Positions 1 through 64,000 of a DNA stretch of 64,000 nt are shown here, in pieces. The notes beneath the pieces are model-generated. The model saw only the letters and a program-made list of their open reading frames with translations. It made no database searches and had not been told where the DNA came from. Positions within the stretch are counted from its first letter, which is position 1; the number at the start of each line of letters is the position of its first letter. Made by a program: the position numbers and the translations under genes. The stretch spans positions 372,001 through 436,000 of the forward strand of contig OZ037844.1 in NCBI GenBank assembly GCA_964035575.1. The letters run 5' to 3'. Source of the DNA: Rhynchopus sp. YZ270_cl-10. Taxonomy: Eukaryota.

Positions 1-866
1 GCGAAACAGTCCTGCGTCGGGTGCATGGAGGAGTTCCACTCCCGGTGTTGTGCACAAAGACGACGCTGTTCTCGTAGGGCCTCTTCTCGCTGCGCAGCCC
101 ACAGCTTGCTGCGCTGCCAGAACCCTGCCCCTTTTGATACCATTTGCGGTTGACGCAGTGCTATTTGCCCCTTACGTTTCCTTTGTTGTGCTTTAAATTC
201 TTTCAAATCTTGCGCACGAAGCTCTGCAAGCGTATACCTCCTTCGCCTTGCTTGAACAGGAATTTCTGCCTCACTTTCATAATAGACTTCTTCAGAGATG
301 TGACTTTGTATCAAACTCGCGGAGCTCTTTCGCGACACAACAGTATTTCTTCGCTCCAACGTTGGCTCCGAAAGTGTTTCTTCAGTTTCAGTTGAAGGCA
401 CGATATCGGTGGTGGACGACACATCATCAGAGCTTGCTTCTGAGCGGAAAAGATTGTTGAATTCTGCACTGCTAATCACTCCGGGGTCGGCGGTATGGAG
501 GGTAGAGAGAAAATCGGGGGAAAGCTCAAAATCGCACACTGTTTTGCGTAGTCGTTCCGTCCTTACACCTGAGGTTCCCTCCGCACACAGCGCCGCAAAC
601 GCGGACGCAGTATTCGAGAGTGAATGCGCGACAACGTAACGCTCCTTGAGACACCCCATCACACCCAAACACTGCTCCAACGTCAGGCAGTGCCCCGTAC
701 GGTACCCAGCGTTTTCCAGAAGCTCTGCTAAGTCCGGGTCCGTCGGCGGCTGTGCACAAGCCTCATGTACCAACCGCCGAATCGACGAAAAATCACGCAA
801 CCCACCACTCCCATCATATTTCTCCTTCAATCGAAATACGTCCGACGCTGTTAAAAGAACGGACAT
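1..866 (-). CDS. Hypothetical protein with a possible degenerate EF-hand; 3' end runs off the window
   Basis: Manual translation from ATG at 866 (MSVLLTASDVFRLKEKYDG...) is open to position 1, so it is missing from the ORF track. Contains TADPGVISSAEFNNLF. A pyrimidine-rich leader lies upstream on the minus strand. Confidence 0.7.
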   Translation of the reverse strand, partial: MSVLLTASDVFRLKEKYDGSGGLRDFSSIRRLVHEACAQPPTDPDLAELLENAGYRTGHCLTLEQCLGVMGCLKERYVVAHSLSNTASAFAALCAEGTSGVRTERLRKTVCDFELSPDFLSTLHTADPGVISSAEFNNLFRSEASSDDVSSTTDIVPSTETEETLSEPTLERRNTVVSRKSSASLIQSHISEEVYYESEAEIPVQARRRRYTLAELRAQDLKEFKAQQRKRKGQIALRQPQMVSKGAGFWQRSKLWAAQREEALREQRRLCAQHREWNSSMHPTQDCF

Positions 867-2517
867 CAGAGAGAGAGAGGTAAGGGGAAGGCTGTAAAGG
901 GAGAGTATGCTTGAGGAAGGTTAAGGGATTTGGAAGGGAGTTGATTAAAAGTTTGTAAAACGAAAAATTGGTTGGTTCTCTGTATTGCTCTGGCTCTTGT
1001 TTTTTTTTGCCGAAAAAAGCATTTTAGATGTTAACTGCAAAAGATTGGATTGGATTTGGAAGGGAGTTGGGAAAAAAATAGGAGTGGGGATTGGTATACT
1101 ATTCTTTTTGTTGGATCTCCAAAAAAAGAAACTTTTTTTTTTGTAAAAAAAAACAGGGGGGAAAACTAAAAAATTGCCGTTTTTTTTGTCCAAATTTACT
1201 GCTTTTTTGGGGGGTTTTTTTATACGTTCATTTTTTTTTATACGTTTTTATTCGTTTCACTTTTATTTTGAAAAAATTTTGTTGGAAATAGTGTAGTTGC
1301 CTCGGTTGTGTTGCCACAGTTGGTGCAATCTCCACTGTATGTATTTTTCTTTGGTTGGGCCAGAATAGTGTTAGGAAGTTGTAAGTGCAAACGCCTCACC
1401 GTACACCAGACGCAGGCACTAGGGGGGAAAAAAAGAAAAGTTTTGTAAGATGATCCTAAGCCTCTCGTGCTTGATCACCTTAAATAAGACACGGTTGGAG
1501 AATGAGTGACCAATATATTGTGAAGAATGCTTCGTATTCACACTGTTTCGCCATCGTTGCTGTCTTTATTCTGCACAACGATCGCTTCTATGCAATTGAT
1601 GGTAAAACCATCATCTTTCCTCCAAAAAAAAATAATCAAAACACTTACACCTAAGGGCTTTTAGTGGATATAGCTTAGCTCTCCCCGAACACAAAACGGG
1701 GACACATTTTACAAGAAAACCAACACCCTCATCAGGGAATGGCAGAGAACGAGCCATAGAAGCTCGATGACTTAACAACACACCTCCATGCCTAGGGCCT
1801 TCCCTCCCAACTCCCGCTGCGCCCACACGGTAAAAAATGACCAAATTTCTCACAACCAATTAAAAACCAAAAAATGGCATCGTAGACAATGTTATTTTTT
1901 TTCGAAAAAGATAATAAAACGGAGACAAAAAATAAAACGGTAGAGGGATCCCAAGCCTCACCGAACTTAGTCACATAAAAAAGAGGTTGAAAAGTGCTCA
2001 CGAGACACCGGACACAGACTGGTTCTTCGGGTTATTATACCCCCACAGAGACATGACCGAAAAAGAAAAAGGACATTTGAAAGATGAAAAATATGCCTCT
2101 CGTGCACAACCCTACTGAATATACGGGGAGGAACAGAGTTAGAGCAAAGCCCTGAATCAGACTTTAACTGGTGTGGCCGACGACCCCAAAAATAGCAGAA
2201 AATAGCACCCCCCGTTCAGCCACACCATTAACTGCTCTCAGGATAAAAAGGGGGAAGTTGAATATATGCCCGCACATCGTTAAAAGAAGAAAAAGAAAAA
2301 CACCATTTGGTTTTTGCGACATTTTTGAAACACTGCACAGCACCCATTTTTCCGGCAGGTGGGTTGTCAACACACTCAATTGTCATATGATTCCAACAGA
2401 AAAATGGAAATGGCGAGAGAGACGGCCCCTCGCGTATCACTCAATGTGCCTCGTTGCGTACATCAACGTTGCGTCCCCTGCTTTGGTGTAGATGCCTGAT
2501 GAATGGGTTGAAGGACC

Positions 2518-4973
2518 CTAATATTGGTTCCATGGCCGTCTTGGTGCATTTGCAAGTCTCTCGCTTGCCCGTTGGACGTTGGGATCACTCAGGAACGGCT
2601 CAAAATTAGTTTGCCGTGCCGTTCTCGCCCCTGATGGATGGTCATCTGTGAACAAAAAATAATGTTGGGTCAAATGGTGGGTGAGTAAAATAGCAAGGTG
2701 TGTTGTGTGTGCCAAAAGAAGAAAACGGTGTTCGTTGTTAGAGGAAAGCTTCATCATAAGGTACAAAAGAACTGTCTTTTCAATGCTTTGGAATATTGAT
2801 GAGAAAAATTGGAGAGAGAAAAGAGTTGGTACTATAGTCTCACCAGTCACACAATCGTTGCCGTGCATCTGCTGGATAATATCTCAAAAAAGGACATACA
2901 AGGCGAATGGCGAGGTGGCGGTGTTGTGAACAGCGGGGCGTGAAACGAATACGGCTGTGCTGGTTGCGCTGTCGGCAGCGCTGCCTGCGGCTGGTATACC
3001 TCACGAGGGAGGTCGTGCTGTCCCCGCCGTGCCAAGTATTCAACGCTCCCCGCCCTGGATTCTCGGCGCGTCGCTACATCTATCTCTCTTTGCTTCATCA
3101 ATGCCGCTATTTCACGCCTCCGGACCTCGTCCTCGTCACGTTGACGTCTTGCTTCACGCTCCCGTTGTTCACGCTGACGTCTTGCTTCCTCTTCACGTTC
3201 ACGCTCCCGCTGTTCCCACTCACGATCGCGTTGGCGTCTTGCTTCCTCTGCACGCATTTTTGCGTCCGCCTCGTCGCGCTGCCGCTGCAACGATGACTCC
3301 TTCATCTTGGCGATCTCTCTGTCCACATCCCAGCTATACGAAGTGGACCCCCTCGCCGGCGAAGCGCCCCCTGCTGCTGACGCTACCACTGCCGCTGTCG
3401 ATGACGTCGACGCATACCTCCCTGCGTACCCCCCTGCTGGCACCCTCGCCGTCCGCGCCCCTGACAGCCGCGGACTCTGCACATTGCCTTTCACATTCGC
3501 AAAGAGACGGTTCTGGGAGTACTTATCCCCCGTCGGCGCCTCCTCCCTTTTCCTGATCTCCTCTGTGCGCAGCTTGGGTATAGATGTGGGTACGGATGTG
3601 GGGACCTTCGGCTCGACTTCCTGCTTCACTTCTGCCAGATCCTTTGTTTTGACCGGCGGGATGATGTGCCGTGGGCTGGGCGACGCTGTCTTTAATGCAC
3701 TCTTCAATGCAGATGGGTAGCGCGGGCTGGACTCCTCCAAGCTCTTCTGGAGCGCTTCATGCAACACAAAGTTATCTGTCGCCTCATCATCAGCAGAGAG
3801 CGGCACGACTGGGTACCCCAAAGGGTCCGCTTTGACAGAAACCACCGCACGCTTCGCAAGAATTTCCTCTGTAATTTGCGCCGCCTCAATTTGCTGTGCC
3901 GTCGGAGGATCTGCCCCGGTGCGATAAAATAGCAGACAAGGCTGGTACATCCCTTGTTTAATGTGTTCCGAAACACCTGCCACATCATCTGACACAACTT
4001 TGACCACGTTGTCATCAATAAAAACCCAGACACATTCCCCGGTATGATAAAAGTAGGAAACATAGTGGCAGCCTTTGTAATAACAGATTATTCCAACTAA
4101 GTCTGCGAAGGCGCGCTCTGGAGGAAGCGAGGCGAAGGTGGGGTGGTGGTTGAGCGAGGCCTTCTCGAAGAGAAGGTCCGCTATGCGAGAGAGGTCCTTC
4201 TTCGGCGCGGTGACAGAATTCCACACCAAACCGATGGAAACCACCTTCGGCAGCGAAAGCACCTCATCCCACACCCGCGCACCCCCACCACACACCTCAT
4301 CCACGCAATTTGACGTCTCGCAATACGTTTTCTGAAATGCCTGCAAATATTTTATGCGCGATTCTTCCATATCCGTCAGCTCTGCACGAAACAAGCATGA
4401 CGACGGAAGATATGTAACATATGACCAGTAACTCCGTTTTGGCGCTTCTTTGCCGCATTTTTTGCATGCAGAGCACTTAGCGATGCAGACCCCAAGGAGG
4501 GTGTGAAGCCAGCAGTGGTCACGGAGACATGCTGCGTCTCTGTCTGTGGTGTCAACAGTTCCGGTTCGGTTTGCGGTGTGCAGACGTTCTAGAAGGGCTT
4601 CGTAGACTTCTGTAGCATCGCTCATCCCACCCACATTGAATGTCGTGCACCGTTCAATCTCCGAAGAAGCATCTACTGCAAGCGACGAACGTAACGCACG
4701 TCCTCTCGACGCAGACCGTTTATTTGCCTCTCGAAACACCGAAGCGGTCGCGCAAAACACACAATCCTTGTCCACCCCACTGCACCCCCCCCTCAAATGC
4801 CCCGCCAGCGCGTCCAACAACGCCGTCGAAAATTCTGGGATCTGATCTAAAGCCTGCAGCACGACATTCAAGAAACAGTTGTTCTCCCCAGGGAGATTCG
4901 CGAGGCCTCTCACAGAGCTGGGGGGGACGGACTTTGCGCGGTCGGGGTATTTAGACACATACCCGCCAGACAT
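2518..4973 (-). CDS. Ubiquitin-specific protease (peptidase C19, USP53/54-like) with C-terminal coiled coil; 2 exons (4973-2900, 2645-2518)
   Basis: Cys box GLANLPGENNCFLNVVLQAL, His box GIICYYKGCHYVSYF...WVFIDD, CxxC zinc ribbons. A GT-AG intron joins in frame to YDHPSGARTARQ..., repeating the SGARTAR motif of exon 1. Confidence 0.85.
2646..2899 (-). other. Predicted spliceosomal intron (254 bp) of the USP gene
   Basis: GTATGT donor, TTTTTGTTCACAG acceptor; the phase-1 join keeps the frame. Confidence 0.7.
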
Positions 4974-6334
4974 TGTAGAGGGGTATAGGAAGAGGAGGAG
5001 GAGGAGGGGGGGTTACAAAAAAAAAAAAGAAAACAAAATGTTTGAGGGGAGGGTTAGTGTATTGTGTGGGGTCTGTTGGAGGGGGGTTTTTGTCACGCAC
5101 TCCTACCTAAGCTGCTCTGCATGCGGGCAGTGAGGAGAAGGAACGGAAGTTAAATTTTTGCAAAATTGCAAAATGCAATGCGGTGTAGCTGTTGCAGGCT
5201 TTAGATCGCGGAAAGGCGAAAACTGCAGAGGAAACGCGACCACGAAGAGATGAGACCTGGTTGGTCTAAATTTATGACGTTTCGTGAGTTTCCAGATAGT
5301 AACTGGCATGAGGGGTCGTCATATTGTGAGTCGGGGAGATATTGTGCGTCAAGGGAAAGTCCCATCACCATCATGGTATGGAGACAAAAAATGTTGCAAA
5401 ATGTTTCAACGTGATGTGGTGGTTAACGCAAAAAGGGTTGGGGAATGAGTGTATCGGGGGGAGTGAGGGAAACGCTTCAGATCAGTTATTGAGAACGCAA
5501 CAAAATGGGTTGTTCGCATCCATGCGAAAAAGAAAAACAAGATTTGATGTGGCAAAAAATATACACTTTTGCGAACTTCTAGTGTAGGTAGAAGAGCTGG
5601 TTTCAGCCACACCAAAGATGACGAAAAAAAAAAAAAAATGAAAGCCTTGATGAACTTAAGCCTCTTGTGCTTCATCCTTCATCCTAAACGAAAAATCGTA
5701 CAGCATCAGCTTGGACGACTTCGCACAAACGGGGTTTTGTGTACAGCGTCATTTTATCCCTGAAGCAAAATGACCAGAAGCAGAGTCTTGCTTTCCCACA
5801 AGAAATGAATAATATTATATTGATACAACAGTTACAACATGACACCATCGGATGGCACAAACAAGATAAAAGAAATAATGTCAGAATGTGCTGTCTCATA
5901 CACAGACTCTTAGGATTAGTCGATCACTCGATGTGATTACCGAGCCTCGACACAAAACGATCTGTGAACAGTGTACCCCCCAAAGCATGTAGCGCATATA
6001 GGCTGGATTCTGAGAAACTTTTTCTTTTGTACTGTGAATGTACCTCGCAGAGCATTAGGCACGTCACCTCCGAGTCCTCCACTGCACGCAGGGGTTCCTT
6101 CCACGGTATCTCATCCCCAAGAGAGCTAAGACATTCGTCTGCTCTGGTGGCTGTTCGAAATTAGACCCCTCAACTTCGTGTAGATGCGTCCGCCGCAAAA
6201 TTGTGTCCTAGTATAATATATAACAACGTTTCCTCAAATATTTAGACGCTGTTTTAGCGAGCCTTTCCTCGGGTTTTCATAGCATTTCCAGGGTGCAGCC
6301 ATGACACGATATGTGGACGTCCAAAAAAATATAT

Positions 6335-6890
6335 TTATTTCTTTTCTGGCACAGCCTTGGCGTACGGTGACAAGGCTTGCTCTGCCTCTCGCCGTAACTC
6401 AGACGGGTCACGTTCCCACTCTTGCGCCTGTTTTGATTTTTAAAATAAATTTTGCGTGATTCATTTCCCACATACCTTCATATCTTTCCTTTCAAATGGA
6501 TCCTCAGACGAAGTTGCTCCCCAGTCTTTAGCCATGAAGTGCTTTGTGTTTATTGAGTCAAAGAGCTCCTTTTGTGCTGAGGCACGTTGCAGCTCCACGG
6601 CACGTACCAGGTCTGAACGTGCATCGGCGCTTGCATCATGGGCGTCAGGGGAAGCTAGGTTGAGGTTGCGCACACTTGACTCATATTCTTCGTACGTCTC
6701 GCACTCACCCCCAAACGACGGAGTGTAGTATGGGTTACCATGTGTCCACTCTAAATGCGTCCTTTCGCGCTCCCCAAGCCGACACCACCTCCGCCTTGCC
6801 TCGAGCAGATCCCCTTCAGTGTACTCTCTGACCGCCTTCGCAATCGTCCGCTTCATTGTTCTGTACTCATGTACGTCAGTACTATCTCTT
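6335..6890 (-). pseudogene. 5'-truncated gene fragment of unknown product
   Basis: Protein-like ORF (…MKRTIAKAVREYTEGDLL…FERKDMK) ends at an AAG|GTATGT donor-like site. Its 5' side is replaced by the ankyrin-array spacer. About 6707-6865 is duplicated at about 14688-14845. Confidence 0.35.
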
Positions 6891-7411
6891 CTGCCTTGGG
6901 GGTGACTGTGTAGAAGTGCTCCAAACACTCCACTCTGGGTGTCAATTGAGGTGTATGGGGAGAGGGAGGGGGAGGAAAAGAGGAAGTGGTTGCTGCTGTC
7001 TGTTTTTGCATCGACGTTTGTCTAGGTTTTGTTTCTGGGTTTTGCTTTTTCTTTGGGGGGGGACGTTCGAGCGTTCCGTACCGTGAGGGAACGGAGGCGG
7101 TTTACAACCGCGGGAAAAGCACGCTACCGCTTTATCCCCAAGACTAAATGGCCCGCTATGATATTGCACGATAGTTTCGGGAGTGAGAGAAAGAAAACAT
7201 TGATAAAGAGATGACCCTAAGCCTTGCGTGCTTTGAAGCATGCTGGGGGTGTCTGCCTGCTCAAGGAGAACCTGCACTGCACACCACTGCTTGTTCTGTT
7301 CTGCATTCTTTCGTCGATGTTGAAATGCTCTTTCTTCACACATCCAGTGGAAGTGCTCGTACCCCATACTGCCGTAGACGCTGGCACGAGGGGCTTGACG
7401 CGTCCACAGCA

Positions 7412-9067
7412 TCATTCTTCTGCACCGTGCTTGAGGAGAACCTGCACCACATCTGTATGTTGTTTCTGCCTCGCATAGTGCAACGCAGTGTGGCCCCAAA
7501 TATCCCCGTGGATCACATCCACCTTGTTCAAGCCCACAAGATAGCGCACAGTCTCGGTGTGTCCAACATACGCCGCAACGATAAGACACGTGTACCCATC
7601 GTCGTCCACCACACACACATCTGCACCTGCTTCCACCAACATCTTCACAATTTTTAGTTCCCCACCCTCACAAGCCCAGTGAAGAGGTGTGCTTCCTCTA
7701 TCATCCTTTGCATCGATGTCTGCCCCTGCATCAATGAGCAACTTCGACACATCTGAGTGCTTCTTTAACACTGCGTGGTGCAGTGCAGTGTTGCAACTGC
7801 TATTTGACTGATTCACATCCACCTCAGGCATGCACAGAAGAGTACGCACAGTCTCGGTGTGTCCATTGTAAGCCGCAAGAATAAGACACGTCTCTCCTTC
7901 GTTGTCTGTGACACGCACTCCTGCACCTGCTCTGACCAACACCTTCACAACACGCAGATTCCCAAACTCGCTCGCCGTTAGGAGTGGCGAACGTCCGTTA
8001 TTGTACGTTACCTCAATGTCTGCCCCTGCATCAAGGAGCACCTCCACCACATTTGCATCATTTTCATCAGCACAAGCTGCATGGAGCAGCGCAGTGCAGC
8101 CTTCATAAGCCTTGTGATCCACGTCGACCTGCAAACCCACAAGATAGTGCACAGTCTCGGTGTGTCCAAAATGCGCCGCATCGATAAGACATGTGTACCC
8201 GTTGTCATCCACCACACTCACGTCCGCACCTGCTTCCACCAACATCTCCACAACGTCGAGTCCCCCACCCTCACAAGCCCAGTGAAGAGGTGTGCTTCCT
8301 CTATCATCCTTTGCATCGATGTCTGCCCCTGCATCAATGAGCAACTTCGACACGGCTGAGTGCTTCGGTAACACTGAGTGGTGCAGTGCAGTGTTGCCCC
8401 TGTTATTTGACCGATTCACATCCACCTCAGGCATGCACACAAGAGTACGCACTGTCTCGGTGTGTCCAAAATAAGACGCAAGCATAAGACACGTGTCTCC
8501 GTAGTTGTCTGTGACACACACTGCCGCACCAGCTTCCACCAACATCTTCACAATGACGAACTTGCCCGAAATACTCGCCCTGAGCAGAGGCGAACGTCCC
8601 ATGTCGTCCTTTACCTCCATGTCTGCCCCTGCATCAATGAGGACCTGACACACTGCAGGGTCCTCCCACATGGCTGGACAGGGTCGATCTTCTTCTTCCT
8701 CCTGCCCGTGTGGGACAAACGCAACGTTGCTGCAGACTGACTTCCAATGCTGCAAGAGGACCTCCGTGCACGCAGTGTGGTCTGCGTGGATGCACTCACT
8801 CAGCAGCATCCCGAAGCCCATCTGCGTTGTCTCAACATACGGAAGAAGCAGTGCGAGGCATTCATCGTGGTTCCCTCTGCACGCCTCGTGCACAGCATTG
8901 AAGGCAACCGTTTTGCTGTCTGTGTCTGGGCTGAGCTTCTCAAGTCCCACCCGCACGGCAATCTTGTCGCCGTTCCTGGCAGCCTCCACCAAGACCGAGT
9001 CTGCAGAAGGCGTTCTTCTCTTTGGTGCCTTCTCGTCAGGTGTGCTGTCTGCGTGTTGCTTCGACAT
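7412..9067 (-). CDS. Ankyrin-repeat protein, copy 1 (constant N-terminus + 4 x 100-aa modules)
   Basis: 551-aa ORF with GxTPLHxA / LxxGADV ankyrin consensus; ends GAEE. Confidence 0.92.
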   Translation of the reverse strand: MSKQHADSTPDEKAPKRRTPSADSVLVEAARNGDKIAVRVGLEKLSPDTDSKTVAFNAVHEACRGNHDECLALLLPYVETTQMGFGMLLSECIHADHTACTEVLLQHWKSVCSNVAFVPHGQEEEEDRPCPAMWEDPAVCQVLIDAGADMEVKDDMGRSPLLRASISGKFVIVKMLVEAGAAVCVTDNYGDTCLMLASYFGHTETVRTLVCMPEVDVNRSNNRGNTALHHSVLPKHSAVSKLLIDAGADIDAKDDRGSTPLHWACEGGGLDVVEMLVEAGADVSVVDDNGYTCLIDAAHFGHTETVHYLVGLQVDVDHKAYEGCTALLHAACADENDANVVEVLLDAGADIEVTYNNGRSPLLTASEFGNLRVVKVLVRAGAGVRVTDNEGETCLILAAYNGHTETVRTLLCMPEVDVNQSNSSCNTALHHAVLKKHSDVSKLLIDAGADIDAKDDRGSTPLHWACEGGELKIVKMLVEAGADVCVVDDDGYTCLIVAAYVGHTETVRYLVGLNKVDVIHGDIWGHTALHYARQKQHTDVVQVLLKHGAEE

Positions 9068-9789
9068 GGTTTGTGAAAATGTTGATATTCAATGTTGTGT
9101 CTTTTGTGCTGTTTCTTTTAGTGGAGGTTGTGAGGTGAGTGGTGGGTGTGCCCACGTCAGGGCTGTCCCTTCTGCCTTGGGGGTGACTGTGTAGAAGTGC
9201 TCCAAACACTCCACTCTGGGTGTCAATTGAGGTGTATGGGGAGAGGGAGGGGGAGGAAAAGAGGAAGTGGTTGCTGCTGTCTGTTTTTGCATCGACGTTT
9301 GTCTAGGTTTTGTTTCTGGGTTTTGCTTTTTCTTTGGGGGGGGGGAGAGAGCGTGGTCCTCAATCAGACGGAGAAAAAGAAAGAGGAGTTGAAACGTACT
9401 CAAACAGCTCGGTCACGCTCATGCTGGGTTAGGGTGGGACGTTCGAGCGTTCCGTACCGTGAGAGAACGGAGGCGGTTCACAACCGCTGGAAAAGCACGC
9501 TACCGCTTTATACCCCCAAGGCTAAATGGCCCGCTATGATATTGCACGATAGTTTCGGGAGTGAGAGAAAGAAAACATTGATAAAAAGATGACCCTAAGC
9601 CTTGCGTGCTTTGAAGCATGCTGGGGGTGTCTGCCTGCTCAAGGAGAACCTGCACTGCACACCACTGCTTGGTCTGTTCTGCATTCTTTCGTCGATGTTG
9701 AAATGCTCTTTCTTCACACATCCAGTGGAAGTGCTCGTACCCCATACTGCCGTAGACGCTGGCACGAGGGGCTTGACGCGTCCACAGCA

Positions 9790-11457
9790 TCATTCTTCTG
9801 CACCGTGCTTGAGGAGAACCTGCTCCACATCTGTATGTTGTTTCTGCCTCGCATAGTGCAACGCAGTGTGGCCCCAAATATCCCCGTGGATCACATCCAC
9901 CTTGTTCAAGCCCACAAGATAGCGCACAGTCTCGGTGTGTCCAACATACGCCGCAACGATAAGACACGTGTACCCATCGTCGTCCACCACACACACATCT
10001 GCACCTGCTTCCACCAACATCTCCACAACGTCGAGTCCCCCACCCTCACAAGCCCAGTGAAGAGGTGTGCTTCCTCTATCATCCTTTGCATCGATGTCTG
10101 CCCCTGCATCAATGAGCAACTTCGACACATCTGAGTGCTTCTTTATCACTGCGTGGTGCAGTGCAGTGTTCCCTCTGCTATTTGACTGATTCACGTCCAC
10201 CTCAGGCATGCACAGAAGAGTACGCACAGTCTCGGTGTGTCCATTGTAAGACGCAAGAATAAGACACGTCTCTCCTTCGTTGTCTGTGACACACACTCCT
10301 GCACCTGCTTTGACCAACACCTTCACAACACGCAGATTCCCAAACTCGCTCGCCGTGAGGAGTAGTGAACGTCCGTTATTGTACGTTACCTCAATGTCTG
10401 CCCCTGCATCAATGAGCACCTCCACCACATCTGCATGGTGTTCATCAGCTGCATGGAGCAACGCAGTGCAGCCGTCATTATCCTTGTGATCCACGTCGAC
10501 CTGCAGCAAACCCACAAGATAGTACACAGTCTCGGTGTGTCCAAAATACGCCGCATCGATAAGACATGTGTACCCGTTGTCGTCCACCACACTCACGTCC
10601 GCACCTGCTTCCACCAACATCTCCACAATGTCGAGTTCCCCACCCTCACAAGCCCAGTGAAGAGGTGTCCTTCCTTTACCAGCTTTTGCATCGATGTCTG
10701 CCCCTGCATCAATGAGCAACTTCGACACGGCTGAGTGCTTCTTCAACACTGCGTGGTGCAATGCGGTGTTGCCACTGATATTTGACCGATTCACGTCCAC
10801 CTCAGGCATGCACAGAAGAGTACGCACCGTCTCGGTGTGTCCAAAATAAGACGCAAGCATAAGACATGTGTCTCCGTAGTTGTCTGTGACACACACTCCT
10901 GCACCTGCTTCAACCAACATCTTCACAATGACGACCTTGCCCGAAATACTCGCCCTGAGCAGAGGCGAACGTCCGCTCTCGTCCTTCACCCCGATGTCTG
11001 CCCCGGCATCAATGAGCACCTGACACACTGCAGGGTCCTTCCACATGGCTGGACAGGGACGAGGTGTGGTACTACCTTCGTTGTCTTCCTCTATCCCGTG
11101 TGGGACAAACGCAACGTTGCTGCAGACAGACTTCCAATGCTGCAAGAGGACCTCCGTGCACGCAGTGTGGTCTGCGTGGATGCACTCACTCAGCAGCATC
11201 CCGAAGCCCATCTGCGTTGTCTCAACATACGGAAGAAGCAGTGCGAGGCATTCATCGTGGTTCCCTCTGCATGCCTCGTGCACGGCATCGAAGGCAACCT
11301 TTTTGCTGTCTGTGTCTGGGCTGAGCTTCTCAAGTCCCGCCCGCACGGCAGTCGTGTCGCCGTTCCTGGCAGCCTCCACCAAGACCGAGTCTGCAGAAGG
11401 CGTTCTTCTCTTTGGTGCCTTCTCGTCAGGTGTGCTGTCTGCGTGTTGCTTCGACAT
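9790..11457 (-). CDS. Ankyrin-repeat protein, copy 2 (4 modules)
   Basis: 555-aa ORF; tandem duplicate of copy 1 including flanks (period about 2.4 kb). Confidence 0.92.
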   Translation of the reverse strand: MSKQHADSTPDEKAPKRRTPSADSVLVEAARNGDTTAVRAGLEKLSPDTDSKKVAFDAVHEACRGNHDECLALLLPYVETTQMGFGMLLSECIHADHTACTEVLLQHWKSVCSNVAFVPHGIEEDNEGSTTPRPCPAMWKDPAVCQVLIDAGADIGVKDESGRSPLLRASISGKVVIVKMLVEAGAGVCVTDNYGDTCLMLASYFGHTETVRTLLCMPEVDVNRSNISGNTALHHAVLKKHSAVSKLLIDAGADIDAKAGKGRTPLHWACEGGELDIVEMLVEAGADVSVVDDNGYTCLIDAAYFGHTETVYYLVGLLQVDVDHKDNDGCTALLHAADEHHADVVEVLIDAGADIEVTYNNGRSLLLTASEFGNLRVVKVLVKAGAGVCVTDNEGETCLILASYNGHTETVRTLLCMPEVDVNQSNSRGNTALHHAVIKKHSDVSKLLIDAGADIDAKDDRGSTPLHWACEGGGLDVVEMLVEAGADVCVVDDDGYTCLIVAAYVGHTETVRYLVGLNKVDVIHGDIWGHTALHYARQKQHTDVEQVLLKHGAEE

Positions 11458-12085
11458 GGTTTGTGAAGATGTTGATATTCAATGTTGTGTCTTTTGTGCT
11501 GTTTCTTTTAGTGGAGGTTGTGAGGTGAGTGGTGGGTGTGCCCACGTCAGGGCTGTCCCTTCTGCCTTGGGGGTGACTGTGTAGAAGTGCTCCAAACACT
11601 CCACTCTGGGTGTCAATTGAGGTGTATGGGGAGAGGGAGGGGGAGGAAAAGAGGAAGTGGTTGCTGCTGTCTGTTTTTGCATCGACGTTTGTCTAGGTTT
11701 TGTTTCTGGGTTTTGCTTTTTCTTTGGGGGGGGGGGAGAGCGTCGTCTTCAATCAGACGGAGAAAAAGAAAGAGGAGTTGAAACGTACTCAAACAGCTCG
11801 GTCACGCTCATGCTGGGTTAGGGTGGGACGTTCGAGCGTTCCGTACCGTGAGAGAACGGAGGCGGTTCACAACCGCTGGAAAAGCACGCTACCGCTTTAC
11901 CCCCGCACGATAGTTTCGGGAGTGAGAGAAAGAAAACATTGGTAAAAAGATGAACCTAAGCCTCGCTGGGGGTGTCTGCATGCTCAAGGAGAACCTGCAC
12001 TGCACACCACTGCTTGGTCTGTTCTGCATTCTTTCGTCGATGTTGAAATGCTGCATTCTTTCGTCGATGTTGAAATGCTCCTTCT

Positions 12086-14506
12086 TCACACATCCAGTGA
12101 CGAAGGGGAAAGAAAATAAGTAATTCCTATCAAAAAATAATAATAAAAACGGGATGTGCTGTGAATACGGGGTACCCACGCTCCTGGCACTCCACCCTGT
12201 AGAAATAACCTACAACACGCCCAGCACTCTGCTCTGCTGCAGGTATGCGAAAACGCGGCTTCTGCACCGTGCTTGAGGAGAACCTGCTCCACATCTGCAT
12301 GTTGTTCCTGCCTCGCATGGTGCAACGCAGTGTGGCCCAACAAATCTCTGTGGTTCACATCCACCTCCCGCAAGCCAACGAGATAGCGCACAGTCTCGGC
12401 ATGTCCAAAACTAGCCGCAAGGATGAGACATGTGGACCCGGCGTCGTCCACCACACTCACGTCCGCACCTGCTTTCACCAACATCTTCACAATTTCGAGT
12501 TCCCCAACCTCACAAGCACAGTGAAGAGGTGTGCTCCCTTCGCTATCCTTTGCCTCAACATCTGCCCCTGCATCAATGAGCACCTTCGACACAGCAAAGT
12601 CCTTCTGTGACACTGCGAAGTGCAGTGGAGTGTTGCCCTCAGCATTTGACTGATTTACATCCACCTCAGTCATGCACAGAAGAGTACGCACAGTCTCGGT
12701 GTGTCCAACGTCAACCGCAAGGATAAGACATGTGTACCCATCGTCGTCCACCACACTCACGTCCGCACCTGCTTCCACCAACATCTCCACAATGTCGAGT
12801 TCCCCACCCTCACAAGCCCAGTGAAGAGGTGTGCTTCTTCTGCTAGTCTGTGCCTCAATGTCTGCCCCTGCATCAATGAGCAACTTCGACACAGCTGAGT
12901 ACTTCTGTGACACTGCAAGGTGAAGTGGAGTGAAGCCTTCGGTATTTGAATGATTCACATCCACCTCCCGCAAGCCAACGAGATAGCGCACAGTCTCGGC
13001 ATGTCCAAAACTAGCCGCAACGATAAGACACGTGTACCCGTCGTCATCCACCACACACACGTCCGCACCTGCTTCCACCAACATCTCCACAATGTCGAGT
13101 TCCCCAACCTCACAAGCCCAGTGAAGAGGTGTCCTTCCTTTACCAGCTTTTGCATCGATGTCTGCCCCTGCATCAATGAGCAACTTCGACACGGCTGAGT
13201 GCTTCGGTAACACTGCGTGGTGCAGTGCAGTGTCGCCACTGATATTTGACCGATTCACATCCACCTCAGGCATGCACAGAAGAGTACGCATAGTCTCGGT
13301 GTGTCCCAAAGAAGCCGCAGTGGTAAGACACGTATGTCCCTGACTATCCGTGACACACACGTCCGCACCTGCTTTGACCAACACCTTCACAACCTGGGGA
13401 TTCCCACACTGACTTGCCACGAGGAGTGGCGAACGCCCGTCGTTACCCTTCACCTCAATGTCAGCCCCTGCATCAATGAGCACCTGCATCACATCTGCAT
13501 GATTCAATTCCACAGCGACTTCGAGCACAGCACTGTAACCGTCATCACTCTTATGACTCCCGTGGGCCTGAGACAAACCCACAAGAAAGCGCACAGTCTC
13601 GGTGTGTCCATAGCGTGCCGCAAACATAAGACATGTGTCTCCGAAGTTGCACGTAACACACGCACCTGCACCTGCTGCCACCAAAATTATCACAACTGCG
13701 AGTGCTCCTGAACGGCAAGCCCAGTGCAGAGGCGAACATCCCTGCTCGTCCGTTGTCTCGATGTCTGCACCTGCATCAATGAGCACCTCCACCACATCTG
13801 CATGGTTTCGAAGTACTGCATTGAACAACGCAGACCAATCGTCATCAGCTTTGTGATTCACGTTCACATCTTTCAAGCCGACAAGATAGCGCACAGTCTC
13901 GGTGTGTCCATCTGCCGCAATGGTAAGACATGTGTTTCCCCTGTCGTCTGTGACACACACTCCCGCACCTGCTTCCACCAACATCTTCACGACTGCTAAT
14001 TCTCCTGAATGGCAAGACCAGTGCAGAGGCGAACGTCCCATGTCGTCCTTTGTCTCGATGTCTGACCCTGCATCAATGAGCACCTGACACACTGCAGGGT
14101 CCGCCCACATGGCTGGACAGGGTCGGTCTTCTCCTTCCTCCTGCCCGTATGGGACAAACGCAACGTTGCTGCAGACTGACTTCCAATGCTGCAAGAGGAC
14201 CTCCGTGCACGCAGTGTGGTCTGCGTGGATGCACTCACTCAGCAGCATCCCGAAGCCCATCTGCGTTGTCTCAACATACGGAAGAAGCAGTGCGAGGCAT
14301 TCATCGTGGTTCCCTCTGCATGCCTCGTGCACAGCATCGAAGGCAATCTTTTTGCTGTCTGTGTCTGGGCTGAGCTTCTCAAGTCCCGCCCGCACAGCAG
14401 TCGTGTCGCCGTTCCTGGCAGCCTCCACCAAGACCTCGTCTGCAGAAAGCTTTCTTCTCTTTGGTGCCTTCTCGTCAGGTGTGCTGTCTGCGTGTTGCTT
14501 CGACAT
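12086..14506 (-). CDS. Ankyrin-repeat protein, copy 3 (6 modules, novel C-terminal tail)
   Basis: 806-aa ORF; the family GAEE-stop is replaced by GAEAAFSH... from about 12260. Confidence 0.9.
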   Translation of the reverse strand: MSKQHADSTPDEKAPKRRKLSADEVLVEAARNGDTTAVRAGLEKLSPDTDSKKIAFDAVHEACRGNHDECLALLLPYVETTQMGFGMLLSECIHADHTACTEVLLQHWKSVCSNVAFVPYGQEEGEDRPCPAMWADPAVCQVLIDAGSDIETKDDMGRSPLHWSCHSGELAVVKMLVEAGAGVCVTDDRGNTCLTIAADGHTETVRYLVGLKDVNVNHKADDDWSALFNAVLRNHADVVEVLIDAGADIETTDEQGCSPLHWACRSGALAVVIILVAAGAGACVTCNFGDTCLMFAARYGHTETVRFLVGLSQAHGSHKSDDGYSAVLEVAVELNHADVMQVLIDAGADIEVKGNDGRSPLLVASQCGNPQVVKVLVKAGADVCVTDSQGHTCLTTAASLGHTETMRTLLCMPEVDVNRSNISGDTALHHAVLPKHSAVSKLLIDAGADIDAKAGKGRTPLHWACEVGELDIVEMLVEAGADVCVVDDDGYTCLIVAASFGHAETVRYLVGLREVDVNHSNTEGFTPLHLAVSQKYSAVSKLLIDAGADIEAQTSRRSTPLHWACEGGELDIVEMLVEAGADVSVVDDDGYTCLILAVDVGHTETVRTLLCMTEVDVNQSNAEGNTPLHFAVSQKDFAVSKVLIDAGADVEAKDSEGSTPLHCACEVGELEIVKMLVKAGADVSVVDDAGSTCLILAASFGHAETVRYLVGLREVDVNHRDLLGHTALHHARQEQHADVEQVLLKHGAEAAFSHTCSRAECWACCRLFLQGGVPGAWVPRIHSTSRFYYYFLIGITYFLSPSSLDV

Positions 14507-16087
14507 GGTTTGTGAAGATGTTGATATTCAATGTTGTGTCTTTTATGCTGTTTCTTTTTGTGGAGGTTGTGAGGTGAGTGGTGGGTGTCCCTGAACTGCC
14601 TCCCGCCCCTGACAAGCACAGCCACAGTGGAAACGGGTGGTGTGGAAGTCTCCCTCCTGAGGGTGGTGGGAATCTATCTGCACTTACCCCCAAACGACGG
14701 AGTGTAGTATGGGTTACCATGTGTCCATTCTAAATGCGTCCGTTCGCGCTCCCCAAGCCTACACCACGCTTTGCCTCGAGCAGATCCCCCTCAGTGAACT
14801 CTGTACTCTGTGACCCCCTTCGCAATCGTCCGCTTCATTGTTCTGTATGGTGTCTGCATGCTCAAGGAGAACCTGCACTGCACACCACTGCTTGGTCTGT
14901 TCCGCATTCTTTCGTCGATGCTGAAATGCTCCTTCTTCACACATCAGTGACGAAGATTTATTTGTCCCTTTGTCAAAATGTCTTTGTTTTTCTCTTTGTC
15001 TATTTTTCCTGCATTTCTTATTCTCTTCTTTGTACTTTCTTTTGTTTTGGTTGTTGTTAGATACGCTCAATCGCCTATCGAGTTCTGTGAATAGCACGGA
15101 ACTCCTTTTCATGTGTATCCATGGAAAGACAGTATCATATGTGATACCGGAAAATTTTGAAAAAGGGTGTCATTGAGAAAAGCAAAGTGAAGTTGATAGT
15201 GCAAACGCCTCGGGGACACAGGCACTGACACTCCGCGGGTTATCGAACCCCGGAGTGTTGCGCTTGGGAAACAAACAACGGACGGGCTGTATATTTTCAT
15301 CATATGGGTGAATTTTTTTTGCCCCCCCACGTTTCAAACCGCGAAACATTTTTTTTTGGCAAAGACAATTTTCAGCTGAAAAAAAAAAAAATTTTTTTTT
15401 CCCCCTGACAGGGCCTGTGCTCGAAAAAAAAAATTTTTTTTTTCTGTGGGTGAAAAAGACATGTCGAAAAAAATAAAATAAAAATATAGTCGCCCCGGCG
15501 GGCCCTCGCCCCATTTTTGATATGATAATGATCTGAACCAATGATTTCTTTACTTTAGTTTTTCTGCAAGTGCGGCTGTTGTGACCCTTCTTGTCACACT
15601 TACTACATGCTGTGCGCTGTGCGATTTTATTGACTTAAATTTTTTCAAAATATGAACCCATACTCGTAAACAAGGGTCATTTTCAGGTTTGAAAACCCAA
15701 CTTCAGATGAAATTGTGGTGTTTTGAGTGGGAACACAGTAGCGCCGCAGGCGCACGGTACCCAACTTTTGTCTTTTTTCTTTTTCCCTTTTCTCTGCTTT
15801 CTTTTGATTGCGCGAGCCGATTGCTCTCCACGGTGGGGTCATATGTGTGTGCAAAAACACTCTGAAGTACCCTTACTGTGAAATATGAGATTCTCTGGTT
15901 TTAGTAAGGAAAAACGTACCGAGCAAAATCGTCAAAAATCTACGGTAGTCGGGGTGCGGGATTCGTGACCCAAAACATCGGTTTTTGGCATTTCTGAATC
16001 TTTTCCAGAAAGCGGTGGGGTCATTTCGAAAAAATGGACAAAATTTTAGTGACTTAAATTTTCACAAAATATGAACCCATACTCTTA

Positions 16088-16342
16088 CTGGGGGGGGCCG
16101 AATAGTAGATCCCCCCTTTGAATAGTAGATCCCCCCCTAAATTTTAGACTCCAATTTTTTTGACCCTATTTTAGGTGCTCGAAAGTGGAGTCTGACCCCC
16201 ATGTCCAGGTCACAAAAATGCCCGATGAGTCCAATAAAGCAACAGATTTCATGTTTTGAGTAGTTGTGGTAATATGTGGAAAAAAAATTATACAGGGGGG
16301 ATCTACTATTTAGGGGGGATCCACTATTCGCCCCCCCCCCAG
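16088..16342. mobile_element. MITE with TA TSD (Tc1/mariner-like)
   Basis: TA|CTGGGGGGGGCCGAATAGTAGATCCCCCC ... GGGGGGATCCACTATTCGCCCCCCCCCCAG|TA. An empty homologous site (CCCATACTCGTAAACAAGGGT) is at about 15657-15677. Confidence 0.85.
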
Positions 16343-16549
16343 TAAACAAGGGTAAAAAAAAAAAAAAAAAAACAAAAAATCAGGATCATATGTCATATCT
16401 CGTATGAGCACCCCTGCTTTTTCACCCACAGAAAAAAAAAATTTTTTTTTTCGAGCACAGGCCCTGTCAGGGCAGGGCTATCGGTAAGAGATATGAAATA
16501 TGATCGCCTTTTTAAAAAAAAAATTTTTTTTTTTTTTTGGGCAAATTGA

Positions 16550-17276
16550 CAGGCCTTTTGCTAACCATCATGCCATCATGCCACGTTTTTGGGCGTTTTT
16601 TATTTTTTTTTCCATCATGCCACCATCATGCCACGGGGGGTGGTGGGGCAAGGCTTTCGCTATCCATCACCTGGGGATTTCCCCCCAGATGGCATGATGG
16701 CATGATGGCATGATGGCATGATGGCATGATGGCATGATGGCATGATGGCATGATGGCATGATGGCATGATGGCATGATGGCACCTTAAAATTTTTCTGCT
16801 CGCTGCGCTCGCGGAGGTATACCTCAAAAAAATTTCCGCTCGCTTCGCTCGCGCTGTACGCCATTTTCTTCCTGCCTACGGTGCCATTTTACAATGTCTA
16901 GGGGGATTCACTGCATTTTACAGCCAAAAATGAAATTTGACCCAAGCTGCAAAAGTTTGACCATTTTTAGTTCAAAGTGACCCAGCCGTTGCAACAGCCC
17001 CTGCTTCTGGAAGACGTATTGATTTTGTACGGTTAGTGTACGTAAGGCGCAAGACCAAGCGCCGTTAATAAAGGATTAGATTCCGTTTTTTTGTTATCTC
17101 GCAAAGCTGACCCTTCGCCTCTCCACCCTGTGGCTGGCAGGGAGGCGCGCGCGAAGCGCGCGACGACCGCTTTCACCAGGTGGGAAAGCTCGGAATGTAC
17201 TTTTTTTCCAGGAAATTATTTTTTTTTGACCATCATGCCATTCAGGGGGAAAATCCCAAAGTTAGCAAAAGGCCTG
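16550..17276. mobile_element. hAT-like MITE (CAGG termini) containing (GATGGCAT)n
   Basis: TIR CAGGCCTTTTGCTAAC / GTTAGCAAAAGGCCTG; flanks GGCAAATTGA / GGCAAATTGC (imperfect duplication). Confidence 0.8.
16688..16782. repeat. (GATGGCAT) x about 12 tandem repeat
   Basis: Read directly; the unit is the reverse complement of the CCATCATG subterminal motif of the host MITE. Confidence 0.95.
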
Positions 17277-18285
17277 GGCAAATTGCGATAACACGTATAC
17301 TTTTTGTTTCCATTTGCGATAACACGTACGCAAAAAGTATACGTGTTATCGCGAAAAAGTGTACGTGTTATCGCGAAAAGTGGTCAAAAAAGTATACGTG
17401 TTATCGCGAACAAAAATGTACGTGTTTCCTTCTTCTAAGGTGCTCGCTCTCCATACCTAGACCCTCGAATTTTTTTTTTTGGGCCCCAAAAATGGCTAAT
17501 TTCGACGATTTGAGGCCATTCAAAGCAAAATTTGGCACTTTTGAGCATCTGTGGGGGTCTAGAACGCGGTTGCGAGCACCCCGTTTTTTAGCGAAATATG
17601 TACGTGTTATCGCGAAAAGTGTTCAAAAAAATGTACGTGTGACATTCAGAAGACAGGGTCTGGTGGTAAATTTTGCGTATCCCTCTGTGTGGGTCACTCA
17701 CACTTGCGGTCATGTGCCACTGCGTGGGTCTGGGAACCAGACTTACGTACTTAAGGTGCACGAAGACAGGGTCTGGTGGTAAATTTTGCGTAGTACTGCG
17801 ACGTGGTACTGCGTGGGTCTGGGAATATGGGTACCTGGGTACAGGATATTTGTTGTCAAAGACATCTTCCACCATGCATTGAGGAGGGTAAGACAGTGGT
17901 CGCAGTTTGTACTTGATAGCATTACAACATTTAACTTCTCCACGGGGGTCTTGGGCCGTTCATTCGGTTATACCTTGACTAGCGGAAGAGGCCTTTTTGG
18001 TCTCTAGAATATCCGGTATTCCCGAACGGAGGCACACTTTGTGTGTTACTACGACCTGGCAACTTCCAGCAGTAGGTTAAGTAATCTTTCTTGTAAATTG
18101 TTGGATCATTATCTCCTCAGTGCATGAATGCCCCACGTGACTGGACACTTTTGTGTTTGTCATGTGGAGCTGTGGTTGCTCTTTCACGACTTTTATCCTT
18201 GTACACAGTGTACCCAGTACCCAGTGCCCTGTCACGACTTTTTCCGTGACAAAAAGTTTGGTTTCCTTGACAAACCAGGTACCCA

Positions 18286-18461
18286 GGTACCTGGGTACCT
18301 GGGTACCTGGGTACCTGGGTACCTGGGTACCTGGGTACCTGGGTACCTGGGTACCTGGGTACCTGGGTACCTGGGTACCTGGGTACCTGGGTACCTGGGT
18401 ACCTGGGTACCTGGGTACCTGGGTACCTGGGTACCTGGGTACCTGTGTACCTGGGTACCTG
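18286..18461. repeat. (GGTACCTG) x 22 tandem repeat
   Basis: Read directly; one variant unit; begins with a palindromic orientation flip (CCAGGTACCCAGGTACCTGGG). Confidence 0.95.
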
Positions 18462-18611
18462 GGAAAACACGTACGTTTTTGTTCGCGAAAACACGTACAC
18501 TTTTTCGCGATAACACGTATACTTTTTGTGTACGTGTTATCGCAAATCGAAAAAAAAAGTATACGTGTTATCGCAATTTACCCTTTTTTTTTTTTTTTTA
18601 CCAGGCCAAAT

Positions 18612-19429
18612 CAGGGCTATTTCTAAAAACCTGTCCCTGTCCCTGATTTTTGGAAAATGAAAGTTGCCAAAAAATTTGCACGTACTACAGTACTTACAGA
18701 GAGGGGGGTGGGCTTTCTGCTTGAAGAAAGTTGCCGATTTTTTTTGTGTTGGAAAGTTTTCTTCCAGATTGTGCAAGACACGGGGTTTTTGATATTTTCT
18801 GAAAAAACAGAGAGGGCGCACCAGGCCGCATGCCGGAGGTGCTATGATGGGGTTTCTTAGAAAACTTGTTCTCTACACTAACATCACACTGGTACCGTAC
18901 TCATTTTAACAAAAACCAAGAACTTGCCCAATTCTGCAAATTGACCCCACCACAGAACGGACGGATTCCGGAAATGCAAATGCCGGTGTTTTCGCGCATT
19001 TTCATGTTTCAGCATCTGGGAGAGAAAATCTGGGTTGTGGGATTTACCTTGGCCCCTTTACCTTACACTCATTTTGACCAAAACCAAGAACTTGGCCATT
19101 TCTGCAAATTGACCCCACCACAGTGCGGACAGATTCCGGAAATGCCAATCGCAGTATGTTTTGGGGCTGAAAAAATTTCAGGGGAAATTTTTTTTGAGCA
19201 GCATTTTTTGGCCGAAAATGGGCCCCACGTATAAGCAACCGGGCTCATATTTTCAAAAAATTTAAGTGGTCAAAAAATTGTCCAATTTTCGAGATTGACC
19301 CCACCACTGCACGGGTGAATCCCAAAAATGCAAATAAGGATGTTTTTGGCACAAAATAAATCTGCCAAAAAATTTGTGTCCCGGATTGGATTTTGGACCC
19401 CCCGGACCCCATATTTAGAAATAGCCCTG
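18612..19429. mobile_element. hAT-like non-autonomous element, 8-bp TSD
   Basis: TIR CAGGGCTATTTCTAAA / TTTAGAAATAGCCCTG; perfect TSD GGCCAAAT at 18604-18611 and 19430-19437. Confidence 0.9.
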
Positions 19430-20588
19430 GGCCAAATATGATCAGAGATGCCCCGCCAACGTGCGGAGCCGAAAGCTCGGAATGGGTTTTTGCCGCTGTA
19501 CACTGTAGTATACTACCTGAACTGAGTATGTGTATATCAGTGGCTGTCACGAAAGGTGTCAATTTCAGAATCCCAAAAAAAAAAGTCAAAAATTTTTTTT
19601 GAAAAGTACGTATTTGGGCTTAAATTTGCCCGCTGATTCCATTGGAGCAAGAATTTTGAACTTTTGAAAAAATCAAATTTAGTCAAATCCAAAAAAGCGG
19701 TTTTTGCCGAAAATCTTTTTGAAATCCCGGGATAGGAGCCTAATTTTCCGGAGCTGGAAACTGCGCGGATCTGCATTTCCGGAGTCCGCGCAAAAAAATG
19801 AAAAAAAAAATCGAGAAGATTAGTGGAGTAGAAGTTTAGTGGAAGGTGGTCCACTGGGTTTGGGCACTTTACTACTGTATTCCTATGGGTAAAAACCCGT
19901 TCAAAAGTGCGTATGTGGGCCACCATGTAAAAAAAAGTGGTGAGGGTGAGGCTTTTGTGTTGTTTGAGGGCTTCAAAACCTTATTCAGAGTCTTCTATGT
20001 AGTTTTTTTTTACAACTCGTTGTAAAACCACCTGAATATATGACCTAGGGAACCTACGACAAACGTGACCGACCCATTTTTTGCACCTTTCCACTGTATT
20101 CCGGAGCTGGGGGTGGTAACTCGCCTTGTTGCCCAAGGCAGACCAAGCCACCTCTCCTTTGGGACGTCAGCAGAAGACGCCAGGACCCAAGCACGCACGT
20201 ACTTCGGCAGCAACGCAATTTGCCAGCCATTCTCACAGCTGTCACGAAGCAACATCGCTCCAGCATTACCAGGACAGGTTCTGATTATGAGCCATTTTCC
20301 TTAGTGTTTTCCCCTATTAAAAGTAGTGAAAATTCGATTTTTGGGGGAGAGCCGACCATCCCACAGGAAAAAATGAGGTGCAAAAAATTTAACGCCCATT
20401 CTTTTGAAAATGTGCATGTGAGGAAAAATTCTAAACAGGTAACAGATGCTCAAAAGTGAAAAATTCTGGCGTTAATGGATCGCTAGGGTGGGTAAACTAC
20501 CCAATCCAAAAATTATCGAACAGATTCGTGTTCCAAAAAACCCAAAAAAAAATCCAAAAACCATAGGGTCCCCCCTATGGTTTTTATA

Positions 20589-21873
20589 CAGTACACAGTA
20601 CACAGTACACAGTACACAGTACACAGTACACAGTACACAGTACACAGTACACAGTACACAGTACACAGTACACAGTACACAGTACACAGTACACAGTACA
20701 CAGTACACAGTACACAGTACACAGTACACAGTACACAGTACACAGTACACAGTACACAGTACACAGTACACAGTACACAGTACACAGTACACAGTACACA
20801 GTACACAGTACACAGTACACAGTACACAGTACACAGTACACAGTACACAGTACACAGTACACAGTACACAGTACACAGTACACAGTACACAGTACACAGT
20901 ACACAGTACACAGTACACAGTACACAGTACACAGTACACAGTACACAGTACCCAGTACCCAGTACCCAGTACCCAGTACCCAGTACCCAGTACCCAGTAC
21001 CCAGTACCCAGTACCCAGTACCCAGTACCCAGTACCCAGTACCCAGTACCCAGTACCCAGTACCCAGTACCCAGTACCCAGTACCCAGTACCCAGTACCC
21101 AGTACCCAGTACCCAGTACCCAGTACCCAGTACCCAGTACCCAGTACCCAGTACCCAGTACCCAGTACCCAGTACCCAGTACCCAGTACCCAGTACCCAG
21201 TACCCAGTACCCAGTACCCAGTACCCAGTACCCAGTACCCAGTACAGTACAGTACAGTACAGTACAGTACAGTACAGTACAGTACAGTACAGTACAGTAC
21301 AGTACAGTACAGTACAGTACAGTACAGTACAGTACAGTACAGTACAGTACAGTACAGTACAGTACAGTACAGTACAGTACAGTACAGTACAGTACAGTAC
21401 AGTACAGTACAGTACAGTACAGTACAGTACAGTACAGTACAGTACAGTACAGTACAGTACAGTACAGTACAGTACAGTACAGTACAGTACAGTACAGTAC
21501 AGTACAGTACAGTACAGTACAGTACAGTACAGTACAGTACAGTACAGTACAGTACAGTACAGTACAGTACAGTACAGTACAGTACAGTACAGTACAGTAC
21601 AGTACAGTACAGTACAGTACAGTACAGTACAGTACAGTACAGTACAGTACAGTACAGTACAGTACAGTACAGTACAGTACAGTACAGTACAGTACAGTAC
21701 AGTACAGTACAGTACAGTACAGTACAGTACAGTACAGTACAGTACAGTACAGTACAGTACAGTACAGTACAGTACAGTACAGTACAGTACAGTACAGTAC
21801 AGTACAGTACAGTACAGTACAGTACAGTACAGTACAGTACAGTACAGTACAGTACAGTACAGTACAGTACAGT
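20589..21873. repeat. Compound satellite (CAGTACA)51-(CAGTACC)42-(CAGTA)126
   Basis: Blocks 20589-20945, 20946-21239 and 21240-21869; each appears perfectly homogeneous. Confidence 0.97.
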
Positions 21874-23379
21874 GCGATTCACATATCAGACAAGATCTCG
21901 TTAGGCGTATACTCTGGGCCTCGTTCACTTAATAAACCACAGATGCAAATTTTTGAGCCTACGACCCCGCATTTAACTCATTTCGATCCGCTGATTTCAA
22001 TCCCAAAAATATTTCAAAAAAATATTTCTGGTGTGGCAATAGTAAAGGGGGGTATGGATATTGGAAAACAGGCCTTCATATACGCCTAACGAGATTTTGG
22101 AAGATATATTCACAAAACTTTCACTACCGCTTCATAAAAATTCACAAAACCATGTGGCTGACGACCCCAAAATAGCACAGTGTGACAGAGTCTAAACAGC
22201 ATTGGTTCACTCATACGACCTGCACACCACACACGACACTGTTGTTGATGTGCACATTCTGCACAACTACGGCGAGGTCGTTGCGAAGCTGTACTGGGTG
22301 CAAGGCGCAGGGGTGCAGCTTTCACAGGCAAAGTTCTATGGGTAGTCCTGCATTGCGACTGTGACGGCATCAGCCGCGCTTATTTTTTCTTCTACAAGCT
22401 TGGTGTCAGGGATGAAACATTGCATGATTTTTCTCTACCTACCACCTCCCGTGCATGAGTCTGTGTATAAGTCCGATTTTTGGGCCCCCGGACTTATACA
22501 CCGGTTTGCGCACGCAGGAACCCAGACCCACGCAGTGGCACATTACCTCAGTAGTGACCCACACACGAGGGAATGTGACACAGCAAAAATTTTTCCCCCA
22601 GACCCTGTCTTCATGCACCTTCGGCACAACGCCGCAGGCAGGCCAAACAGCGTATAGAATTTGTTGTTTGTAAGCTACCCGCATGTTGAAGGGCCACATT
22701 TCGCCCTCCACTAATTGCTTTTGTTTTTGACTTATTTTTGCCCCCCCCCAAATGCACCGATATTACGACCGGCGTAATATCGGTCGGGCTGTATGAATTT
22801 TCATCACCACAAAACAAATTACCCCAAATCACCCCACACAAAATGAAAGTCAGTGTGGTGGAAGGGGGCTGGCTGCACTTTCCGCGCACATTTCCCATGT
22901 TGGCAGAAGAGAACATGGTCAATGATGTGTGGGGTAACATCTCCACCATTCCTCCGGGCTACCCCTCCAAAAACGCCCCACTTGTTCGTTGCTTTTCAGC
23001 CCAGAACCCTGTTTCTATTCACTTACCTGTACTGGTAAGATTGCCACTACAATTCGCACTCTATCCTCCCGCCCAATCGTCCACAACAAAAGTGCACACA
23101 AGCATCAAGACATGCGGAGACGAGCCGGTTACGTTTAACCCGATGCGTCCCACAGAATTTTTTGGGATTTCAAGGAAGTAGCGAGGTCAACAGGAATGCG
23201 GGGACGAGCCAGATAACGCAACCCGATAGCGGCGACAGATTGCGCCCGCGCGCACCCACCCCGCGAAGCGGGGTGGGTGCGTGCGGGCGCTGCGCAGCGA
23301 AGCCTTTGCGCGAAGCGCAAAGGCGAGCGGAGCCGGGGGGTCTGGGGGGCGGAGCCCCCCAGAAATTTTTTTTTAATAA

Positions 23380-23781
23380 GGGCACGGTAATTTTTATTTT
23401 TGGTAAGCGTCTGCGTGCGTACTTTTTTTTTGAGATTCCAGGGAAAAAAATTATGCAGAAAAAAAAATTATAAAGGGGGGCCCTCAATAACTCAAGAATG
23501 TATTTTAGGTAAAAAATGTATATTTTTCAGCGCAAATTGACCCCATCACAGCACACACAGACTCCTGAGAGCCGAAATCAAAAAAAAAATCCCCCGATTT
23601 TTTGTGGGCAAAAATTGGTGGGAAAATATTTTTGGTACCTGTATTTCCCCCACTGTAATTTTCCTCTATAATTTTTTTCACCACTCATAATTTTTTTTAC
23701 TGCATAATTTTTTTTTGCGTGCGTGCGTACTTTTTTTTGAGAAGTGCTCTGACGCTTACCAAGAAAAAAATTACCGTGCCC
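23380..23781. mobile_element. PIF/Harbinger (Tourist-like) MITE
   Basis: TAA|GGGCACGGTAATTTTT ... AAAAATTACCGTGCCC|TAA: GGG termini with TAA TSD. Confidence 0.85.
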
Positions 23782-24639
23782 TAACAGAGTATTTTTCCCT
23801 GTTTCCAGGTGTATTTTTGGGTGTCTTGCAGGGTGCATCTAAAAAATTAGAAAATTTAAAAACGAAAACGAAAACGCCTTATTTGGGCTTTTTCGCGACC
23901 GCTCTTTCCAATCCGAAAATTATCGACCCTATTTTTTTACAACCTGGTATAGTCATATCACACCCCCAGTCAACATCAGCCAAAAAGTCACTTTTTCAAA
24001 AACGGATTCTCGCACTTGAAGGTGCAAAAAGGGCTCAGATCGCTTCAAAACGTGCGTTTTGAACCGAACGACAACCCTCTCTGAATTCACGACATTTTTT
24101 CTCGACCCGATTAGTGGAGTAGATATTTGTTATTACCCCCTGGTTACCCTACTGACACATTTTCAAAAGAATGGGTGTAAAAAAAAGTACGGAATTGAGA
24201 GATTTTTGACGAATGAATCCAAAGAAAGCATTTTCGAAAAAAATATTCAACTTCTGGTCGGTCCACAGGCCAGTTTCCTTAGGCCACTTTTTCGACCCTC
24301 ATCCCACAATCCCGGGGAGGGGGAGAAAAAAATTTCCCCCGGAAACTGCGCGGATCTGCATTTCCGGAGTCCGCGCAAAAAAATGCAAAAAAAATCGATA
24401 AGATTAGTGGAGTAGAAGTTTAGTGGAAGGTGGTCCACCAAATTGACACCTTTCGTGACAGCCACTGATATGTCCGAGCCTCGACCAACACGGACATATG
24501 CACGGGGGGGCGTAGGTATTTGGTGTTGTTCATTTACCCTACCACTTTCCGCAATCGATCCGGAAATGCAATTGGGCTCAATTTCGGGTATTTTAGGATG
24601 ACGACAAAAGTGGGCGTACCCCCTTGTTTAAAGTTTAAT

Positions 24640-26195
24640 GTACACCTTCAAAATTTTTTCCGCTCGCTACGCTCGCGGAGGTACACCTTCAATTTTTTCC
24701 CCGCTCGCTTCGCTCGCGGAAGTACACCTTAAAAATTTTCCGCTCGCTACGCCAGGCCTTTTTCTAAATCCGGTCCCCGTCCCAGATTTGGAAAAATAAA
24801 TTTTTTTCCCGCACTTTTTTTCCCGCCGTCTCTACTGCGTTTTAGGGGTTCACAGGGGCTCAGAGGAGCCCGAGAAAAAATACCACGTGTCTGGATGAGA
24901 CCGCTCATGCAAAATAACCAGTTTTTGGGGGAGGGAAAAAAAAGGGGGGGAGGGGTGCCGAATCCAGAATGGCCCCCCACCATCACCAAGTCCCCCTGTG
25001 GTTGAACGGGAGTACCTTGGGGAACTGGGTTGCTGACCGCACCATCCAGGCTGTACCTCAAATTTTTTTTGCCTGCGGCGCCATTTTTCATTTTTTGCTC
25101 GCAAAAAAGGGTTCGTTGAGTGACTCTGTGGTGTAAAAAGCTAGATTTTTACACCGTGCCCTAAATTTTTTTTTGCCTGCGGCGCCATTTTTTTTGTATT
25201 TTTTTTGCTCCGCAAAAAAAAATACAGTCCATCTGTTCCCAATGTCTTCCCTGTTCAGCATCGCCAAAAAATATCTCATGGACCACACTTCGCTGAGGCG
25301 GTGCACGAACCAATGGTTCATTTTCTTTCAAGTCTGCCTCGATAAAGAAATCTCTGAAACTCATCAGAAAACAGTGGTAGTTTTTCCGAGAGACCACAAA
25401 GTGAGGTGGGCAAACGCCACTTTCGGAGGATTACTGCAGCCCTGGCCAACCTGGAGCCCTCCATCACCCTCGTCGAGGCACAAGTACCCCCTCCGCCATT
25501 CTTCCACACTATCCGTGAGGACAATTTTACGCTGCGTATGAGTAAGGGGCCAGCCCATATCAGCTTTGTCTAAAAAATCCCTCCACCCATCACCCAAATA
25601 TGGCCCAGATTGTGTTCAAATGGGTCAAATTTTCACAGCGCTTCCCAAATTTGTCATGGAGGCGGGCGCAAAGCGCAAAAAAACCCCGAAAAAGGGCACA
25701 AAAATCACACAAAAAAGACGCGAAAAGGGCGGGAAAAGGGCGGGAAAAAAACCGGTCCCCAGCCGAAAAAACCCCGGAAAATAGGCCCGTCACGGTTCAG
25801 GCCTGCGCTACGCTCGCGGAGGTACACCTTCAATTTTTTTCCCGCTCGCTTCGCTCGCGGAAGTACACCTTAAAAATTTTCCGCTCGCTACGCTCGCGGA
25901 GGTACACCTTAAAATATTTTCCCGCTCGCTGCGCTCGCGGCGGTACACCTTCAAAAAATTTTCCGCTCGCTACGCTCGCGGAGGTACACCTTAAAATATT
26001 TTCCCGCTCGCTTCGCTCGCGGAAGTACACCTTAAAAATTTTCCGCTCGCTACGCTCGCGGAGGTACACCTTAAAATATTTTCCCGCTCGCTGCGCTCGC
26101 GGCGGTACACCTTCAAAAAATTTTCCGCTCGCTTCGCTCGCGGAAGTACACCTTAAAAATTTTCCGCTCGCTACGCTCGCGGAGGTACACCTTAA
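24640..26195. repeat. About 39-41 bp tandem repeat (CGCTCGCTWCGCTCGCGGARGTACACCTTAAAA..TTTTCC), interrupted by the 24753-25805 element
   Basis: About 3 units before and about 10 after the insertion; related units at 16797-16853. Confidence 0.9.
24753..25805. mobile_element. hAT-like element, 8-bp TSD, inserted in the tandem repeat
   Basis: CAGGCCT ... AGGCCTG termini; TSD CGCTACGC at 24745-24752 and 25806-25813; left end resembles that of the 18612 element. Confidence 0.8.
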
Positions 26196-27600
26196 ACTTT
26201 AAATTTTTGTTAACCCCTTACCCCAAGCCGTTTTTTGGACCCACTCAGAGATTACGCTCCACGTGTGGAACGTATGGAAATCCATACGTGAATTGTTTTT
26301 GAAAAGGTGGAATCCATACGTGTCCATACTTAGGTAATTTGGGTTTTGGATTGGGGCTGGGGTGGGGTAGGTGAGGGGTGGGGCTCCGCCCCCACCTCTC
26401 ACCTACCCCCTACAGAATCCTATTTGTAGGAGACAATTTTCTATTTTACCGGAAAAGGAGCATGCAGCATGGCGAAAGAAAAAAAGTAGCGTACCGTGCG
26501 CCTGCGGCGCTAGATTGCAGTACACCCTTCCCGTGACATAGTAGGCAATTTTAATCGCAATTTTAGAAATGTTGCGTACCGTGGCTTCGCCAGTGCCATG
26601 ACTGATGATTTCTCCAGTTCTTCGAACTTTCACAGCCCTTCTCAACTAACTTTGCCAGGGAGAGCGCGCGCGAAGCGCGAATTGTTTTTGCTTAGAATTG
26701 TACGTGTTGAAAATCCATACGTACTTTTTTTTATTTTTGGGGGAGCTGCGTAATCCCTGGACCCACTTTTGAGTTTTGGTTTTTGGGACTTTCCAACCGG
26801 TAAAGGGACCCCAGATGCAAATGTTTGATCGTACCTGGCCGTAATTGAAAGATTTTGAACACGGCTTTCAATTCCATTTTTTAAGTACCTATCCCCCCCG
26901 TGGATATGTCCGGACCCATTTTGATGTGTTTTTGCCCGGCACTTTCCTGAAAATTTTCCGGACATATCCACATATGAGGGGAGATGCCCCGCCAACGTGC
27001 GGGGCCGAAAGCTCGGAATGGGTTTTTGCCCGTAAACTCGTGTTTTTTTTTTTTTTTTTGAAATATGATTTTGAAATATGAAATATGATATATGATGCCC
27101 CCCAAAACCCCTTCTTACCGATAGCCCTGCTGTCAGGGGGGAAAAAAAAAATTTTTTTTTTCCAGCTGAAAATTGTCTTTGCCAAAAAAAAATGTTTCGC
27201 GGTTTCAAACGTGGGGGGCAAAAAAAAGCCACCCATATGCAATCAATAAAGTGATAGTACATGGCGCTGTGTGAAAAAACGAGTATTTTTCTGCGCGTGA
27301 TAAATTGGGGGAGAATAAAACACTTGTTGCAACGAGCTTGTTGCATTCCCACTATCGTTTCCGCTGCGCACGTACTTAGGAAAAAAGGGCAAAACCCGAA
27401 TGAGGTATTGCCTTGTCCTAGTCCCTTCTAACCTTGACCAAAATGCAAGTGGTTGAAATACAATTCTTGCTCTGTGTGTAAACTGTTTCATCTACAGATT
27501 CTTCTCAGAGACACGTCAGATGTCAGGGACGAGAAGTGGAAGTGCTCGTACCCCATACTGCCGTCGACGCTGGCACGAGGGGCTTGACGCGTCCACAGCA

Positions 27601-29193
27601 TCATTCTTCTGCACCGTGCTTGAGGAGAACCTGCTCCACATCTGCATGTTGTTTCTCCTTCGCATAGTGCAACGCAGTGTGGCCCAAAAAATCCCCGTGG
27701 ATCACATCCACCTTGTTCAAGCCCACAAGATAGCGCACAGTCTCGGTGTATCCAAAATATGCCGCAACGATAAGACATGTGTACCCATCGTCGTCCACCA
27801 CACTCACGTCCGCACCTGCTTCCACCAACATCTTCACAATTTTCAGTTCCCCACCCTCACAAGCCCAGTGAAGAGGTGTGCTTCCTCTATAATCCTTTGC
27901 ATCGATGTCTGCCCCTGCATCAATGAGCAACTTCGACACAGCTGAGTGCTTCGATAACACTGCGCGGTGCAGTGGAGTTAAGTCCTCGTTATTTGACCGA
28001 TTCACATCCACCTCAGGCATGCACAGAAGAGTACGTACAGTCTTGGTGTGTCCATTGTCAGCCGCAAGCATGACACACGTCTCTCCTTCGTTGTCTGTGA
28101 CACGCACTCCTGCACCTGCTCTGACCAACATCTTCACCACTCGCAGATTCCCAAACTCGCTCTCCGCGAGGAGTGGCGAACGTCCGTTGTTATGCTTAAC
28201 CTCAATGTCTGCCCCTGCATCAAGGAGCACCTCCACCACATTTGCATGGTGTTCATCAGCTGCATGGAGCAACGCAGTGCAGCCGTCATTATCCTTGTGA
28301 TCCACGTCGACCTGCGGCAAACCCACAAGATAGCGCACAGTCTCAGTGTGTCCAAGATGCGCCGCATCGATAAGACATGTGTGCCCATTCTCCTCTGTAG
28401 CACACACATCTGCACCTGCTTCCACCAACATCTTCACAATGTCGAGTTCCCCACCCTCAGAAGCATAGTGAAGAGGTGTGATTCCTCTAACATCCTTTGC
28501 ATCGATGTCTGCCCCTGCATCAATGAGCAACTTCGACACATCTGAGTGCTTCTTTAACACTGCGCCGTGCAGAGCAGAGTCGTCGGTGTGTCCATGACAT
28601 GCCGCAAACATAAGACATGTGCATCCGCAGTTGCACGTACTACACACTCCCGCACCTGCTTCCACCAACATCTTCACAACTGCGAGTGCTCCTGAACGAC
28701 AAGCCAAGTGCAGAGGCGAACGTCCCATGTCATCCTTTGTCTCGATGTCTGCCCCTGCATCAATGAGCACCTGACACACTGCAGGGTCCTCCCACATGGC
28801 TGGACAGGGTCGGTTTTCTCCTTCCTCCTTCCCGTGTGGGACAAACGCAACGTTGCTGCAGACTGACTTCCAATGCTGCAAGAGGACCTCCGTGCACGCA
28901 GTGTGGTCTGCGTGGACGCACTCACTCAGCAGCATCCCGAAGCCCATCTGCGTTGTCTCAACATACGGAAGAAGCAGTGCGAGGCATTCATCGTGGTTCC
29001 CTCTGCATGCCTCGTGCACAGCATCGAAGGCAACCGTTTTGCTGTCTGTGTCTGGTCTGAGCTTCTTCAGTCCCACCCGCACGGCAGTCGTGTCGCCGTT
29101 CCTGGCAGCCTCCACCAAGACCGAGTCTGCAGAAACTGTTGTGCTGTGTGGTGTCTCGTCAGGTGTGCTGTCTGCGTGTTGCTCCTTCGACAT
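27601..29193 (-). CDS. Ankyrin-repeat protein, copy 4 (4 modules, in-frame deletion in module 1)
   Basis: The family start MSKEQ is the ATG at 29193 (530 aa). The GHT|DDSALH junction lacks roughly 20 aa relative to paralogs. Confidence 0.9.
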   Translation of the reverse strand: MSKEQHADSTPDETPHSTTVSADSVLVEAARNGDTTAVRVGLKKLRPDTDSKTVAFDAVHEACRGNHDECLALLLPYVETTQMGFGMLLSECVHADHTACTEVLLQHWKSVCSNVAFVPHGKEEGENRPCPAMWEDPAVCQVLIDAGADIETKDDMGRSPLHLACRSGALAVVKMLVEAGAGVCSTCNCGCTCLMFAACHGHTDDSALHGAVLKKHSDVSKLLIDAGADIDAKDVRGITPLHYASEGGELDIVKMLVEAGADVCATEENGHTCLIDAAHLGHTETVRYLVGLPQVDVDHKDNDGCTALLHAADEHHANVVEVLLDAGADIEVKHNNGRSPLLAESEFGNLRVVKMLVRAGAGVRVTDNEGETCVMLAADNGHTKTVRTLLCMPEVDVNRSNNEDLTPLHRAVLSKHSAVSKLLIDAGADIDAKDYRGSTPLHWACEGGELKIVKMLVEAGADVSVVDDDGYTCLIVAAYFGYTETVRYLVGLNKVDVIHGDFLGHTALHYAKEKQHADVEQVLLKHGAEE

Positions 29194-29820
29194 GGTTTTT
29201 GAAGATGTTGATTCAATGTTGTGTCTTTTGTGCTGTTTCTTTTTGTGGAGGTTGTGAGGTGAGTGGGTGTCCTTGAACTGCCTCCCACCCTTGACAAGCA
29301 CAGCCACAGTGGAAAATGGGTGGTGTGGAAGTCTCCCTCCTGAGGGTGGTGGTGGGAATCTATCTGCCTTAAGACGAGGAGGTGAGGGAGGGGGTCTGTA
29401 AGATAAAAACATCGTTCAGTCTTGTTCATTTTCATAATGTATTTACCAGGTGGAAAAATCGCTCACTCACCCCAAACGACGGAGTTTTGTGTTGGTGGTG
29501 TCTGCCTGCTCAAGGAGAACCTGCACTGCACACGACAGCTTGTTCTGTTCTGCATTCTTTGTTGAAATGCTCCTTCTTCACACATCCAGTGATGAAGGGG
29601 AAAGAAGGTCAAAACCCGAATGAGGTATTGCCTTGTCCTAGTCCCTTCTAACCTTGACCAAAATGCAAGTGGTTGAAATACAATTCTTGCTCTGTGTGTA
29701 AACTGTTTCATCTACAGATTCTTCTCGGAGACACGTCAGATGTCAGGGACGAGAAGTGGAAGTGCTCGTACCCCATACTGCCGTCGACGCTGGCACGAGG
29801 GGCTTGACGCGTCCACAGCA

Positions 29821-31185
29821 TCATTCTTCTGCACCGTGCTTGAGGAGAACCTGCTCCACATCTGTATGTTGTTTCTCCCTCGCATGGTGCAATGCAGTGT
29901 GGCCCAAAAAATCCCTCTGGTTCACATCCACCTCCCGCAAGCCAACGAGATAGCGCACAGTCTCGGTGTGTCCAAAATACGCCGCATCGATAAGACACGT
30001 GTACCCATCGTCGTCCACCACACACACATCTGCACCTGCTTCCATCAACATCTGCACAATTTTTAGTTCCCCACCCTCACAAGCCCAGTGAAGAGATGTC
30101 CTTCCTTTACCAGACTTTGCCTCGATGTCTGCCCCTGCATCAATGAGCAACTTTGACACATCTGAGTGTTTCACTATCACTGCGAAGTGCAGTGGAGTGA
30201 CGCCCTCGGTATATGAGCCATTCACGTCCACCTCAGGCATGCACAGAAGAGTACGCATAGTCTCGGTGTGTCCCAAAGAAGCCGCACTGGTGAGACACGT
30301 ATGTCCCGTACTATCGGTGACACACACGTCAGCACCTGCTCTGACCAACATCTTCACAAACTGGGGATTCCCACGATAGCTCGCCTCAAGGAGTGGCGAA
30401 TGTCCGTCGGTGTACTTAACCTCAATGTCTGCCCCTGCATCAATGAGCACCTGCATCACATCTGCATGGTTTCGAAATACTGCACCGAACATCGCAGACA
30501 AGTGGTCCTCAGCTTTGTGATTCAGGTCCCCACTCTTCAAACCCACAAGATAGCGCACAGTCTCGGTGTGTCCATGATATGCCGCAAAAATAAGACATGT
30601 GTTTCCTTTGTTGCACGTACCACACACTCCCGCACCTGCTGCCACCAAAAATTTCGCAACTGCGAGTGCTCCTGAACGACAAGCAAAGTGCAGAGCCGAA
30701 CGTCCCATGTCGTCCTTTGTCTCGATGTCTGCCCCTGCATCAATGAGCACCTGACACACTGCAGGGTCCTCCCACATGGCTGGACAGGGTCGGTCTTTGA
30801 TGTCCTCCTGCCCGTGTGGGACAAACGCAACGTTGCTGCAGACAGACTTCCAATGCTGCAAGAGGACCTCCGTGCACGCAGTGTGGTCTGCGTGGACGCA
30901 CTCACTCAGTAGCATCCCGAAGCCCATCTGCGTTGTCTCAACATACGGAAGAAGCAGTGCGAGGCATTCATCGTGGTTCCCTCTGCATGCCTCGTGCACA
31001 GCATCGAAGGCAACCGTTTTGCTGTCTGTGTCTGGGCTGAGCTTCTCAAGTCCCGCCCGCACGGCAGTTGTGTCGCCGTTCCTGGCAGCCTCCACCAAGA
31101 CCTCGTCTGCAGAAAGCTTTCTTCTCTTTGGTGCCTTCTCGTCAGGTGTGCTGTCTGCGTGTTGTTTCGACGAGGTGAGACCCAT
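29821..31185 (-). CDS. Ankyrin-repeat protein, copy 5 (3 modules; rearranged 5' end)
   Basis: The family ATG is lost; the nearest in-frame ATG is at 31185 (MGLTSSKQHAD...). Confidence 0.85.
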   Translation of the reverse strand: MGLTSSKQHADSTPDEKAPKRRKLSADEVLVEAARNGDTTAVRAGLEKLSPDTDSKTVAFDAVHEACRGNHDECLALLLPYVETTQMGFGMLLSECVHADHTACTEVLLQHWKSVCSNVAFVPHGQEDIKDRPCPAMWEDPAVCQVLIDAGADIETKDDMGRSALHFACRSGALAVAKFLVAAGAGVCGTCNKGNTCLIFAAYHGHTETVRYLVGLKSGDLNHKAEDHLSAMFGAVFRNHADVMQVLIDAGADIEVKYTDGHSPLLEASYRGNPQFVKMLVRAGADVCVTDSTGHTCLTSAASLGHTETMRTLLCMPEVDVNGSYTEGVTPLHFAVIVKHSDVSKLLIDAGADIEAKSGKGRTSLHWACEGGELKIVQMLMEAGADVCVVDDDGYTCLIDAAYFGHTETVRYLVGLREVDVNQRDFLGHTALHHAREKQHTDVEQVLLKHGAEE

Positions 31186-32024
31186 GGAGTAAATGGTCAA
31201 GCTGACGTGAGTCCTGGAGGTGAGGAGGTGAGGGAGGGTGCGTGCGAGATAAAAACATCACCCAGTCTTTGTTCATGTTCATAATGTATTTGCGCACCCA
31301 GTGGAAAAAATCGCTTTGAAAAAAGATACCTTCTTGTGTACCCTCTTTTACGAACAGTGTCATATGGAGCTTTGTGGGGTTGTGAAGACCAGATCATACC
31401 TTCGTAAGAAGGTCTGGAGCTTTGGTAACAACAGAAAATTATTACGCCTCCACTCGACGTTTGGATAAAGAAAACTAGAGATGAAAGAGGGTTTGGGGGA
31501 AGAGTTTAATTTGGCCTTGATTGTTAGGAATTCTTGAACGCATCCCCACACTCAGTCACACCTTTGATACATGACCGGTGCACTGGGTGGATCCCAACAA
31601 TGCAATCCTACATCCATTTCGAGAAAAAGCGAATACATAAAAAGCGTGGGGTTTTAAAGAAAGGTTGAAGAGTGCACAGAGGCACATTTTTTAAAAGGGT
31701 AAATCCTCTCTTCATCACCCCCCTTGTGAAAGGGGAATTCGAGAGTCTTCCTACATTTGATAGCTACGTTGCAATTTGACGCCTTTTCTGCCAAACATAT
31801 ATGACTATTGTAATTTGGATTTATTGCAGCGGCGCAGACAGGTCTTCACTGTCCAAAAAAGCAAGACCCCAAAAAATCTGCCACTTACACAGTGTACAAA
31901 AGGGACGCAAGGAAAGGGGTCCTTGGGGTGTCTTCGCATGGACTTACAGCGTCGCTTACTGGAAGATAGCAGTTGGTAGAGATGGTCTTGGGTTGGGGGG
32001 GGGGGGGGGGAAAGGTTTGCCTCT

Positions 32025-35000
32025 TTACCTTCTCATTTGATGCTTGAGTATGGCCCTTTCTTCTGCCTCTTCTGTAAGGACATCTGCCCTTGCTTGCGAG
32101 CACCCCACGACCACCCACACCGCGGCACTGTGCTCCGGGTCTGCAAAGGCCTCTGACAGCGTGAGGACGGTGTTCGCAACCGCGACCCCTTTGAGACCAC
32201 GCAGGCGGAGCACCCCGGCACTCCCCCCGACCACGGTGTTGTGCTCCTGGCGGAGGCGAGCGCATTCACGCAGCGACTCATCTGAGGCGGCCCTAAGCGA
32301 GGTTGCTGTGTTGTGCGCAAGGAGCAGCACCTCTCTGCGTGCCATGCGCTCCTCCGGGAACAGTGCTGCGCAAGGGTGGTCGGTGTCCGTGGTGTGTGGT
32401 GGTGGTGGCAGTGGTGGTGGTTGCAGTGCAGGAGATGTGGAGGTGAGCATGGCACCCCACACCTCTGCCCGCGCACCCCCCTCCTCCCGCAGAAGCAGAC
32501 GTCTCTCGACGTTCATCGCGCGCACCACGCAGAGACGCTCCTGGTGGAATTCTTCGAAGCGGCGCCGCTCGACACTCTTGGCAGGACGGCGTACGCATTT
32601 GCCTACTGTGGCTGCGGCGAAGTCGGCTTCTTCAAATGCAATAAGTTCCTGCAGGTCTTGCTGTTTTTTTTTGTGGGTTTTTTTTTTGTGGTTTTTGTGG
32701 TGCATACCTCCTTCCGCAGACGAATCCGCTGTGTGTACAAAAATATTGCGCGTCTGCGTGCAGCGTACCTGCGATAGGCTCGTTGCAGCAGCGCTGCGGC
32801 CGCACTGTCGCTGTCATAGAAGTGCATGGCCTCGTGGAGGTCCGCGGCACGTTGTTCGCTGTGGTGTGCGAAGAGGGCGTGCCGTACAGTGCGTTGTGCC
32901 TGGGTAACGCGGAGGAAGCGTTGCAGAGTGCACGCTGCGTTGGCCTCAGCCACGCTCGCAAGCTCTGACCGGTAGCGTGCAACCAGCGTGCCTGCGCGAG
33001 GCCGCGTCACCCCCGCATGCAACAACGTTGCATCGCACGCCACCCTCGCCCTCGCCCACCGCTGCACCATCTCAGCACACCGCCCCTTCTCCCTCCCACA
33101 CGCCACCTGCAAAGCGTCCTCCATAAGAAACGTACGCAACGCTGGTCCACATGCTTCAAAGCACACAGCCCACAGCAACGTTGTACATGGTCTTTCGCGT
33201 TGGATAAAGTCTGCTTCGGGATGAGTCTCCTCCTGTGGGTTTTTGATAAAATAGAAAAATTAAATTCTAGAATTTCAGGCAAAAAAAAAATGCTTCCACG
33301 GTTCCAGAAAATTTGGAATAAGTCTCCTCTTGGAAAATACTTCAAAATAAAAAAATATTCCATTATTTTGAAGGGTTTTTTCATACCTCCTCACGAATCA
33401 ACCAGAAAAGCTTGTTAAGATATGTTGTCGGATACGCTGCGAACGACGCTGTCACTGAAACAGGACATTCCGACTTCGCGACTGAATAGATTTGCCTTAG
33501 ACCCCTCCAATGCCGACTACGAGGCGGCTCTGCCATGACGTCGGGCTCCGCAATGCGCATCACTGCATTCAGGTGGGCGAGCGGTACACTCTCCTCAACA
33601 CCATAAAGACGCGCATCCTCTTGTGCCTGCGTCGAAGCCTCTGCTGAGGTGGCGTGCCCTGTACTCCTCCGCATTAGCAGTTCATAACGCAACCTTGCGT
33701 CTCTTTTTTGCGCCACCAACACATCGTCTGCCGCACCCCTACACAGCATCATCATCGGGTATTTCTCTTCGTCTCCAGCGATGACCTTCCCCAAAAGAAT
33801 TATTTTTGCAAACCCTGCCTCCTCGCTTGTTAGAGACAGCACCCTTTCCAACGAATGTCTATCCGTTGAGTTCAGCGTTCCTCCATCTTGAAGATACCGC
33901 AGCTCCGTTTTCATAATTTCATCGTCAGTGAGAGGCCGTTCTTTGCCTCCAAATGGGTAGTTTGTGATGTCCAACGGAAATGCTTTGTTAGGTACCGGTT
34001 GCTTCGATGCAGCGAATGATTGAAGACGTTGCAGATAACATTGCATCCTATGCGCCTCAAGGGAGCGAGGTCGGAGAAATCCTAAAGAAAACTGAAGGGT
34101 GCGTGCGATAGCAGAGTCATCTGTGTGATGCACAACTGCCTCAGATTTGTCATCAGTTTTCTCTCCAAATTCTACCAAAGAGCTGCCAACAAAATGATAC
34201 TTTTCCAAAAAGGGTGTGCTAGCAGCAGAAACAAAACGAACCTTTTCCAACCCAAGCCTGCACAACACCGACACCATCCTCTTTGTTGTAACCGAACCCA
34301 ATCCCCTCGGAATTATATCATGCGTTGTTACATATGAATTCACCGAAATCCTCTGTAAAATGCTCTTATCGACATCAGATTCTACGTGAAAAACCTTTGG
34401 TGCGCCGTAAGAATATACTCCAGAGAGCTTCCCACATAAATCCTTCTTATAAGAAAGGAATACACCCAGCAATACCGCGCACGCTCCTCCCATGCTGTGC
34501 CCACAGAGACTGATTTCTAAAGGCTTTCCCACCTCCGTTCTGTATCTCTCCAACACAGGAAGCGTTTCCTTCAACAAAACCGAGGCCCCATTGTGAAAGC
34601 CTTCGTGGCACCTCATTGTAGTCCGAATTGGGTTGTTGAGAAACGGTGGGTGGAGCCGGGTTGGGGTGTACTGTGCGTCCCGGAACATGTCATATGTGTT
34701 TTGTGTCCCAGCAATGCAAATTGTGACCTGGCAGCGTTCCTTGAGCCCACCGTTTTGTGCCAGAATGAGCCACCCTGGGGTGGTTTGGGGCTCGTAGTTT
34801 TCTTCTTCTCTTCCGGAGGTGATTTTTGCAAGGTACTCCTCGTATTGCGTTTTTAGCGCGATGCTCCCAGCATCTAGGAGAGTCTGAAGCCCTGCTACTC
34901 CATTTTTCAATCGTGTAGATGCGGGTCTCATTTCCTTCTTCTCGGTCGCCCTTTGCGCGCCCCAGAGATATTTCAATCCGAAAAACCCGGCATTCTTTTC

Positions 35001-36038
35001 AGGTTGTGAATAACAGAGCTCCGCAATGCTTTCCAACTCCATGATATGGTTTGCGTCTGGATGGGTTTGCTTGGAAATGCCTAGCTTCTCTGCTACAGCA
35101 TTGTTCGTCGCATTCGCCGCAATGCCAGCTACAGTTACCACCTCCTCTGAAGGTAGAGAGGACCTTCCAATCACCTTATGCTCTTCGTGCAAACAGGTTT
35201 GAATAACTTTAAGATAGTCCTTCATTTTTGCAACACATTTTGAGGTCCGCTCATCACAGATAGACACGATAGTGGACGGATCCGCTGTAGGAATTGAATC
35301 AGAAATGACAGAAGCGGAGCCACAATCGGATCGCTCCATTCGCTTCATGTACAACTGCGTTGCGTTCAAAACGGAAATATGCATTTTCGCGGATTCTTCC
35401 CACAGCGGAGCACCGGTAGGCGCACTGTACGCCGTCTGTGCAAACAACCCATACTTTAATGCTGCAGCAGCTTCCTTCGCTTCTTTCCTCTTTTTTTGCA
35501 GCTTCGCCATATTCGAGGTTTTCTTCACCACAACCGGAGGGGGTACCACAACCTCAGGGAGAAATTGTGCACAGAGCGTTTTGACATAAACAAAATCGCT
35601 CATAAACGGTAGCAACTGTATGTGGGAGAGCGGAGGGAACGTTGGTGCAGGTGGGGGTGGCTTTGGTGCGGTTCGTTTTGGCGGAGGAGGTGGAGGAGGA
35701 GGAGGGGGCAGCGCTTTAGGGGGTGGTTGTTGCTGTTTTTGCTGGGCGTGTTGTAGGGCACGTTGTACGCCGGCATCGTGGGAGAGCTCTCGGAGGGCGG
35801 TGAGTTGGGCGTGTTCGGCGCGCATGGTGGCAAGCTCTGTTCGCATGGCCGCCATCTCTTGACCACGTGACCGCAACGCGTCGCGTGCCGTCTGCAGCTC
35901 GACGGCCTGTACATCCTGCCGTGCTGTGAACATCCGCAGCTTTCTGTTCTGTATCTTCAGCGACGTCACCTCCTCGTATGGTGTGCTGTCGGCAGCATGC
36001 ACAATGCTTTGCTCCGTTGCTTTTAAATTTTGAGCCAT
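32025..36038 (-). CDS. Coiled-coil/Pro-rich + class 3 lipase + IQ-motif protein; exons 36038-33387, 33232-32708, 32660-32025 (possible extra exon 31958-31805)
   Basis: Lipase motifs IAGT...DMFRD, CHEGF, CGHSMGG, YSYGAPKV, HDIIPR, AHRM. Two phase-0 GT-AG introns (33386-33233, 32707-32661) join three ORFs in frame. IQ-like ACTLQRFLR and ALLQRAYRRYAARR. Confidence 0.75.
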
Positions 36039-37047
36039 TTTTGGACTTGTATGGGAGGGAGGGGGAGGCTGAAAGCTTTGGTAAAGGAAAGGGCTTTGTA
36101 AGAGGTGTGAGAGTTTGTAAGATGACCCGTAAGCTTCTCGTGCTGTGTCACCTTGAAACAGAGAAAGGGTAGTTGAAACGTGCTAAAATGCAGTCCGGTC
36201 GTGGGTGCAAAGGGTGTGGAGTGGTCCGTACCATTTGGAGACCGGAGGCGGTCCCACAAAACGCTCGGAAAATAATGAAAACCCCCTTCTGATCTTATGT
36301 ATAGTTGGTATGCGACCCCCTCGTCATACGCACTTTCAGTCAGAAGGGGTCTATGGGTTAATTTGGTTTCTGCTCTTTTTGACATCGCCCATGGTATATT
36401 TACAGTTGCTAAAAAGGGGGTGTGTGCATCCACTGGAGAGGGTCAAAAGTGCTCGAACAGGATTTTTTTTTGGATCTGGCAGCAACTGCTTCCCCGTGTT
36501 TCTACCGTATTTCTCCCGGTGGTCAATGTGGGAAAACAATTCTCGTTGGTGAAGCTTTTAAACACCGGTGGTGGGGTCAATTTGCCGAAATGGACAAGTT
36601 CTCGTTGTTGATCAATTTCCTCGCAGTACACAGTAGCCACCAGGAAAAGGGGGAAGATTATTTTCGTTGAACGCAGCCAAAAACAGTGTTTCAGATCTGA
36701 ATTTGGACGCAAGCGATTTTTAAAAAAGGGAGGGAGAAAATAGTCGGTATCAGACGATGAAACGGTGGCTTTATTATTCAGATTTGTAATAACACTGTGT
36801 GTAAGGGGAAAAAGAGAGAGAAAGTGAAAGAGTGGTTGAAACGTTAATTGGAGAACGGAGTCGGTTCACAAACCGCCCAGAAAAAAACCTTAATGTACCA
36901 CACTCTGTTGATTCTAAAAACGGGGGTGGGAAAAATCGCGCATGGAAAAATGGGGGAGATATTGATAAAAGTTGGAAAGCTTCCTCACCCACATCACACT
37001 AAAATACAAAGGTTTGGGTTTGAATGGGGTGGGTTCTTCTTCAGACA

Positions 37048-37276
37048 CACGACGGTGAAGTATAGTACATTACAAGTGAAGTTACTAGTAACGTTACAAG
37101 TGAAAAACCGTTACAAGTGAGTTACAAGTGAGTTACAAGTGGGATACATGAATTACAGGCAAAATCAGGTTGTAACTGGTGGGTTACAAGTGGGTTACAA
37201 GTGAGTTACATGTAACAAAAGTTACATGTAACTCACTTGTAACTCCACTTGTAACACCCGTTACTTCACCGTCGTG
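37048..37276. mobile_element. MITE with CAC...GTG termini and 2-bp TSD (CMC/CACTA-Mirage-like), TTACAAGTG subrepeats
   Basis: CA|CACGACGGTGAAGTA ... TACTTCACCGTCGTG|CA. Paralogous empty sites TCAGACGGTTGAAC are at about 39919 and about 42230. Confidence 0.9.
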
Positions 37277-37621
37277 CAGTTGAACACAAAACTTCTTCAT
37301 TTTATGTTTTTGAAAGAATATAACAAATACTCGCGAAATAGTTCAAGATTGAACTGAGAGAAAGAAGAAGAAAACCCCAAACCCTCCCAGACCAAACGGT
37401 CTAACCTGTTGCATTGATATAGTGTGGAGGAGAAGTGAGGAGCACGAGAATCGTCTTCGTGAAGACTAAAGGATTTCCTAGGATATGTCACAAGTGTCGT
37501 GTCCCCGGGAAAAAAAGAGTTAGAAAGTTCGAGACTCCAAAACATATCACAAAAAAAGAGACAACAAAAAACATGGGAGTTCTGCCTCCAGATAGGCTTT
37601 CTGGACCACTGCCCGTTAGCA

Positions 37622-38989
37622 TCACTCTTCTGCACCGTGCTCGAGGAGAACGTGCACCACATCTGTATATTGATTCTGCCTAGCCAAAGACAACGCAGTG
37701 AGGCCTCTCCAATCCCTCTGGTTCACATCCACCTCCTGCAAGCCCGCAAGATAGCCCACAACAGCCTTGGTGCATCGAGACACCTGCACAGCCGCAAACA
37801 TAAGACATGTCGTGCTTGCGTCGTCCACCACACACACGTCCGCACCTGCTTTGAGCAACTTCTGCACAATGTCGAGTTCCCCACCCATACAAGCAAAGTG
37901 AAGAGGTGTCGCACCTTGTATATCCTTTGCCTCGATGTCTGCCCCTGCATCAACGAGCAGCTGCATCACATCAGCATGTCCTCCTCCCTGCAGTGCCACG
38001 TGCAACGCAGTGCGTCCGTTGTTCCCTGAGTGATTCAGATCCACATCCTTCAAGCCTGCAAGATAGCGTACAGTCTCGGTGTGTCCATTGGCAGCCGCAA
38101 AGATAAGACATGTATAACCTTTACTGTCTATGCCACGTACTCCGGCACCTGCTTCGACCAACATCTTCACAACATCGAGTGCTCCTGAATAACAAGACCA
38201 GTGCAGAGGAGAACGTCCCATGTCGTCCTTTGTCTCGATGTCTGCCCCTGCATCAATGAGCACCTCTACCACATCAGCATGTCCTCGCTGCAGTGCGCAG
38301 TTCAACGCAGTGACTCCGTACTTCCCTGAGTGATTCAGATCCACATCCTTCAAGCCTGCAAGATAGCGCACAGTCTCGGTGTGTCCACTGGAAGCCGCAA
38401 AGATAAGACATGTGCTTCCTTTACTGTCTATGCCACGTACTCCTGCACCTGCTTCGACCAACATCTTCACAACATCGAGTGCTCCTGAACGACAAGACCA
38501 GTGCAGAGGAGAACGTCCCATGTCATCCTTTGTCTCGATGTCTGCCCCTGCATCAATGAGCACCTGACACACTGCAGGGTCCTCCCACATGGCTGGACAG
38601 TCAGGGTTTTTGATGTCCTCCTGCCCGTGTGGGACAAACGCAACGTTGCTGCAGACTGACTTCCAATGCTGCAAGAGGACCTCCGTGCACGCAGTGTGGT
38701 CTGCGTGGATGCACTCACTCAGCAGCATCCCGAAGCCCATCTGCGTTGTCTCAACATACGGAAGAAGCAGTGCGAGGCATTCATCGTGGTTCCCTCTGCA
38801 TGCCTCGTGCACAGCATCGAAGGCAACCGTTTTGCTGTCTGTGTCTGGGCTGAGCTTCTCAAGTCCCACCCGCACGGCAGTCGTGTCGCCGCTCCTGGCA
38901 GCCTCCACCAAGACCTCGTCTGCAGAAAGTGTTGTGATGTGTGGTGCCTTCTCGTCAGGTGTGCTGTCTGCGTGTTGCTCCTTCGACAT
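37622..38989 (-). CDS. Ankyrin-repeat protein, copy 6 (3 modules; modules 1 and 2 a recent internal duplication)
   Basis: 455-aa ORF; near-identical sequence at 300-bp spacing (about 38025 and 38325). Confidence 0.92.
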   Translation of the reverse strand: MSKEQHADSTPDEKAPHITTLSADEVLVEAARSGDTTAVRVGLEKLSPDTDSKTVAFDAVHEACRGNHDECLALLLPYVETTQMGFGMLLSECIHADHTACTEVLLQHWKSVCSNVAFVPHGQEDIKNPDCPAMWEDPAVCQVLIDAGADIETKDDMGRSPLHWSCRSGALDVVKMLVEAGAGVRGIDSKGSTCLIFAASSGHTETVRYLAGLKDVDLNHSGKYGVTALNCALQRGHADVVEVLIDAGADIETKDDMGRSPLHWSCYSGALDVVKMLVEAGAGVRGIDSKGYTCLIFAAANGHTETVRYLAGLKDVDLNHSGNNGRTALHVALQGGGHADVMQLLVDAGADIEAKDIQGATPLHFACMGGELDIVQKLLKAGADVCVVDDASTTCLMFAAVQVSRCTKAVVGYLAGLQEVDVNQRDWRGLTALSLARQNQYTDVVHVLLEHGAEE

Positions 38990-40268
38990 GGTTTGTGCAG
39001 ATGTTGATATTCAATGTTGTGTCTTTTATGCTGTTTCTTTTTGTGGAGGTTGTGATGTGAGTGGTGGGTGGTGAGGCAGGAGTCTCAGGCTTTGACAAGA
39101 AACTGAAATTTGTTTTGCAGAAATACAGAAAAAGGTCCCAAACGTTGTCTCATAGTTGACTCTTCGTCTCAACCAACATGATACGTAGGGAGCTGGGGTC
39201 TTTGTTGACAGGTGGTCAAATCTTTGCAGCTGCTGTGAAAGTGCATTATTTTCCGCTGCAAAATGCAAGGGCAGCCTCTCCTGGACATCGGGAACTTTGT
39301 AGTATTTCAGCCAAAAAAGCGTTCAAGGTCACCCACGTGGGTCTAACCACTTGAAACCTTCTACAATTCTACAGGTCACCCCACGAAGAACCCTCGATTC
39401 GTACCCATGCCATGTCAGAGTATGTGCGCTATTCTTTGCATGCAGTACGTCCCTGAATAATCTATCCCTGAAAGCAAAGACCAGACTCTGACAGTCGCCA
39501 ACTGATCTTGATTACTCGACCAGGAAAGGAGAAAGATTATTTTCGTTGAACGCACCCAAAAACAGTGTGTCAGATCTGAATTTGGGCGCAAGCGATTTTT
39601 AAAAAAGGGAGGGAGAAAATAGTCGGTATCAGACGATGAAACGGTGGCTTTATTATTCAGATTTGTAATAACACTGTGTGTAAGGGGAAAGAGAGAGAGA
39701 AAGTGAAAGAGTGGTTGAAACGTTAATTGGAGAACGGAGTCGGTTCACAAACCGCCCAGAAAAAAATCTTAATGTACCACACTCTGTTGATTCTAAAAAC
39801 GAGGGTGAGAAAAGTCGCGAATGGAAAAATGGGGGAGATATTGATAAAAGTTGGAAAGCTTCCTCACCCACATCACACTAAAATACAAAGGTTTGGGTTG
39901 AATGGGGTGGGTTCTTCTTCAGACGGTTGAACACAAAACTCTTCTTCATTTTATGTTTTTGAAAGAATATAACAAATACTCGCGAAATAGTTCAAGATTG
40001 AACTGAGAGAAAGAAGAAGAAACCCCAAACCCTCCCAGACCAAACGGTCTAACCTGTTGCATTGACATACTGTGGGGGAGAAGTGAGGAGCACGAGAATC
40101 GTCTTCGTGAAGACTAAAGGATTTCCTAAGATATGTCACAAGTGACGTGTCCCCGGGAAAAAAGAGTGAGAAAGTTCGAGACTCCAAAACATATCACAAA
40201 AAAAGAGACAACAAAAAACATGGGAGCTGTGCCTCCAGATAGGATTTCTGGACCACTGCGCGTTAGCA

Positions 40269-41321
40269 TCACTCTTCTGCACCGTGCTCGAGGAGAACGT
40301 GCACCACACCTGCATGTTGTTCCTGCTTCGCAATGGACAACGCAGTGAGGCCCTTCCAATTCCTCTGGTTCACATCCACCTCCTTCAAGCCCGCAAGATA
40401 GCCCACAACAGCCTTGGTGCATCGAGACACCTGCCTAGCCGCAAGCATAAGGCATGTTGTGCTATTGTCGTCCACCACACACACGTCCGCACCTGCTTTG
40501 AGCAACTTCTGCACAATGTCGAGTTTCCCACCTATACAAGCCCAGTGAAGAGGTGTCTTACCTTGTATATCCTTTGCATCGATGTCTGCCCCTGCATCAA
40601 TGAGCAACTCAACCACATCTAAATGCTTCTTTAGCACTGCTTGGTGCAGTGGAGTGCAGCCCCTGTTATCTGACTGATTCACATCCACCTCAGGCATGCA
40701 CAGAAGAGTACGCACAGTCTCGGTGTGTCCATTGACAGCCGCAAGCTTAAGACATGAGGCGCCTCTGCTGTTTGTGACACGCACCTCCGCACCTGCTCTG
40801 ACCAACACCTTCACAACTGCGAGTTCTCCTGAACAGCAAGCCCGGTGCAGAGGTGAACGTCCACTCTCATCTTTCACCTCGATGTCTGCCCCTGCATCAA
40901 TGAACACCTGACACACTGCAGGGTCCGCCCACATGGCTGGACAGGCACGGCACTCCTGCCCGTGTGGGACAAACGCAACGTTGCTGCAGACTGACTTCCA
41001 ATGCTGCAAGAGGACCTCCGTGCACGCAGTGTGGTCTGCGTGGATGCACTCACTCAGCAGCATCCCGAAGCCCATCTGCGTTGTCTCAACATACGGAAGA
41101 AGCAGTGCGAGGCATTCATCGTGGTTCCCTCTGCATGCCTCGTGCACAGCATCGAAGGCAACCTTTTTGTTATTTGTGTCTGGGCTGAGCTTCTCAAGTC
41201 CCACCCGCACGGCAGTCGTGTCGCCGTTCCTGGCAGCCTCCACCAAGACCTCGTCTGCAGAAAGCTTTCTTCTCTTTGGTGCCTTCTCGTCAGGTGTGCT
41301 GTCTGCGTGTCGCTTCGACAT
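40269..41321 (-). CDS. Ankyrin-repeat protein, copy 7 (2 modules)
   Basis: 350-aa ORF with the family N-terminus and GAEE end. Confidence 0.92.
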   Translation of the reverse strand: MSKRHADSTPDEKAPKRRKLSADEVLVEAARNGDTTAVRVGLEKLSPDTNNKKVAFDAVHEACRGNHDECLALLLPYVETTQMGFGMLLSECIHADHTACTEVLLQHWKSVCSNVAFVPHGQECRACPAMWADPAVCQVFIDAGADIEVKDESGRSPLHRACCSGELAVVKVLVRAGAEVRVTNSRGASCLKLAAVNGHTETVRTLLCMPEVDVNQSDNRGCTPLHQAVLKKHLDVVELLIDAGADIDAKDIQGKTPLHWACIGGKLDIVQKLLKAGADVCVVDDNSTTCLMLAARQVSRCTKAVVGYLAGLKEVDVNQRNWKGLTALSIAKQEQHAGVVHVLLEHGAEE

Positions 41322-42576
41322 GGTTTGTGAAGATGTTGATATTCAATGTTGTGTCTTTTATGCTGTTTCTTTTTGTGGAGGTTGTGAGGCAGGGGTCTCA
41401 GGCTTTGCCAAGAAACTGAAATTTGTTTTGCAGAAATACAAAAAAAAGGTCCCAAACGTTGTCTCGTAGTTGACTCTTCGTCTCAACCAACATAACACGT
41501 AGGGAGCTGGGTTCTTTGTTGACAGGTGGTCAAATCTTTGCAGCTGCTGTGAAAGTGCATTATTTTCGCTGAAAAATGCAAGGGCAGCCTCTCCTGGACA
41601 TCGGGAACTTTGTAGTACAGCCAAAAAAGCGTTCAAGGTCACCCACGTGGGTCCAACCACTTGAAATCTTCTACAATTCTACAGGTCACCCCTACGAAGA
41701 ACCCTCGATTCGTACCCATGCCATGTCAGAGTATGTGCGCTATTCTTTGCATGCAGTACGTCCCTGAATAATCTATCCCTGAAAGCAAAGACCAGACTCT
41801 GACAGTCGCCAACTGATCTTGATTACTCGACCAGGAAAGGAGAAAGATTATTTTCGTTGAACGCACCCAAAAACAGTGTGTCAGATCTGAATTTGGGCGC
41901 AAGCGATTTTTAAAAAGGGGAGGGAGAAAATAGTCGGTAGCAGACGATGAAACGGTGGCTTTATTATTCAGGTTTGTAATAACACTGTGTGTAAGGGGAA
42001 AGAGAGAGAGAAAGTGAAAGAGTGGTTGAAACGTTAATTGGAGAACGGAGTCGGTTCACAAACCGCCCAGAAAAAAATCTTAATGTACCACACTCTGTTG
42101 ATTCTAAAAACGAGGGTGAGAAAAGTCGCGAATGGAAAAATGGGGGAGATATTGATAAAAGTTGGAAAGCTTCCTCACCCACATCACACTAAAATACAAA
42201 GGTTTGGGTTGAATGGGGTGGGTTCTTCTTCAGACGGTTGAACACAAAACTTCTTCATTTTATGTTTTTGAAAGAATATAACAAATCCTCGCGAAATAGT
42301 TCAAGATTGAACTGAGAGAAAGAAGAAGAAACCCCAAACCCTCCCAGACCAAACGGTCTAACCTGTTGTATTGATATAGTGTGGGGGAGAAGTGAGGAGC
42401 ACGAGAATCGTCTGCGCGAAGACTAAAGGATTTCCTAAGATATGTCACAAGTGTCGTGTCCCGGGGGGAAAAGAGTGAGAAAGTTCGAGACTCCAAAACA
42501 TATCACAAAAAAAGAGACAACAAAAAACATGGGAGTTCTGCCTCCAGATAGGCTTTCTGGACCACTGCGCATAGCA

Positions 42577-44235
42577 TCATTCTTCTGCACCGTGCTCTAG
42601 GAGAACCTGCACCACACCTGTATGTTGATTCTGCCTAGCCAAAGACAACGCAGTGAGGCCTCTCCAATCCCTCTGGTTCACATCCACCTCCCGCAAGCCC
42701 GCAAGATAGCCCACAACAGCCTTGGTGCATCGAGACACCTGCAGAGCCGCAAACATAAGACATGTCGTGCTTGCGTCGTCCACCACACACACGTCCGCAC
42801 CTGCTTTGAGCAACTTCTGCACAATGTCGAGTTCCCCAGCGCTACAAGCACAGTGAAGAGGTGTCGTACCTTGTACATCCTTTGCCTCGATGTCTGCCCC
42901 TGCATCAATCAGCAACTGCACCACATCTGAGTGCTGCATTGACACTGCGAAGTGCAGTGGAGTGTAGCCCCTGTCATTTGACTGATTCACATCCACCTCA
43001 GGCATGCACAGAAGAGTACGCACCGTCTCGGTGTCTGCATTGGTAGCAGCAAGCTCAAGACATGAGCCTCCGCCGTTGTTTGTAACACGCACCCCCGCAC
43101 CTGCTCTGACCAACATCTTCACAACTGCGAGTGCTCTTGAACAGCAAGCCAAGTGCAGAGGCGAATGACCATGCTCATCCTGCACCTCCATGTCTGCCCC
43201 TGCATCAATAAGCACCTCCACCACATCTGGATGGTTTTTCCAAGCAGCAAGGAGCACCGCAGTGCAGCCGTCACTATCTCTGTGATTCACGTCCACCTCA
43301 GGCAGGTTCACAAGATAGCGCACAGTCTCAGTGTTGCCAAAGTCCGCAGCCAGCAGAAGACATGTGTCTCCTCTGTTGTCTGTGGCACGTACTCCTGCGC
43401 CTGCTCTGACCAACATCTTCACAAACTGGGGTTGATAGGCGCTTACCACGTGGAGTGCCGAACCCCCTTCGTTGTTCCTTGCCTCAATGTCTGCCCCTGC
43501 ATCAATGAGCACCTCCACCACATCAGCATATCCTCCCTTCAGTGCGCAGTGCAACGCAGTGCGTCCGTGGTTCCCTGAGTGATTCAAATCCACATCCTTC
43601 AAGCCTGCAAGATAGCACACAGTCTCGGTGTGTCCACTGGAAGCCGCAAAGATAAGACATGTGCTTCCTTCACTATCTATGCCACGTACTCCGGCACCTG
43701 CTTCGACCAACATCTTCACAGCATCGAGTGCTCCTGAACGACAAGACCAGTGCAGAGGCGAACGTCCCATGTCGTCCTTTGTCTCGATGTCTGCCCCTGC
43801 ATCAATGAGCACCTGACACACTGCAGGGTCCTCCCACATGGCTGGACAGGGTCGGTCTTCTCTGTACTCCTGCCCGTGTGGTACAAACGCAACGTTGCTG
43901 CAGACAGACTTCCAATGCTGCAAGAGGACCTCCGTGCACGCAGTGTGGTCTGCGTGGACGCACTCACTCAGCAGCATCCCGAAGCCCATCTGCGTTGTCT
44001 CAACATACGGAAGAAGCAGTGCGAGGCATTCATCGTGGTTCCCTCTGCATGCCTCGTGCACGGCATCGAAGGCAACCGTTTTGCTGTCTGTGTCTGGGCT
44101 GAGCTTCTCAAGTCCCGCCCGCACGGCAGTCGTGTCGCCGTTCCTGGCAGCCTCCACCAAGACCGAGTCTGCAGAAAGCTTTCTTCTCTTTGGTGCCTTC
44201 TCGTCAGGTGTGCTGTCTGCGTGTCGCTTCGACAT
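42577..44235 (-). CDS. Ankyrin-repeat protein, copy 8 (4 modules)
   Basis: 552-aa ORF; third unit of the 36.65-44.3 kb tandem triplication. Confidence 0.92.
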   Translation of the reverse strand: MSKRHADSTPDEKAPKRRKLSADSVLVEAARNGDTTAVRAGLEKLSPDTDSKTVAFDAVHEACRGNHDECLALLLPYVETTQMGFGMLLSECVHADHTACTEVLLQHWKSVCSNVAFVPHGQEYREDRPCPAMWEDPAVCQVLIDAGADIETKDDMGRSPLHWSCRSGALDAVKMLVEAGAGVRGIDSEGSTCLIFAASSGHTETVCYLAGLKDVDLNHSGNHGRTALHCALKGGYADVVEVLIDAGADIEARNNEGGSALHVVSAYQPQFVKMLVRAGAGVRATDNRGDTCLLLAADFGNTETVRYLVNLPEVDVNHRDSDGCTAVLLAAWKNHPDVVEVLIDAGADMEVQDEHGHSPLHLACCSRALAVVKMLVRAGAGVRVTNNGGGSCLELAATNADTETVRTLLCMPEVDVNQSNDRGYTPLHFAVSMQHSDVVQLLIDAGADIEAKDVQGTTPLHCACSAGELDIVQKLLKAGADVCVVDDASTTCLMFAALQVSRCTKAVVGYLAGLREVDVNQRDWRGLTALSLARQNQHTGVVQVLLEHGAEE

Positions 44236-45509
44236 ATGTTGATACTATTATTCAATGTTCTGTTTCTTTTTGTGGAGGTTGTGAGGTGAGTTGGTGGGTG
44301 TCCCTGCACTGCCTCCCACACCTGACAAGCATACGCCACAGTGGAAACTTGCTCTTGTTGGATAAAAGGTAAAATGACCTTTCTTTTTTGCGTTCCTCAT
44401 GCAGTTCCACATGGGGAACAGCAGCCCTGACTCTGAGGGCTGCTAGGGAGGGATGAGATAGGGCCCTATGCTCCAGTGAATGGAGAAGGGGAAGCTGTGT
44501 ACCCCCACTACTCACAGGAACAAGAGAAGAGGGGGAAAAGAGAGAAGATGACCCTCACAACCGCTTGAGGCACCTAGGAAAATAGGAAGGTCTCGAAATT
44601 GGAGGTACCGTATTTGTGCAAATTATCGACCGTAAAAAAAAGGTCGAACTTCCAGAAAAATCCTGAAAAGGTCGAACATTAGCACGGCCGATAATTTTTG
44701 TACGAATACGGTAAATGTTCTGCACACATCCGATAAAAAAGTGGAAGGAAAAAAAAAAACACATCTCAAAAACGAGGGCGTGGTCTAAGCTGCGTGCCTA
44801 GCTCACGAGTGTGTTTCTTTGATTTTTTTTTTTTTTTGAAAACTTTTTTTGCCATTCCATTCGAGAGCACAGAGCGTGCACAGTCCTGGAAGCTCCAAGA
44901 AAATGGAGTCGGAGGGGCTAAAGAGGAAGTTGCCTTCCTAAGTGTGCACACACAACTGGCAATTTATTTTCATGTGAGAGGGGGAAAATTAATGTTGGGG
45001 TAGTGAAAGGTGGTACGTCTCCCTAACATACTACCAGATGCTGTTCCTTTTTGACACAGACTGCACGCATCGAACCGTCTGTCCTGTCATGGTAGGGTAT
45101 GGGATCAATAGCGATGAGTACGCAGGGTTTGTGTGATCAGGTGAACATGGTCACCACAACCAAAAAAGCAAACCCCCGAAAGCATCGCGAATATGAGGCA
45201 AAAATGAGTAAAAGCAAATGAAGAGAAAACTCGGTAAAGATGATTCTTAGCACTCAACCTAAAAGAAGAAAGCTGCGCAAAGCTACAATACGCCTCCTGC
45301 TCTAACGTTGATGATCCTGAGTCTCTCTCTCTCTCTCTCTCTCTCTCGCTTAGCCACCATATAAAAACAAAACTGGCCCCCTTCTGCCTTTAAACAAACC
45401 ATGGGGACACTAAAACAAAACGTTAAAAACAAAACGAGACACACAATCCACAAAAAAAAGGGCAAAATATTCCATTTTTACCAGATTTTTACTCAATACT
45501 CACATTTTC

Positions 45510-48500
45510 TCACTTCTTCAGAAGAAGCAGGATCAACCCGCTTCCCTGCGTTATTGGAATTGGGTCGGAGGGGGACGCAAATTTCTGCTCTTGCGGCTGC
45601 ATCGGTTTCATTGCGGGCGCCGAGAGCGCTACCTCCCCCTCATTCATGCCGATCAAGGCATAATCGAAGTCGAGCACAACTGTTGTGTTCTCCGTCTTGA
45701 ACGATGCTACTACAATGAGCAACCCCTCTCCTTCTCCTTCTCCTTCTCCTCCTCCTCCCCCCTTCAAATACGATGTCACCTTTACGTCCACTGTCGACGT
45801 TGTCACCGGCACTGCAAAGCTTGGATCCTCCATCTGCAACCACCAACCATACATCACCGAGGCTTCTATATCAAAACTCTTCCAGATCTGCCATACCGCC
45901 CGAGGGTCAAATGGGCAGGACCCTACCGGATCATTCTGCCCGCACTGCCAACGATTTGCTGAGGCGTGCAGCATGCCCCTATAAGGGTACGACGTTTCTC
46001 CAGTGTACCGCAACATATCAGAGTTCAGACCAAATGGAATTCCAGATATTTCTGCCAACCAATACTCCGGCGTTGCCGAATCATACTTGAAATTCTCCCC
46101 ATACCATAAGGAGTCTATAAAAGGGTATAACTCCATATAACGCATTGCAGGCGAATAAGTGGCGCCTTTACAGTAAGAGTGTGTATCGATCAATGCGTCA
46201 GGTCCGAGAGCGTTGCGTGCTCTGAGCATGGTGATCCGATCGTAGGCGATTTCATCAAGGTAGATACCGTCGCAGCCGTAGTCTTTAACGATTTGGTGTA
46301 GCCCCTTAACATAGTAGTTGTTCCAGCGACTTAATGCAAGGACCTTAATAGCAGCGTCTTGCTCAACATCGTATGGGAAGTAGTTTGGAAGAGGGGAGGA
46401 TGGTTTGACAAATTGTGCCCAGGCAACTTCGTATTTGTCTTGAAGATGTTCCTGAAGGTAGGAGGCGCCGTCGTCAGATGGGTCGGTGTTTGTGTACACA
46501 AAGGTTTCGTTGAGGCTGCGCATTGGGAAAATCTCTAATGCGTGGTTGGAGAGCTCGCGCATTGTATTGTAGACCTTGAATTTCATGCCCACTGCGTGGG
46601 CCGCATCAGAAGCATCTTTCAACAATCCATTCGTCAAATAAGGATAATTAATCCACGGGTTCAACTCATTTCCTTGATGAATATTCACTACCGTCGCACC
46701 CCCCTCTGCAAGAAAGCTATAATTTGCGGGTCCAGACAACTGGGCGTATCTACTATTAAAATGTTTCTTCAAATCCATTGGACGTACCGGCGTTATCATG
46801 ACACTAAATTTGAATGTCAAAACACCGTTTTTTTTGACAGTCCGGAACCCGGTGAAGCACGACACCGTGCCGTTCTCAGCAACGGTGACCCCGCCTTTGC
46901 CAGCATTCCCCCAGCTTTCTGGTGTAGGCGGGGCGCTATGCGAATCATACGGCTCGGCAGCCTGCCACAAATCACTCTCTCCTTTCAACGATACCCTCAC
47001 CCCAGCCCGCGTCGTGCCAATCCATACACCGTTATTCCCATTAATTCCATCCCACGACCAAATTTTGCCACCAAAATTCTTGAGCGCACCGCCATTCACC
47101 CCAAGCCCCATGCCCAGAACAGAGTTGTTTACTGAATTAGGGATGAGCAGTTCAAAGGAGAGGTCACCTTCTGCGCCTTTGTTTGTGAAGGTGACGGTGT
47201 AGTCGGTGTAGCCGGTGGCGTCGGCGGAGCCTTCAATGCGAAGCTCTTCTTCACCGCCAGGGAGAAGGGCGGTGCTGGTCCAGGATGCTTTCATGGATGT
47301 GGTTGAGGTGCGTGTGAGGTTGTAGGTGTACGGGCGAGGACCGGAGAGGCGGGATACGACGTTGAAAGTGATGGGCGATGCGAGTGTATCGGTGGCAGGG
47401 CGGACGTACGCAGCGCCAGTGGTTGCGTCGTTGCGTACAGTTGCCTGGTATAGCATGCCATGGTCGTTCACGGTAAGTGTCTTGCCCAGCATTTCAACAG
47501 CCAGCGTTGTGTTGGTTGATGACACCGAGACAGCGGTATATGGAGCAGGAACAATCTCTTCGCTGAAGTCAGTTGAGTCGAGCCAGGCAAGGCGGGTTCC
47601 TGAAAAAGGGTAATTAGTGAACTAAATTTGTCAATTTTGAAAATCGCAACAAAAAAAAAAAAAAAAACGGCCAAGTAGGTAACATATCCCCAAAAAACAT
47701 AAGACATACCCCGCCACCACTCACTATCGCCACTGTCCTCGAGGACTGCGCCTGCGACGTTGATTTCCGCGGGCACTTCCATATCCCCTTCGCTGGTGTG
47801 CACCGTGATGCGGCCTGTGTAGCGTGCAGCTGTTGTGCTTTTGGGGATTGCGGTGCGCATCCACAGTGCAAGCACGGTGCGCGGGGCGACGGTCTGGGTG
47901 TTGCTGCGGACACGCCCCCAGTAGTCTGTCACGTTTGTGTTCATGCAGGAGAAGGCGGCGGCAGGGAGGGGTTCACCGCCACCTTCCACAGCAAAGTCTG
48001 AGAATGAGACAGATGTAACCTCAACCGGTGTGCTCACAGCGTACACTGCTACCTGCAGTGTGTACGCCTCGCCCGGCTGTGCACTGCCACTGAAGGAGGT
48101 AAGCTCTCCACAGGCGCGCTGTGTCCAGAGAAGGGGCAGCTCACGCCACATCCGCACAACGCGCTCCCGAACCTCAGCCATGACAGCGAGGGGGTCACCC
48201 GGGAAGCAGCGTGCCAACAAGGCAGCAACTTCGTCACCCGAGGCGGGGATCTCCATCTCGGTGAAGGCAGAGAAATCAGACCTGGCTTGGTACTCCTCAG
48301 CGTAGGCTGCTGTGTTCTGTAGGGGGGGTTTTTGAAAAGATTTTAAAGAAAAGGTTATAAGATGACTCTAAGCCTCTCGTGCTTGGTCACCTTGATAATA
48401 AAGGAAAAAGAAAGTCTTGAAATACGCCCTCTTGTGACAGTGTACTTACCACAGATTCATGAGACCCTAACCCTCTGGAACATTTGGACAACAGTCGCCT

Positions 48501-48967
48501 CGTGTTTTACCCCCAGGGCATACCACCTCTCCTGTCCACCACTGTTTGCTTGCGCAGTGTGTGTTGGCGTCATATGTGGTTGACCCCTTGGAGTGGCAGG
48601 ACCCCCCTGCATACCCACAGGTGTGGAAGGGCAGGTAGTAGGCGTAGTACCGTCCGTGCCCTGTGTTGGCTGTGAAGACAACGCGCGCTGTGGTGGCGGT
48701 GGTGTTGGCGAGGAGCAGGCAGTGTGGGGTCTCGAGGTGGTTCGCACCGCTCACGACGACAAGGTCGCGTGCAGTGTACGCCCCGGTGTCGCGCCGCCGC
48801 CAGGGGATCTCCACGTAGACAGCCTCGGGTGAGGCCCCAGTGTTGTTCACCCAGATGCTGAAGCGGTGGTTGCCGACGCTCTCCATCCACCCCGATTTGT
48901 AGGGCCGCAGAGCAGGCCAGCCTCCGCTCACTGCAAGAACTGCAGTGAGGAATGGAAGAACAATCAT
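45510..48967 (-). CDS. Secreted glycoside hydrolase, DUF6067/GH123-like; exons 48967-48524, 48316-47710, 47599-45510 (about 1046 aa)
   Basis: Signal peptide MIVLPFLTAVLAVSG; motifs GNHR, IPWRRRD, YYAYYLP, VNIHQGNELNPWINYPY, YNTMRELSNH, DGIYLDEIAYDR, SLWYGE. Both GT-AG introns restore the frame; the second creates EWWRGTRLAWLDST. Confidence 0.82.
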
Positions 48968-49287
48968 TTCTTTGTGGTTCTGCAGATAAGGGTGGGGAGG
49001 GGGAAGTGAAGTGGGGGAGGGAGGGAGAGGGAGAGGGGGGAGGTATACCCCTAACTCAAGGGTCCGGGTGTCCTGTGGGTTTTCAACCCCAAAACAAAAC
49101 ACGGCGTGGCATTTCCGGAATCCATCCGCGCTGTGGTGGGGTCACTTTGCCGAAATGGCCAAGTTCTTGGTTTTGGTAAAGATGAGTGTAATGTAAAGGG
49201 GTCCAAGAAGGTTAAGATTAAAAAAGATTAAAGTGAACACACAGTCATATGTACAGCGCCAATGTACCTAGCCAAGAAGCTTGGGAA

Positions 49288-51353
49288 TTACTGGGTGGTG
49301 TCACACCCCAAGCATGTACCTCGTAAGTAGACGTACTTGGTGACTCCTTTTGGCGGAAGAACGTCTTCAAGTGCAGACGGCAGTGTTGTCCCTTCAGGAG
49401 GCTCGTACAGACACACAACCCCGTCACGCACAGCTTCCTCGCACAGCGCCCAACTCCGACGCACAACATCCCCCATCACAGTCACAAAGCGCTGGCTCCG
49501 TGCACCGACATCCCCGTGCTGCACAAGGCCGGTTGCAAGCCCAGCCCCGTTCAGCGCAAACTTCGCAGACATGCGCTGCACAAACCGTATCGCATTCTCC
49601 ATGTGTGCAGGTGCAGAACGCGACACGTTCCACCCAACACAAACACAGTTCCCAAGCAGCGTCACCAGACTCCCTCCACTCTGCTCCAGTGCCGTCGTCA
49701 GTGTAGTGAGTCGTGAGCTCATGTGGTGAAAGGCGATGTTTTGTCCCACGTCACCAACTGCAAGCTGTGCAACTCCCAGTGTGCCGGAGGTCTGACGTGT
49801 GGAGACTGCAAGGATGGTTGTGGATGCAACAGACGACGCGTATGTGGAATGACTCATTGTACGATTGGCAGTTGGTGAAAAAGACGCACAAAGTGGTGTT
49901 TCCCTTCGTCCCCCAAGTGAGACAGGCCACACACAGCACACCAGCGTGCTCCCAGACACACCCTTCAAGTGAACTGCCTCTGGCACACCAGCAACAGCAC
50001 TGCACGACTCAGAGACAGATGTCCACAGGTCAGAGGGCAAAGCCACAGCACCAGGCGTGCATGTGCTCTCAAGGCGTGATGCATCGTTCACTGTGTGTCC
50101 GAAGTAGTCTGTCCGTCCCGTCAGTGTGTTCTGCTCCACAGTCACAGGGCCAGTGTTCACACCAATGCGCACAGTCAGACCGCCCCACAACAACCCCTGA
50201 CGAGAACAGATGGGTGCATCCTCGAGCAGAGATGCAGGCCAGTCTGCTTCAAACAGACGCTCCTGCACACGTAACCCAAACGCCACACCGTCGCAAGTGG
50301 ATGCAAAGGCAATCATGAATGCGTCGCCAATGGTCTTCACCTCGTACCCACCACATCCGCATCACCTCACGCATCACAGCATTGTGGATCTGCAGTCCAG
50401 CACGCATCCCCTCAGGTGCAATCTCCCAGATCGACGTTGACGCACGGATGTCTGTGAACACAATCGTTGCTGTCTCGCTGTCAAGCCCAGGCGGTGCCAC
50501 AGTCGGCTGCTGCACACCGTCCTCATCCACCTCAAACAGCGCAGCAGGGAGGTACGGACGGTACTTCCGCAGGTTCTCCTCCAAGTTCCGCAGTGCCGCT
50601 GTCATCCCCTCAGGCAGGTCACCCTCATGCGCCTTCAGCAGCTCCGCCACCTGCTCCACGTCGTAGCCAGCAAGGAGTGCTGCAATTTCCTGCACAGCGT
50701 TGATCGTCCGCTCCATTGATGCCTGCTCCTTCAGGAGGCCACGCGCAAAGCCTCGGGTTGCGATGAAGTCGATGACAAACACACTCACGGCAACGAAGTG
50801 GAAGCTCAATCCTCTCTCGGGGCACGGGAGGTCTGCGCACTGCAGTGCTTCATCCCTGTAGGCTGCCCTCTCCTCCTGCGGCAGGATGCCAGGGATGTCG
50901 AGGATGCCGAACCTGAACACTCCTTCCACACCCATGACAACGAAGTACACCACTGCGGCACAGACATGCTATGCTGTAGCGTGCGGGCACCTCCATCACA
51001 AGGAGGAAGTCCACCACAAGCACGAGCAACGGCCATGCAGTGTTCCCTGTAGCACGGGCAGTGACGTCAGCACCAAAAGCTGTAAGAGTGTAGATGAAGG
51101 CGATGAACACTATTGCTGGTGTGGTCAGCTTGACTTTGCAGAGCACTGACATAGTAGCGTAGATCGCAGTGCAGATTGTAGCCATAGATGTGGTGCAATA
51201 GAAGTACCGTCCTCGTGGGTCAACCCACACCTCCCAAATGCCAGTCATCATCAACAAGACGGCAACATTAATGACGAGGAACATAGTCTGTTTCTGTGTG
51301 GCCTTCTTATCGAGTGTCCCATCCAGCGACAGCACAGCAGCCAGACAGCGCAT
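49288..51353 (-). pseudogene. Multi-TM class III adenylate cyclase paralog with two frameshifts and a 3' deletion
   Basis: Three consecutive ORFs are colinear with 54845-56917. Each frameshift (50966, 50353) lacks 2 nt. About 192 bp (paralog 54722-54913) is absent. Confidence 0.85.
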
Positions 51354-51517
51354 TGTGTTTCGTGTGTTCTTGTGGACAGAGCCGTATCTTATACAGACAC
51401 CTTACTCCAAGCCCTCTGTGTAAAATGTGATTGTCCTGAACCGCGCCGGTGCATGACCGGTGCACCGGGGTGGACCACACCATGCAGTCCTACACTTCGT
51501 GGTTTGCGTCTGTGTAA

Positions 51518-51776
51518 CTAATACAGACTGAAATGATCGGCTCCTTCGGATCGAATGATTGGAATAGTGTGTGTGTTCGGAAATAAATACCGTCTCTTTT
51601 GTGTAGTGTTTTATGTTCATTGTTTCCCTTTCATTGTCCTTTGCTTGTGCTCCCCGACTCCAATTCAATCAATACTCACATAGGGGGGCCAAAAAATACA
51701 ATTAGTGTTTCTCGTTCCTCATCGACGCGAAAAGGCGCGCACAGCACCGTACAGGGCCGAATCCCTTTTTTTGTGG
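51518..51776 (+). repeat. Diverged copy of the retroelement direct-repeat core, upstream of the cyclase pseudogene
   Basis: TAATACAGAC...TCGAATGATTGGAAT...CCTTTGCTTGTGCTCCCCGACTCCAATTCAA matches 57820-58010; near-identical to 57325-57566. Confidence 0.8.
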
Positions 51777-51844
51777 GGTAAAATCAGGTGGTGTAGGTGA
51801 ATCGCAAAAATCGGCCGGGGCCCGGGCCCCGACTTACGGGGGTA

Positions 51845-52003
51845 CACGACGGGACCCAGTGACAAGTGACAAGTGAAAACGACAAGTGAAAAAAGTGACA
51901 AGTAAATGACAAGTAAATCACTTGTAATGACAAGTGACCTTTTTGAGTGACAAGTGAAATGACATGTGATTTCACTTGTCACTTGTCACTGGGTCCCGTC
52001 GTG
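51845..52003. mobile_element. MITE of the CACGACGG-terminus family with TGACAAG subrepeats
   Basis: 34-bp TIR CACGACGGGACCCAGTGACAAGTGACAAGTGAAA; TA on both flanks. Confidence 0.85.
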
Positions 52004-52083
52004 TACCAGAGGGGGTGAGGGGAGGGGAGTGGACAAGAACGGAGCTTTTTGTTCTGGTCGTTGTTGGTCGACGCTCCCTGGCA

Positions 52084-53448
52084 TCATTCTTCTGCACCGC
52101 ACTTGAGGAGAACCTGTTCCACATCTGTATGTTGTTTCTTCCTCGCATTGTGCAATGCAGTGTTGCCAAAAGAATTTCTGTGGTTCACATCCACCTTGTT
52201 CAAGCCCACAAGATAGCGCACAGTCTCGACGTCACTATAAAGAGCTGCATGCATGAGAATTGTGTTACTAAAGTTGTCCACAACATGCACGTCCGCACCT
52301 GCTTCGACTAACATCTGTACAATTTCGAGTCCCCGACCCTCACAAGCAGAGCGAAGAGGTGTGACACCAAGGACTGCAGTCGTTGCATCGACGTCAGCCC
52401 CTGCATCAATCAGCATCTGCATCACATCTGGGTATTTCTGTAACACTGCGTGGTGCAGTGAATCAAGTCCCGAAATATTTGAGTGATTCACATCCACCTC
52501 AGGCATGCACAGAAGAGTACGCACGGTGTCGGTGTGTCCATAAACAGCCGCATGAATAAGACATGTCTCCCCAAGGATATCCGTGACACACACGTCCGCA
52601 CCTGCCTTGAGCAGCACCTCCACAACACGGAGACTCCCTTGCTTGCTCGCCACGAGGAGTGGCGAACGTCCTTGGTAGTCCTTCACCTCGATATCTGCCC
52701 CTGCATCAATGAGAACCTCCACCACATCGGCATGGTTTTCGAGAGCTGCGAAGAGCACCGCAGTGTGGCCATCGTAAGCCTTGTGATTCAGGTCCACCTC
52801 CGGCAAGCCCAGAAGATAGCGCACAGTCTCGGTGCGTCCAGATCCTGCAGCCAGTATAAGACATGCATATCCAGCGTTGCCACTGGCTCGTACTGCCGCA
52901 CCTGCTTCCACCAACATCTTCACAACTGCTAATTCTCCTTCTCCGGAATAACAAGCCCAGTGCAGAGGTGAATATCCCATGTCGTTTTTTGTCTCGATGT
53001 CTGCCCCTGCATCAATGAGCACCTGACACACTGCAGGGTCCTCCCACATGGCTGGACAGTCACGGTTATTGATGTCCTTGTGTCCGTGTGGGACAAACGC
53101 AACGTTGCTGCAGACTGACTTCCAATGCTGCAAGAGGACCTCCGTGCACGCAGTGTGGTCTGCGTGGATGCACTCACTCAGCAGCATCCCGAAGCCCATC
53201 TGCGTTGTCTCAACATACGGAAGAAGCAGTGCGAGGCATTCATCGTGGTTCCCTCTGCATGCCTCGTGCACAGCATCGAAGGAAACCGTTTCGCTGTCTG
53301 TGTCTGGGCTGAGCTTCTCAAGTCCCGCCCGCACGGCAGTCGTGTCGCCGTTCCTGGCAGCCTCCACCAAGACCGAGTCTGCAGAAAGCTTTCTTCTCTT
53401 TGGTGCCTTCTCGTCAGGTGTGCTGTCTGCGTGTTGCTCCTTCGACAT
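52084..53448 (-). CDS. Ankyrin-repeat protein, copy 9 (3 modules)
   Basis: 454-aa ORF lying between the two cyclase loci. Confidence 0.92.
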   Translation of the reverse strand: MSKEQHADSTPDEKAPKRRKLSADSVLVEAARNGDTTAVRAGLEKLSPDTDSETVSFDAVHEACRGNHDECLALLLPYVETTQMGFGMLLSECIHADHTACTEVLLQHWKSVCSNVAFVPHGHKDINNRDCPAMWEDPAVCQVLIDAGADIETKNDMGYSPLHWACYSGEGELAVVKMLVEAGAAVRASGNAGYACLILAAGSGRTETVRYLLGLPEVDLNHKAYDGHTAVLFAALENHADVVEVLIDAGADIEVKDYQGRSPLLVASKQGSLRVVEVLLKAGADVCVTDILGETCLIHAAVYGHTDTVRTLLCMPEVDVNHSNISGLDSLHHAVLQKYPDVMQMLIDAGADVDATTAVLGVTPLRSACEGRGLEIVQMLVEAGADVHVVDNFSNTILMHAALYSDVETVRYLVGLNKVDVNHRNSFGNTALHNARKKQHTDVEQVLLKCGAEE

Positions 53449-54844
53449 GGTTTGTGAAGATGTTGATATTCAATGTTGTGTCTTTTATGCTGTTTCTTTT
53501 TGTGGAGGTTGTGAGGTGAGTGGTGGGTGTCCCTGAACTGCCTCCCACCCCTGACAAGCACAGCCACAGGAAACGGGTGAAGTCCCCCTCCCGAGTGGTG
53601 GTGGTGAGAATATATCTGCCTTTTAAGACGAGGAGGTGAGGGGGTCTTTGTTCCACCTAAATTGTCTTCAGCTTTTTTTCCTCCTTTTTTACGATTACCT
53701 ACAGTGCAGGCAGGTTTAGTGCATGCACTTGGCCCTCTTCCTCTGACCACAACTTTGTTGACGTTGCAGTGCTATTTCCTTCACGGGAGGGGTGGGGGAA
53801 CGTTTGTTTGCTTTTGTTTTTCCAGCAGCCTGGACATGGAGGGGAGCCCAGGGAACCTAGGACAAAAACGGCGGATGGCCCTGGAGAAAGAATTAGTCGA
53901 AAAATATTTGCTAGTAATTTATTCGCATCTTCTTCGCATGTTTGGTGGGTTGGAGGGGAAGGGAGGGCCAGGACTATCCTCAAAGGATGTAAAATGATAT
54001 TTGGGGATAGGGGTACCTTGGTTTAGTCAATAAAAGAACGAACGACATGATCTGAAACAAAAAGAACAAAACAGGAACTTTCAGATGATATTGAATAAAA
54101 TTCCCAAAAACCTTGTAAAAACCCCGAACGCGGAGGTTTGGAGACCGTTACCCTGAATTTGCTAAAACCTAAATGGGGGGTTTAATACAGCACCCAAAAG
54201 TTGAGTACAGTTTAATGCAGAAGCATGTATGTACAGGAAACATGGTAAAGGCGGTTCGCCAGCAAAGGGTTCCACTGCACGTCTCTTCCTAGCCAGCCAC
54301 CCTACAGGGTAGGCTTCCAAGGGTGCGAAGACAAATTCGTTCGCACTACGAAGAAGGTACAAAATAGTATACAGCTTGGTGGTAAGAGGGTCTGTACTCA
54401 ACGTTGCTCGTACCACAAAAGGGGCAGTGAACAAAAGACGAACTCGTAATACTTATGAACAGTACTCAGACAAAAATTTGGACGATACTTTTCCGCCCCG
54501 AGCATGTGTCCTAAGTTAGTTTTCATTGGGGAGCTCCCTGAATAGGTTCTCCGCACCGCATGTCAGAACATACGAAAAGCAAAATCTAAGATTAAAATGA
54601 ACAGACAATCATGTACAGCGCCAATGTGCCTAGCCAAGAAGCTTGGGAATTACTGGTAGGTGGTGTCACACCCCAAGCATGTGCCTCGTAAGTAGACGTA
54701 CTTGGTGACTCCTTTTGGCGGAAAAGAAACGACCATACGTCCTGTAAAGAACGTCTGGACTTCGCAGATATGAGCAACTACACAAGCGTGTGAAGAAAAC
54801 GTTGCCAAAAACTCAAAAACTCCCTCACAGTCGCAAGAGCACAA

Positions 54845-56917
54845 CTAAAACACTTTGTCGCGTTCCCTATTGTCCTGTGTCTCAAGCACCCGGTAACAAC
54901 CCTTGTGTCGCACAAGAACGTCTTCAAGTGCAGACGGCAGTGTTGTCCCTTCAGGAGGCTCGTACAGACACACAACCCCGTCACGCACAGCTTCCTCGCA
55001 CAGCGCCCAACTCCGACGCACAACATCCCCCATCACAGTCACAAAGCGCTGGCTCCGTGCACCGACATCCCCGTGCTGCACAAGGCCGGTTGCAAGCCCA
55101 GCCCCGTTCAGCGCAAACTTCGCAGACATGCGCTGCACAAACCGTATCGCATTCTCCATGTGTGCAGGTGCAGAACGCGACACGTTCCACCCAACACAAA
55201 CACAGTTCCCAAGCAGCGTCACCAGACTCCCTCCACTCTGCTCCAGTGCCGTCGTCAGTGTAGTGAGTCGTGAGCTCATGTGGTGAAAGGCGATGTTTTG
55301 TCCCACGTCACCAACTGCAAGCTGTGCAACTCCCAGTGTGCCGGAGGTCTGACGTGTGACTACAGATGACGCGTATGTGGAATGACTCGTGGTACGATTG
55401 GCAGTTGGTGAAAAAGATGCATAAAGTGGTGTTTCTCTTCGTCCCCCAAGTGAGACAGGCCACACACAGCACACCAGCGTGCTCCCAGACACACCCTTCA
55501 AGTGAACTGCCTCTGGCACACCAGCAACAGCACTGCACGACTCAGAGACAGATCTCCACAGGTCAAAGGGCACAGCCACAGCACCAGGCGTGCATGTGCT
55601 CTCAAGGCGTGATGCAACGTTCACTGTGTGTCCGAAGTAGTCTGTCCGTCCCGTCAGTGTGTTCTGCTCTACCGTCACAGGGCCGCTGTTCACACCAATG
55701 CGCACAGTCAGTCCACCCCACAGGTCGCCACGTTCAGCACAGATCGGCACCTCCATCAACGACGCAGGCCAGTCCGCAGCACGGAGCATCTCGTGCACAT
55801 TCAGCCCAAAGTCAACACCTTCTTGCGTGGTCTCGAAGGCAACCATGAAGGCGTCACCGATTGTCTTCACCTCGTAGCCACTAAACGTCTGCATCGCAGT
55901 CCGCATCACCGAGTTGTGGATCCACAGCCCATCCCGCATCCCGTCAGGTGCGTCTTCCCAGATCGACGTGGACGAGCGGATGTCTGTGAACACCACCGTC
56001 ACTGCCTCGCTGTGCGCACCAGGTGCTGCCACAACGCTCTGGACAGACATCTGGTCGTCTCTGTCGAACAGCGCAGCAGGGAGGTAGGGGCGGTAACGTC
56101 GCAGGTTCAGCTCCATCGTCTCGAGTGTTGCAAGCATCTCAGGGGGCAGCAGCGCCTTGCGTGCATCCAGCATGCGTGCCACACCGTCCACGTCGTACTT
56201 CGCCAGCAGCGCTGTGATCTCCTGCACTGCACTGATGGTGCGCTGCATGGCCGCCTGCTCCTTCATCACTGTCGTAGCAAACCCTCGTGTGATGATATAG
56301 TCCATCAAAAACACCATCAAGGTCGCGGCTAGGTTGTTTGGCGGGAAGGACACAGGGCAGGGCAGAGTGTCGCACGCCAGCATGTCCTCGAAGTACTCAC
56401 GCCTCACCTCCTGCGTGCCAAAACCTGGAATGTCAAGAAGCCCAAAACGGAAGCTCTCCTCGACTGCGACTGTCACGAGATACACCACTGTGAAGGCCAC
56501 CAACCCGAAGGTGTACTTCGTGGGCAGCTGCAGCACCAGCATGAGGTCTATCACGACCACGAGCATCGGCCATCCTGGGTTTCCTATTGTCCTCCCACCA
56601 AGGTCGTACACGAACACGCCAAATGCCTGGCCATAAAGCACGGTTGCAACAAGCGGAACGGGCATCTCCTTCTTGAAAAGCACCAAGTATACAAAAACAG
56701 AATTTAATATCATGAACACCGCACTCGACACGTAAAAGGACGGCACATCCTTCGCCGTCTCGAAGATGGAAAAAAGAAACAGTACAAGCCCAACTAGCGC
56801 AATGGTCGAAGAAGCAAGAATGATTTTGCGGCCCGACCGTGCTTGTTTCCCCAGCGTCCCGTCCACTGAGATGATGTTCTGAAGCCAATCCATGCTCGCC
56901 ATCTTCATCTTCGCCAT
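54845..56917 (-). CDS. Membrane-bound class III adenylate cyclase with a degenerate second cyclase-like domain
   Basis: About 6 hydrophobic helices; FTDIRSST, VKTIGDAFM, VRIGVN, DYFGHTVNVASRLE (metal Asp pair, ATP-selecting Lys/Asp, Asn/Arg). The C-terminal repeat lacks these residues. Confidence 0.9.
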   Translation of the reverse strand: MAKMKMASMDWLQNIISVDGTLGKQARSGRKIILASSTIALVGLVLFLFSIFETAKDVPSFYVSSAVFMILNSVFVYLVLFKKEMPVPLVATVLYGQAFGVFVYDLGGRTIGNPGWPMLVVVIDLMLVLQLPTKYTFGLVAFTVVYLVTVAVEESFRFGLLDIPGFGTQEVRREYFEDMLACDTLPCPVSFPPNNLAATLMVFLMDYIITRGFATTVMKEQAAMQRTISAVQEITALLAKYDVDGVARMLDARKALLPPEMLATLETMELNLRRYRPYLPAALFDRDDQMSVQSVVAAPGAHSEAVTVVFTDIRSSTSIWEDAPDGMRDGLWIHNSVMRTAMQTFSGYEVKTIGDAFMVAFETTQEGVDFGLNVHEMLRAADWPASLMEVPICAERGDLWGGLTVRIGVNSGPVTVEQNTLTGRTDYFGHTVNVASRLESTCTPGAVAVPFDLWRSVSESCSAVAGVPEAVHLKGVSGSTLVCCVWPVSLGGRRETPLYASFSPTANRTTSHSTYASSVVTRQTSGTLGVAQLAVGDVGQNIAFHHMSSRLTTLTTALEQSGGSLVTLLGNCVCVGWNVSRSAPAHMENAIRFVQRMSAKFALNGAGLATGLVQHGDVGARSQRFVTVMGDVVRRSWALCEEAVRDGVVCLYEPPEGTTLPSALEDVLVRHKGCYRVLETQDNRERDKVF

Positions 56918-57324
56918 GTGGTTGTGTTCCTCCCTAGTTGGGGTGGGGGTGTATCAAAAGGGGTGGGGAAGCGTAGGACTCATCAGACATCTTCTTTGCT
57001 GTCTGCGACACGCATGCTCGGACACCTTCGTCGCCACTCATCAGCAACGAAGGCTGAAGGGTGTTGACATTAGTATCAGGTGCCCACAGGGAGAGACAGA
57101 AACGACACCTTCGTGAGTTCACAATATTATGAAAACCTTTCATTTGTTCGAGCATGCAATACGTTGATGAAGTAAGGGGTACAGAGAGAGAGAGAGGTAC
57201 AAGAGAGATCAAGAACGTTGACTTGAGATACACAGCCTCTCGTGGCATTGTTTTGCTAAAGAAGGCGTGAAGGATGAATGTCCTCACTGACGCAGACTTA
57301 TTTTGCACGTGAACAGTTGACCTC

Positions 57325-57566
57325 TTTCGGATCGAATGATTGGAATAGTGTGTGTGTGTGTGTGTGTGTGTGTTCGGAAATAAATACCGTCTCTTTTGTG
57401 TAGTGTTTTATGTTCATTGTTTCCCTTTCATTGTCCTTTGCTTGTGCTCCCCGACTCCAATTCAATCAATACTCACATAGGGGGGCCAAAAAATACAATT
57501 AGTGTTTCTCGTTCCTCATCGACGCGAAAAGGCGCGCACAGCACCGTACAGGGCCGAATCCCATTT
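57325..57566 (+). repeat. Diverged copy of the direct-repeat core with expanded (GT)n, upstream of the cyclase gene
   Basis: Near-identical to 51545-51776. Confidence 0.8.
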
Positions 57567-57773
57567 TTTTTTTGGGGGGGTCAGTGTTTCCCAGCATCTC
57601 ACCTAACTCTGAAAATAGGTGAGATTTTGCGGTTTTGCGGGTTTTTGAAAAGGTGTGGCGAGCCCGGGCGCGCTTCGCGCGCCCGGGTCCCCACCTTAGC
57701 TCAAGTTGGGGGCCTCCGGCCAGGGGTCCTAAGAGTGGTAACTTTTACCACTTCTGAAGTGACCTTTTTTATT

Positions 57774-58014
57774 TTTTTGTATACAACAGACGAAGCGGTA
57801 CGCGTACGGTTGTAAAGAAATAATACAGACCGAAATGTTTGGGCGTCTTCGGTTCGAATGATTGGAATTGTGTGTGTAGTTCAGACATAAATACTGGCTC
57901 TTCTATCTTGTTCTTTTATTCATTGTTTTCCTTTCATTGCCCTTTGCTTGTGCTCCCCGACTCCAATTCAACCAACACTTACAGAGGGGGGTCAAAAAGT
58001 TATTAGCGTTTTTC

Positions 58015-58047
<33 letters not shown>
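57774..58047 (+). repeat. Left direct repeat (245 bp + about 29 A), abutting the ORF1 ATG
   Basis: 57774-58018 reads identical to 63636-63880. Confidence 0.95.
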
Positions 58048-58050
<3 letters not shown>

Positions 58051-60672
58051 CCGTTTGAGGGCAGATCCAGAGACACTTTTGTTTTGGATGAGGTGGACTG
58101 GGTGAGCGCTAGACCTTTGCCTATTCCGGCGCAGCCCGCTCTCCTTCAACATGGTTGCGTCTTCCCCTCATGCCCCGTCGCACATACCTCGCAGTATTGC
58201 TGGATCTGCGGATACGGCGCCCATCAGCAGTGTGTCAAGGATAAGCTCCCCACGCAAGCCATCGCCGCCGCTTTTCTCGTCAATTACCACACCGGTGAGT
58301 TTACCTGCCCTGTATGCGCCTGGGTGGACGAGGAGCCGGCCGATGTAGACCCTGTTGCGAACCTGCCTCAGCCGCCACTACACCAGGATCCTGAGCCTAT
58401 TCCGCAGGGGGACCCGATTCAGGACCAGCCGCAGCCTCAGTTGGCACAGCTCATTGCACAGCTCATCGCACAGCAGCAGGACCAGCCGCCACCGCAGCTA
58501 CCCGTACCGCAGGAACAGCAGCAGCCAGGGCACGTGGCGCAGCATCCGCAGCCGCCTGTGCTCCCGGCGCAGCATCCCGTACATCAAAACCAGCAGCAGC
58601 CAGGGCACGTGGCGCAGCATCAGCAGCCGCCTGTGCTCCCGGCGCAGCATCCCGTACATCAGAACCAGCAGCAGCCAGGGCACGTGGCGCAGCATCCGCA
58701 GCCGCCTGTGCTCCCGGCGCAGCATCCCGTACATCAAAACCAGCAGCAGCCAGGGCACGTGGCGCAGCATCCGCAGCCGCCTGTGCTCCCGGCGCAGCAT
58801 CCCGTACATCAAAACCAGCAGCAGCCAGGGCACGTGGCGCAGCATCAGCAGCCGCCTGTGCTCCCGGCGCAGCATCCCGTACATCAGAACCAGCAGCAGC
58901 CAGGGCACGTGGCGCAGCATCCGCAGCCGCCTGTGCTCCCGGCGCAGCATCCCGTACATCAAAACCAGCAGCAGCCAGGGCACGTGGCGCAGCATCCGCA
59001 GCCGCCTGTGCTCCCGGCGCAGCATCCCGTACATCAAAACCAGCAGCAGCCAGGGCACGTGGCGCAGCATCAGCAGCCGCCTGTGCTCCCGGCGCAGCAT
59101 CCCGTACATCAGAACCAGCAGCAGCCAGGGCACGTGGCGCAGCATCCGCAGCCGCCTGTGCTCCCGGCGCAGCATCCCGTACATCAAAACCAGCAGCAGC
59201 CAGGGCACGTGGCGCAGCATCAGCAGCCGCCTGTGCTCCCGGCGCAGCATCCCGTACATCAGAACCAGCAGCAGCCAGGGCACGTGGCGCAGCATCCGCA
59301 GCCGCCTGTGCTCCCGGCGCAGCTCCCAGGACAGCCGAATCAGCAGCCGCCTCCGCAGATGGCGCAGCTTCCTGCCCAAGGTCTCGCGCAGGCCATCGCG
59401 CAGCTACTCGGGCCTCACGCGGCCCCCCCGCCGGGTCCGCAGCAGCAGCAGCAGCAGCAGCAGCAGCCGGCACAGCTGATCGCGCAGCTCCTGGCCCTAC
59501 CGGCCCAACAGCCCCCTCCTGCCCAGCAAGCCCAGCCGCCGGCCCCGGGCGCGGCTCAGCAGCAGGGGGTCCCTCAGCAGGCGCAAGCCGTGCCCCAGCT
59601 TGATGCGCTGGCGCCGATCCTGCAGCAACTCTTGGCTCCGCAGCTGGCCCTACAAAACGTCATCCGGGACGTGGCCCAGCTGCGGAGCCAAGCCGGTATG
59701 GCCCTCCCCCACAATTTTAACCCCTTTTGTGCCATTGATTGGCGTCCCTTCCTCCACAACCCACAGAAGATCGACGTACTTCGCTGGAAGCTGAAGGAGG
59801 AAGGCGGCGCACCCGCGGTTGCCTTGCGCTCCCTCCCTGCCGCCGCTAGCGCAGAAGATTGTGCCCTCGCACAAGCGCACGACAGAGTGCACGCCACTCT
59901 CTCGGGAATGCGCCGCGAGGACCCCCCCGCCAACGACGACCGCTTGTCCGACCTCCACCAACTGCTCACTTGGGCATATCGGTGTTTGTTGGTCAAGAAG
60001 TATGATCTCGCAACGGGACATGCTTACCTTGTGCTGGCACTCGAGAAGGATTGGCAATCCTTTTCGAAGGGCCACCAGGCACGCTACTCCGACCAGGCCA
60101 TACGGACTGGGAAGGACGCGGCCCTGGATCGCAAGGACCGGTTTCGAGGGTCGCGGGGGTCGGGGAACAAGCGAGAGAGGGATACCGATAGGGAGCAGGG
60201 AAAGGGGGGGAAGCAGGGGGGGAAGCAGGGGGGGAAGCAGGGGGGGAAGCAGGGGGGGAAGCAGGGGGGGAAGCAGGGGGGGAAGCAGGGGGGGAAGCAG
60301 GGGGGGAAGCAGGGGGGGAAGCAGGGGGGGAAGCAGGGGGGGAAGCAGGGGGGGAAGCAGGGGGGGAAGCAGGGGGGGAAGCAGGGGGGGAAGCAGGGGG
60401 GGAAGCAGGGGGGGAAGCAGGGGGGGAAGCAGGGGGGGAAGCAGGGGGGGAAGCAGGGGGGGAAGCAGGGGGGGAAGCAGGGGGGGAAGCAGGGGGGGAA
60501 GCAGGGGGGGAAGCAGGGGGGGAAGCAGGGGGGGAAGCAGGGGGGGAAGCAGGGGGGGAAGCAGGGGGGGAAGCAGGGGGGGAAGCAGGGGGGGAAGCAG
60601 GGGGGGAAGCAGGGGGGGAAGCAGGGGGGGAAGCAGGGGGGGAAGCAGGGGACAAAACCTGCGACGCAATGA
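58048..60672 (+). CDS. ORF1, Gag-like protein with N-terminal PHD-like Cys/His finger, Q/P repeats and (GGKQ)37
   Basis: 874 aa; C-x4-C...CxxC-x4-H-xx-C...CxxC; first ORF of the element. Confidence 0.75.
58517..59322 (+). repeat. 75-bp (25-aa) coding tandem repeat, about 10.7 units
   Basis: [10 protein letters not shown](P/Q)[14 protein letters not shown] with alternating variants. Confidence 0.95.
60205..60648 (+). repeat. (GGGGGGAAGCAG) x 37 coding repeat
   Basis: 444 bp read directly; encodes GGKQ. Confidence 0.95.
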
Positions 60673-60676
60673 CTAG

Positions 60677-61663
60677 GGTCCGCTCTTCCGAGCAACTCTC
60701 ATCAAGATTCTTTTTACTCTCACCTTCTTTTTCCCCCCCCCCTCCAAGTGGGGACGTTCCCGTCAGGTAGTAGCGTCTTTGGGAACTTTTCAGAGGGAAC
60801 AGATCGAGGCCTCTCTCAGGGAAACCCTCGTTCAGTCCCTCGCCCCGTCCACCCAGTCCTCGATGCAGAGTGTTTTACGCACATACCTGCAATTCAAGGA
60901 AAACTGGGAGTGGGCGACGGGCCAGTCCCTGGAACACGCGGTGGCGGTACTCTTGTTTGCAGAAAAGAAGCGGGGAGAGGGGGCAAAAAAGTCCACAGTC
61001 CTTCAGTATACCATGTCCCTAGCGGGTGCACTGAAGAGGCTGGATGGAGACCTGATTTCCCACTCCCAGCTCGTACAAGATTATCGCCAGGCCCTCAAAA
61101 GAGGCGGCGCATTGCTCTCGGAGCGCCAGGCGAAACCTGCCCTGTTTTCACAGGTGCAGACAGTTCTGGATCGGCTTCCGATGGGGGTGCTCCGTCTCGC
61201 CATTGCTTTGTGTTGGGCGGGGGCGGCTCGTGCGTCGGACGTGCTGCGCTTGAGAAGGTCGGAGCTAGTGATTCGGTCGGACTCGTCGATCCAGGTGCAC
61301 TGGACAAAGACGAAGTCCGATCCTTATCAACTAGGTCGCTTCTCGGGAGTGGTGCTCCGTCCTCAAGAGACCCGTCTTCTTTTTGTTCACCTCTCCTCCC
61401 TCACCCCCCAACAACAACTTTTCCCTTTTTCTCTAACGACAAAGGTCATCTCGGACGAGTTGAAGAAGACCTGCCCGGCGCTCACGTCCCACTCTCTCAG
61501 AAGGGGGGCGGTGCAGCACCTGGTGGGCCGGAATGTGGACCTCGAGATGATTCGCCAGCTCACCCGTCACGCGGACGTGAACTCCGTCGTGCGTTATGCG
61601 CACGAGGCGGGGGGTTCGGTCGCGGCGAGTTCGGCGGAAACATCGCGACTCCTCCTATCCTAA
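60677..61663 (+). CDS. Tyrosine recombinase (start uncertain; frame open from 60677)
   Basis: N-domain SLAPST...Y..F; catalytic R (AARASDV), K (TKTKSD), HSLRRG, H (TRHAD), Y (VVRY). Confidence 0.92.
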   Translation, partial: GPLFRATLIKILFTLTFFFPPPSKWGRSRQVVASLGTFQREQIEASLRETLVQSLAPSTQSSMQSVLRTYLQFKENWEWATGQSLEHAVAVLLFAEKKRGEGAKKSTVLQYTMSLAGALKRLDGDLISHSQLVQDYRQALKRGGALLSERQAKPALFSQVQTVLDRLPMGVLRLAIALCWAGAARASDVLRLRRSELVIRSDSSIQVHWTKTKSDPYQLGRFSGVVLRPQETRLLFVHLSSLTPQQQLFPFSLTTKVISDELKKTCPALTSHSLRRGAVQHLVGRNVDLEMIRQLTRHADVNSVVRYAHEAGGSVAASSAETSRLLLS

Positions 61664-63393
61664 ATCCCGCTTTCCCCTCCCCTTTATTTACACCGTGTTC
61701 TCAAAGCTTGTTTACTAATCCTTCTTTTTATTCTGCTCCATTTTCTCCTTCCCCCCCTCCCTTTTCTGTGTCTACGTGTGAGGAAGAAGACTACGGGCCG
61801 GGCCTCGACTCGCTATATGATTCTGTTTGTGTGGTTAAGATTCATAAGTCGAGTGTCAGGGCCCCGGCTGTGGTTAGCCTTTCTGAGAAGCTTGCACCCA
61901 TTTGTTCCTCCTTTCTGCATTTGGATAGAGTGAAAGAACTGGACAGAGAAGGTGAGCTCAAAGGGATTTTAGATCTTATTACTGATCCCAAATGTTTTTA
62001 CTCAGCCTTCAGACCGGGGTCTCTGGACCTCATTTTTTCCAACCCCAGTGTTTTTTCGTCGTCTATCTCCAGAAACATGGCACACCATCTGGACAGGTTA
62101 TTGGAATACGGGGTTGTTAAACGTGTGTCAGCTCGTCAAACAGTGGTATTGCACGCATTCACCGTACCTAAGAAATCTGCGGGTGTTCGTTTTGTCGCAG
62201 ATGGGCGTAAATTGAATAAGTTAATGTACCGGCCTCCTGAGATGCTTCTTCCGAAGATACCTCAGGTGATCGACAGAGTTCTGGAGTCTTCCTGGGCAGT
62301 ACTTGCGGACGGCAAAAGTTGGTTTTACCAATTTGGCCTACACGAGGAAATCCAGGCTTTTTTCGGTATCAATCTGGGTCATCAGAGAGGAGATTTCATC
62401 CAAACCAGACTCATTGCTATGTGCATGGGGTGGTCTTTCGCACCTTGTATTGCTCACCGCACTGCGAGGGTGCTCCTCCCTGATGACTCGGGTGTTACCT
62501 GGGTGGACAACTTCATTGTTTTAGATAAGTCTCGCGAGGCTGTTACTTTTTCGTTTTCTCAGTTTTTAGCACGTTGTAAACACGTGAATGCTGTGCTAAA
62601 CTTAGAAGATGAGTTTTACGGTGAACCGTTGCAAGTTTTTTGTGCCTTAGGAATTGAGTTTGATTTGGTGAATCACCGTTTTCGCGCTGAGCACAAGTGG
62701 GTCACCAAGTTGTTAAACTGTGAGGAATGGGAAAAGGTCAAGTCAAATTCTTGCACTATTCGCCAATTTTTCAAAGTTTTTGGTTCTTTGGTGTGGAACT
62801 CTTATTCTGTTCGTTCACCCCTTTGCTACCTTCCATCTTCCCTTTCTTTTATCCGTGATGTGGCGCGGACCACTACCCAGTCACCCGAGGCGTGGGACTT
62901 ACCCCTCGATGTCAGGAGCTCTACCCTCGCCGAGCTCTCACTCCGTATGAGCGAAGTAGAGGTGAACAATTGGCAAGGGAAGCGTCCGACACAGGAGGTA
63001 ACTGTGTGGTCTGATGCGTCTCAGGAAGGGTGGGCGGCGGTTTTCGAAGGTGAGAAGGAAACGGTCGCTCAGGGTCTGTTTACAGAGAACCCCGAGTGGC
63101 ATATTTATATTAAAGAAATTTTTGCGGCGGCTAAAGCCATCCAACTTACCGCTTCCATGTTTAATAATAAAAAAGTTTTGTTGATGGTTGACAACATGGC
63201 TGCTGTGTACAGCATTCAACGGGGCCATTCGTCCAACTTCATCTCAAATACACTCTTGGCCAAATTATTTCGAATCGCTGAAGAAGCGAATTTGTATATC
63301 GTGTGCACTTGGGTATCTACTCTGGTTCAGAAGGCGGATCCCTTTTCACGGGATTCGAAAGCCAAGGATCCTATTTTATTGGATGAGTTGTAA
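60748..63393 (+). CDS. Reverse transcriptase-RNase H (DIRS/VIPER-type); frame continuous with ORF1 through a single TGA
   Basis: RT motifs FTVPKK, RFVADGRKLN, ADGKSWFYQF, MCMGWSFAP, WVDNF, LGIEFD. RNase H motifs WSDAS, HIYIKEIFA, MVDN, KADPFSR. Confidence 0.92.
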   Translation: MGTFPSGSSVFGNFSEGTDRGLSQGNPRSVPRPVHPVLDAECFTHIPAIQGKLGVGDGPVPGTRGGGTLVCRKEAGRGGKKVHSPSVYHVPSGCTEEAGWRPDFPLPARTRLSPGPQKRRRIALGAPGETCPVFTGADSSGSASDGGAPSRHCFVLGGGGSCVGRAALEKVGASDSVGLVDPGALDKDEVRSLSTRSLLGSGAPSSRDPSSFCSPLLPHPPTTTFPFFSNDKGHLGRVEEDLPGAHVPLSQKGGGAAPGGPECGPRDDSPAHPSRGRELRRALCARGGGFGRGEFGGNIATPPILNPAFPSPLFTPCSQSLFTNPSFYSAPFSPSPPPFSVSTCEEEDYGPGLDSLYDSVCVVKIHKSSVRAPAVVSLSEKLAPICSSFLHLDRVKELDREGELKGILDLITDPKCFYSAFRPGSLDLIFSNPSVFSSSISRNMAHHLDRLLEYGVVKRVSARQTVVLHAFTVPKKSAGVRFVADGRKLNKLMYRPPEMLLPKIPQVIDRVLESSWAVLADGKSWFYQFGLHEEIQAFFGINLGHQRGDFIQTRLIAMCMGWSFAPCIAHRTARVLLPDDSGVTWVDNFIVLDKSREAVTFSFSQFLARCKHVNAVLNLEDEFYGEPLQVFCALGIEFDLVNHRFRAEHKWVTKLLNCEEWEKVKSNSCTIRQFFKVFGSLVWNSYSVRSPLCYLPSSLSFIRDVARTTTQSPEAWDLPLDVRSSTLAELSLRMSEVEVNNWQGKRPTQEVTVWSDASQEGWAAVFEGEKETVAQGLFTENPEWHIYIKEIFAAAKAIQLTASMFNNKKVLLMVDNMAAVYSIQRGHSSNFISNTLLAKLFRIAEEANLYIVCTWVSTLVQKADPFSRDSKAKDPILLDEL

Positions 63394-63635
63394 TTCTTTT
63401 TACGGACTGGTTGGTCTTTATTTGTATAACAGTTTCGCACCGTTTTGTATCTCCACCTTAATTCTTCTAATTCGTTTCGTCTATTCCCGTTAAATTTGTT
63501 GTGGGAACTTGTCTGTAAGAATTGTTTTTCTGTTTATCTGTTCGCGTGGCGTCCCTCAGGGTCCTTAGGGTCCTGGAGGATGCGTCCAATGAAAATCACG
63601 TCGTGTAGAAGAGTTCAAGAATGTAGGTTTTATTA

Positions 63636-63897
63636 TTTTTGTATACAACAGACGAAGCGGTACGCGTACGGTTGTAAAGAAATAATACAGACCGAAATGT
63701 TTGGGCGTCTTCGGTTCGAATGATTGGAATTGTGTGTGTAGTTCAGACATAAATACTGGCTCTTCTATCTTGTTCTTTTATTCATTGTTTTCCTTTCATT
63801 GCCCTTTGCTTGTGCTCCCCGACTCCAATTCAACCAACACTTACAGAGGGGGGTCAAAAAGTTATTAGCGTTTTTCATTTAAAAAAAAAAAAAAAAA
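63636..63897 (+). repeat. Right direct repeat (245 bp + A17)
   Basis: Identical to the left repeat. Confidence 0.95.
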
Positions 63898-64000
63898 GAA
63901 GGAAAAGAGATAATTGGCGTTATTGTTGTTATTGGGATTTACAGTCTCACATTGTCTTTTTCGTTCGTTGTTCTATTTAGACACGTTGGGCCTAATGCGC

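What the first reader, a model, noticed from the sequence alone, without database searches (positions are those of the whole stretch)
7412..53448. Variable ankyrin-receptor array: constant N-terminus plus a quantised, shuffled 100-aa tri-ankyrin module
Seen: nine intronless paralogs share an almost invariant ~145-aa N-terminus and a GAEE end (lost only in copy 3). Between these lie 4,4,6,4,3,3,2,4,3 copies of a 33+34+33-aa module, so lengths step by 100 aa (350, 455, 552, ~750). Scaffold residues (GADI.., G.TCL..AA..GHTETVR, EVDVN, LIDA) are fixed, while beta-hairpin tips and helix-1 positions vary strongly. Established: those positions form the ankyrin binding face and are the ones randomised in DARPins. 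Inference: this is a recombination-diversified recognition repertoire, analogous to NLR, VLR or fungal HET repeat systems, possibly for intracellular pathogen or virus sensing in a protist.
Basis: partly seen in the sequence, partly recalled or inferred. Interest (0 to 1): 0.85.

Follow-up and report, generated by a model that had tools for sequence, protein, structure and literature searches.

The report
A protist's natural ankyrin binder library
A single-celled organism, likely a marine diplonemid protist, carries hundreds of related ankyrin-repeat genes that swap pieces in a fixed three-repeat rhythm and change fastest at the positions predicted to grip other proteins, so they likely form an inherited library of binders, possibly against viruses, mobile DNA or resident bacteria, though neither expression nor any target is shown.

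Summary
Observation confirmed: nine uninterrupted minus-strand ankyrin ORFs with 4,4,6,4,3,3,2,4,3 copies of a 33+34+33-aa unit. They belong to a family of at least 290 protein clusters, seen only in genome-derived records; a neighbouring gene points to a diplonemid. A-B-C order holds at 1355 of 1369 junctions. Exchange occurs in register but cuts inside modules (PHI p=0.0005). Binding-face positions show dN/dS about 2-3 in close pairs (94 N vs 10 S changes, p=4e-4); the scaffold shows about 0.6. Corrections: the 'constant' N-terminus is degenerate ankyrin and mostly homogenised, with only a 54-codon core looking constrained. It starts with an NLS-like basic tail that many copies lack. No NOD, effector or F-box domain was found. 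A 907-aa ordinary ankyrin protein holds the N-terminus, one ABC unit and a family C-end, so it is the likely progenitor: a host origin, not a viral one. Best reading: a germline DARPin-like repertoire, partly nuclear, binding fast-changing foreign proteins, not an NLR or VLR. Expression, strain polymorphism and targets are untested. Similar diversification is known in fungal NLR ankyrins; this stand-alone triplet form was not found in my searches.

The parts
7412..9067 (-). Copy 1, 551 aa, N-terminus + 4 ABC modules (modules at 7427-8629), tail KRRT
9790..11457 (-). Copy 2, 555 aa, 4 modules; tandem duplicate of copy 1; repeat A of module 4 is 100% identical to repeat A of copy 1 module 2
12086..14506 (-). 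Copy 3, 806 aa, 6 modules (12269-14068); stop replaced by foreign 3' sequence, about 56-aa read-through
27601..29193 (-). Copy 4, 530 aa from the family ATG (ORF open to 29412), 4 modules, module 1 has a 20-aa in-frame deletion; lacks the basic tail motif
29821..31185 (-). Copy 5, 454 aa, 3 modules, alternative 5' end (MGLTSSKQ)
37622..38989 (-). Copy 6, 455 aa, 3 modules; modules 1 and 2 are an internal duplication (92% DNA); lacks the basic tail motif
40269..41321 (-). Copy 7, 350 aa, 2 modules
42577..44235 (-). Copy 8, 552 aa, 4 modules; mosaic: module 1 like copy 6 module 1, module 3 like copy 7 module 1, module 4 like copy 6 module 3
52084..53448 (-). Copy 9, 454 aa, 3 modules, lying between two adenylate/guanylate cyclase genes
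53386..53400 (-). Basic NLS-like cluster (KRRKL) of copy 9; same motif in copies 3, 5, 7, 8; KRRTP in copies 1, 2; replaced by HSTTV/HITTL in copies 4, 6
   Evidence: NLS consensus recalled, localisation untested
53116..53271 (-). Conserved 52-codon N-terminal core (degenerate hairpin-less ankyrin repeats) of copy 9; same core in all nine copies
38990..42570 (.). Duplicated intergenic units of the copy 6-7-8 cluster (38990-40261 vs 41322-42570, 95.8% over 1274 bp): recent tandem duplication

Best explanation
This is a large family of stand-alone ankyrin-repeat genes whose repeats recombine in a fixed three-repeat register and whose predicted binding face is under diversifying selection; it likely serves as an inherited, partly nucleus-directed library of protein binders that would neutralise fast-changing foreign proteins from viruses, mobile elements or intracellular bacteria by binding them. 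Steps: (1) inferred: an ordinary host ankyrin gene like P0155 lost its middle, joining its N-terminus to its last three repeats; (2) shown: that A-B-C unit is repeated 2-10 times per gene, genes are tandemly duplicated, and DNA is exchanged between same-type repeats; inferred: only same-type repeats are similar enough to pair, which keeps the 100-aa step; (3) shown: amino-acid changes are in excess at positions 3, 5, 10, 13, 14 while the scaffold is under purifying selection; (4) inferred: each gene displays a different concave binding surface; the basic tail would import many members into the nucleus; binding alone (IkB- or DARPin-like sequestration) would be the action, with the conserved N-terminal core as an optional dock for one host partner; (5) untested: expression and identity of targets.
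For: Family size: 282 clusters plus 8 longer ones. Register: 1355 of 1369 junctions in order, in 126 of 128 proteins examined; same-type repeats reach 99-100% DNA identity, different types at most 55%. Recombination: PHI-type test p=0.0005 (third positions of non-face codons p=0.008-0.02); SH rejects each repeat's tree on the other repeats; a 99-nt repeat is identical between non-equivalent modules. Selection: 11 disjoint close pairs (22 of 33 modules) give dN/dS 2.97 at the published library positions 2,3,5,10,13,14 (93.8 N, 10.2 S; Fisher p=4e-4; bootstrap over pairs 1.25-18.6), 1.95 at 2,3,5,13,14,33 (p=0.022), 0.54-0.61 elsewhere, and 1.10 at convex-surface controls. ML with per-repeat trees gives 1.57-1.98 at the face and 0.54-0.66 elsewhere. 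A site grid puts 10 of 11 (F3x4) and 9 of 9 (equal frequencies) sites with posterior >= 0.9 at positions 3,5,10,13,14. 471 of 475 modules have distinct face strings. No non-ankyrin domain. Basic tail: 61 bipartite + 13 monopartite of 123; kept across varied linkers and in members lacking the core. Core: 1 N vs 3 S variant codons (p=0.05); 91-93% vs 54-61% for the flanking repeat in P0132-P0134. Progenitor: P0155 is 70%, 60% and 60% identical in three separate family segments and has one ABC unit. Context: other diplonemids host bacteria with secretion systems and effectors (10.1101/719211 passages).
Against: No RNA or protein evidence. No target, and no link to infection. With no transition bias assumed, the set 2,3,5,13,14,33 is not significant (1.60, p=0.12), and on one whole-module tree with its own dS it gives 1.34 (p=0.072). 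ML dS is also raised at face sites (1.3-2.0 vs about 0.8), so conversion or multiple hits inflate some estimates. Scaffold dN/dS near 0.6 is weak constraint. 45 of 128 database proteins end mid-module, carry long tails or are off-register/gapped, so a sizeable part may be decaying. 49 of 123 lack the strict basic motif. Members without the core exist, so it is not an obligatory adaptor. All selection tests rest on 33 modules from one window and one genome.
Confidence: 0.55

Rival explanations
1. Substrate-adaptor family, like nematode F-box/FTH genes or poxvirus ANK/F-box proteins: the conserved N-terminal core docks one host machine (for example a ubiquitin ligase) and the variable repeats deliver foreign proteins for destruction.
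For: The core is nearly invariant, including its face-equivalent positions (entropy 0.15 vs 0.49 for the flanking repeat and 1.18 for the module scaffold; 1 N vs 3 S). The same split of constant dock and positively selected binder is described for nematode F-box genes (PMC12062965 passages).
Against: No F-box, SOCS or BTB match. The core is ankyrin-like and inherited from the progenitor. Several members lack it. Database hits were selected by similarity to this region, which inflates its conservation.
Confidence: 0.2
2. Diversification driven by an internal conflict or host regulation: binders of the organism's own fast-evolving nuclear proteins (self/non-self or mating recognition, segregation distortion, transcription-factor inhibition) and not of invaders.
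For: Host origin with an NLS-like tail already present in P0155. Positive selection alone does not name the opponent. Fungal repeat diversification also serves allorecognition (PMC13449251 abstract).
Against: Hundreds of distinct faces in one genome is more than a few endogenous partners would need; this is inference, not a test.
Confidence: 0.12
3. Largely non-adaptive amplification in a recombination-prone genome: copies multiply by unequal crossing-over, the fold is loosely maintained, and the face varies because it is unconstrained.
For: Other families here are also multiplied (two cyclase genes 85% identical). Scaffold dN/dS is about 0.6. N-terminal dN/dS 0.63-0.74 is not significantly below 1. 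Many truncated members. Triplet register needs no selection to explain.
Against: Relaxation predicts dN/dS up to 1, not 2-3; convex surface controls sit near 1; 44-51 N vs 6 S single-base changes at the face; 9 of 9 window ORFs are open.
Confidence: 0.1
4. Endogenised giant-virus or symbiont ankyrin genes (genomic-accordion relic).
For: Atlas feature neighbours of the N-terminus include viral clusters at 0.96; a kinetoplastid-infecting giant virus has 148 ankyrin genes (PMC5871332 passages).
Against: No true relative in viral contigs (one 34-residue hit at 43%; none) or metagenome contigs. No fold match at E <= 0.001. GC3 0.54-0.59 matches host neighbours 0.51-0.64.
Confidence: 0.03

Closest known systems
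Fungal NLRs with highly conserved ANK repeats (e.g. [quoted passage not shown] 2014, PMC4986451, passages read; Ament-Velasquez and Saupe 2026, PMC13449251, abstract and one section read)
   Same: Repeat-number variation, repeat exchange between genes, and positive selection on the inner helix and hairpin of ankyrin repeats.
   Different: No NACHT/NB-ARC and no effector domain here. The unit is a three-repeat higher-order repeat. Only 9 of 124 proteins meet the >=85% internal-identity criterion, and 396 of 475 modules have their nearest neighbour in another gene.
DARPins / artificial ankyrin libraries (PMC3308923, passages read; PMC8229355, passages read)
   Same: Fixed scaffold, caps, variable repeat number, diversity at positions 2,3,5,10,13,14.
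   Different: Natural and germline-encoded; three alternating scaffolds including a 34-residue repeat; binding not demonstrated.
Nematode F-box/FTH family (Thomas 2006 as cited in PMC12062965, passages read)
   Same: Large lineage-specific family with a conserved end and a positively selected binding part.
   Different: No F-box or other ligase adaptor found; the conserved end is degenerate ankyrin and is missing in some members.
Giant-virus ankyrin expansions (Bodo saltans virus, 148 genes; PMC5871332, passages read)
   Same: Tandem, recently duplicated, stand-alone ankyrin genes of variable length, read as arms-race products in a euglenozoan system.
   Different: Here on the host side, derived from a host-type gene, with no viral relative found.
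Ankyrin orthogroup OG0000001 in the Diplonema papillatum genome paper (PMC10161547, supplement file 5, sheet S1D; main-text passages searched, 0 mentions of ankyrin)
   Same: Records a diplonemid ankyrin expansion: Dpap 393, Sspe 180, Rhum 585, Hpha 389 members vs 16-18 in four trypanosomatid columns.
   Different: A lumped orthogroup that is also large in other eukaryotes (Xtro 330, Ehux 293); no architecture or selection analysis. Whether it contains this family was not tested.
Lamprey VLRs and KRAB zinc-finger genes (both recalled, no call)
   Same: Variable repeat arrays between constant ends; KRAB-ZNFs are germline, nuclear and arms-race driven.
   Different: No somatic assembly or cassette pool shown; ankyrins are expected to bind protein, not DNA; no repressor domain.

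Membership tests
Ankyrin repeat superfamily (Pfam Ank clan) | 33-residue helix-turn-helix-hairpin repeats above Pfam cut-off | tested here: met
   Ank_2 203-425 bits vs cut-off 27.3 in the 3 of 9 copies scanned; best PDB sequence hits are DARPins and ankyrins
NLR / fungal HET-type STAND receptors | Central NACHT or NB-ARC NTPase | tested here: not met
   None in 3 window copies, 8 database members and 5 distant relatives scanned, nor in precomputed domains of 128 hits
NLR / fungal HET-type STAND receptors | N-terminal effector or signalling domain | tested here: not met
   N-terminus gives only weak ankyrin matches and weak ankyrin/helical-repeat fold hits, none at E <= 0.001
NLR / fungal HET-type STAND receptors | Positive selection on the concave face of the repeats | tested here: met
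Fungal HiC repeat receptors | >=85% internal identity over >=100 aa | tested here: not met
   1 of 9 window copies and 9 of 124 database proteins
Fungal HiC repeat receptors | Repeat-number polymorphism between isolates | not testable with these tools
   Only contigs matching the window almost exactly, or sparse fragments, were available
VLR-type somatic repertoires | Incomplete germline gene plus cassette pool assembled somatically | tested here: not met
   All nine loci are complete ORFs; no free module cassettes in the masked window. Rest of the genome not available
ANK/F-box (PRANC), ASB/SOCS or BTB ligase adaptors | F-box, SOCS box or BTB domain | tested here: not met
   No such Pfam match; a divergent unrecognised dock is not excluded
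Nuclear IkB-like stand-alone ankyrin inhibitors | Nuclear import signal and nuclear location | tested here: inconclusive
   Motif in 74 of 123 tails; consensus recalled; location not testable
Viral ankyrin accordion genes | Viral relatives or viral context | tested here: not met

The most novel reading that the evidence does not exclude
A unicellular eukaryote has built, from the two ends of one ordinary ankyrin gene, a germline library of hundreds of effector-less DARPin-like binders, many addressed to the nucleus, that neutralise invading viral, transposon or symbiont proteins: a protein-targeting counterpart of KRAB zinc fingers and a form of protist immunity that needs no NLR.
Probability: 0.3. 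Interest if true: 0.85.

Novelty: new variant of a known kind. Interest (0 to 1): 0.62.

Why it matters
How free-living protists defend themselves against intracellular parasites is largely unknown. This family offers concrete, testable candidates: soluble single-exon genes with a measured selection signal on a defined surface, a natural with/without contrast in the NLS-like tail, and a candidate progenitor that shows how a binder repertoire can arise from one housekeeping-type gene. Its 471 distinct natural binding faces on three co-adapted scaffolds also inform repeat-protein design. If it is only a decaying expansion, it still documents a protein higher-order repeat held in register by recombination.

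Tried and rejected
No whole genome was held, so no DNA-level genome-wide count or dN/dS was possible. No RNA holder was listed; this says nothing on expression. Contigs of seven coded runs were laid: two match single-copy stretches of the window letter for letter and may be its source, three gave short fragments, two gave nothing; no polymorphism could be read, and summed depth was not used as copy number. Cluster look-ups of 30 proteins returned only ENA records without names, and one sequence was absent; no transcriptome member. Class fits did not converge (dS stuck at the start value) and were discarded and redone; only the site grid is used. Position 10 was added after seeing the entropy table; it later proved to be in a published library set. 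The set 2,3,5,13,14,33 is recalled. Indel-adjacent codons in 11 modules were masked by hand. Fold searches of the N-terminus (model pLDDT 66) gave no match at E <= 0.001; the wide structural search and the complex prediction (planned: core homodimer) were not available. Non-ankyrin Pfam hits on long members (VWA_3_C, Hairy_orange and others) are sums of short matches on repeats and were rejected. A targeted mutator was rejected: the substitution spectrum at the face resembles the rest. A mobile-element carrier was rejected: shared flank is only about 70-200 bp of 5' sequence plus subfamily-specific 3' flanks. Literature: searches found no description of this family or of a tri-ankyrin higher-order repeat; the library lacks most subscription papers, and the Trichomonas ankyrin comparison returned nothing.
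Full report
Observation. The nine ORFs are present on the minus strand at 7412-9067, 9790-11457, 12086-14506, 27601-29412, 29821-31185, 37622-38989, 40269-41321, 42577-44235 and 52084-53448, and no further copy lies in the window. Cutting at the start of repeat A gives 33 modules in the stated numbers; 22 are 100 aa, 10 are 99-103 aa and one is 80 aa. Pfam finds ankyrin families, plus a few sub-cut-off hits lying on the repeats, in the three copies scanned. Entropy is 2.60 bits at the 18 classical DARPin positions (2,3,5,13,14,33 of each repeat; recalled numbering) against 1.00 at the other 82. The genes form sub-clusters with recently duplicated flanks, up to 95.8% over 1274 bp, separated by satellites and unrelated genes.

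Organism and family. The neighbouring ubiquitin hydrolase has few close relatives; one carries the label 'Rhum_' at 46% identity. That abbreviation is a diplonemid column in the D. papillatum supplement (expansion to Rhynchopus humris recalled). I therefore infer a diplonemid. The N-terminal region finds 282 clusters at 90% identity among proteins of 303-965 aa (120 listed) and 8 longer ones. That they come from one assembly is likely but not shown. A full scan of 1.84 billion representatives gave 33 hits at E <= 1e-10; the 20 relatives looked up are all unnamed ENA records. No relative was found in viral or metagenome contigs.

Register and recombination. In 126 of 128 proteins, 1355 of 1369 adjacent repeats follow A-B-C. 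96 proteins are pure (ABC)n with n = 2-10, 14 end mid-module and 16 are off-register or gapped. Same-type repeats reach 99-100% DNA identity, different types at most 55%, which explains the 300-nt step without invoking selection. Exchange is direct to see: repeat A of copy 2 module 4 is identical to repeat A of copy 1 module 2, and repeat A of copy 2 module 2 is 99% identical to that of copy 3 module 4, while their other repeats have other neighbours. A PHI-type permutation test gives p=0.0005 and SH tests reject each repeat's tree on the others. In the seven closest pairs, 31 of 114 differences have both variants present in other window modules.

Selection. Tree-free counting in 11 disjoint close pairs (22 of 33 modules, chosen as near neighbours) gives dN/dS 1.95 (p=0.022) at 2,3,5,13,14,33 and 0.61 elsewhere. 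At the positions randomised in a published library, 2,3,5,10,13,14 (PMC3308923, passages), it is 2.97 (p=4e-4; 2.39-3.62 across assumed transition bias; bootstrap 1.25-18.6), while convex-surface controls give 0.84-1.38, none significant. Against this: the first set is not significant without transition bias (1.60, p=0.12) or on a single whole-module tree (1.34, p=0.072), and ML dS is raised at the face. With separate trees per repeat, ML gives 1.57-1.98 (p 0.009 to 1.6e-5) at the face and 0.54-0.66 elsewhere. A site grid marks A3, A5, A10, A13, B10, B14, C5, C10 and C14 under both frequency models. Among 475 database modules, 471 face strings are distinct, and half of the face residues differ from the nearest scaffold neighbour against 14% of other residues. 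That these positions form the binding face follows from ankyrin structure (PMC8229355 and PMC4986451 passages); I could not map sites on my own models.

N-terminus. It is a disordered tail plus three helical hairpins (pLDDT 66) that match ankyrin weakly; fold searches gave only non-significant ankyrin and helical-repeat hits. Its synonymous divergence is 0.031, against 0.15-0.31 in module scaffolds, and dN/dS 0.63-0.74 is not significantly below 1, so most of the constancy is recent shared ancestry or homogenisation. A 54-codon core differs: 1 N vs 3 S variant codons (p=0.05) against 14 vs 4 in the first repeat, and 91-93% vs 54-61% identity in three divergent members. The tail resembles a bipartite NLS (KR, about 11 residues, KRRK; consensus recalled): 61 bipartite and 13 monopartite of 123, none in 49. 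Both basic clusters persist across quite different linkers and in members that have lost the core.

Origin. It has the family N-terminus (70% over 101 aa), the block inserted in the P0001-P0016 subfamily (60% over 157 aa), exactly one ABC unit at 777-877, and the C-end of the P0023 subfamily (60% over 134 aa). The simplest reading is internal deletion followed by amplification of the last three repeats; a chimera built from family pieces is not excluded. Host-like GC3 agrees with a host origin.

Mechanism and rivals. With no NOD or effector domain in any member examined, these are not NLRs. The best-supported model is a germline binder library acting by sequestration, partly in the nucleus, against fast-changing foreign proteins (0.55). 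Candidate opponents are inferred only: other diplonemids carry bacteria with secretion systems and effectors (10.1101/719211 passages), giant viruses infect related kinetoplastids (PMC5871332 passages), and a tyrosine-recombinase element lies in this window. Rivals are an adaptor role for the core (0.2), internal conflict or regulation (0.12), non-adaptive amplification (0.1) and viral relic (0.03). Expression, location, polymorphism and targets are all untested; no RNA run was available.

Novelty. Repeat exchange plus concave-face selection in ankyrins is published for fungal NLRs. An ankyrin expansion in diplonemids is recorded as one supplement row but not discussed in that paper's main text. 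I did not find the stand-alone, triplet-register, NLS-dimorphic form or its origin in the searches; subscription papers and preprint supplements were not searched. Unchecked notes from this scan describe DARPin-like arrays in phages and bacteria, so the design recurs. Verdict: a real, new variant of a known kind; interest 0.62.

Noticed in passing
window 57767-63906: Tyrosine-recombinase (DIRS/Ngaro-like, label recalled) element: 279-bp direct repeats (57767-58044 and 63628-63906, 98.6%) flank a repeat-rich gag-like ORF, a Phage_integrase-family ORF and an overlapping 906-aa frame that looks RT-like by eye but has no Pfam hit.
   Followed up: partly
window 49288-51353 and 54845-56917: Two cyclase genes, 85% identical over 1384 bp, flank copy 9; the left one is split over several ORFs. 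Many variant contigs lie on them, suggesting another large family.
   Followed up: no
window 45510-48967: Glycoside hydrolase 123 gene (492 bits), apparently in several exons.
   Followed up: no
window 20577-21873: Perfect satellites: 94 copies of a 7-mer followed by 127 copies of a 5-mer; further 8-bp and 41-bp arrays at 16688-18463 and 24640-26196.
   Followed up: no
window about 51830-52030: Short palindromic, MITE-like insertion just 3' of copy 9; similar 11-bp repeats lie 3' of copy 6 at 37055-37255.
   Followed up: no
window 7241-7349, 9619-9727, 11967-12114, 14848-14955, 29490-29606: A shared 3' flank segment that translates to a remnant resembling the C-terminal capping repeat.
   Followed up: partly
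P0001-P0016: Subfamily with the N-terminus present twice around a roughly 160-aa block of ordinary ankyrin repeats shared with P0155: a possible intermediate in the family's origin.
   Followed up: partly
window 2847-4973: Ubiquitin carboxyl-terminal hydrolase gene directly downstream of the array on the same strand; no evidence of a functional link.
   Followed up: partly

What the first reader, a model, noticed from the sequence alone, without database searches (positions are those of the whole stretch)
7412..44235. Ankyrin modules are patchworks exchanged between paralogs and between module positions
Seen: AKAGKGRTPLHWACE.GELDIVEM is in module 2 of copy 2 but module 4 of copy 3. AKDDRGSTPLHWACEGGGLDVVEM is in module 2 of copy 1 but module 4 of copy 2. 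HKDNDGCTALLHAADEHHA is shared by copies 2 and 4 but not by copy 1, the tandem twin of copy 2. GHTCLT.AASLGHTETMRT is shared by copies 3 and 5. The RGIDS.G.TCLIFAA...KDVDLNHSG module is doubled in copy 6 and single in copy 8. Inference: out-of-register gene conversion or unequal crossover uses the conserved ATGTCTGCCCCTGCATCAATGAGCA anchor that recurs every 300 bp.
Basis: partly seen in the sequence, partly recalled or inferred. Interest (0 to 1): 0.7.

Follow-up and report, generated by a model that had tools for sequence, protein, structure and literature searches.

The report
Shuffled ankyrin repertoire in a diplonemid
A single-celled organism, likely a marine diplonemid, carries a large family of ankyrin-repeat genes whose 300-base blocks are patchworks of neighbouring copies and whose predicted binding-face residues change faster than neutral, so the family likely works as a self-renewing library of binding proteins, like fungal immune receptors but without their switch domain.

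Summary
Nine intronless ankyrin genes (one lies outside the given coordinates) share a conserved ~140-aa head and carry 2-6 modules of 300 bp, 33 in all. All five shared motifs are present. Mosaicism is real: 15 of 33 modules are significant recombinants, against at most 2 in 200 clonal simulations. Twin genes 1 and 2 differ six times more at silent module sites than in their flanks. Unequal crossover and gene conversion fit, and the anchor is the most homogenised block. But most detected switches fall at a second block (GHTETV) and long identical tracts run through the anchor. Three of the five examples need only descent or internal duplication. New here: codons on the predicted concave binding face have dN/dS about 3.3 (1.7 in a stricter model) against 0.5 elsewhere; the head search gives about 300 hits, every listed one with ankyrin families and none with a NACHT or NB-ARC domain. 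This is the repeat-shuffling regime known from fungal NLRs and Wolbachia, in a stand-alone ankyrin family of a likely diplonemid. A recognition or defence role is inferred, not shown.

The parts
7412..9067 (-). Ankyrin gene copy 1, 551 aa: head + 4 modules (repeat types HVV TTH VVV TTT)
9790..11457 (-). Ankyrin gene copy 2, 555 aa, tandem twin of copy 1, same architecture; flanks 99.6% and 98.3% identical to copy 1, modules 95.0%
12086..14506 (-). Ankyrin gene copy 3, 806 aa: head + 6 modules (HHH HH? VVV TTV TTV TTT); usual stop replaced by other sequence, giving a ~50-aa longer tail
27601..29193 (-). Ankyrin gene copy 4 from the family-type ATG: head + 4 modules (HHV with a 20-codon in-frame deletion, TTH VVV TTT)
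29821..31185 (-). Ankyrin gene copy 5, 454 aa: head + 3 modules in the basic order HHH VVV TTT; family 5' flank and start replaced, other ATG nearby
37622..38989 (-). Ankyrin gene copy 6, 455 aa: first module doubled (92% DNA identity between the two), 3 modules
40269..41321 (-). Ankyrin gene copy 7, 350 aa: head + 2 modules
42577..44235 (-). Ankyrin gene copy 8, 552 aa: head + 4 modules
52084..53448 (-). Ankyrin gene copy 9 (outside the finding), 454 aa: head + 3 modules HHH VVV TTT
8226..8353 (-). 128-nt tract of copy 1 (m1/m2) identical to copy 2 (m3/m4); runs through the anchor
   Evidence: coordinates converted from alignment columns; a contig over 8226-8292 has about twice single-copy depth in 2 runs
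10001..10128 (-). Partner of the 128-nt tract in copy 2; holds the 15-nt patch with 6 of the 7 differences between copy 1 m4 and copy 2 m4
10644..10741 (-). 98-nt tract of copy 2 (m1/m2, AKAGKGR) identical to copy 3 (m3/m4)
13108..13205 (-). Partner of the 98-nt tract in copy 3
10521..10554 (-). Crossover interval of the terminal-type to first-type hybrid module in copy 2 (TCLI-GHTETV region); same hybrid in copies 1 and 4
12967..12975 (-). Crossover interval of hybrid module 4 in copy 3, just after the GHAETV block
28570..28593 (-). Junction of the 60-nt out-of-phase deletion in copy 4 module 1, in the GHT block
38238..38262 (-). Anchor between the two doubled modules of copy 6; inferred crossover site of that duplication
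8319..8343 (-). Example of the 25-nt anchor (codes LLIDAGAD); 33 copies in the window, all inside the nine reading frames

Best explanation
This is a cluster of a large, stand-alone ankyrin-repeat gene family whose modules are mosaics of neighbouring copies, likely made by ordinary homologous recombination and likely kept because they renew a library of intracellular binding proteins. Shown: each gene is a conserved head plus 2-6 three-repeat modules; the basic order is first-type (H), middle-type (V), terminal-type (T); hybrid modules (TTH, TTV, HHV, HVV) and short foreign patches occur; codons on the predicted concave face have excess amino-acid change. Inferred: misaligned pairing of the 300-bp modules in and between neighbouring tandem copies gives unequal crossovers (module gain, loss, hybrids) and short gene conversions. 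These resolve in any of three conserved blocks (anchor, LVEAGA, GHTETV) and keep the frame because the period is a multiple of three. Inferred and untested: the variable face binds fast-changing foreign proteins (viral or endosymbiont) and blocks or tags them, while the conserved head caps the solenoid or docks a fixed host partner; a PKRRK-type basic motif would take many members to the nucleus. My odds: recombination origin about 0.9, diversifying selection about 0.8, defence or recognition role about 0.45.
For: Mosaic signal far above clonal nulls. Per-repeat trees conflict. Repeat typing gives clean hybrids. Copy 1 m4 and copy 2 m4 differ at 7 sites, 6 of them in 15 nt (p about 5e-6), and the copy 2 version equals copy 1 m2 over 128 nt. 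Twins differ at 18 of 280 silent module sites against 7 of 623 flank sites, p=2e-5. Exchange partners look local: 61 of 99 repeat-thirds have their best protein match in another window gene, though the window supplies 33 of 320 modules compared. Surface positions were fixed beforehand from designed-ankyrin libraries (2, 3, 5, 10, 13, 33 as in PMC4308713; 14 recalled): dN/dS 3.33 against 0.53. 82 recombining simulations with a neutral surface gave 0.80-1.32. Ten close module pairs give pN/pS 2.3 against 0.48. 14 of the 15 most variable columns family-wide are surface positions. The predicted model is one helical solenoid, pLDDT 86, nearest to ankyrins and DARPins. Same regime described for fungal NLR repeats.
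Against: With its own silent rate the surface dN/dS falls to 1.68 (2 x delta lnL = 10.2 against 1), so part of the excess may be faster or multi-base mutation, which the simulations did not include. Local sharing also follows from recent local duplication, and outside proteins are 90%-identity representatives, so close outside donors may be hidden. The direction of no conversion could be fixed. Family-wide linkage is weakest near GHTETV (0.256 against 0.18 at the anchor), but one and the same column scores 0.227 and 0.176 in the two halves of the test, so that contrast is partly drift. No ligand, location, expression or phenotype is known. The basic motif matched only 79 of 148 proteins and its reading as a nuclear signal is recalled. 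No effector or switch domain was seen that would turn binding into an outcome.
Confidence: 0.6

Rival explanations
1. Neutral turnover: recombination is real but a by-product of tandem repeats; the surface is merely unconstrained and mutates faster, and the family has no recognition role.
For: The silent rate at surface codons fits about twice the framework rate and dN/dS then drops to 1.68. Some copies look degraded: copy 5 lost its 5' flank, copy 3 its stop, copy 4 twenty codons. Head core pN/pS is 0.58, not strongly constrained.
Against: dN/dS stays above 1 in that model. In close pairs silent divergence at surface codons is not raised (0.072 against 0.112) while replacement is threefold higher. 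All nine frames are open.
Confidence: 0.2
2. Directed shuffling: a dedicated mechanism uses the 25-nt anchor as a recombination signal to swap whole 300-bp cassettes.
For: The anchor is the most conserved block, also at silent sites (same codon in 92% of pairs with the same residue, against 76-84% in three other blocks). The copy 6 doubling maps to it by sequence logic; 8 of 18 intervals lie at or within about 30 nt of it.
Against: Hybrid modules switch inside the module. Long identical tracts cross the anchor. All 33 anchors are coding, with no free donor cassettes in the window. Repeat type is strongly linked across the anchor family-wide (Cramer V 0.65).
Confidence: 0.07
3. Assembly or polishing artefact: reads from different paralogs were mixed into chimeric consensus genes.
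For: High-copy family; no listed public contig spans a whole gene; no raw long reads were available.
Against: At 100% likeness, contigs of run X1 cover 29 of 29 bins of 8000-8480 (X2 and X3 26 of 29). The contig over 8226-8292 ends one base before copies 1 and 2 diverge and has depth 155 against about 80 (X3) and 195 against about 95-120 (X2), as two real copies would give (depth is only a hint). All frames stay open across junctions.
Confidence: 0.05
4. The genes are ankyrin effectors of viral or bacterial origin sitting in the host genome, or aimed at prey or host cells, not a defence library.
For: Giant viruses and intracellular bacteria carry such arrays. Some Atlas look-alike clusters of the head are viral, but they are generic ankyrin clusters.
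Against: Neighbours are eukaryotic genes with diplonemid relatives. The head has about 30 close relatives at 50%-cluster level and then drops to 28-46% identity hits. The N-terminus shows no hydrophobic signal stretch (sequence; no predictor run).
Confidence: 0.05
5. No exchange: shared motifs come from descent and convergence on the ankyrin consensus alone.
For: Three of the five cited examples fit descent or internal duplication.
Against: Clonal simulations with position-specific rates almost never give the signal; shared tracts are identical at silent sites over 98-128 nt.
Confidence: 0.03

Closest known systems
Fungal NLRs with highly conserved ANK, TPR or WD40 repeats (Podospora hnwd family and ANK NLRs; PMC4986451 passages, PMC2873952 abstract, PMC13449251 passages)
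   Same: Repeat gain, loss and exchange within and between paralogs, new hybrid repeat units, positive selection on the concave ankyrin face; unequal crossover and ectopic conversion proposed as the means.
   Different: No NACHT or NB-ARC domain and no death effector among the listed members; the unit is a three-repeat 100-aa module with typed positions; modules are mostly 65-85% alike within a gene; genes lie in tandem clusters and number in the hundreds.
Wolbachia ANK genes (PMC3563639 passages)
   Same: Intragenic recombination, chimeric repeats and repeat-number change through short direct repeats at the same place in each repeat, which keeps the frame.
   Different: Bacterial, few loci, compared between strains; here a nuclear paralog family with a shared head and measured surface selection.
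Bodo saltans virus ankyrin accordion, 148 genes (PMC5871332 passages)
   Same: Same-strand tandem expansion of variable-length ankyrin genes, read as an arms race in a euglenozoan setting.
   Different: Viral genome; its genes carry enzyme fragments at the 5' end, whereas the head here is ankyrin-like helices.
Diplonemid ankyrin orthogroup OG0000001 (PMC10161547, supplement rows: 393 in D. papillatum, 585 in R. humris, 389 in H. phaeocysticola)
   Same: Large ankyrin expansions in diplonemids are already catalogued.
   Different: A table row only; the search listing shows no 'ankyrin' in the main text. Whether this family belongs to that orthogroup was not tested.
Designed ankyrin libraries (ANK-N5C, DARPins; PMC4308713 passages)
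   Same: The positions randomised by engineers are the ones that vary most here; best fold match is a DARPin.
   Different: Synthetic; here variation is natural and shuffled in three-repeat blocks.

Membership tests
Ankyrin-repeat proteins | Tandem 33-aa ankyrin repeats above Pfam cut-off | tested here: met
   9 of 9 copies pass PF00023 and PF12796
Ankyrin-repeat proteins | Helix-turn-helix solenoid fold | tested here: met
   Predicted model of copy 5, pLDDT 86.4; best PDB matches DARPin and ankyrin-1, E about 1e-18
Fungal-type NLR with shuffling ANK repeats | Central NACHT or NB-ARC domain | tested here: not met
   None in 9 of 9 window copies, in the Pfam lists of the 120 shown of 278 near-length hits or in 28 of 28 longer hits (5 rescanned)
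Fungal-type NLR with shuffling ANK repeats | N-terminal death or enzyme effector domain | tested here: not met
   Head has no such Pfam hit, looks ankyrin-like by features and is helical in the model
Fungal-type NLR with shuffling ANK repeats | High internal conservation (85% identity over 100 aa) | tested here: inconclusive
   Copy 6 m1/m2 about 87% (counted by eye; 92% DNA); the next best within-gene pair listed is 84% DNA, copy 3 m4/m5
Fungal-type NLR with shuffling ANK repeats | Repeat exchange within and between paralogs | tested here: met
Fungal-type NLR with shuffling ANK repeats | Positive selection on the concave binding face | tested here: met
   dN/dS 3.33 (1.68 with own silent rate) against 0.53-0.59
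Fungal-type NLR with shuffling ANK repeats | Repeat-number polymorphism between strains | not testable with these tools
   Only short contigs of other runs were available
Fungal-type NLR with shuffling ANK repeats | Non-self recognition leading to cell death | not testable with these tools
   Needs experiments
Programmed cassette-shuffling system | Junctions at one dedicated signal | tested here: not met
   Intervals fall at three blocks; 3 of 18 include the anchor
Programmed cassette-shuffling system | Silent donor cassettes outside expressed genes | tested here: inconclusive
   None in the window: 33 of 33 anchors lie in the nine frames; the rest of the genome is not held

The most novel reading that the evidence does not exclude
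These genes are a natural DARPin library: a switch-less, intracellular and partly nuclear immune repertoire of a unicellular euglenozoan that keeps generating new binding faces against giant viruses or endosymbionts by fast module shuffling, possibly within clonal lineages.
Probability: 0.25. Interest if true: 0.75.

Novelty: new variant of a known kind. Interest (0 to 1): 0.45.

Why it matters
Repeat shuffling with selection on the binding face marks recognition arms races in fungi, symbionts and giant viruses. Finding it in a stand-alone ankyrin family of a likely diplonemid gives a concrete candidate for how this abundant, little-studied group recognises viruses or symbionts. It is testable: long reads give the shuffling rate, tagged copies give location and partners. 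The hybrids also show which ankyrin repeat combinations fold in nature. The mechanism itself is not new.

Tried and rejected
No whole genome is held, so DNA-level tests use only the 33 window modules. A first module split cut at the wrong repeats and was redone. AU tests rejected every foreign tree for each third, but each set holds that third's own best tree, so I rely on the clonal simulations (one search failed on a rounding error). A mutual-information linkage scan over-corrected and was dropped. A threshold version peaked at GHTETV but is biased by conserved columns and was replaced by a rank version. Rows left out of the family tests: 41 of 339 modules outside 95-106 aa, and all but the best 120 of 278 hits. 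The copying model chose the highest switch rate on its grid, so its switch counts are not events. No RNA holder listed. Run X4 has no exact cover over several variable stretches of copy 1; a hole proves nothing. The KAYEG patch of copy 1 resembles copy 9 in protein but differs at 2 of 9 bases, so a donor is not shown. Three look-ups of earlier findings returned nothing. Searches listed no paper on mosaic ankyrin genes in diplonemids; one search gave the fungal comparators. Subscription papers and bioRxiv supplements were not seen and may bear on this. No complex was predicted, as no partner is known.
Full report
Setting. Nearly all long frames up to 57 kb lie on the minus strand, the ankyrin frames without introns. 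Neighbours are a ubiquitin hydrolase, a lipase, a split GH123 glycosidase and two adenylate/guanylate cyclase frames. The hydrolase search gave 6 hits; after the window's own protein the best are 55% to a record labelled Rhynchopus euleeides and 46% to one labelled 'Rhum'. I infer a diplonemid; the species is not determined. No whole genome is held.

Anatomy. Nine ankyrin genes each have a head of about 140 aa, 93-97% identical in DNA, and 2-6 modules of about 100 aa, each three ankyrin repeats (A, B, C): 33 modules, 33 anchors. The anchor is simply the coding sequence of LLIDAGAD. Typing each repeat by similarity to chosen exemplars gives a basic order first (H), middle (V), terminal (T): copies 5 and 9 are HHH VVV TTT; copies 1 and 2 HVV TTH VVV TTT; copy 4 HHV TTH VVV TTT with 20 codons deleted; copy 3 HHH HH? 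VVV TTV TTV TTT (labels for copies 6-8 are less clean). A model of copy 5 from a 38-sequence alignment is one helical solenoid, mean pLDDT 86.4, with a disordered first 20 residues, nearest to a DARPin and ankyrin-1. A search with the head gave 278 near-length and 28 longer hits at E up to 0.001; weak hits may be generic ankyrins. None listed has a NACHT, NB-ARC or kinase family.

The observation. All five motif claims are correct. The two strongest sit in identical tracts of 128 and 98 nt between different module positions. PHI gives p=0.0005, third positions 0.0055; a Bonferroni-corrected triplet test marks 15 of 33 modules, best p 3e-10. Of 200 clonal simulations with position-specific rates, 3 gave any significant triplet, with at most 2 children. 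Twins 1 and 2 are 99.6% and 98.3% identical in their flanks but 95.0% in their modules; silent differences are 18 of 280 sites against 7 of 623 flank sites, p=2e-5, as expected if patches came from more distant paralogs (conserved or recently homogenised flanks would also give this). Module 4 of the twins differs at 7 sites, 6 within 15 nt (p about 5e-6), and the copy 2 version equals copy 1 module 2: a short conversion tract, direction unknown.

Artefact check. Four public runs, kept as contigs, hold the region. At 100% likeness X1 covers 29 of 29 bins of 8000-8480, X2 and X3 26, X4 18. A 67-nt contig over 8226-8292 ends just before copies 1 and 2 diverge and has about twice the depth of single-copy contigs in X2 and X3. 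This is a hint for two real copies, not proof; no piece spans a gene.

The anchor. It is the most homogenised 24-nt window (94.6%, next 86.4% and 79.2%; module mean 70.7%) and is conserved at silent sites. The copy 6 doubling must cross in or beside it, since it is the only homology between the head end and a module end (sequence). But hybrid modules switch inside the module. With modules cut at the anchor, 14 of 16 intervals overlap nt 150-231 around GHTETV and 2 lie at nt 86-95; that frame cannot see the anchor. With the anchor centred, 3 of 18 intervals include it, 5 lie within about 30 nt, 8 are in the GHTETV region and 2 near LVEAGA. These are not independent events. Over 182 module pairs from the wider family, linkage is weakest near GHTETV (0.256, CI 0.227-0.284) and tighter at the anchor (about 0.18), with a baseline drift of about 0.05 between the two halves of the test. 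So the anchor is one of three crossover blocks. Ordinal position misleads: copy 3 m3 and copy 5 m2 are both V modules, and copy 2 m1/m2 and copy 3 m3/m4 are both V-to-T junctions.

Locality. 61 of 99 repeat-thirds match best in another window gene, 31 outside, 7 tie. Local exchange fits, but so does recent local duplication, and close outside copies may be hidden by 90% clustering.

Selection. I fixed seven surface positions per repeat beforehand: 2, 3, 5, 10, 13 and 33 are the randomised positions in PMC4308713 (passages, read after the test); 14 is recalled from DARPin designs. A two-class codon model on per-repeat trees gives dN/dS 3.33 on the surface and 0.53 elsewhere (2 x delta lnL = 166 against surface = 1). 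Allowing the surface its own silent rate gives 1.68 (2 x delta lnL = 10.2). 82 simulations with recombination and a neutral surface returned 0.80-1.32; ten close module pairs give pN/pS 2.3 against 0.48. Family-wide, 14 of the 15 most variable columns are surface positions. Multi-base mutation was not simulated.

How it likely works. Misaligned 300-bp modules in tandem neighbours recombine; crossovers add, drop or fuse modules, conversions move short patches, the frame is kept, and selection favours new binding faces. The mosaics and the excess replacement are shown; the recombination routes are inferred. The proteins show no hydrophobic N-terminal stretch (sequence), and 79 of 148 matched a PKRRK-type pattern, which I recall as a nuclear signal. 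I commit to an intracellular recognition library against changing foreign proteins at about 0.45; nothing here identifies a ligand.

Known kin. Fungal NLRs show repeat shuffling within and between paralogs and selection on the concave ANK face (PMC4986451 passages; PMC2873952 abstract and outline; PMC13449251 passages). Wolbachia ANK genes recombine through short repeats at fixed places in the unit (PMC3563639 passages). Bodo saltans virus has 148 tandem ankyrin genes (PMC5871332 passages). Large diplonemid ankyrin counts stand in a supplement row of PMC10161547 (main text seen only as a search listing). This family works like the fungal repeat domains but is not an NLR. Searches listed no description of mosaic or selected ankyrin genes in diplonemids; the library is incomplete.

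Verdict. Observation confirmed, interpretation partly supported, new variant of a known kind, interest 0.45.

Noticed in passing
window 57767-63906: Likely tyrosine-recombinase retroelement: 279-bp direct repeats (98.6%) at both ends, an integrase frame 60779-61663 (PF00589, E 1e-8) overlapping a long frame 60748-63393 with only weak RT/RNase H hits, and 75-bp and 12-bp tandem arrays inside. DIRS/VIPER/TATE-like by recall.
   Followed up: partly
window 49288-50733 and 54845-56917: Two related adenylate/guanylate cyclase frames, 85% alike over 1.4 kb; the longer has hydrophobic N-terminal segments.
   Followed up: no
window 45510-49102: A GH123 glycosidase homologue in three consecutive frames that match successive parts of one Pfam model: introns or frameshifts.
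   Followed up: no
window 14847-14950: Upstream of copy 3 lies a copy of the family's 3' flank with no gene attached, suggesting a lost tenth copy.
   Followed up: no
window 7260-7300: The 3' flank of the copies holds a decayed echo of the last coding helix (sequence).
   Followed up: no
window 12086-12257: Copy 3's usual stop is replaced by about 160 bp of other sequence that public contigs show continuing elsewhere; the new tail has a hydrophobic run.
   Followed up: partly
window 20588-21873, 24640-26196, 60203-60651: Perfect microsatellites (7-mer x94 joined to 5-mer x127; 12-mer x37) and a 41-bp repeat array.
   Followed up: no
P0001-P0003, P0013, P0081: A subfamily elsewhere has a doubled head separated by an extra block of divergent ankyrin-like repeats.
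   Followed up: no
window 36639-37046, 39519-39924, 41830-42235: A 408-bp non-coding segment, 96-97% identical, downstream of copies 6, 7 and 8, part of their tandem unit.
   Followed up: no

Follow-up and report, generated by a model that had tools for sequence, protein, structure and literature searches.

A tyrosine recombinase gene nested in the pol frame of a VIPER-like retroelement, and a possible three-way switch at the end of gag

According to the coordinates in Additional file 3 of PMC6681497, the retroelement VIPER of Trypanosoma cruzi has an ORF1 at 1–1341, an ORF2 at 1342–2359 and an ORF3 that starts from 1218, and the part of PMC5146736 that deals with the element gives the same ORF pattern. 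The sources differ on this point, as Viper is described as usually free of overlaps in the relevant part of PMC3266345, unlike in the corresponding parts of PMC5146736 and PMC12278014. TATE-like ORFs have been noted in Diplonema papillatum in a section of PMC10161547. In the VIPER and DIRS literature that we examined, the overlap between the tyrosine recombinase (YR) and reverse transcriptase (RT) genes is drawn and not explained. We found no proposal of readthrough or programmed frameshifting for VIPER or TATE in the literature searched; Lorenzi 2006 and the reviews by Poulter and Goodwin may discuss them. The layout described below is already published for VIPER, and the signals for double recoding are apparently undescribed.

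The window, i.e. the whole stretch of 64,000 nucleotides that was analyzed, contains a 6.1 kb element (57766–63911) bounded by 284-nt direct terminal repeats. Three ORFs, gag-like, YR and RT/RNase H (RT/RH), follow each other in this order, and those for YR and RT/RH overlap. The inverted terminal repeats with internal complementary regions that define DIRS1-like elements were not found: the terminal repeats are direct, and the only inverted pair in the element is 20 nt long and lies within gag. Ngaro-like elements have the YR downstream of RT/RH, while it is located upstream of the RT here. By its layout and its W-x-D-N motif, compared by eye, the element resembles VIPER; the tree built from the loci contained no named VIPER or TATE. 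ORF1 is presumably gag-like, judging from its position, and has a Cys-rich N-terminus, a 75-nt tandem repeat and a 12-nt G-rich repeat. The 5′ terminal repeat (A1) has a pyrimidine tract inside, and its 3′ A run provides the gag ATG. VIPER-like elements have split direct repeats in the pattern A1 ... B1-A2-B2. Both A1 and A2 are present; no B2 repeat was seen in the 89 nt left 3′ of A2 before the window ends at 64000. A search against Rfam gave no matches in the window. The features are collected in Table 1.

Table 1. Position and basis of the features of the element (positions in the window).
Feature	Position	Strand	Basis or remark
A1, 5′ terminal direct repeat	57766..58049	+	97% identical to 63628-63911
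gag-like ORF1, 874 codons, stop TGA 60670-72	58048..60672	+	ORF list, repeat search
GTGAGT donor-like site, gag phase 1	58295..58300	+	Motif scan; not common to relatives
G_GGA_AAG, candidate frameshift site	60198..60204	+	Only slippery-type heptamer in gag frame after ATG
G7-containing 12-nt repeat, exact in 37 units	60203..60651	+	Open in all three + frames
Junction: ATG overlapping gag TGA, then CTAG	60669..60676	+	ATG in pol frame in family
pol frame, 906 aa	60673..63393	+	ORF list; YR wholly inside, at +1 to pol
Tyrosine recombinase (YR) ORF, 328 aa	60677..61663	+	Pfam PF00589, E=1.4e-08
Pyrimidine tract and AG, acceptor-like	60706..60748	+	Absent from second subfamily
C run, sets YR and pol phase relative to gag	60733..60742	+	10 C in window, 9 C in family
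Second pyrimidine tract	61665..61770	+	Between YR stop and conserved RT N-terminus
A2, 3′ terminal direct repeat, also dispersed high-copy short repeat	63628..63911	+	Repeat comparison, contig depth

The terminal repeat is also dispersed in a SIRE-like manner (63578–63911, 57766–58049, 57326–57513, and 51516–51716). Its summed contig depth is ~30,000–35,000 vs. ~1,200 in the element interior, and many differing flanks join it at 63578. With its pyrimidine tract it may provide splice signals. Large tandem repeats are found in gag at 58343–59542 and 60203–60651 of the window as well as in the proteins P0016, P0017, P0028, and P0057, and in several related families the repeats that precede the YR overlap do not interrupt the pol frame, as would be expected if it were entered upstream of these repeats. 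Elsewhere in the window, at least seven ORFs on the minus strand between 7415 and 53469 start with a near-identical stretch and represent a tandem gene family. A long array of short repeats at ~20500–21930 is open in several frames on both strands, and genes for membrane-type adenylate/guanylate cyclases are found at 54845–56953 (−; PF00211) and 49291–50361 (−).

The YR has a Cre-like fold (Foldseek E 5.7e-11), and its catalytic R/H/R/H/Y residues are invariant in 14 aligned sequences. An earlier note on this DNA had placed the YR frame wholly inside the pol frame, and this holds in the window sequence. It was also right that the first ATG of the YR frame (60863) comes after the SLAPST motif, and this ATG is a poor start. 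It corresponds to residue 29 of the YR model, and a start there would remove 28 residues including the helix at 3–20, which aligns with the relatives (pLDDT 66–78 in that part of the model). The pol protein has a leader of ~370 codons that overlaps the YR, followed by the RT with a WVDN motif and then the RNase H; Pfam found no domain at all in it. A methyltransferase domain is absent as judged from length and alignment, with pol stopping just after the RNase H region. There is no usable Pol AUG after the junction: the next pol-frame ATG (62077) lies ~95 codons into the conserved region. One relative (L007) has no pol-frame ATG for 551 codons.

The named RT relatives are from D. papillatum, D. 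ambulator and Flectonema neradi, which makes a diplonemid the likely host. Only bacterial clusters were returned by an ESM Atlas search with the cyclase that neighbors the element. No named VIPER was among the matches of a protein search with the YR alignment, and a motif look-up for the Pol of T. cruzi VIPER returned none in the protein set searched. Three D. papillatum gene models (P0053, P0088, and P0198) combine the gag, YR and RT of a related element in a single protein; they disagree with each other at the joins, which are probably automatic introns. A related RT filed under a Nitrospira MAG (P0032) is probably eukaryotic contamination.

Relatives were obtained by a scan of metagenome contigs, which gave 15 loci from 138 stretches with RTs that are 25–36% identical; genome contigs (0/10 stretches) and viral contigs (0/74 stretches) gave none. 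Over the YR, the pol frame of the window has no stops where 7.2–10.8 are expected, and it was open in 0 of 2000 shuffles under either null. The same trend was seen in the relatives. In the window and in all eight loci of the stop test, pol is at −1 to the YR and has no stops across it, with 5–15 expected from synonymous shuffles (P ≤ 0.0015 in each case); in the +1 control frame there are 11–24 stops, which is near expectation. This test left out L001 (YR cut), L002 and L007 (near duplicates) and L004, L012, L013, and L015 (no YR domain found). At synonymous sites where a T would create a pol-frame stop, T was carried at 0 of 418, with ~103 expected. The earlier note took stops accumulating in the pol frame of homologous copies as the sign of an accidental overlap; we looked for them in the relatives and found none. 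Third-position changes between L006 and L007 number 15 in 311 codons of the YR, 51 in 480 codons of the RT and 81 in 233 codons of gag.

The RT proteins point in the same direction. Among 184 of them, 63 (duplicates included) have at least 270 residues before the RT, and in 37 of these the +1 frame allows for two YR motifs spaced as expected. The mean score of the YR motif was 81, compared to 56 in the other frame and 70 in shuffles, and 22 proteins exceed the best control. The double openness of YR and pol is real and selected, not a product of chance. Since pol-frame stops are avoided and the long RT N-termini are compatible with a YR, ribosomes most likely traverse the YR in the pol frame.

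Nine C are found in the family where the window has ten, and this shifts YR and pol to other frames with respect to gag. Read contigs from five of eight runs (X1, X4, X5, X6, and X7) were compared with the window, and the C run is covered by the first three of them. Here, a one-base gap at 60733 accounts for a depth of 1202.9 out of 1202.9 in X4, 1007.1 out of 2209.2 in X1 and 2925.7 out of 4911.6 in X5, and ten C occur in none of the contigs listed for these three runs. Contigs drop rare variants, although variants at ~0.5–1% of the depth do appear elsewhere among the contigs listed. With a rule of 31 bridging letters, only record 11 of X4 (253 nt) fully bridges the C run among the contigs listed; the other large contig of X1 begins at 60729 with one mismatch and, in our reading, also fits nine C. 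X1 and X5 belong to one study, which may be the source of the assembly, while X4 is from a second study. Another assembled contig, a sister copy (P0218), encodes a 907-aa Pol that runs unbroken from the equivalent of AUG 60669 through the RT to the RNase H, and it therefore needs nine C.

With nine C, the gag frame past the UGA leads into the YR and the frame of AUG 60669 (−1) into pol; the remaining +1 frame is closed. The earlier note had the YR open after the TAG at 60674–60676, which is correct for the window copy; in the family, however, the YR lies directly behind the gag UGA as an extension of the gag frame, starting from 60673. Similarly, the ATG at 60669 over the gag TGA does run into the TAG at 60768 in this copy, whereas it leads into pol in the family, where the pol frame comes from this AUG or from further upstream in the −1 frame. 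Two of the routes to the YR that had been suggested, a frameshift after readthrough and a restart at the AUGA with a subsequent −1 shift, fail for the family, having been derived from a copy in which one C is surplus: a ribosome that has read through the UGA would already be in the frame of the family YR, and AUG 60669 leads to Pol without any shift. The tenth C is presumably an assembly error or a copy-specific mutation, and it would disable the normal entry to both YR and Pol. As read from the contigs, the junction of the window is not representative of the family, and its apparent mechanism is reversed by one extra base. More generally, when only one assembled copy is read, a single homopolymer base is enough to turn its apparent mechanism around.

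A second subfamily was seen at a depth of ~160 vs. 1200 in X1 and X4. It keeps the 16 nt from the UGA on and lacks 58 nt including the pyrimidine tract. Its readthrough frame is closed after five codons, and it has CUG at the place of AUG 60669. Because of an extra base near 60953 and many indels in pol (at least ten), this subfamily is likely decayed and says little about the phase.

The gag stop is visible in 11 of the 15 relatives. Six loci have the YR in frame after it (L001, L006, L007, L008, L011, and L014). The contigs of L004 and L005 stop short of the YR domain, which makes their frame assignment indirect; both fit the same phase. A clade of three loci (L002, L003, and L009), sister to L004/L006/L008 (support 98/100), instead has pol in frame with gag and the YR at +1. 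Overall, gag and YR share a frame with pol at −1 in five of six clades and in T. cruzi. Donor-like GTAAG sites lie at or just before the gag stop in the exceptional clade (L002:2875–2888, L003:953–966, and L009 near 385–403), where the YR may be reached by splicing or by a +1 shift. The contigs of L001, L002, L004, L005, and L012 are circularly permuted (RT, gag, YR), which suggests tandem arrays or circular DNA.

Junction signals were counted in seven loci, with L006/L007 counted once, which correspond to only four clades. In all seven, the start of the open −1 frame falls in the interval from 34 codons before to 3 codons after the gag stop, and no stop interrupts this frame as far as the first YR AUG (joint P 3e-5). 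The same is true of the gag/YR frame (7/7 loci, joint P 2e-4). A strict slippery heptamer is present at most 10 codons upstream of the stop in four of the seven loci (L001, L005, L011, and L014) and three of the four clades, compared to a background of 8 in 2180 positions (p=5e-5), and a loose one in six; the 10-codon window and the heptamer classes were picked after the data had been seen. The heptamers of L005 and L011 sit at the same codon but are built on GGG and CCC, respectively. In L006/L007 there is no slippery heptamer, and the −1 frame opens only after the gag stop. Nor does the window have one in the 10 codons next to its gag stop.

At the gag stop itself, UGA-CUN is found in the window and in five of the seven loci, and the in-frame ORF behind the stop is open in all seven. 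L005 (UAG GAC), L014 (UGA UGG) and T. cruzi (UGA AUG) do not have UGA-C. RNA structure after the stop gave z values from −2.4 to +1.05 against shuffles (−1.4 to −1.7 for the window); a conserved stem after the gag stop is unsupported across the loci, with a strong hairpin in L008 only. The AUGA overlap was also considered as a conserved signal and rejected, as it occurs in 3 of 9 lineages, which is about chance.

From the family layout, the avoidance of pol-frame stops and the UGA-CUN contexts and heptamers of the relatives, we infer that the junction is a site of ribosomal recoding. One RNA would give Gag by termination at the UGA, a Gag-YR fusion by UGA-CUN readthrough, which requires no frameshift in the family phase, and Gag-Pol by a −1 slip shortly before the stop, after which the ribosome would cross the whole YR gene in the other frame. 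The chances that this proposal is right or wrong seem to us evenly balanced. In the family, the slip might take place at G_GGA_AAG (60198) or within the G7 repeats that follow, and AUG 60669 might be a second entry. The −1 frame around the heptamer is open from 60192, and a G-quadruplex is predicted for the repeats. If these are disregarded, the heptamer comes to lie ~8 codons from the stop, similar to the 7 codons seen for L005 and L011. As it stands, the heptamer is 156 codons upstream of the gag stop and of a weak type, with G as the last base; this distance and weakness, the missing heptamer in L006/L007 and the other phase of L002/L003/L009 count against the model. That VIPER-like elements from diplonemids to T. 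cruzi in general might switch among these three outcomes where gag ends, by means of two recoding events confined to ~30 nt, is a bolder suggestion that we hold to be somewhat less probable than its opposite. If true, one RNA would set the ratio of Gag, Gag-Pol and Gag-recombinase, the ~330 codons kept open in two frames would be explained, and a retroelement using readthrough and −1 frameshifting at a single junction would be added to those known.

Splicing might instead produce the YR, and perhaps also Pol, with the tract at 60706–60744 as a 3′ splice site for the SL in trans or for a cis donor at GTGAGT 58295. We consider this unlikely. The pyrimidine tracts are both present as described by the earlier note, with 20 of 20 pyrimidines ahead of the AAG at 60746–60748 and 28 of 30 ahead of the AG at 60747–60748. 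The CUGAC at the stop is also a branch-point consensus. The phase-1 GTGAGT donor, if spliced to the strong acceptor-like site with the AG at 60748, would lead into the pol frame, and if spliced to the TAGs at 60768–60773 (60770/60773), into the YR frame, for any length of the C run. A spliced YR message would also fit the YR-frame AUGs found 11–90 codons after the stop in all seven loci and the U-rich tracts in several of them. Six of the seven have their first AUG past the best tract and its AG in the YR frame, and the exceptional clade has GTAAG at the gag stop. In D. papillatum essentially all mRNAs are trans-spliced and cis introns are present, as stated in the consulted part of PMC10161547. 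On the other hand, there are no GTRAG sites in the gag of L004, L005, L006, and L014 and none common to L006/L007, and the tract scores no higher than sequences within gag in several loci. Trans-splicing at 60748 would leave Pol without an AUG until 62077, and the YR would have an AUG that truncates the protein. With an intron the phase would be free to vary, but the same phase recurs in five of six clades and T. cruzi. Splicing at the tract, the third route of the earlier note, remains a rival for the YR but leaves the open pol frame over the YR unexplained.

Pol could also be made without a frameshift, by termination and reinitiation at the AUGA (AUG 60669), with the YR reached by readthrough or from a start of its own. 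This appears improbable to us, somewhat more so than splicing. The family AUG 60669 does open the 907-aa Pol, the window is without a strong slippery site near the stop, and both the AUGA of T. cruzi and the UGAUG of L014 are in the pol frame. However, such an AUG occurs in only 3 of 9 lineages, about what chance would give by our estimate (near 0.3 each); in the remaining lineages there is CUGA or nothing. A stop comes three codons later in L006/L007, and the second subfamily has CUG in place of the AUG.

It is very unlikely that the phase of the window is itself functional, with readthrough to Gag-Pol and a +1 shift to the YR, possibly switched by slippage between nine and ten C: the same phase is natural in L002/L003/L009, but ten C are absent from the contigs listed from the three runs that cover the place, and P0218 reads as nine C. 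An accidental overlap, with the RT translated from a start past the second tract, has next to no probability, since it is largely refuted by the 418 at-risk sites and the first pol-frame ATG past that tract would remove the conserved RT N-terminus, even though gene callers put the RT start near 61770 in most copies (P0012) and a passage of PMC5146736 mentions other possible starts for the ORF3 of T. cruzi VIPER.

The element with its putative readthrough and −1 frameshift most closely resembles VIPER of T. cruzi and other kinetoplastids in layout; VIPER belongs to the VIPER-like subgroup of the DIRS order of retrotransposons. Both have the order gag-YR-RT/RH with the YR directly after the gag stop and in frame with gag, and in both the RT/RH ORF is shifted to −1, being open already ahead of the gag stop and extending across the YR. 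In the T. cruzi sequence given in PMC6681497, an A_AAA_AAC can be seen by eye ten codons before the AUGA stop, with the YR AUG directly after it, and the W-x-D-N motif of the RT reads WIDN as compared to WVDN in the window. The packing of the junction, which the earlier note regarded as unusual, is thus found in T. cruzi VIPER as well, including the AUGA overlap. Another shared feature is a dispersed short repeat from the element ends, SIRE in the case of VIPER. The two differ in that T. cruzi VIPER has an AUG directly after the gag UGA whereas the family described here has UGA-CUAG and no usable YR AUG, in the large tandem repeats that gag has here, unlike in VIPER, and in the host, here likely a diplonemid.

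TATE elements of kinetoplastids share the gene order, the overlapped YR and RT/RH ORFs and the direct repeats, as described in the relevant section of PMC12278014. Their YR ORFs were aligned over 434–982 aa in the part of PMC6681497 concerned with them, while the YR here is ~300 aa. A long overlap of the YR and pol ORFs is reported for half of 28 DIRS1-like elements in the corresponding section of PMC3266345. Unlike in these, the catalytic domain itself is wholly overlapped here, lies upstream of the RT and is accompanied by direct repeats.

Both types of recoding have precedents in viruses, such as the −1 frameshift at retroviral gag-pol, the readthrough at gag-pol of MuLV, the UGA-CUA readthrough of alphaviruses and the double frameshift of MMTV and HTLV. 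The slippery heptamers that shortly precede the gag stop in relatives, and the leaky UGA-C context, are like these viral signals. Unlike in the viruses, both events would act at one stop region and would select between two enzymes encoded over the same DNA.
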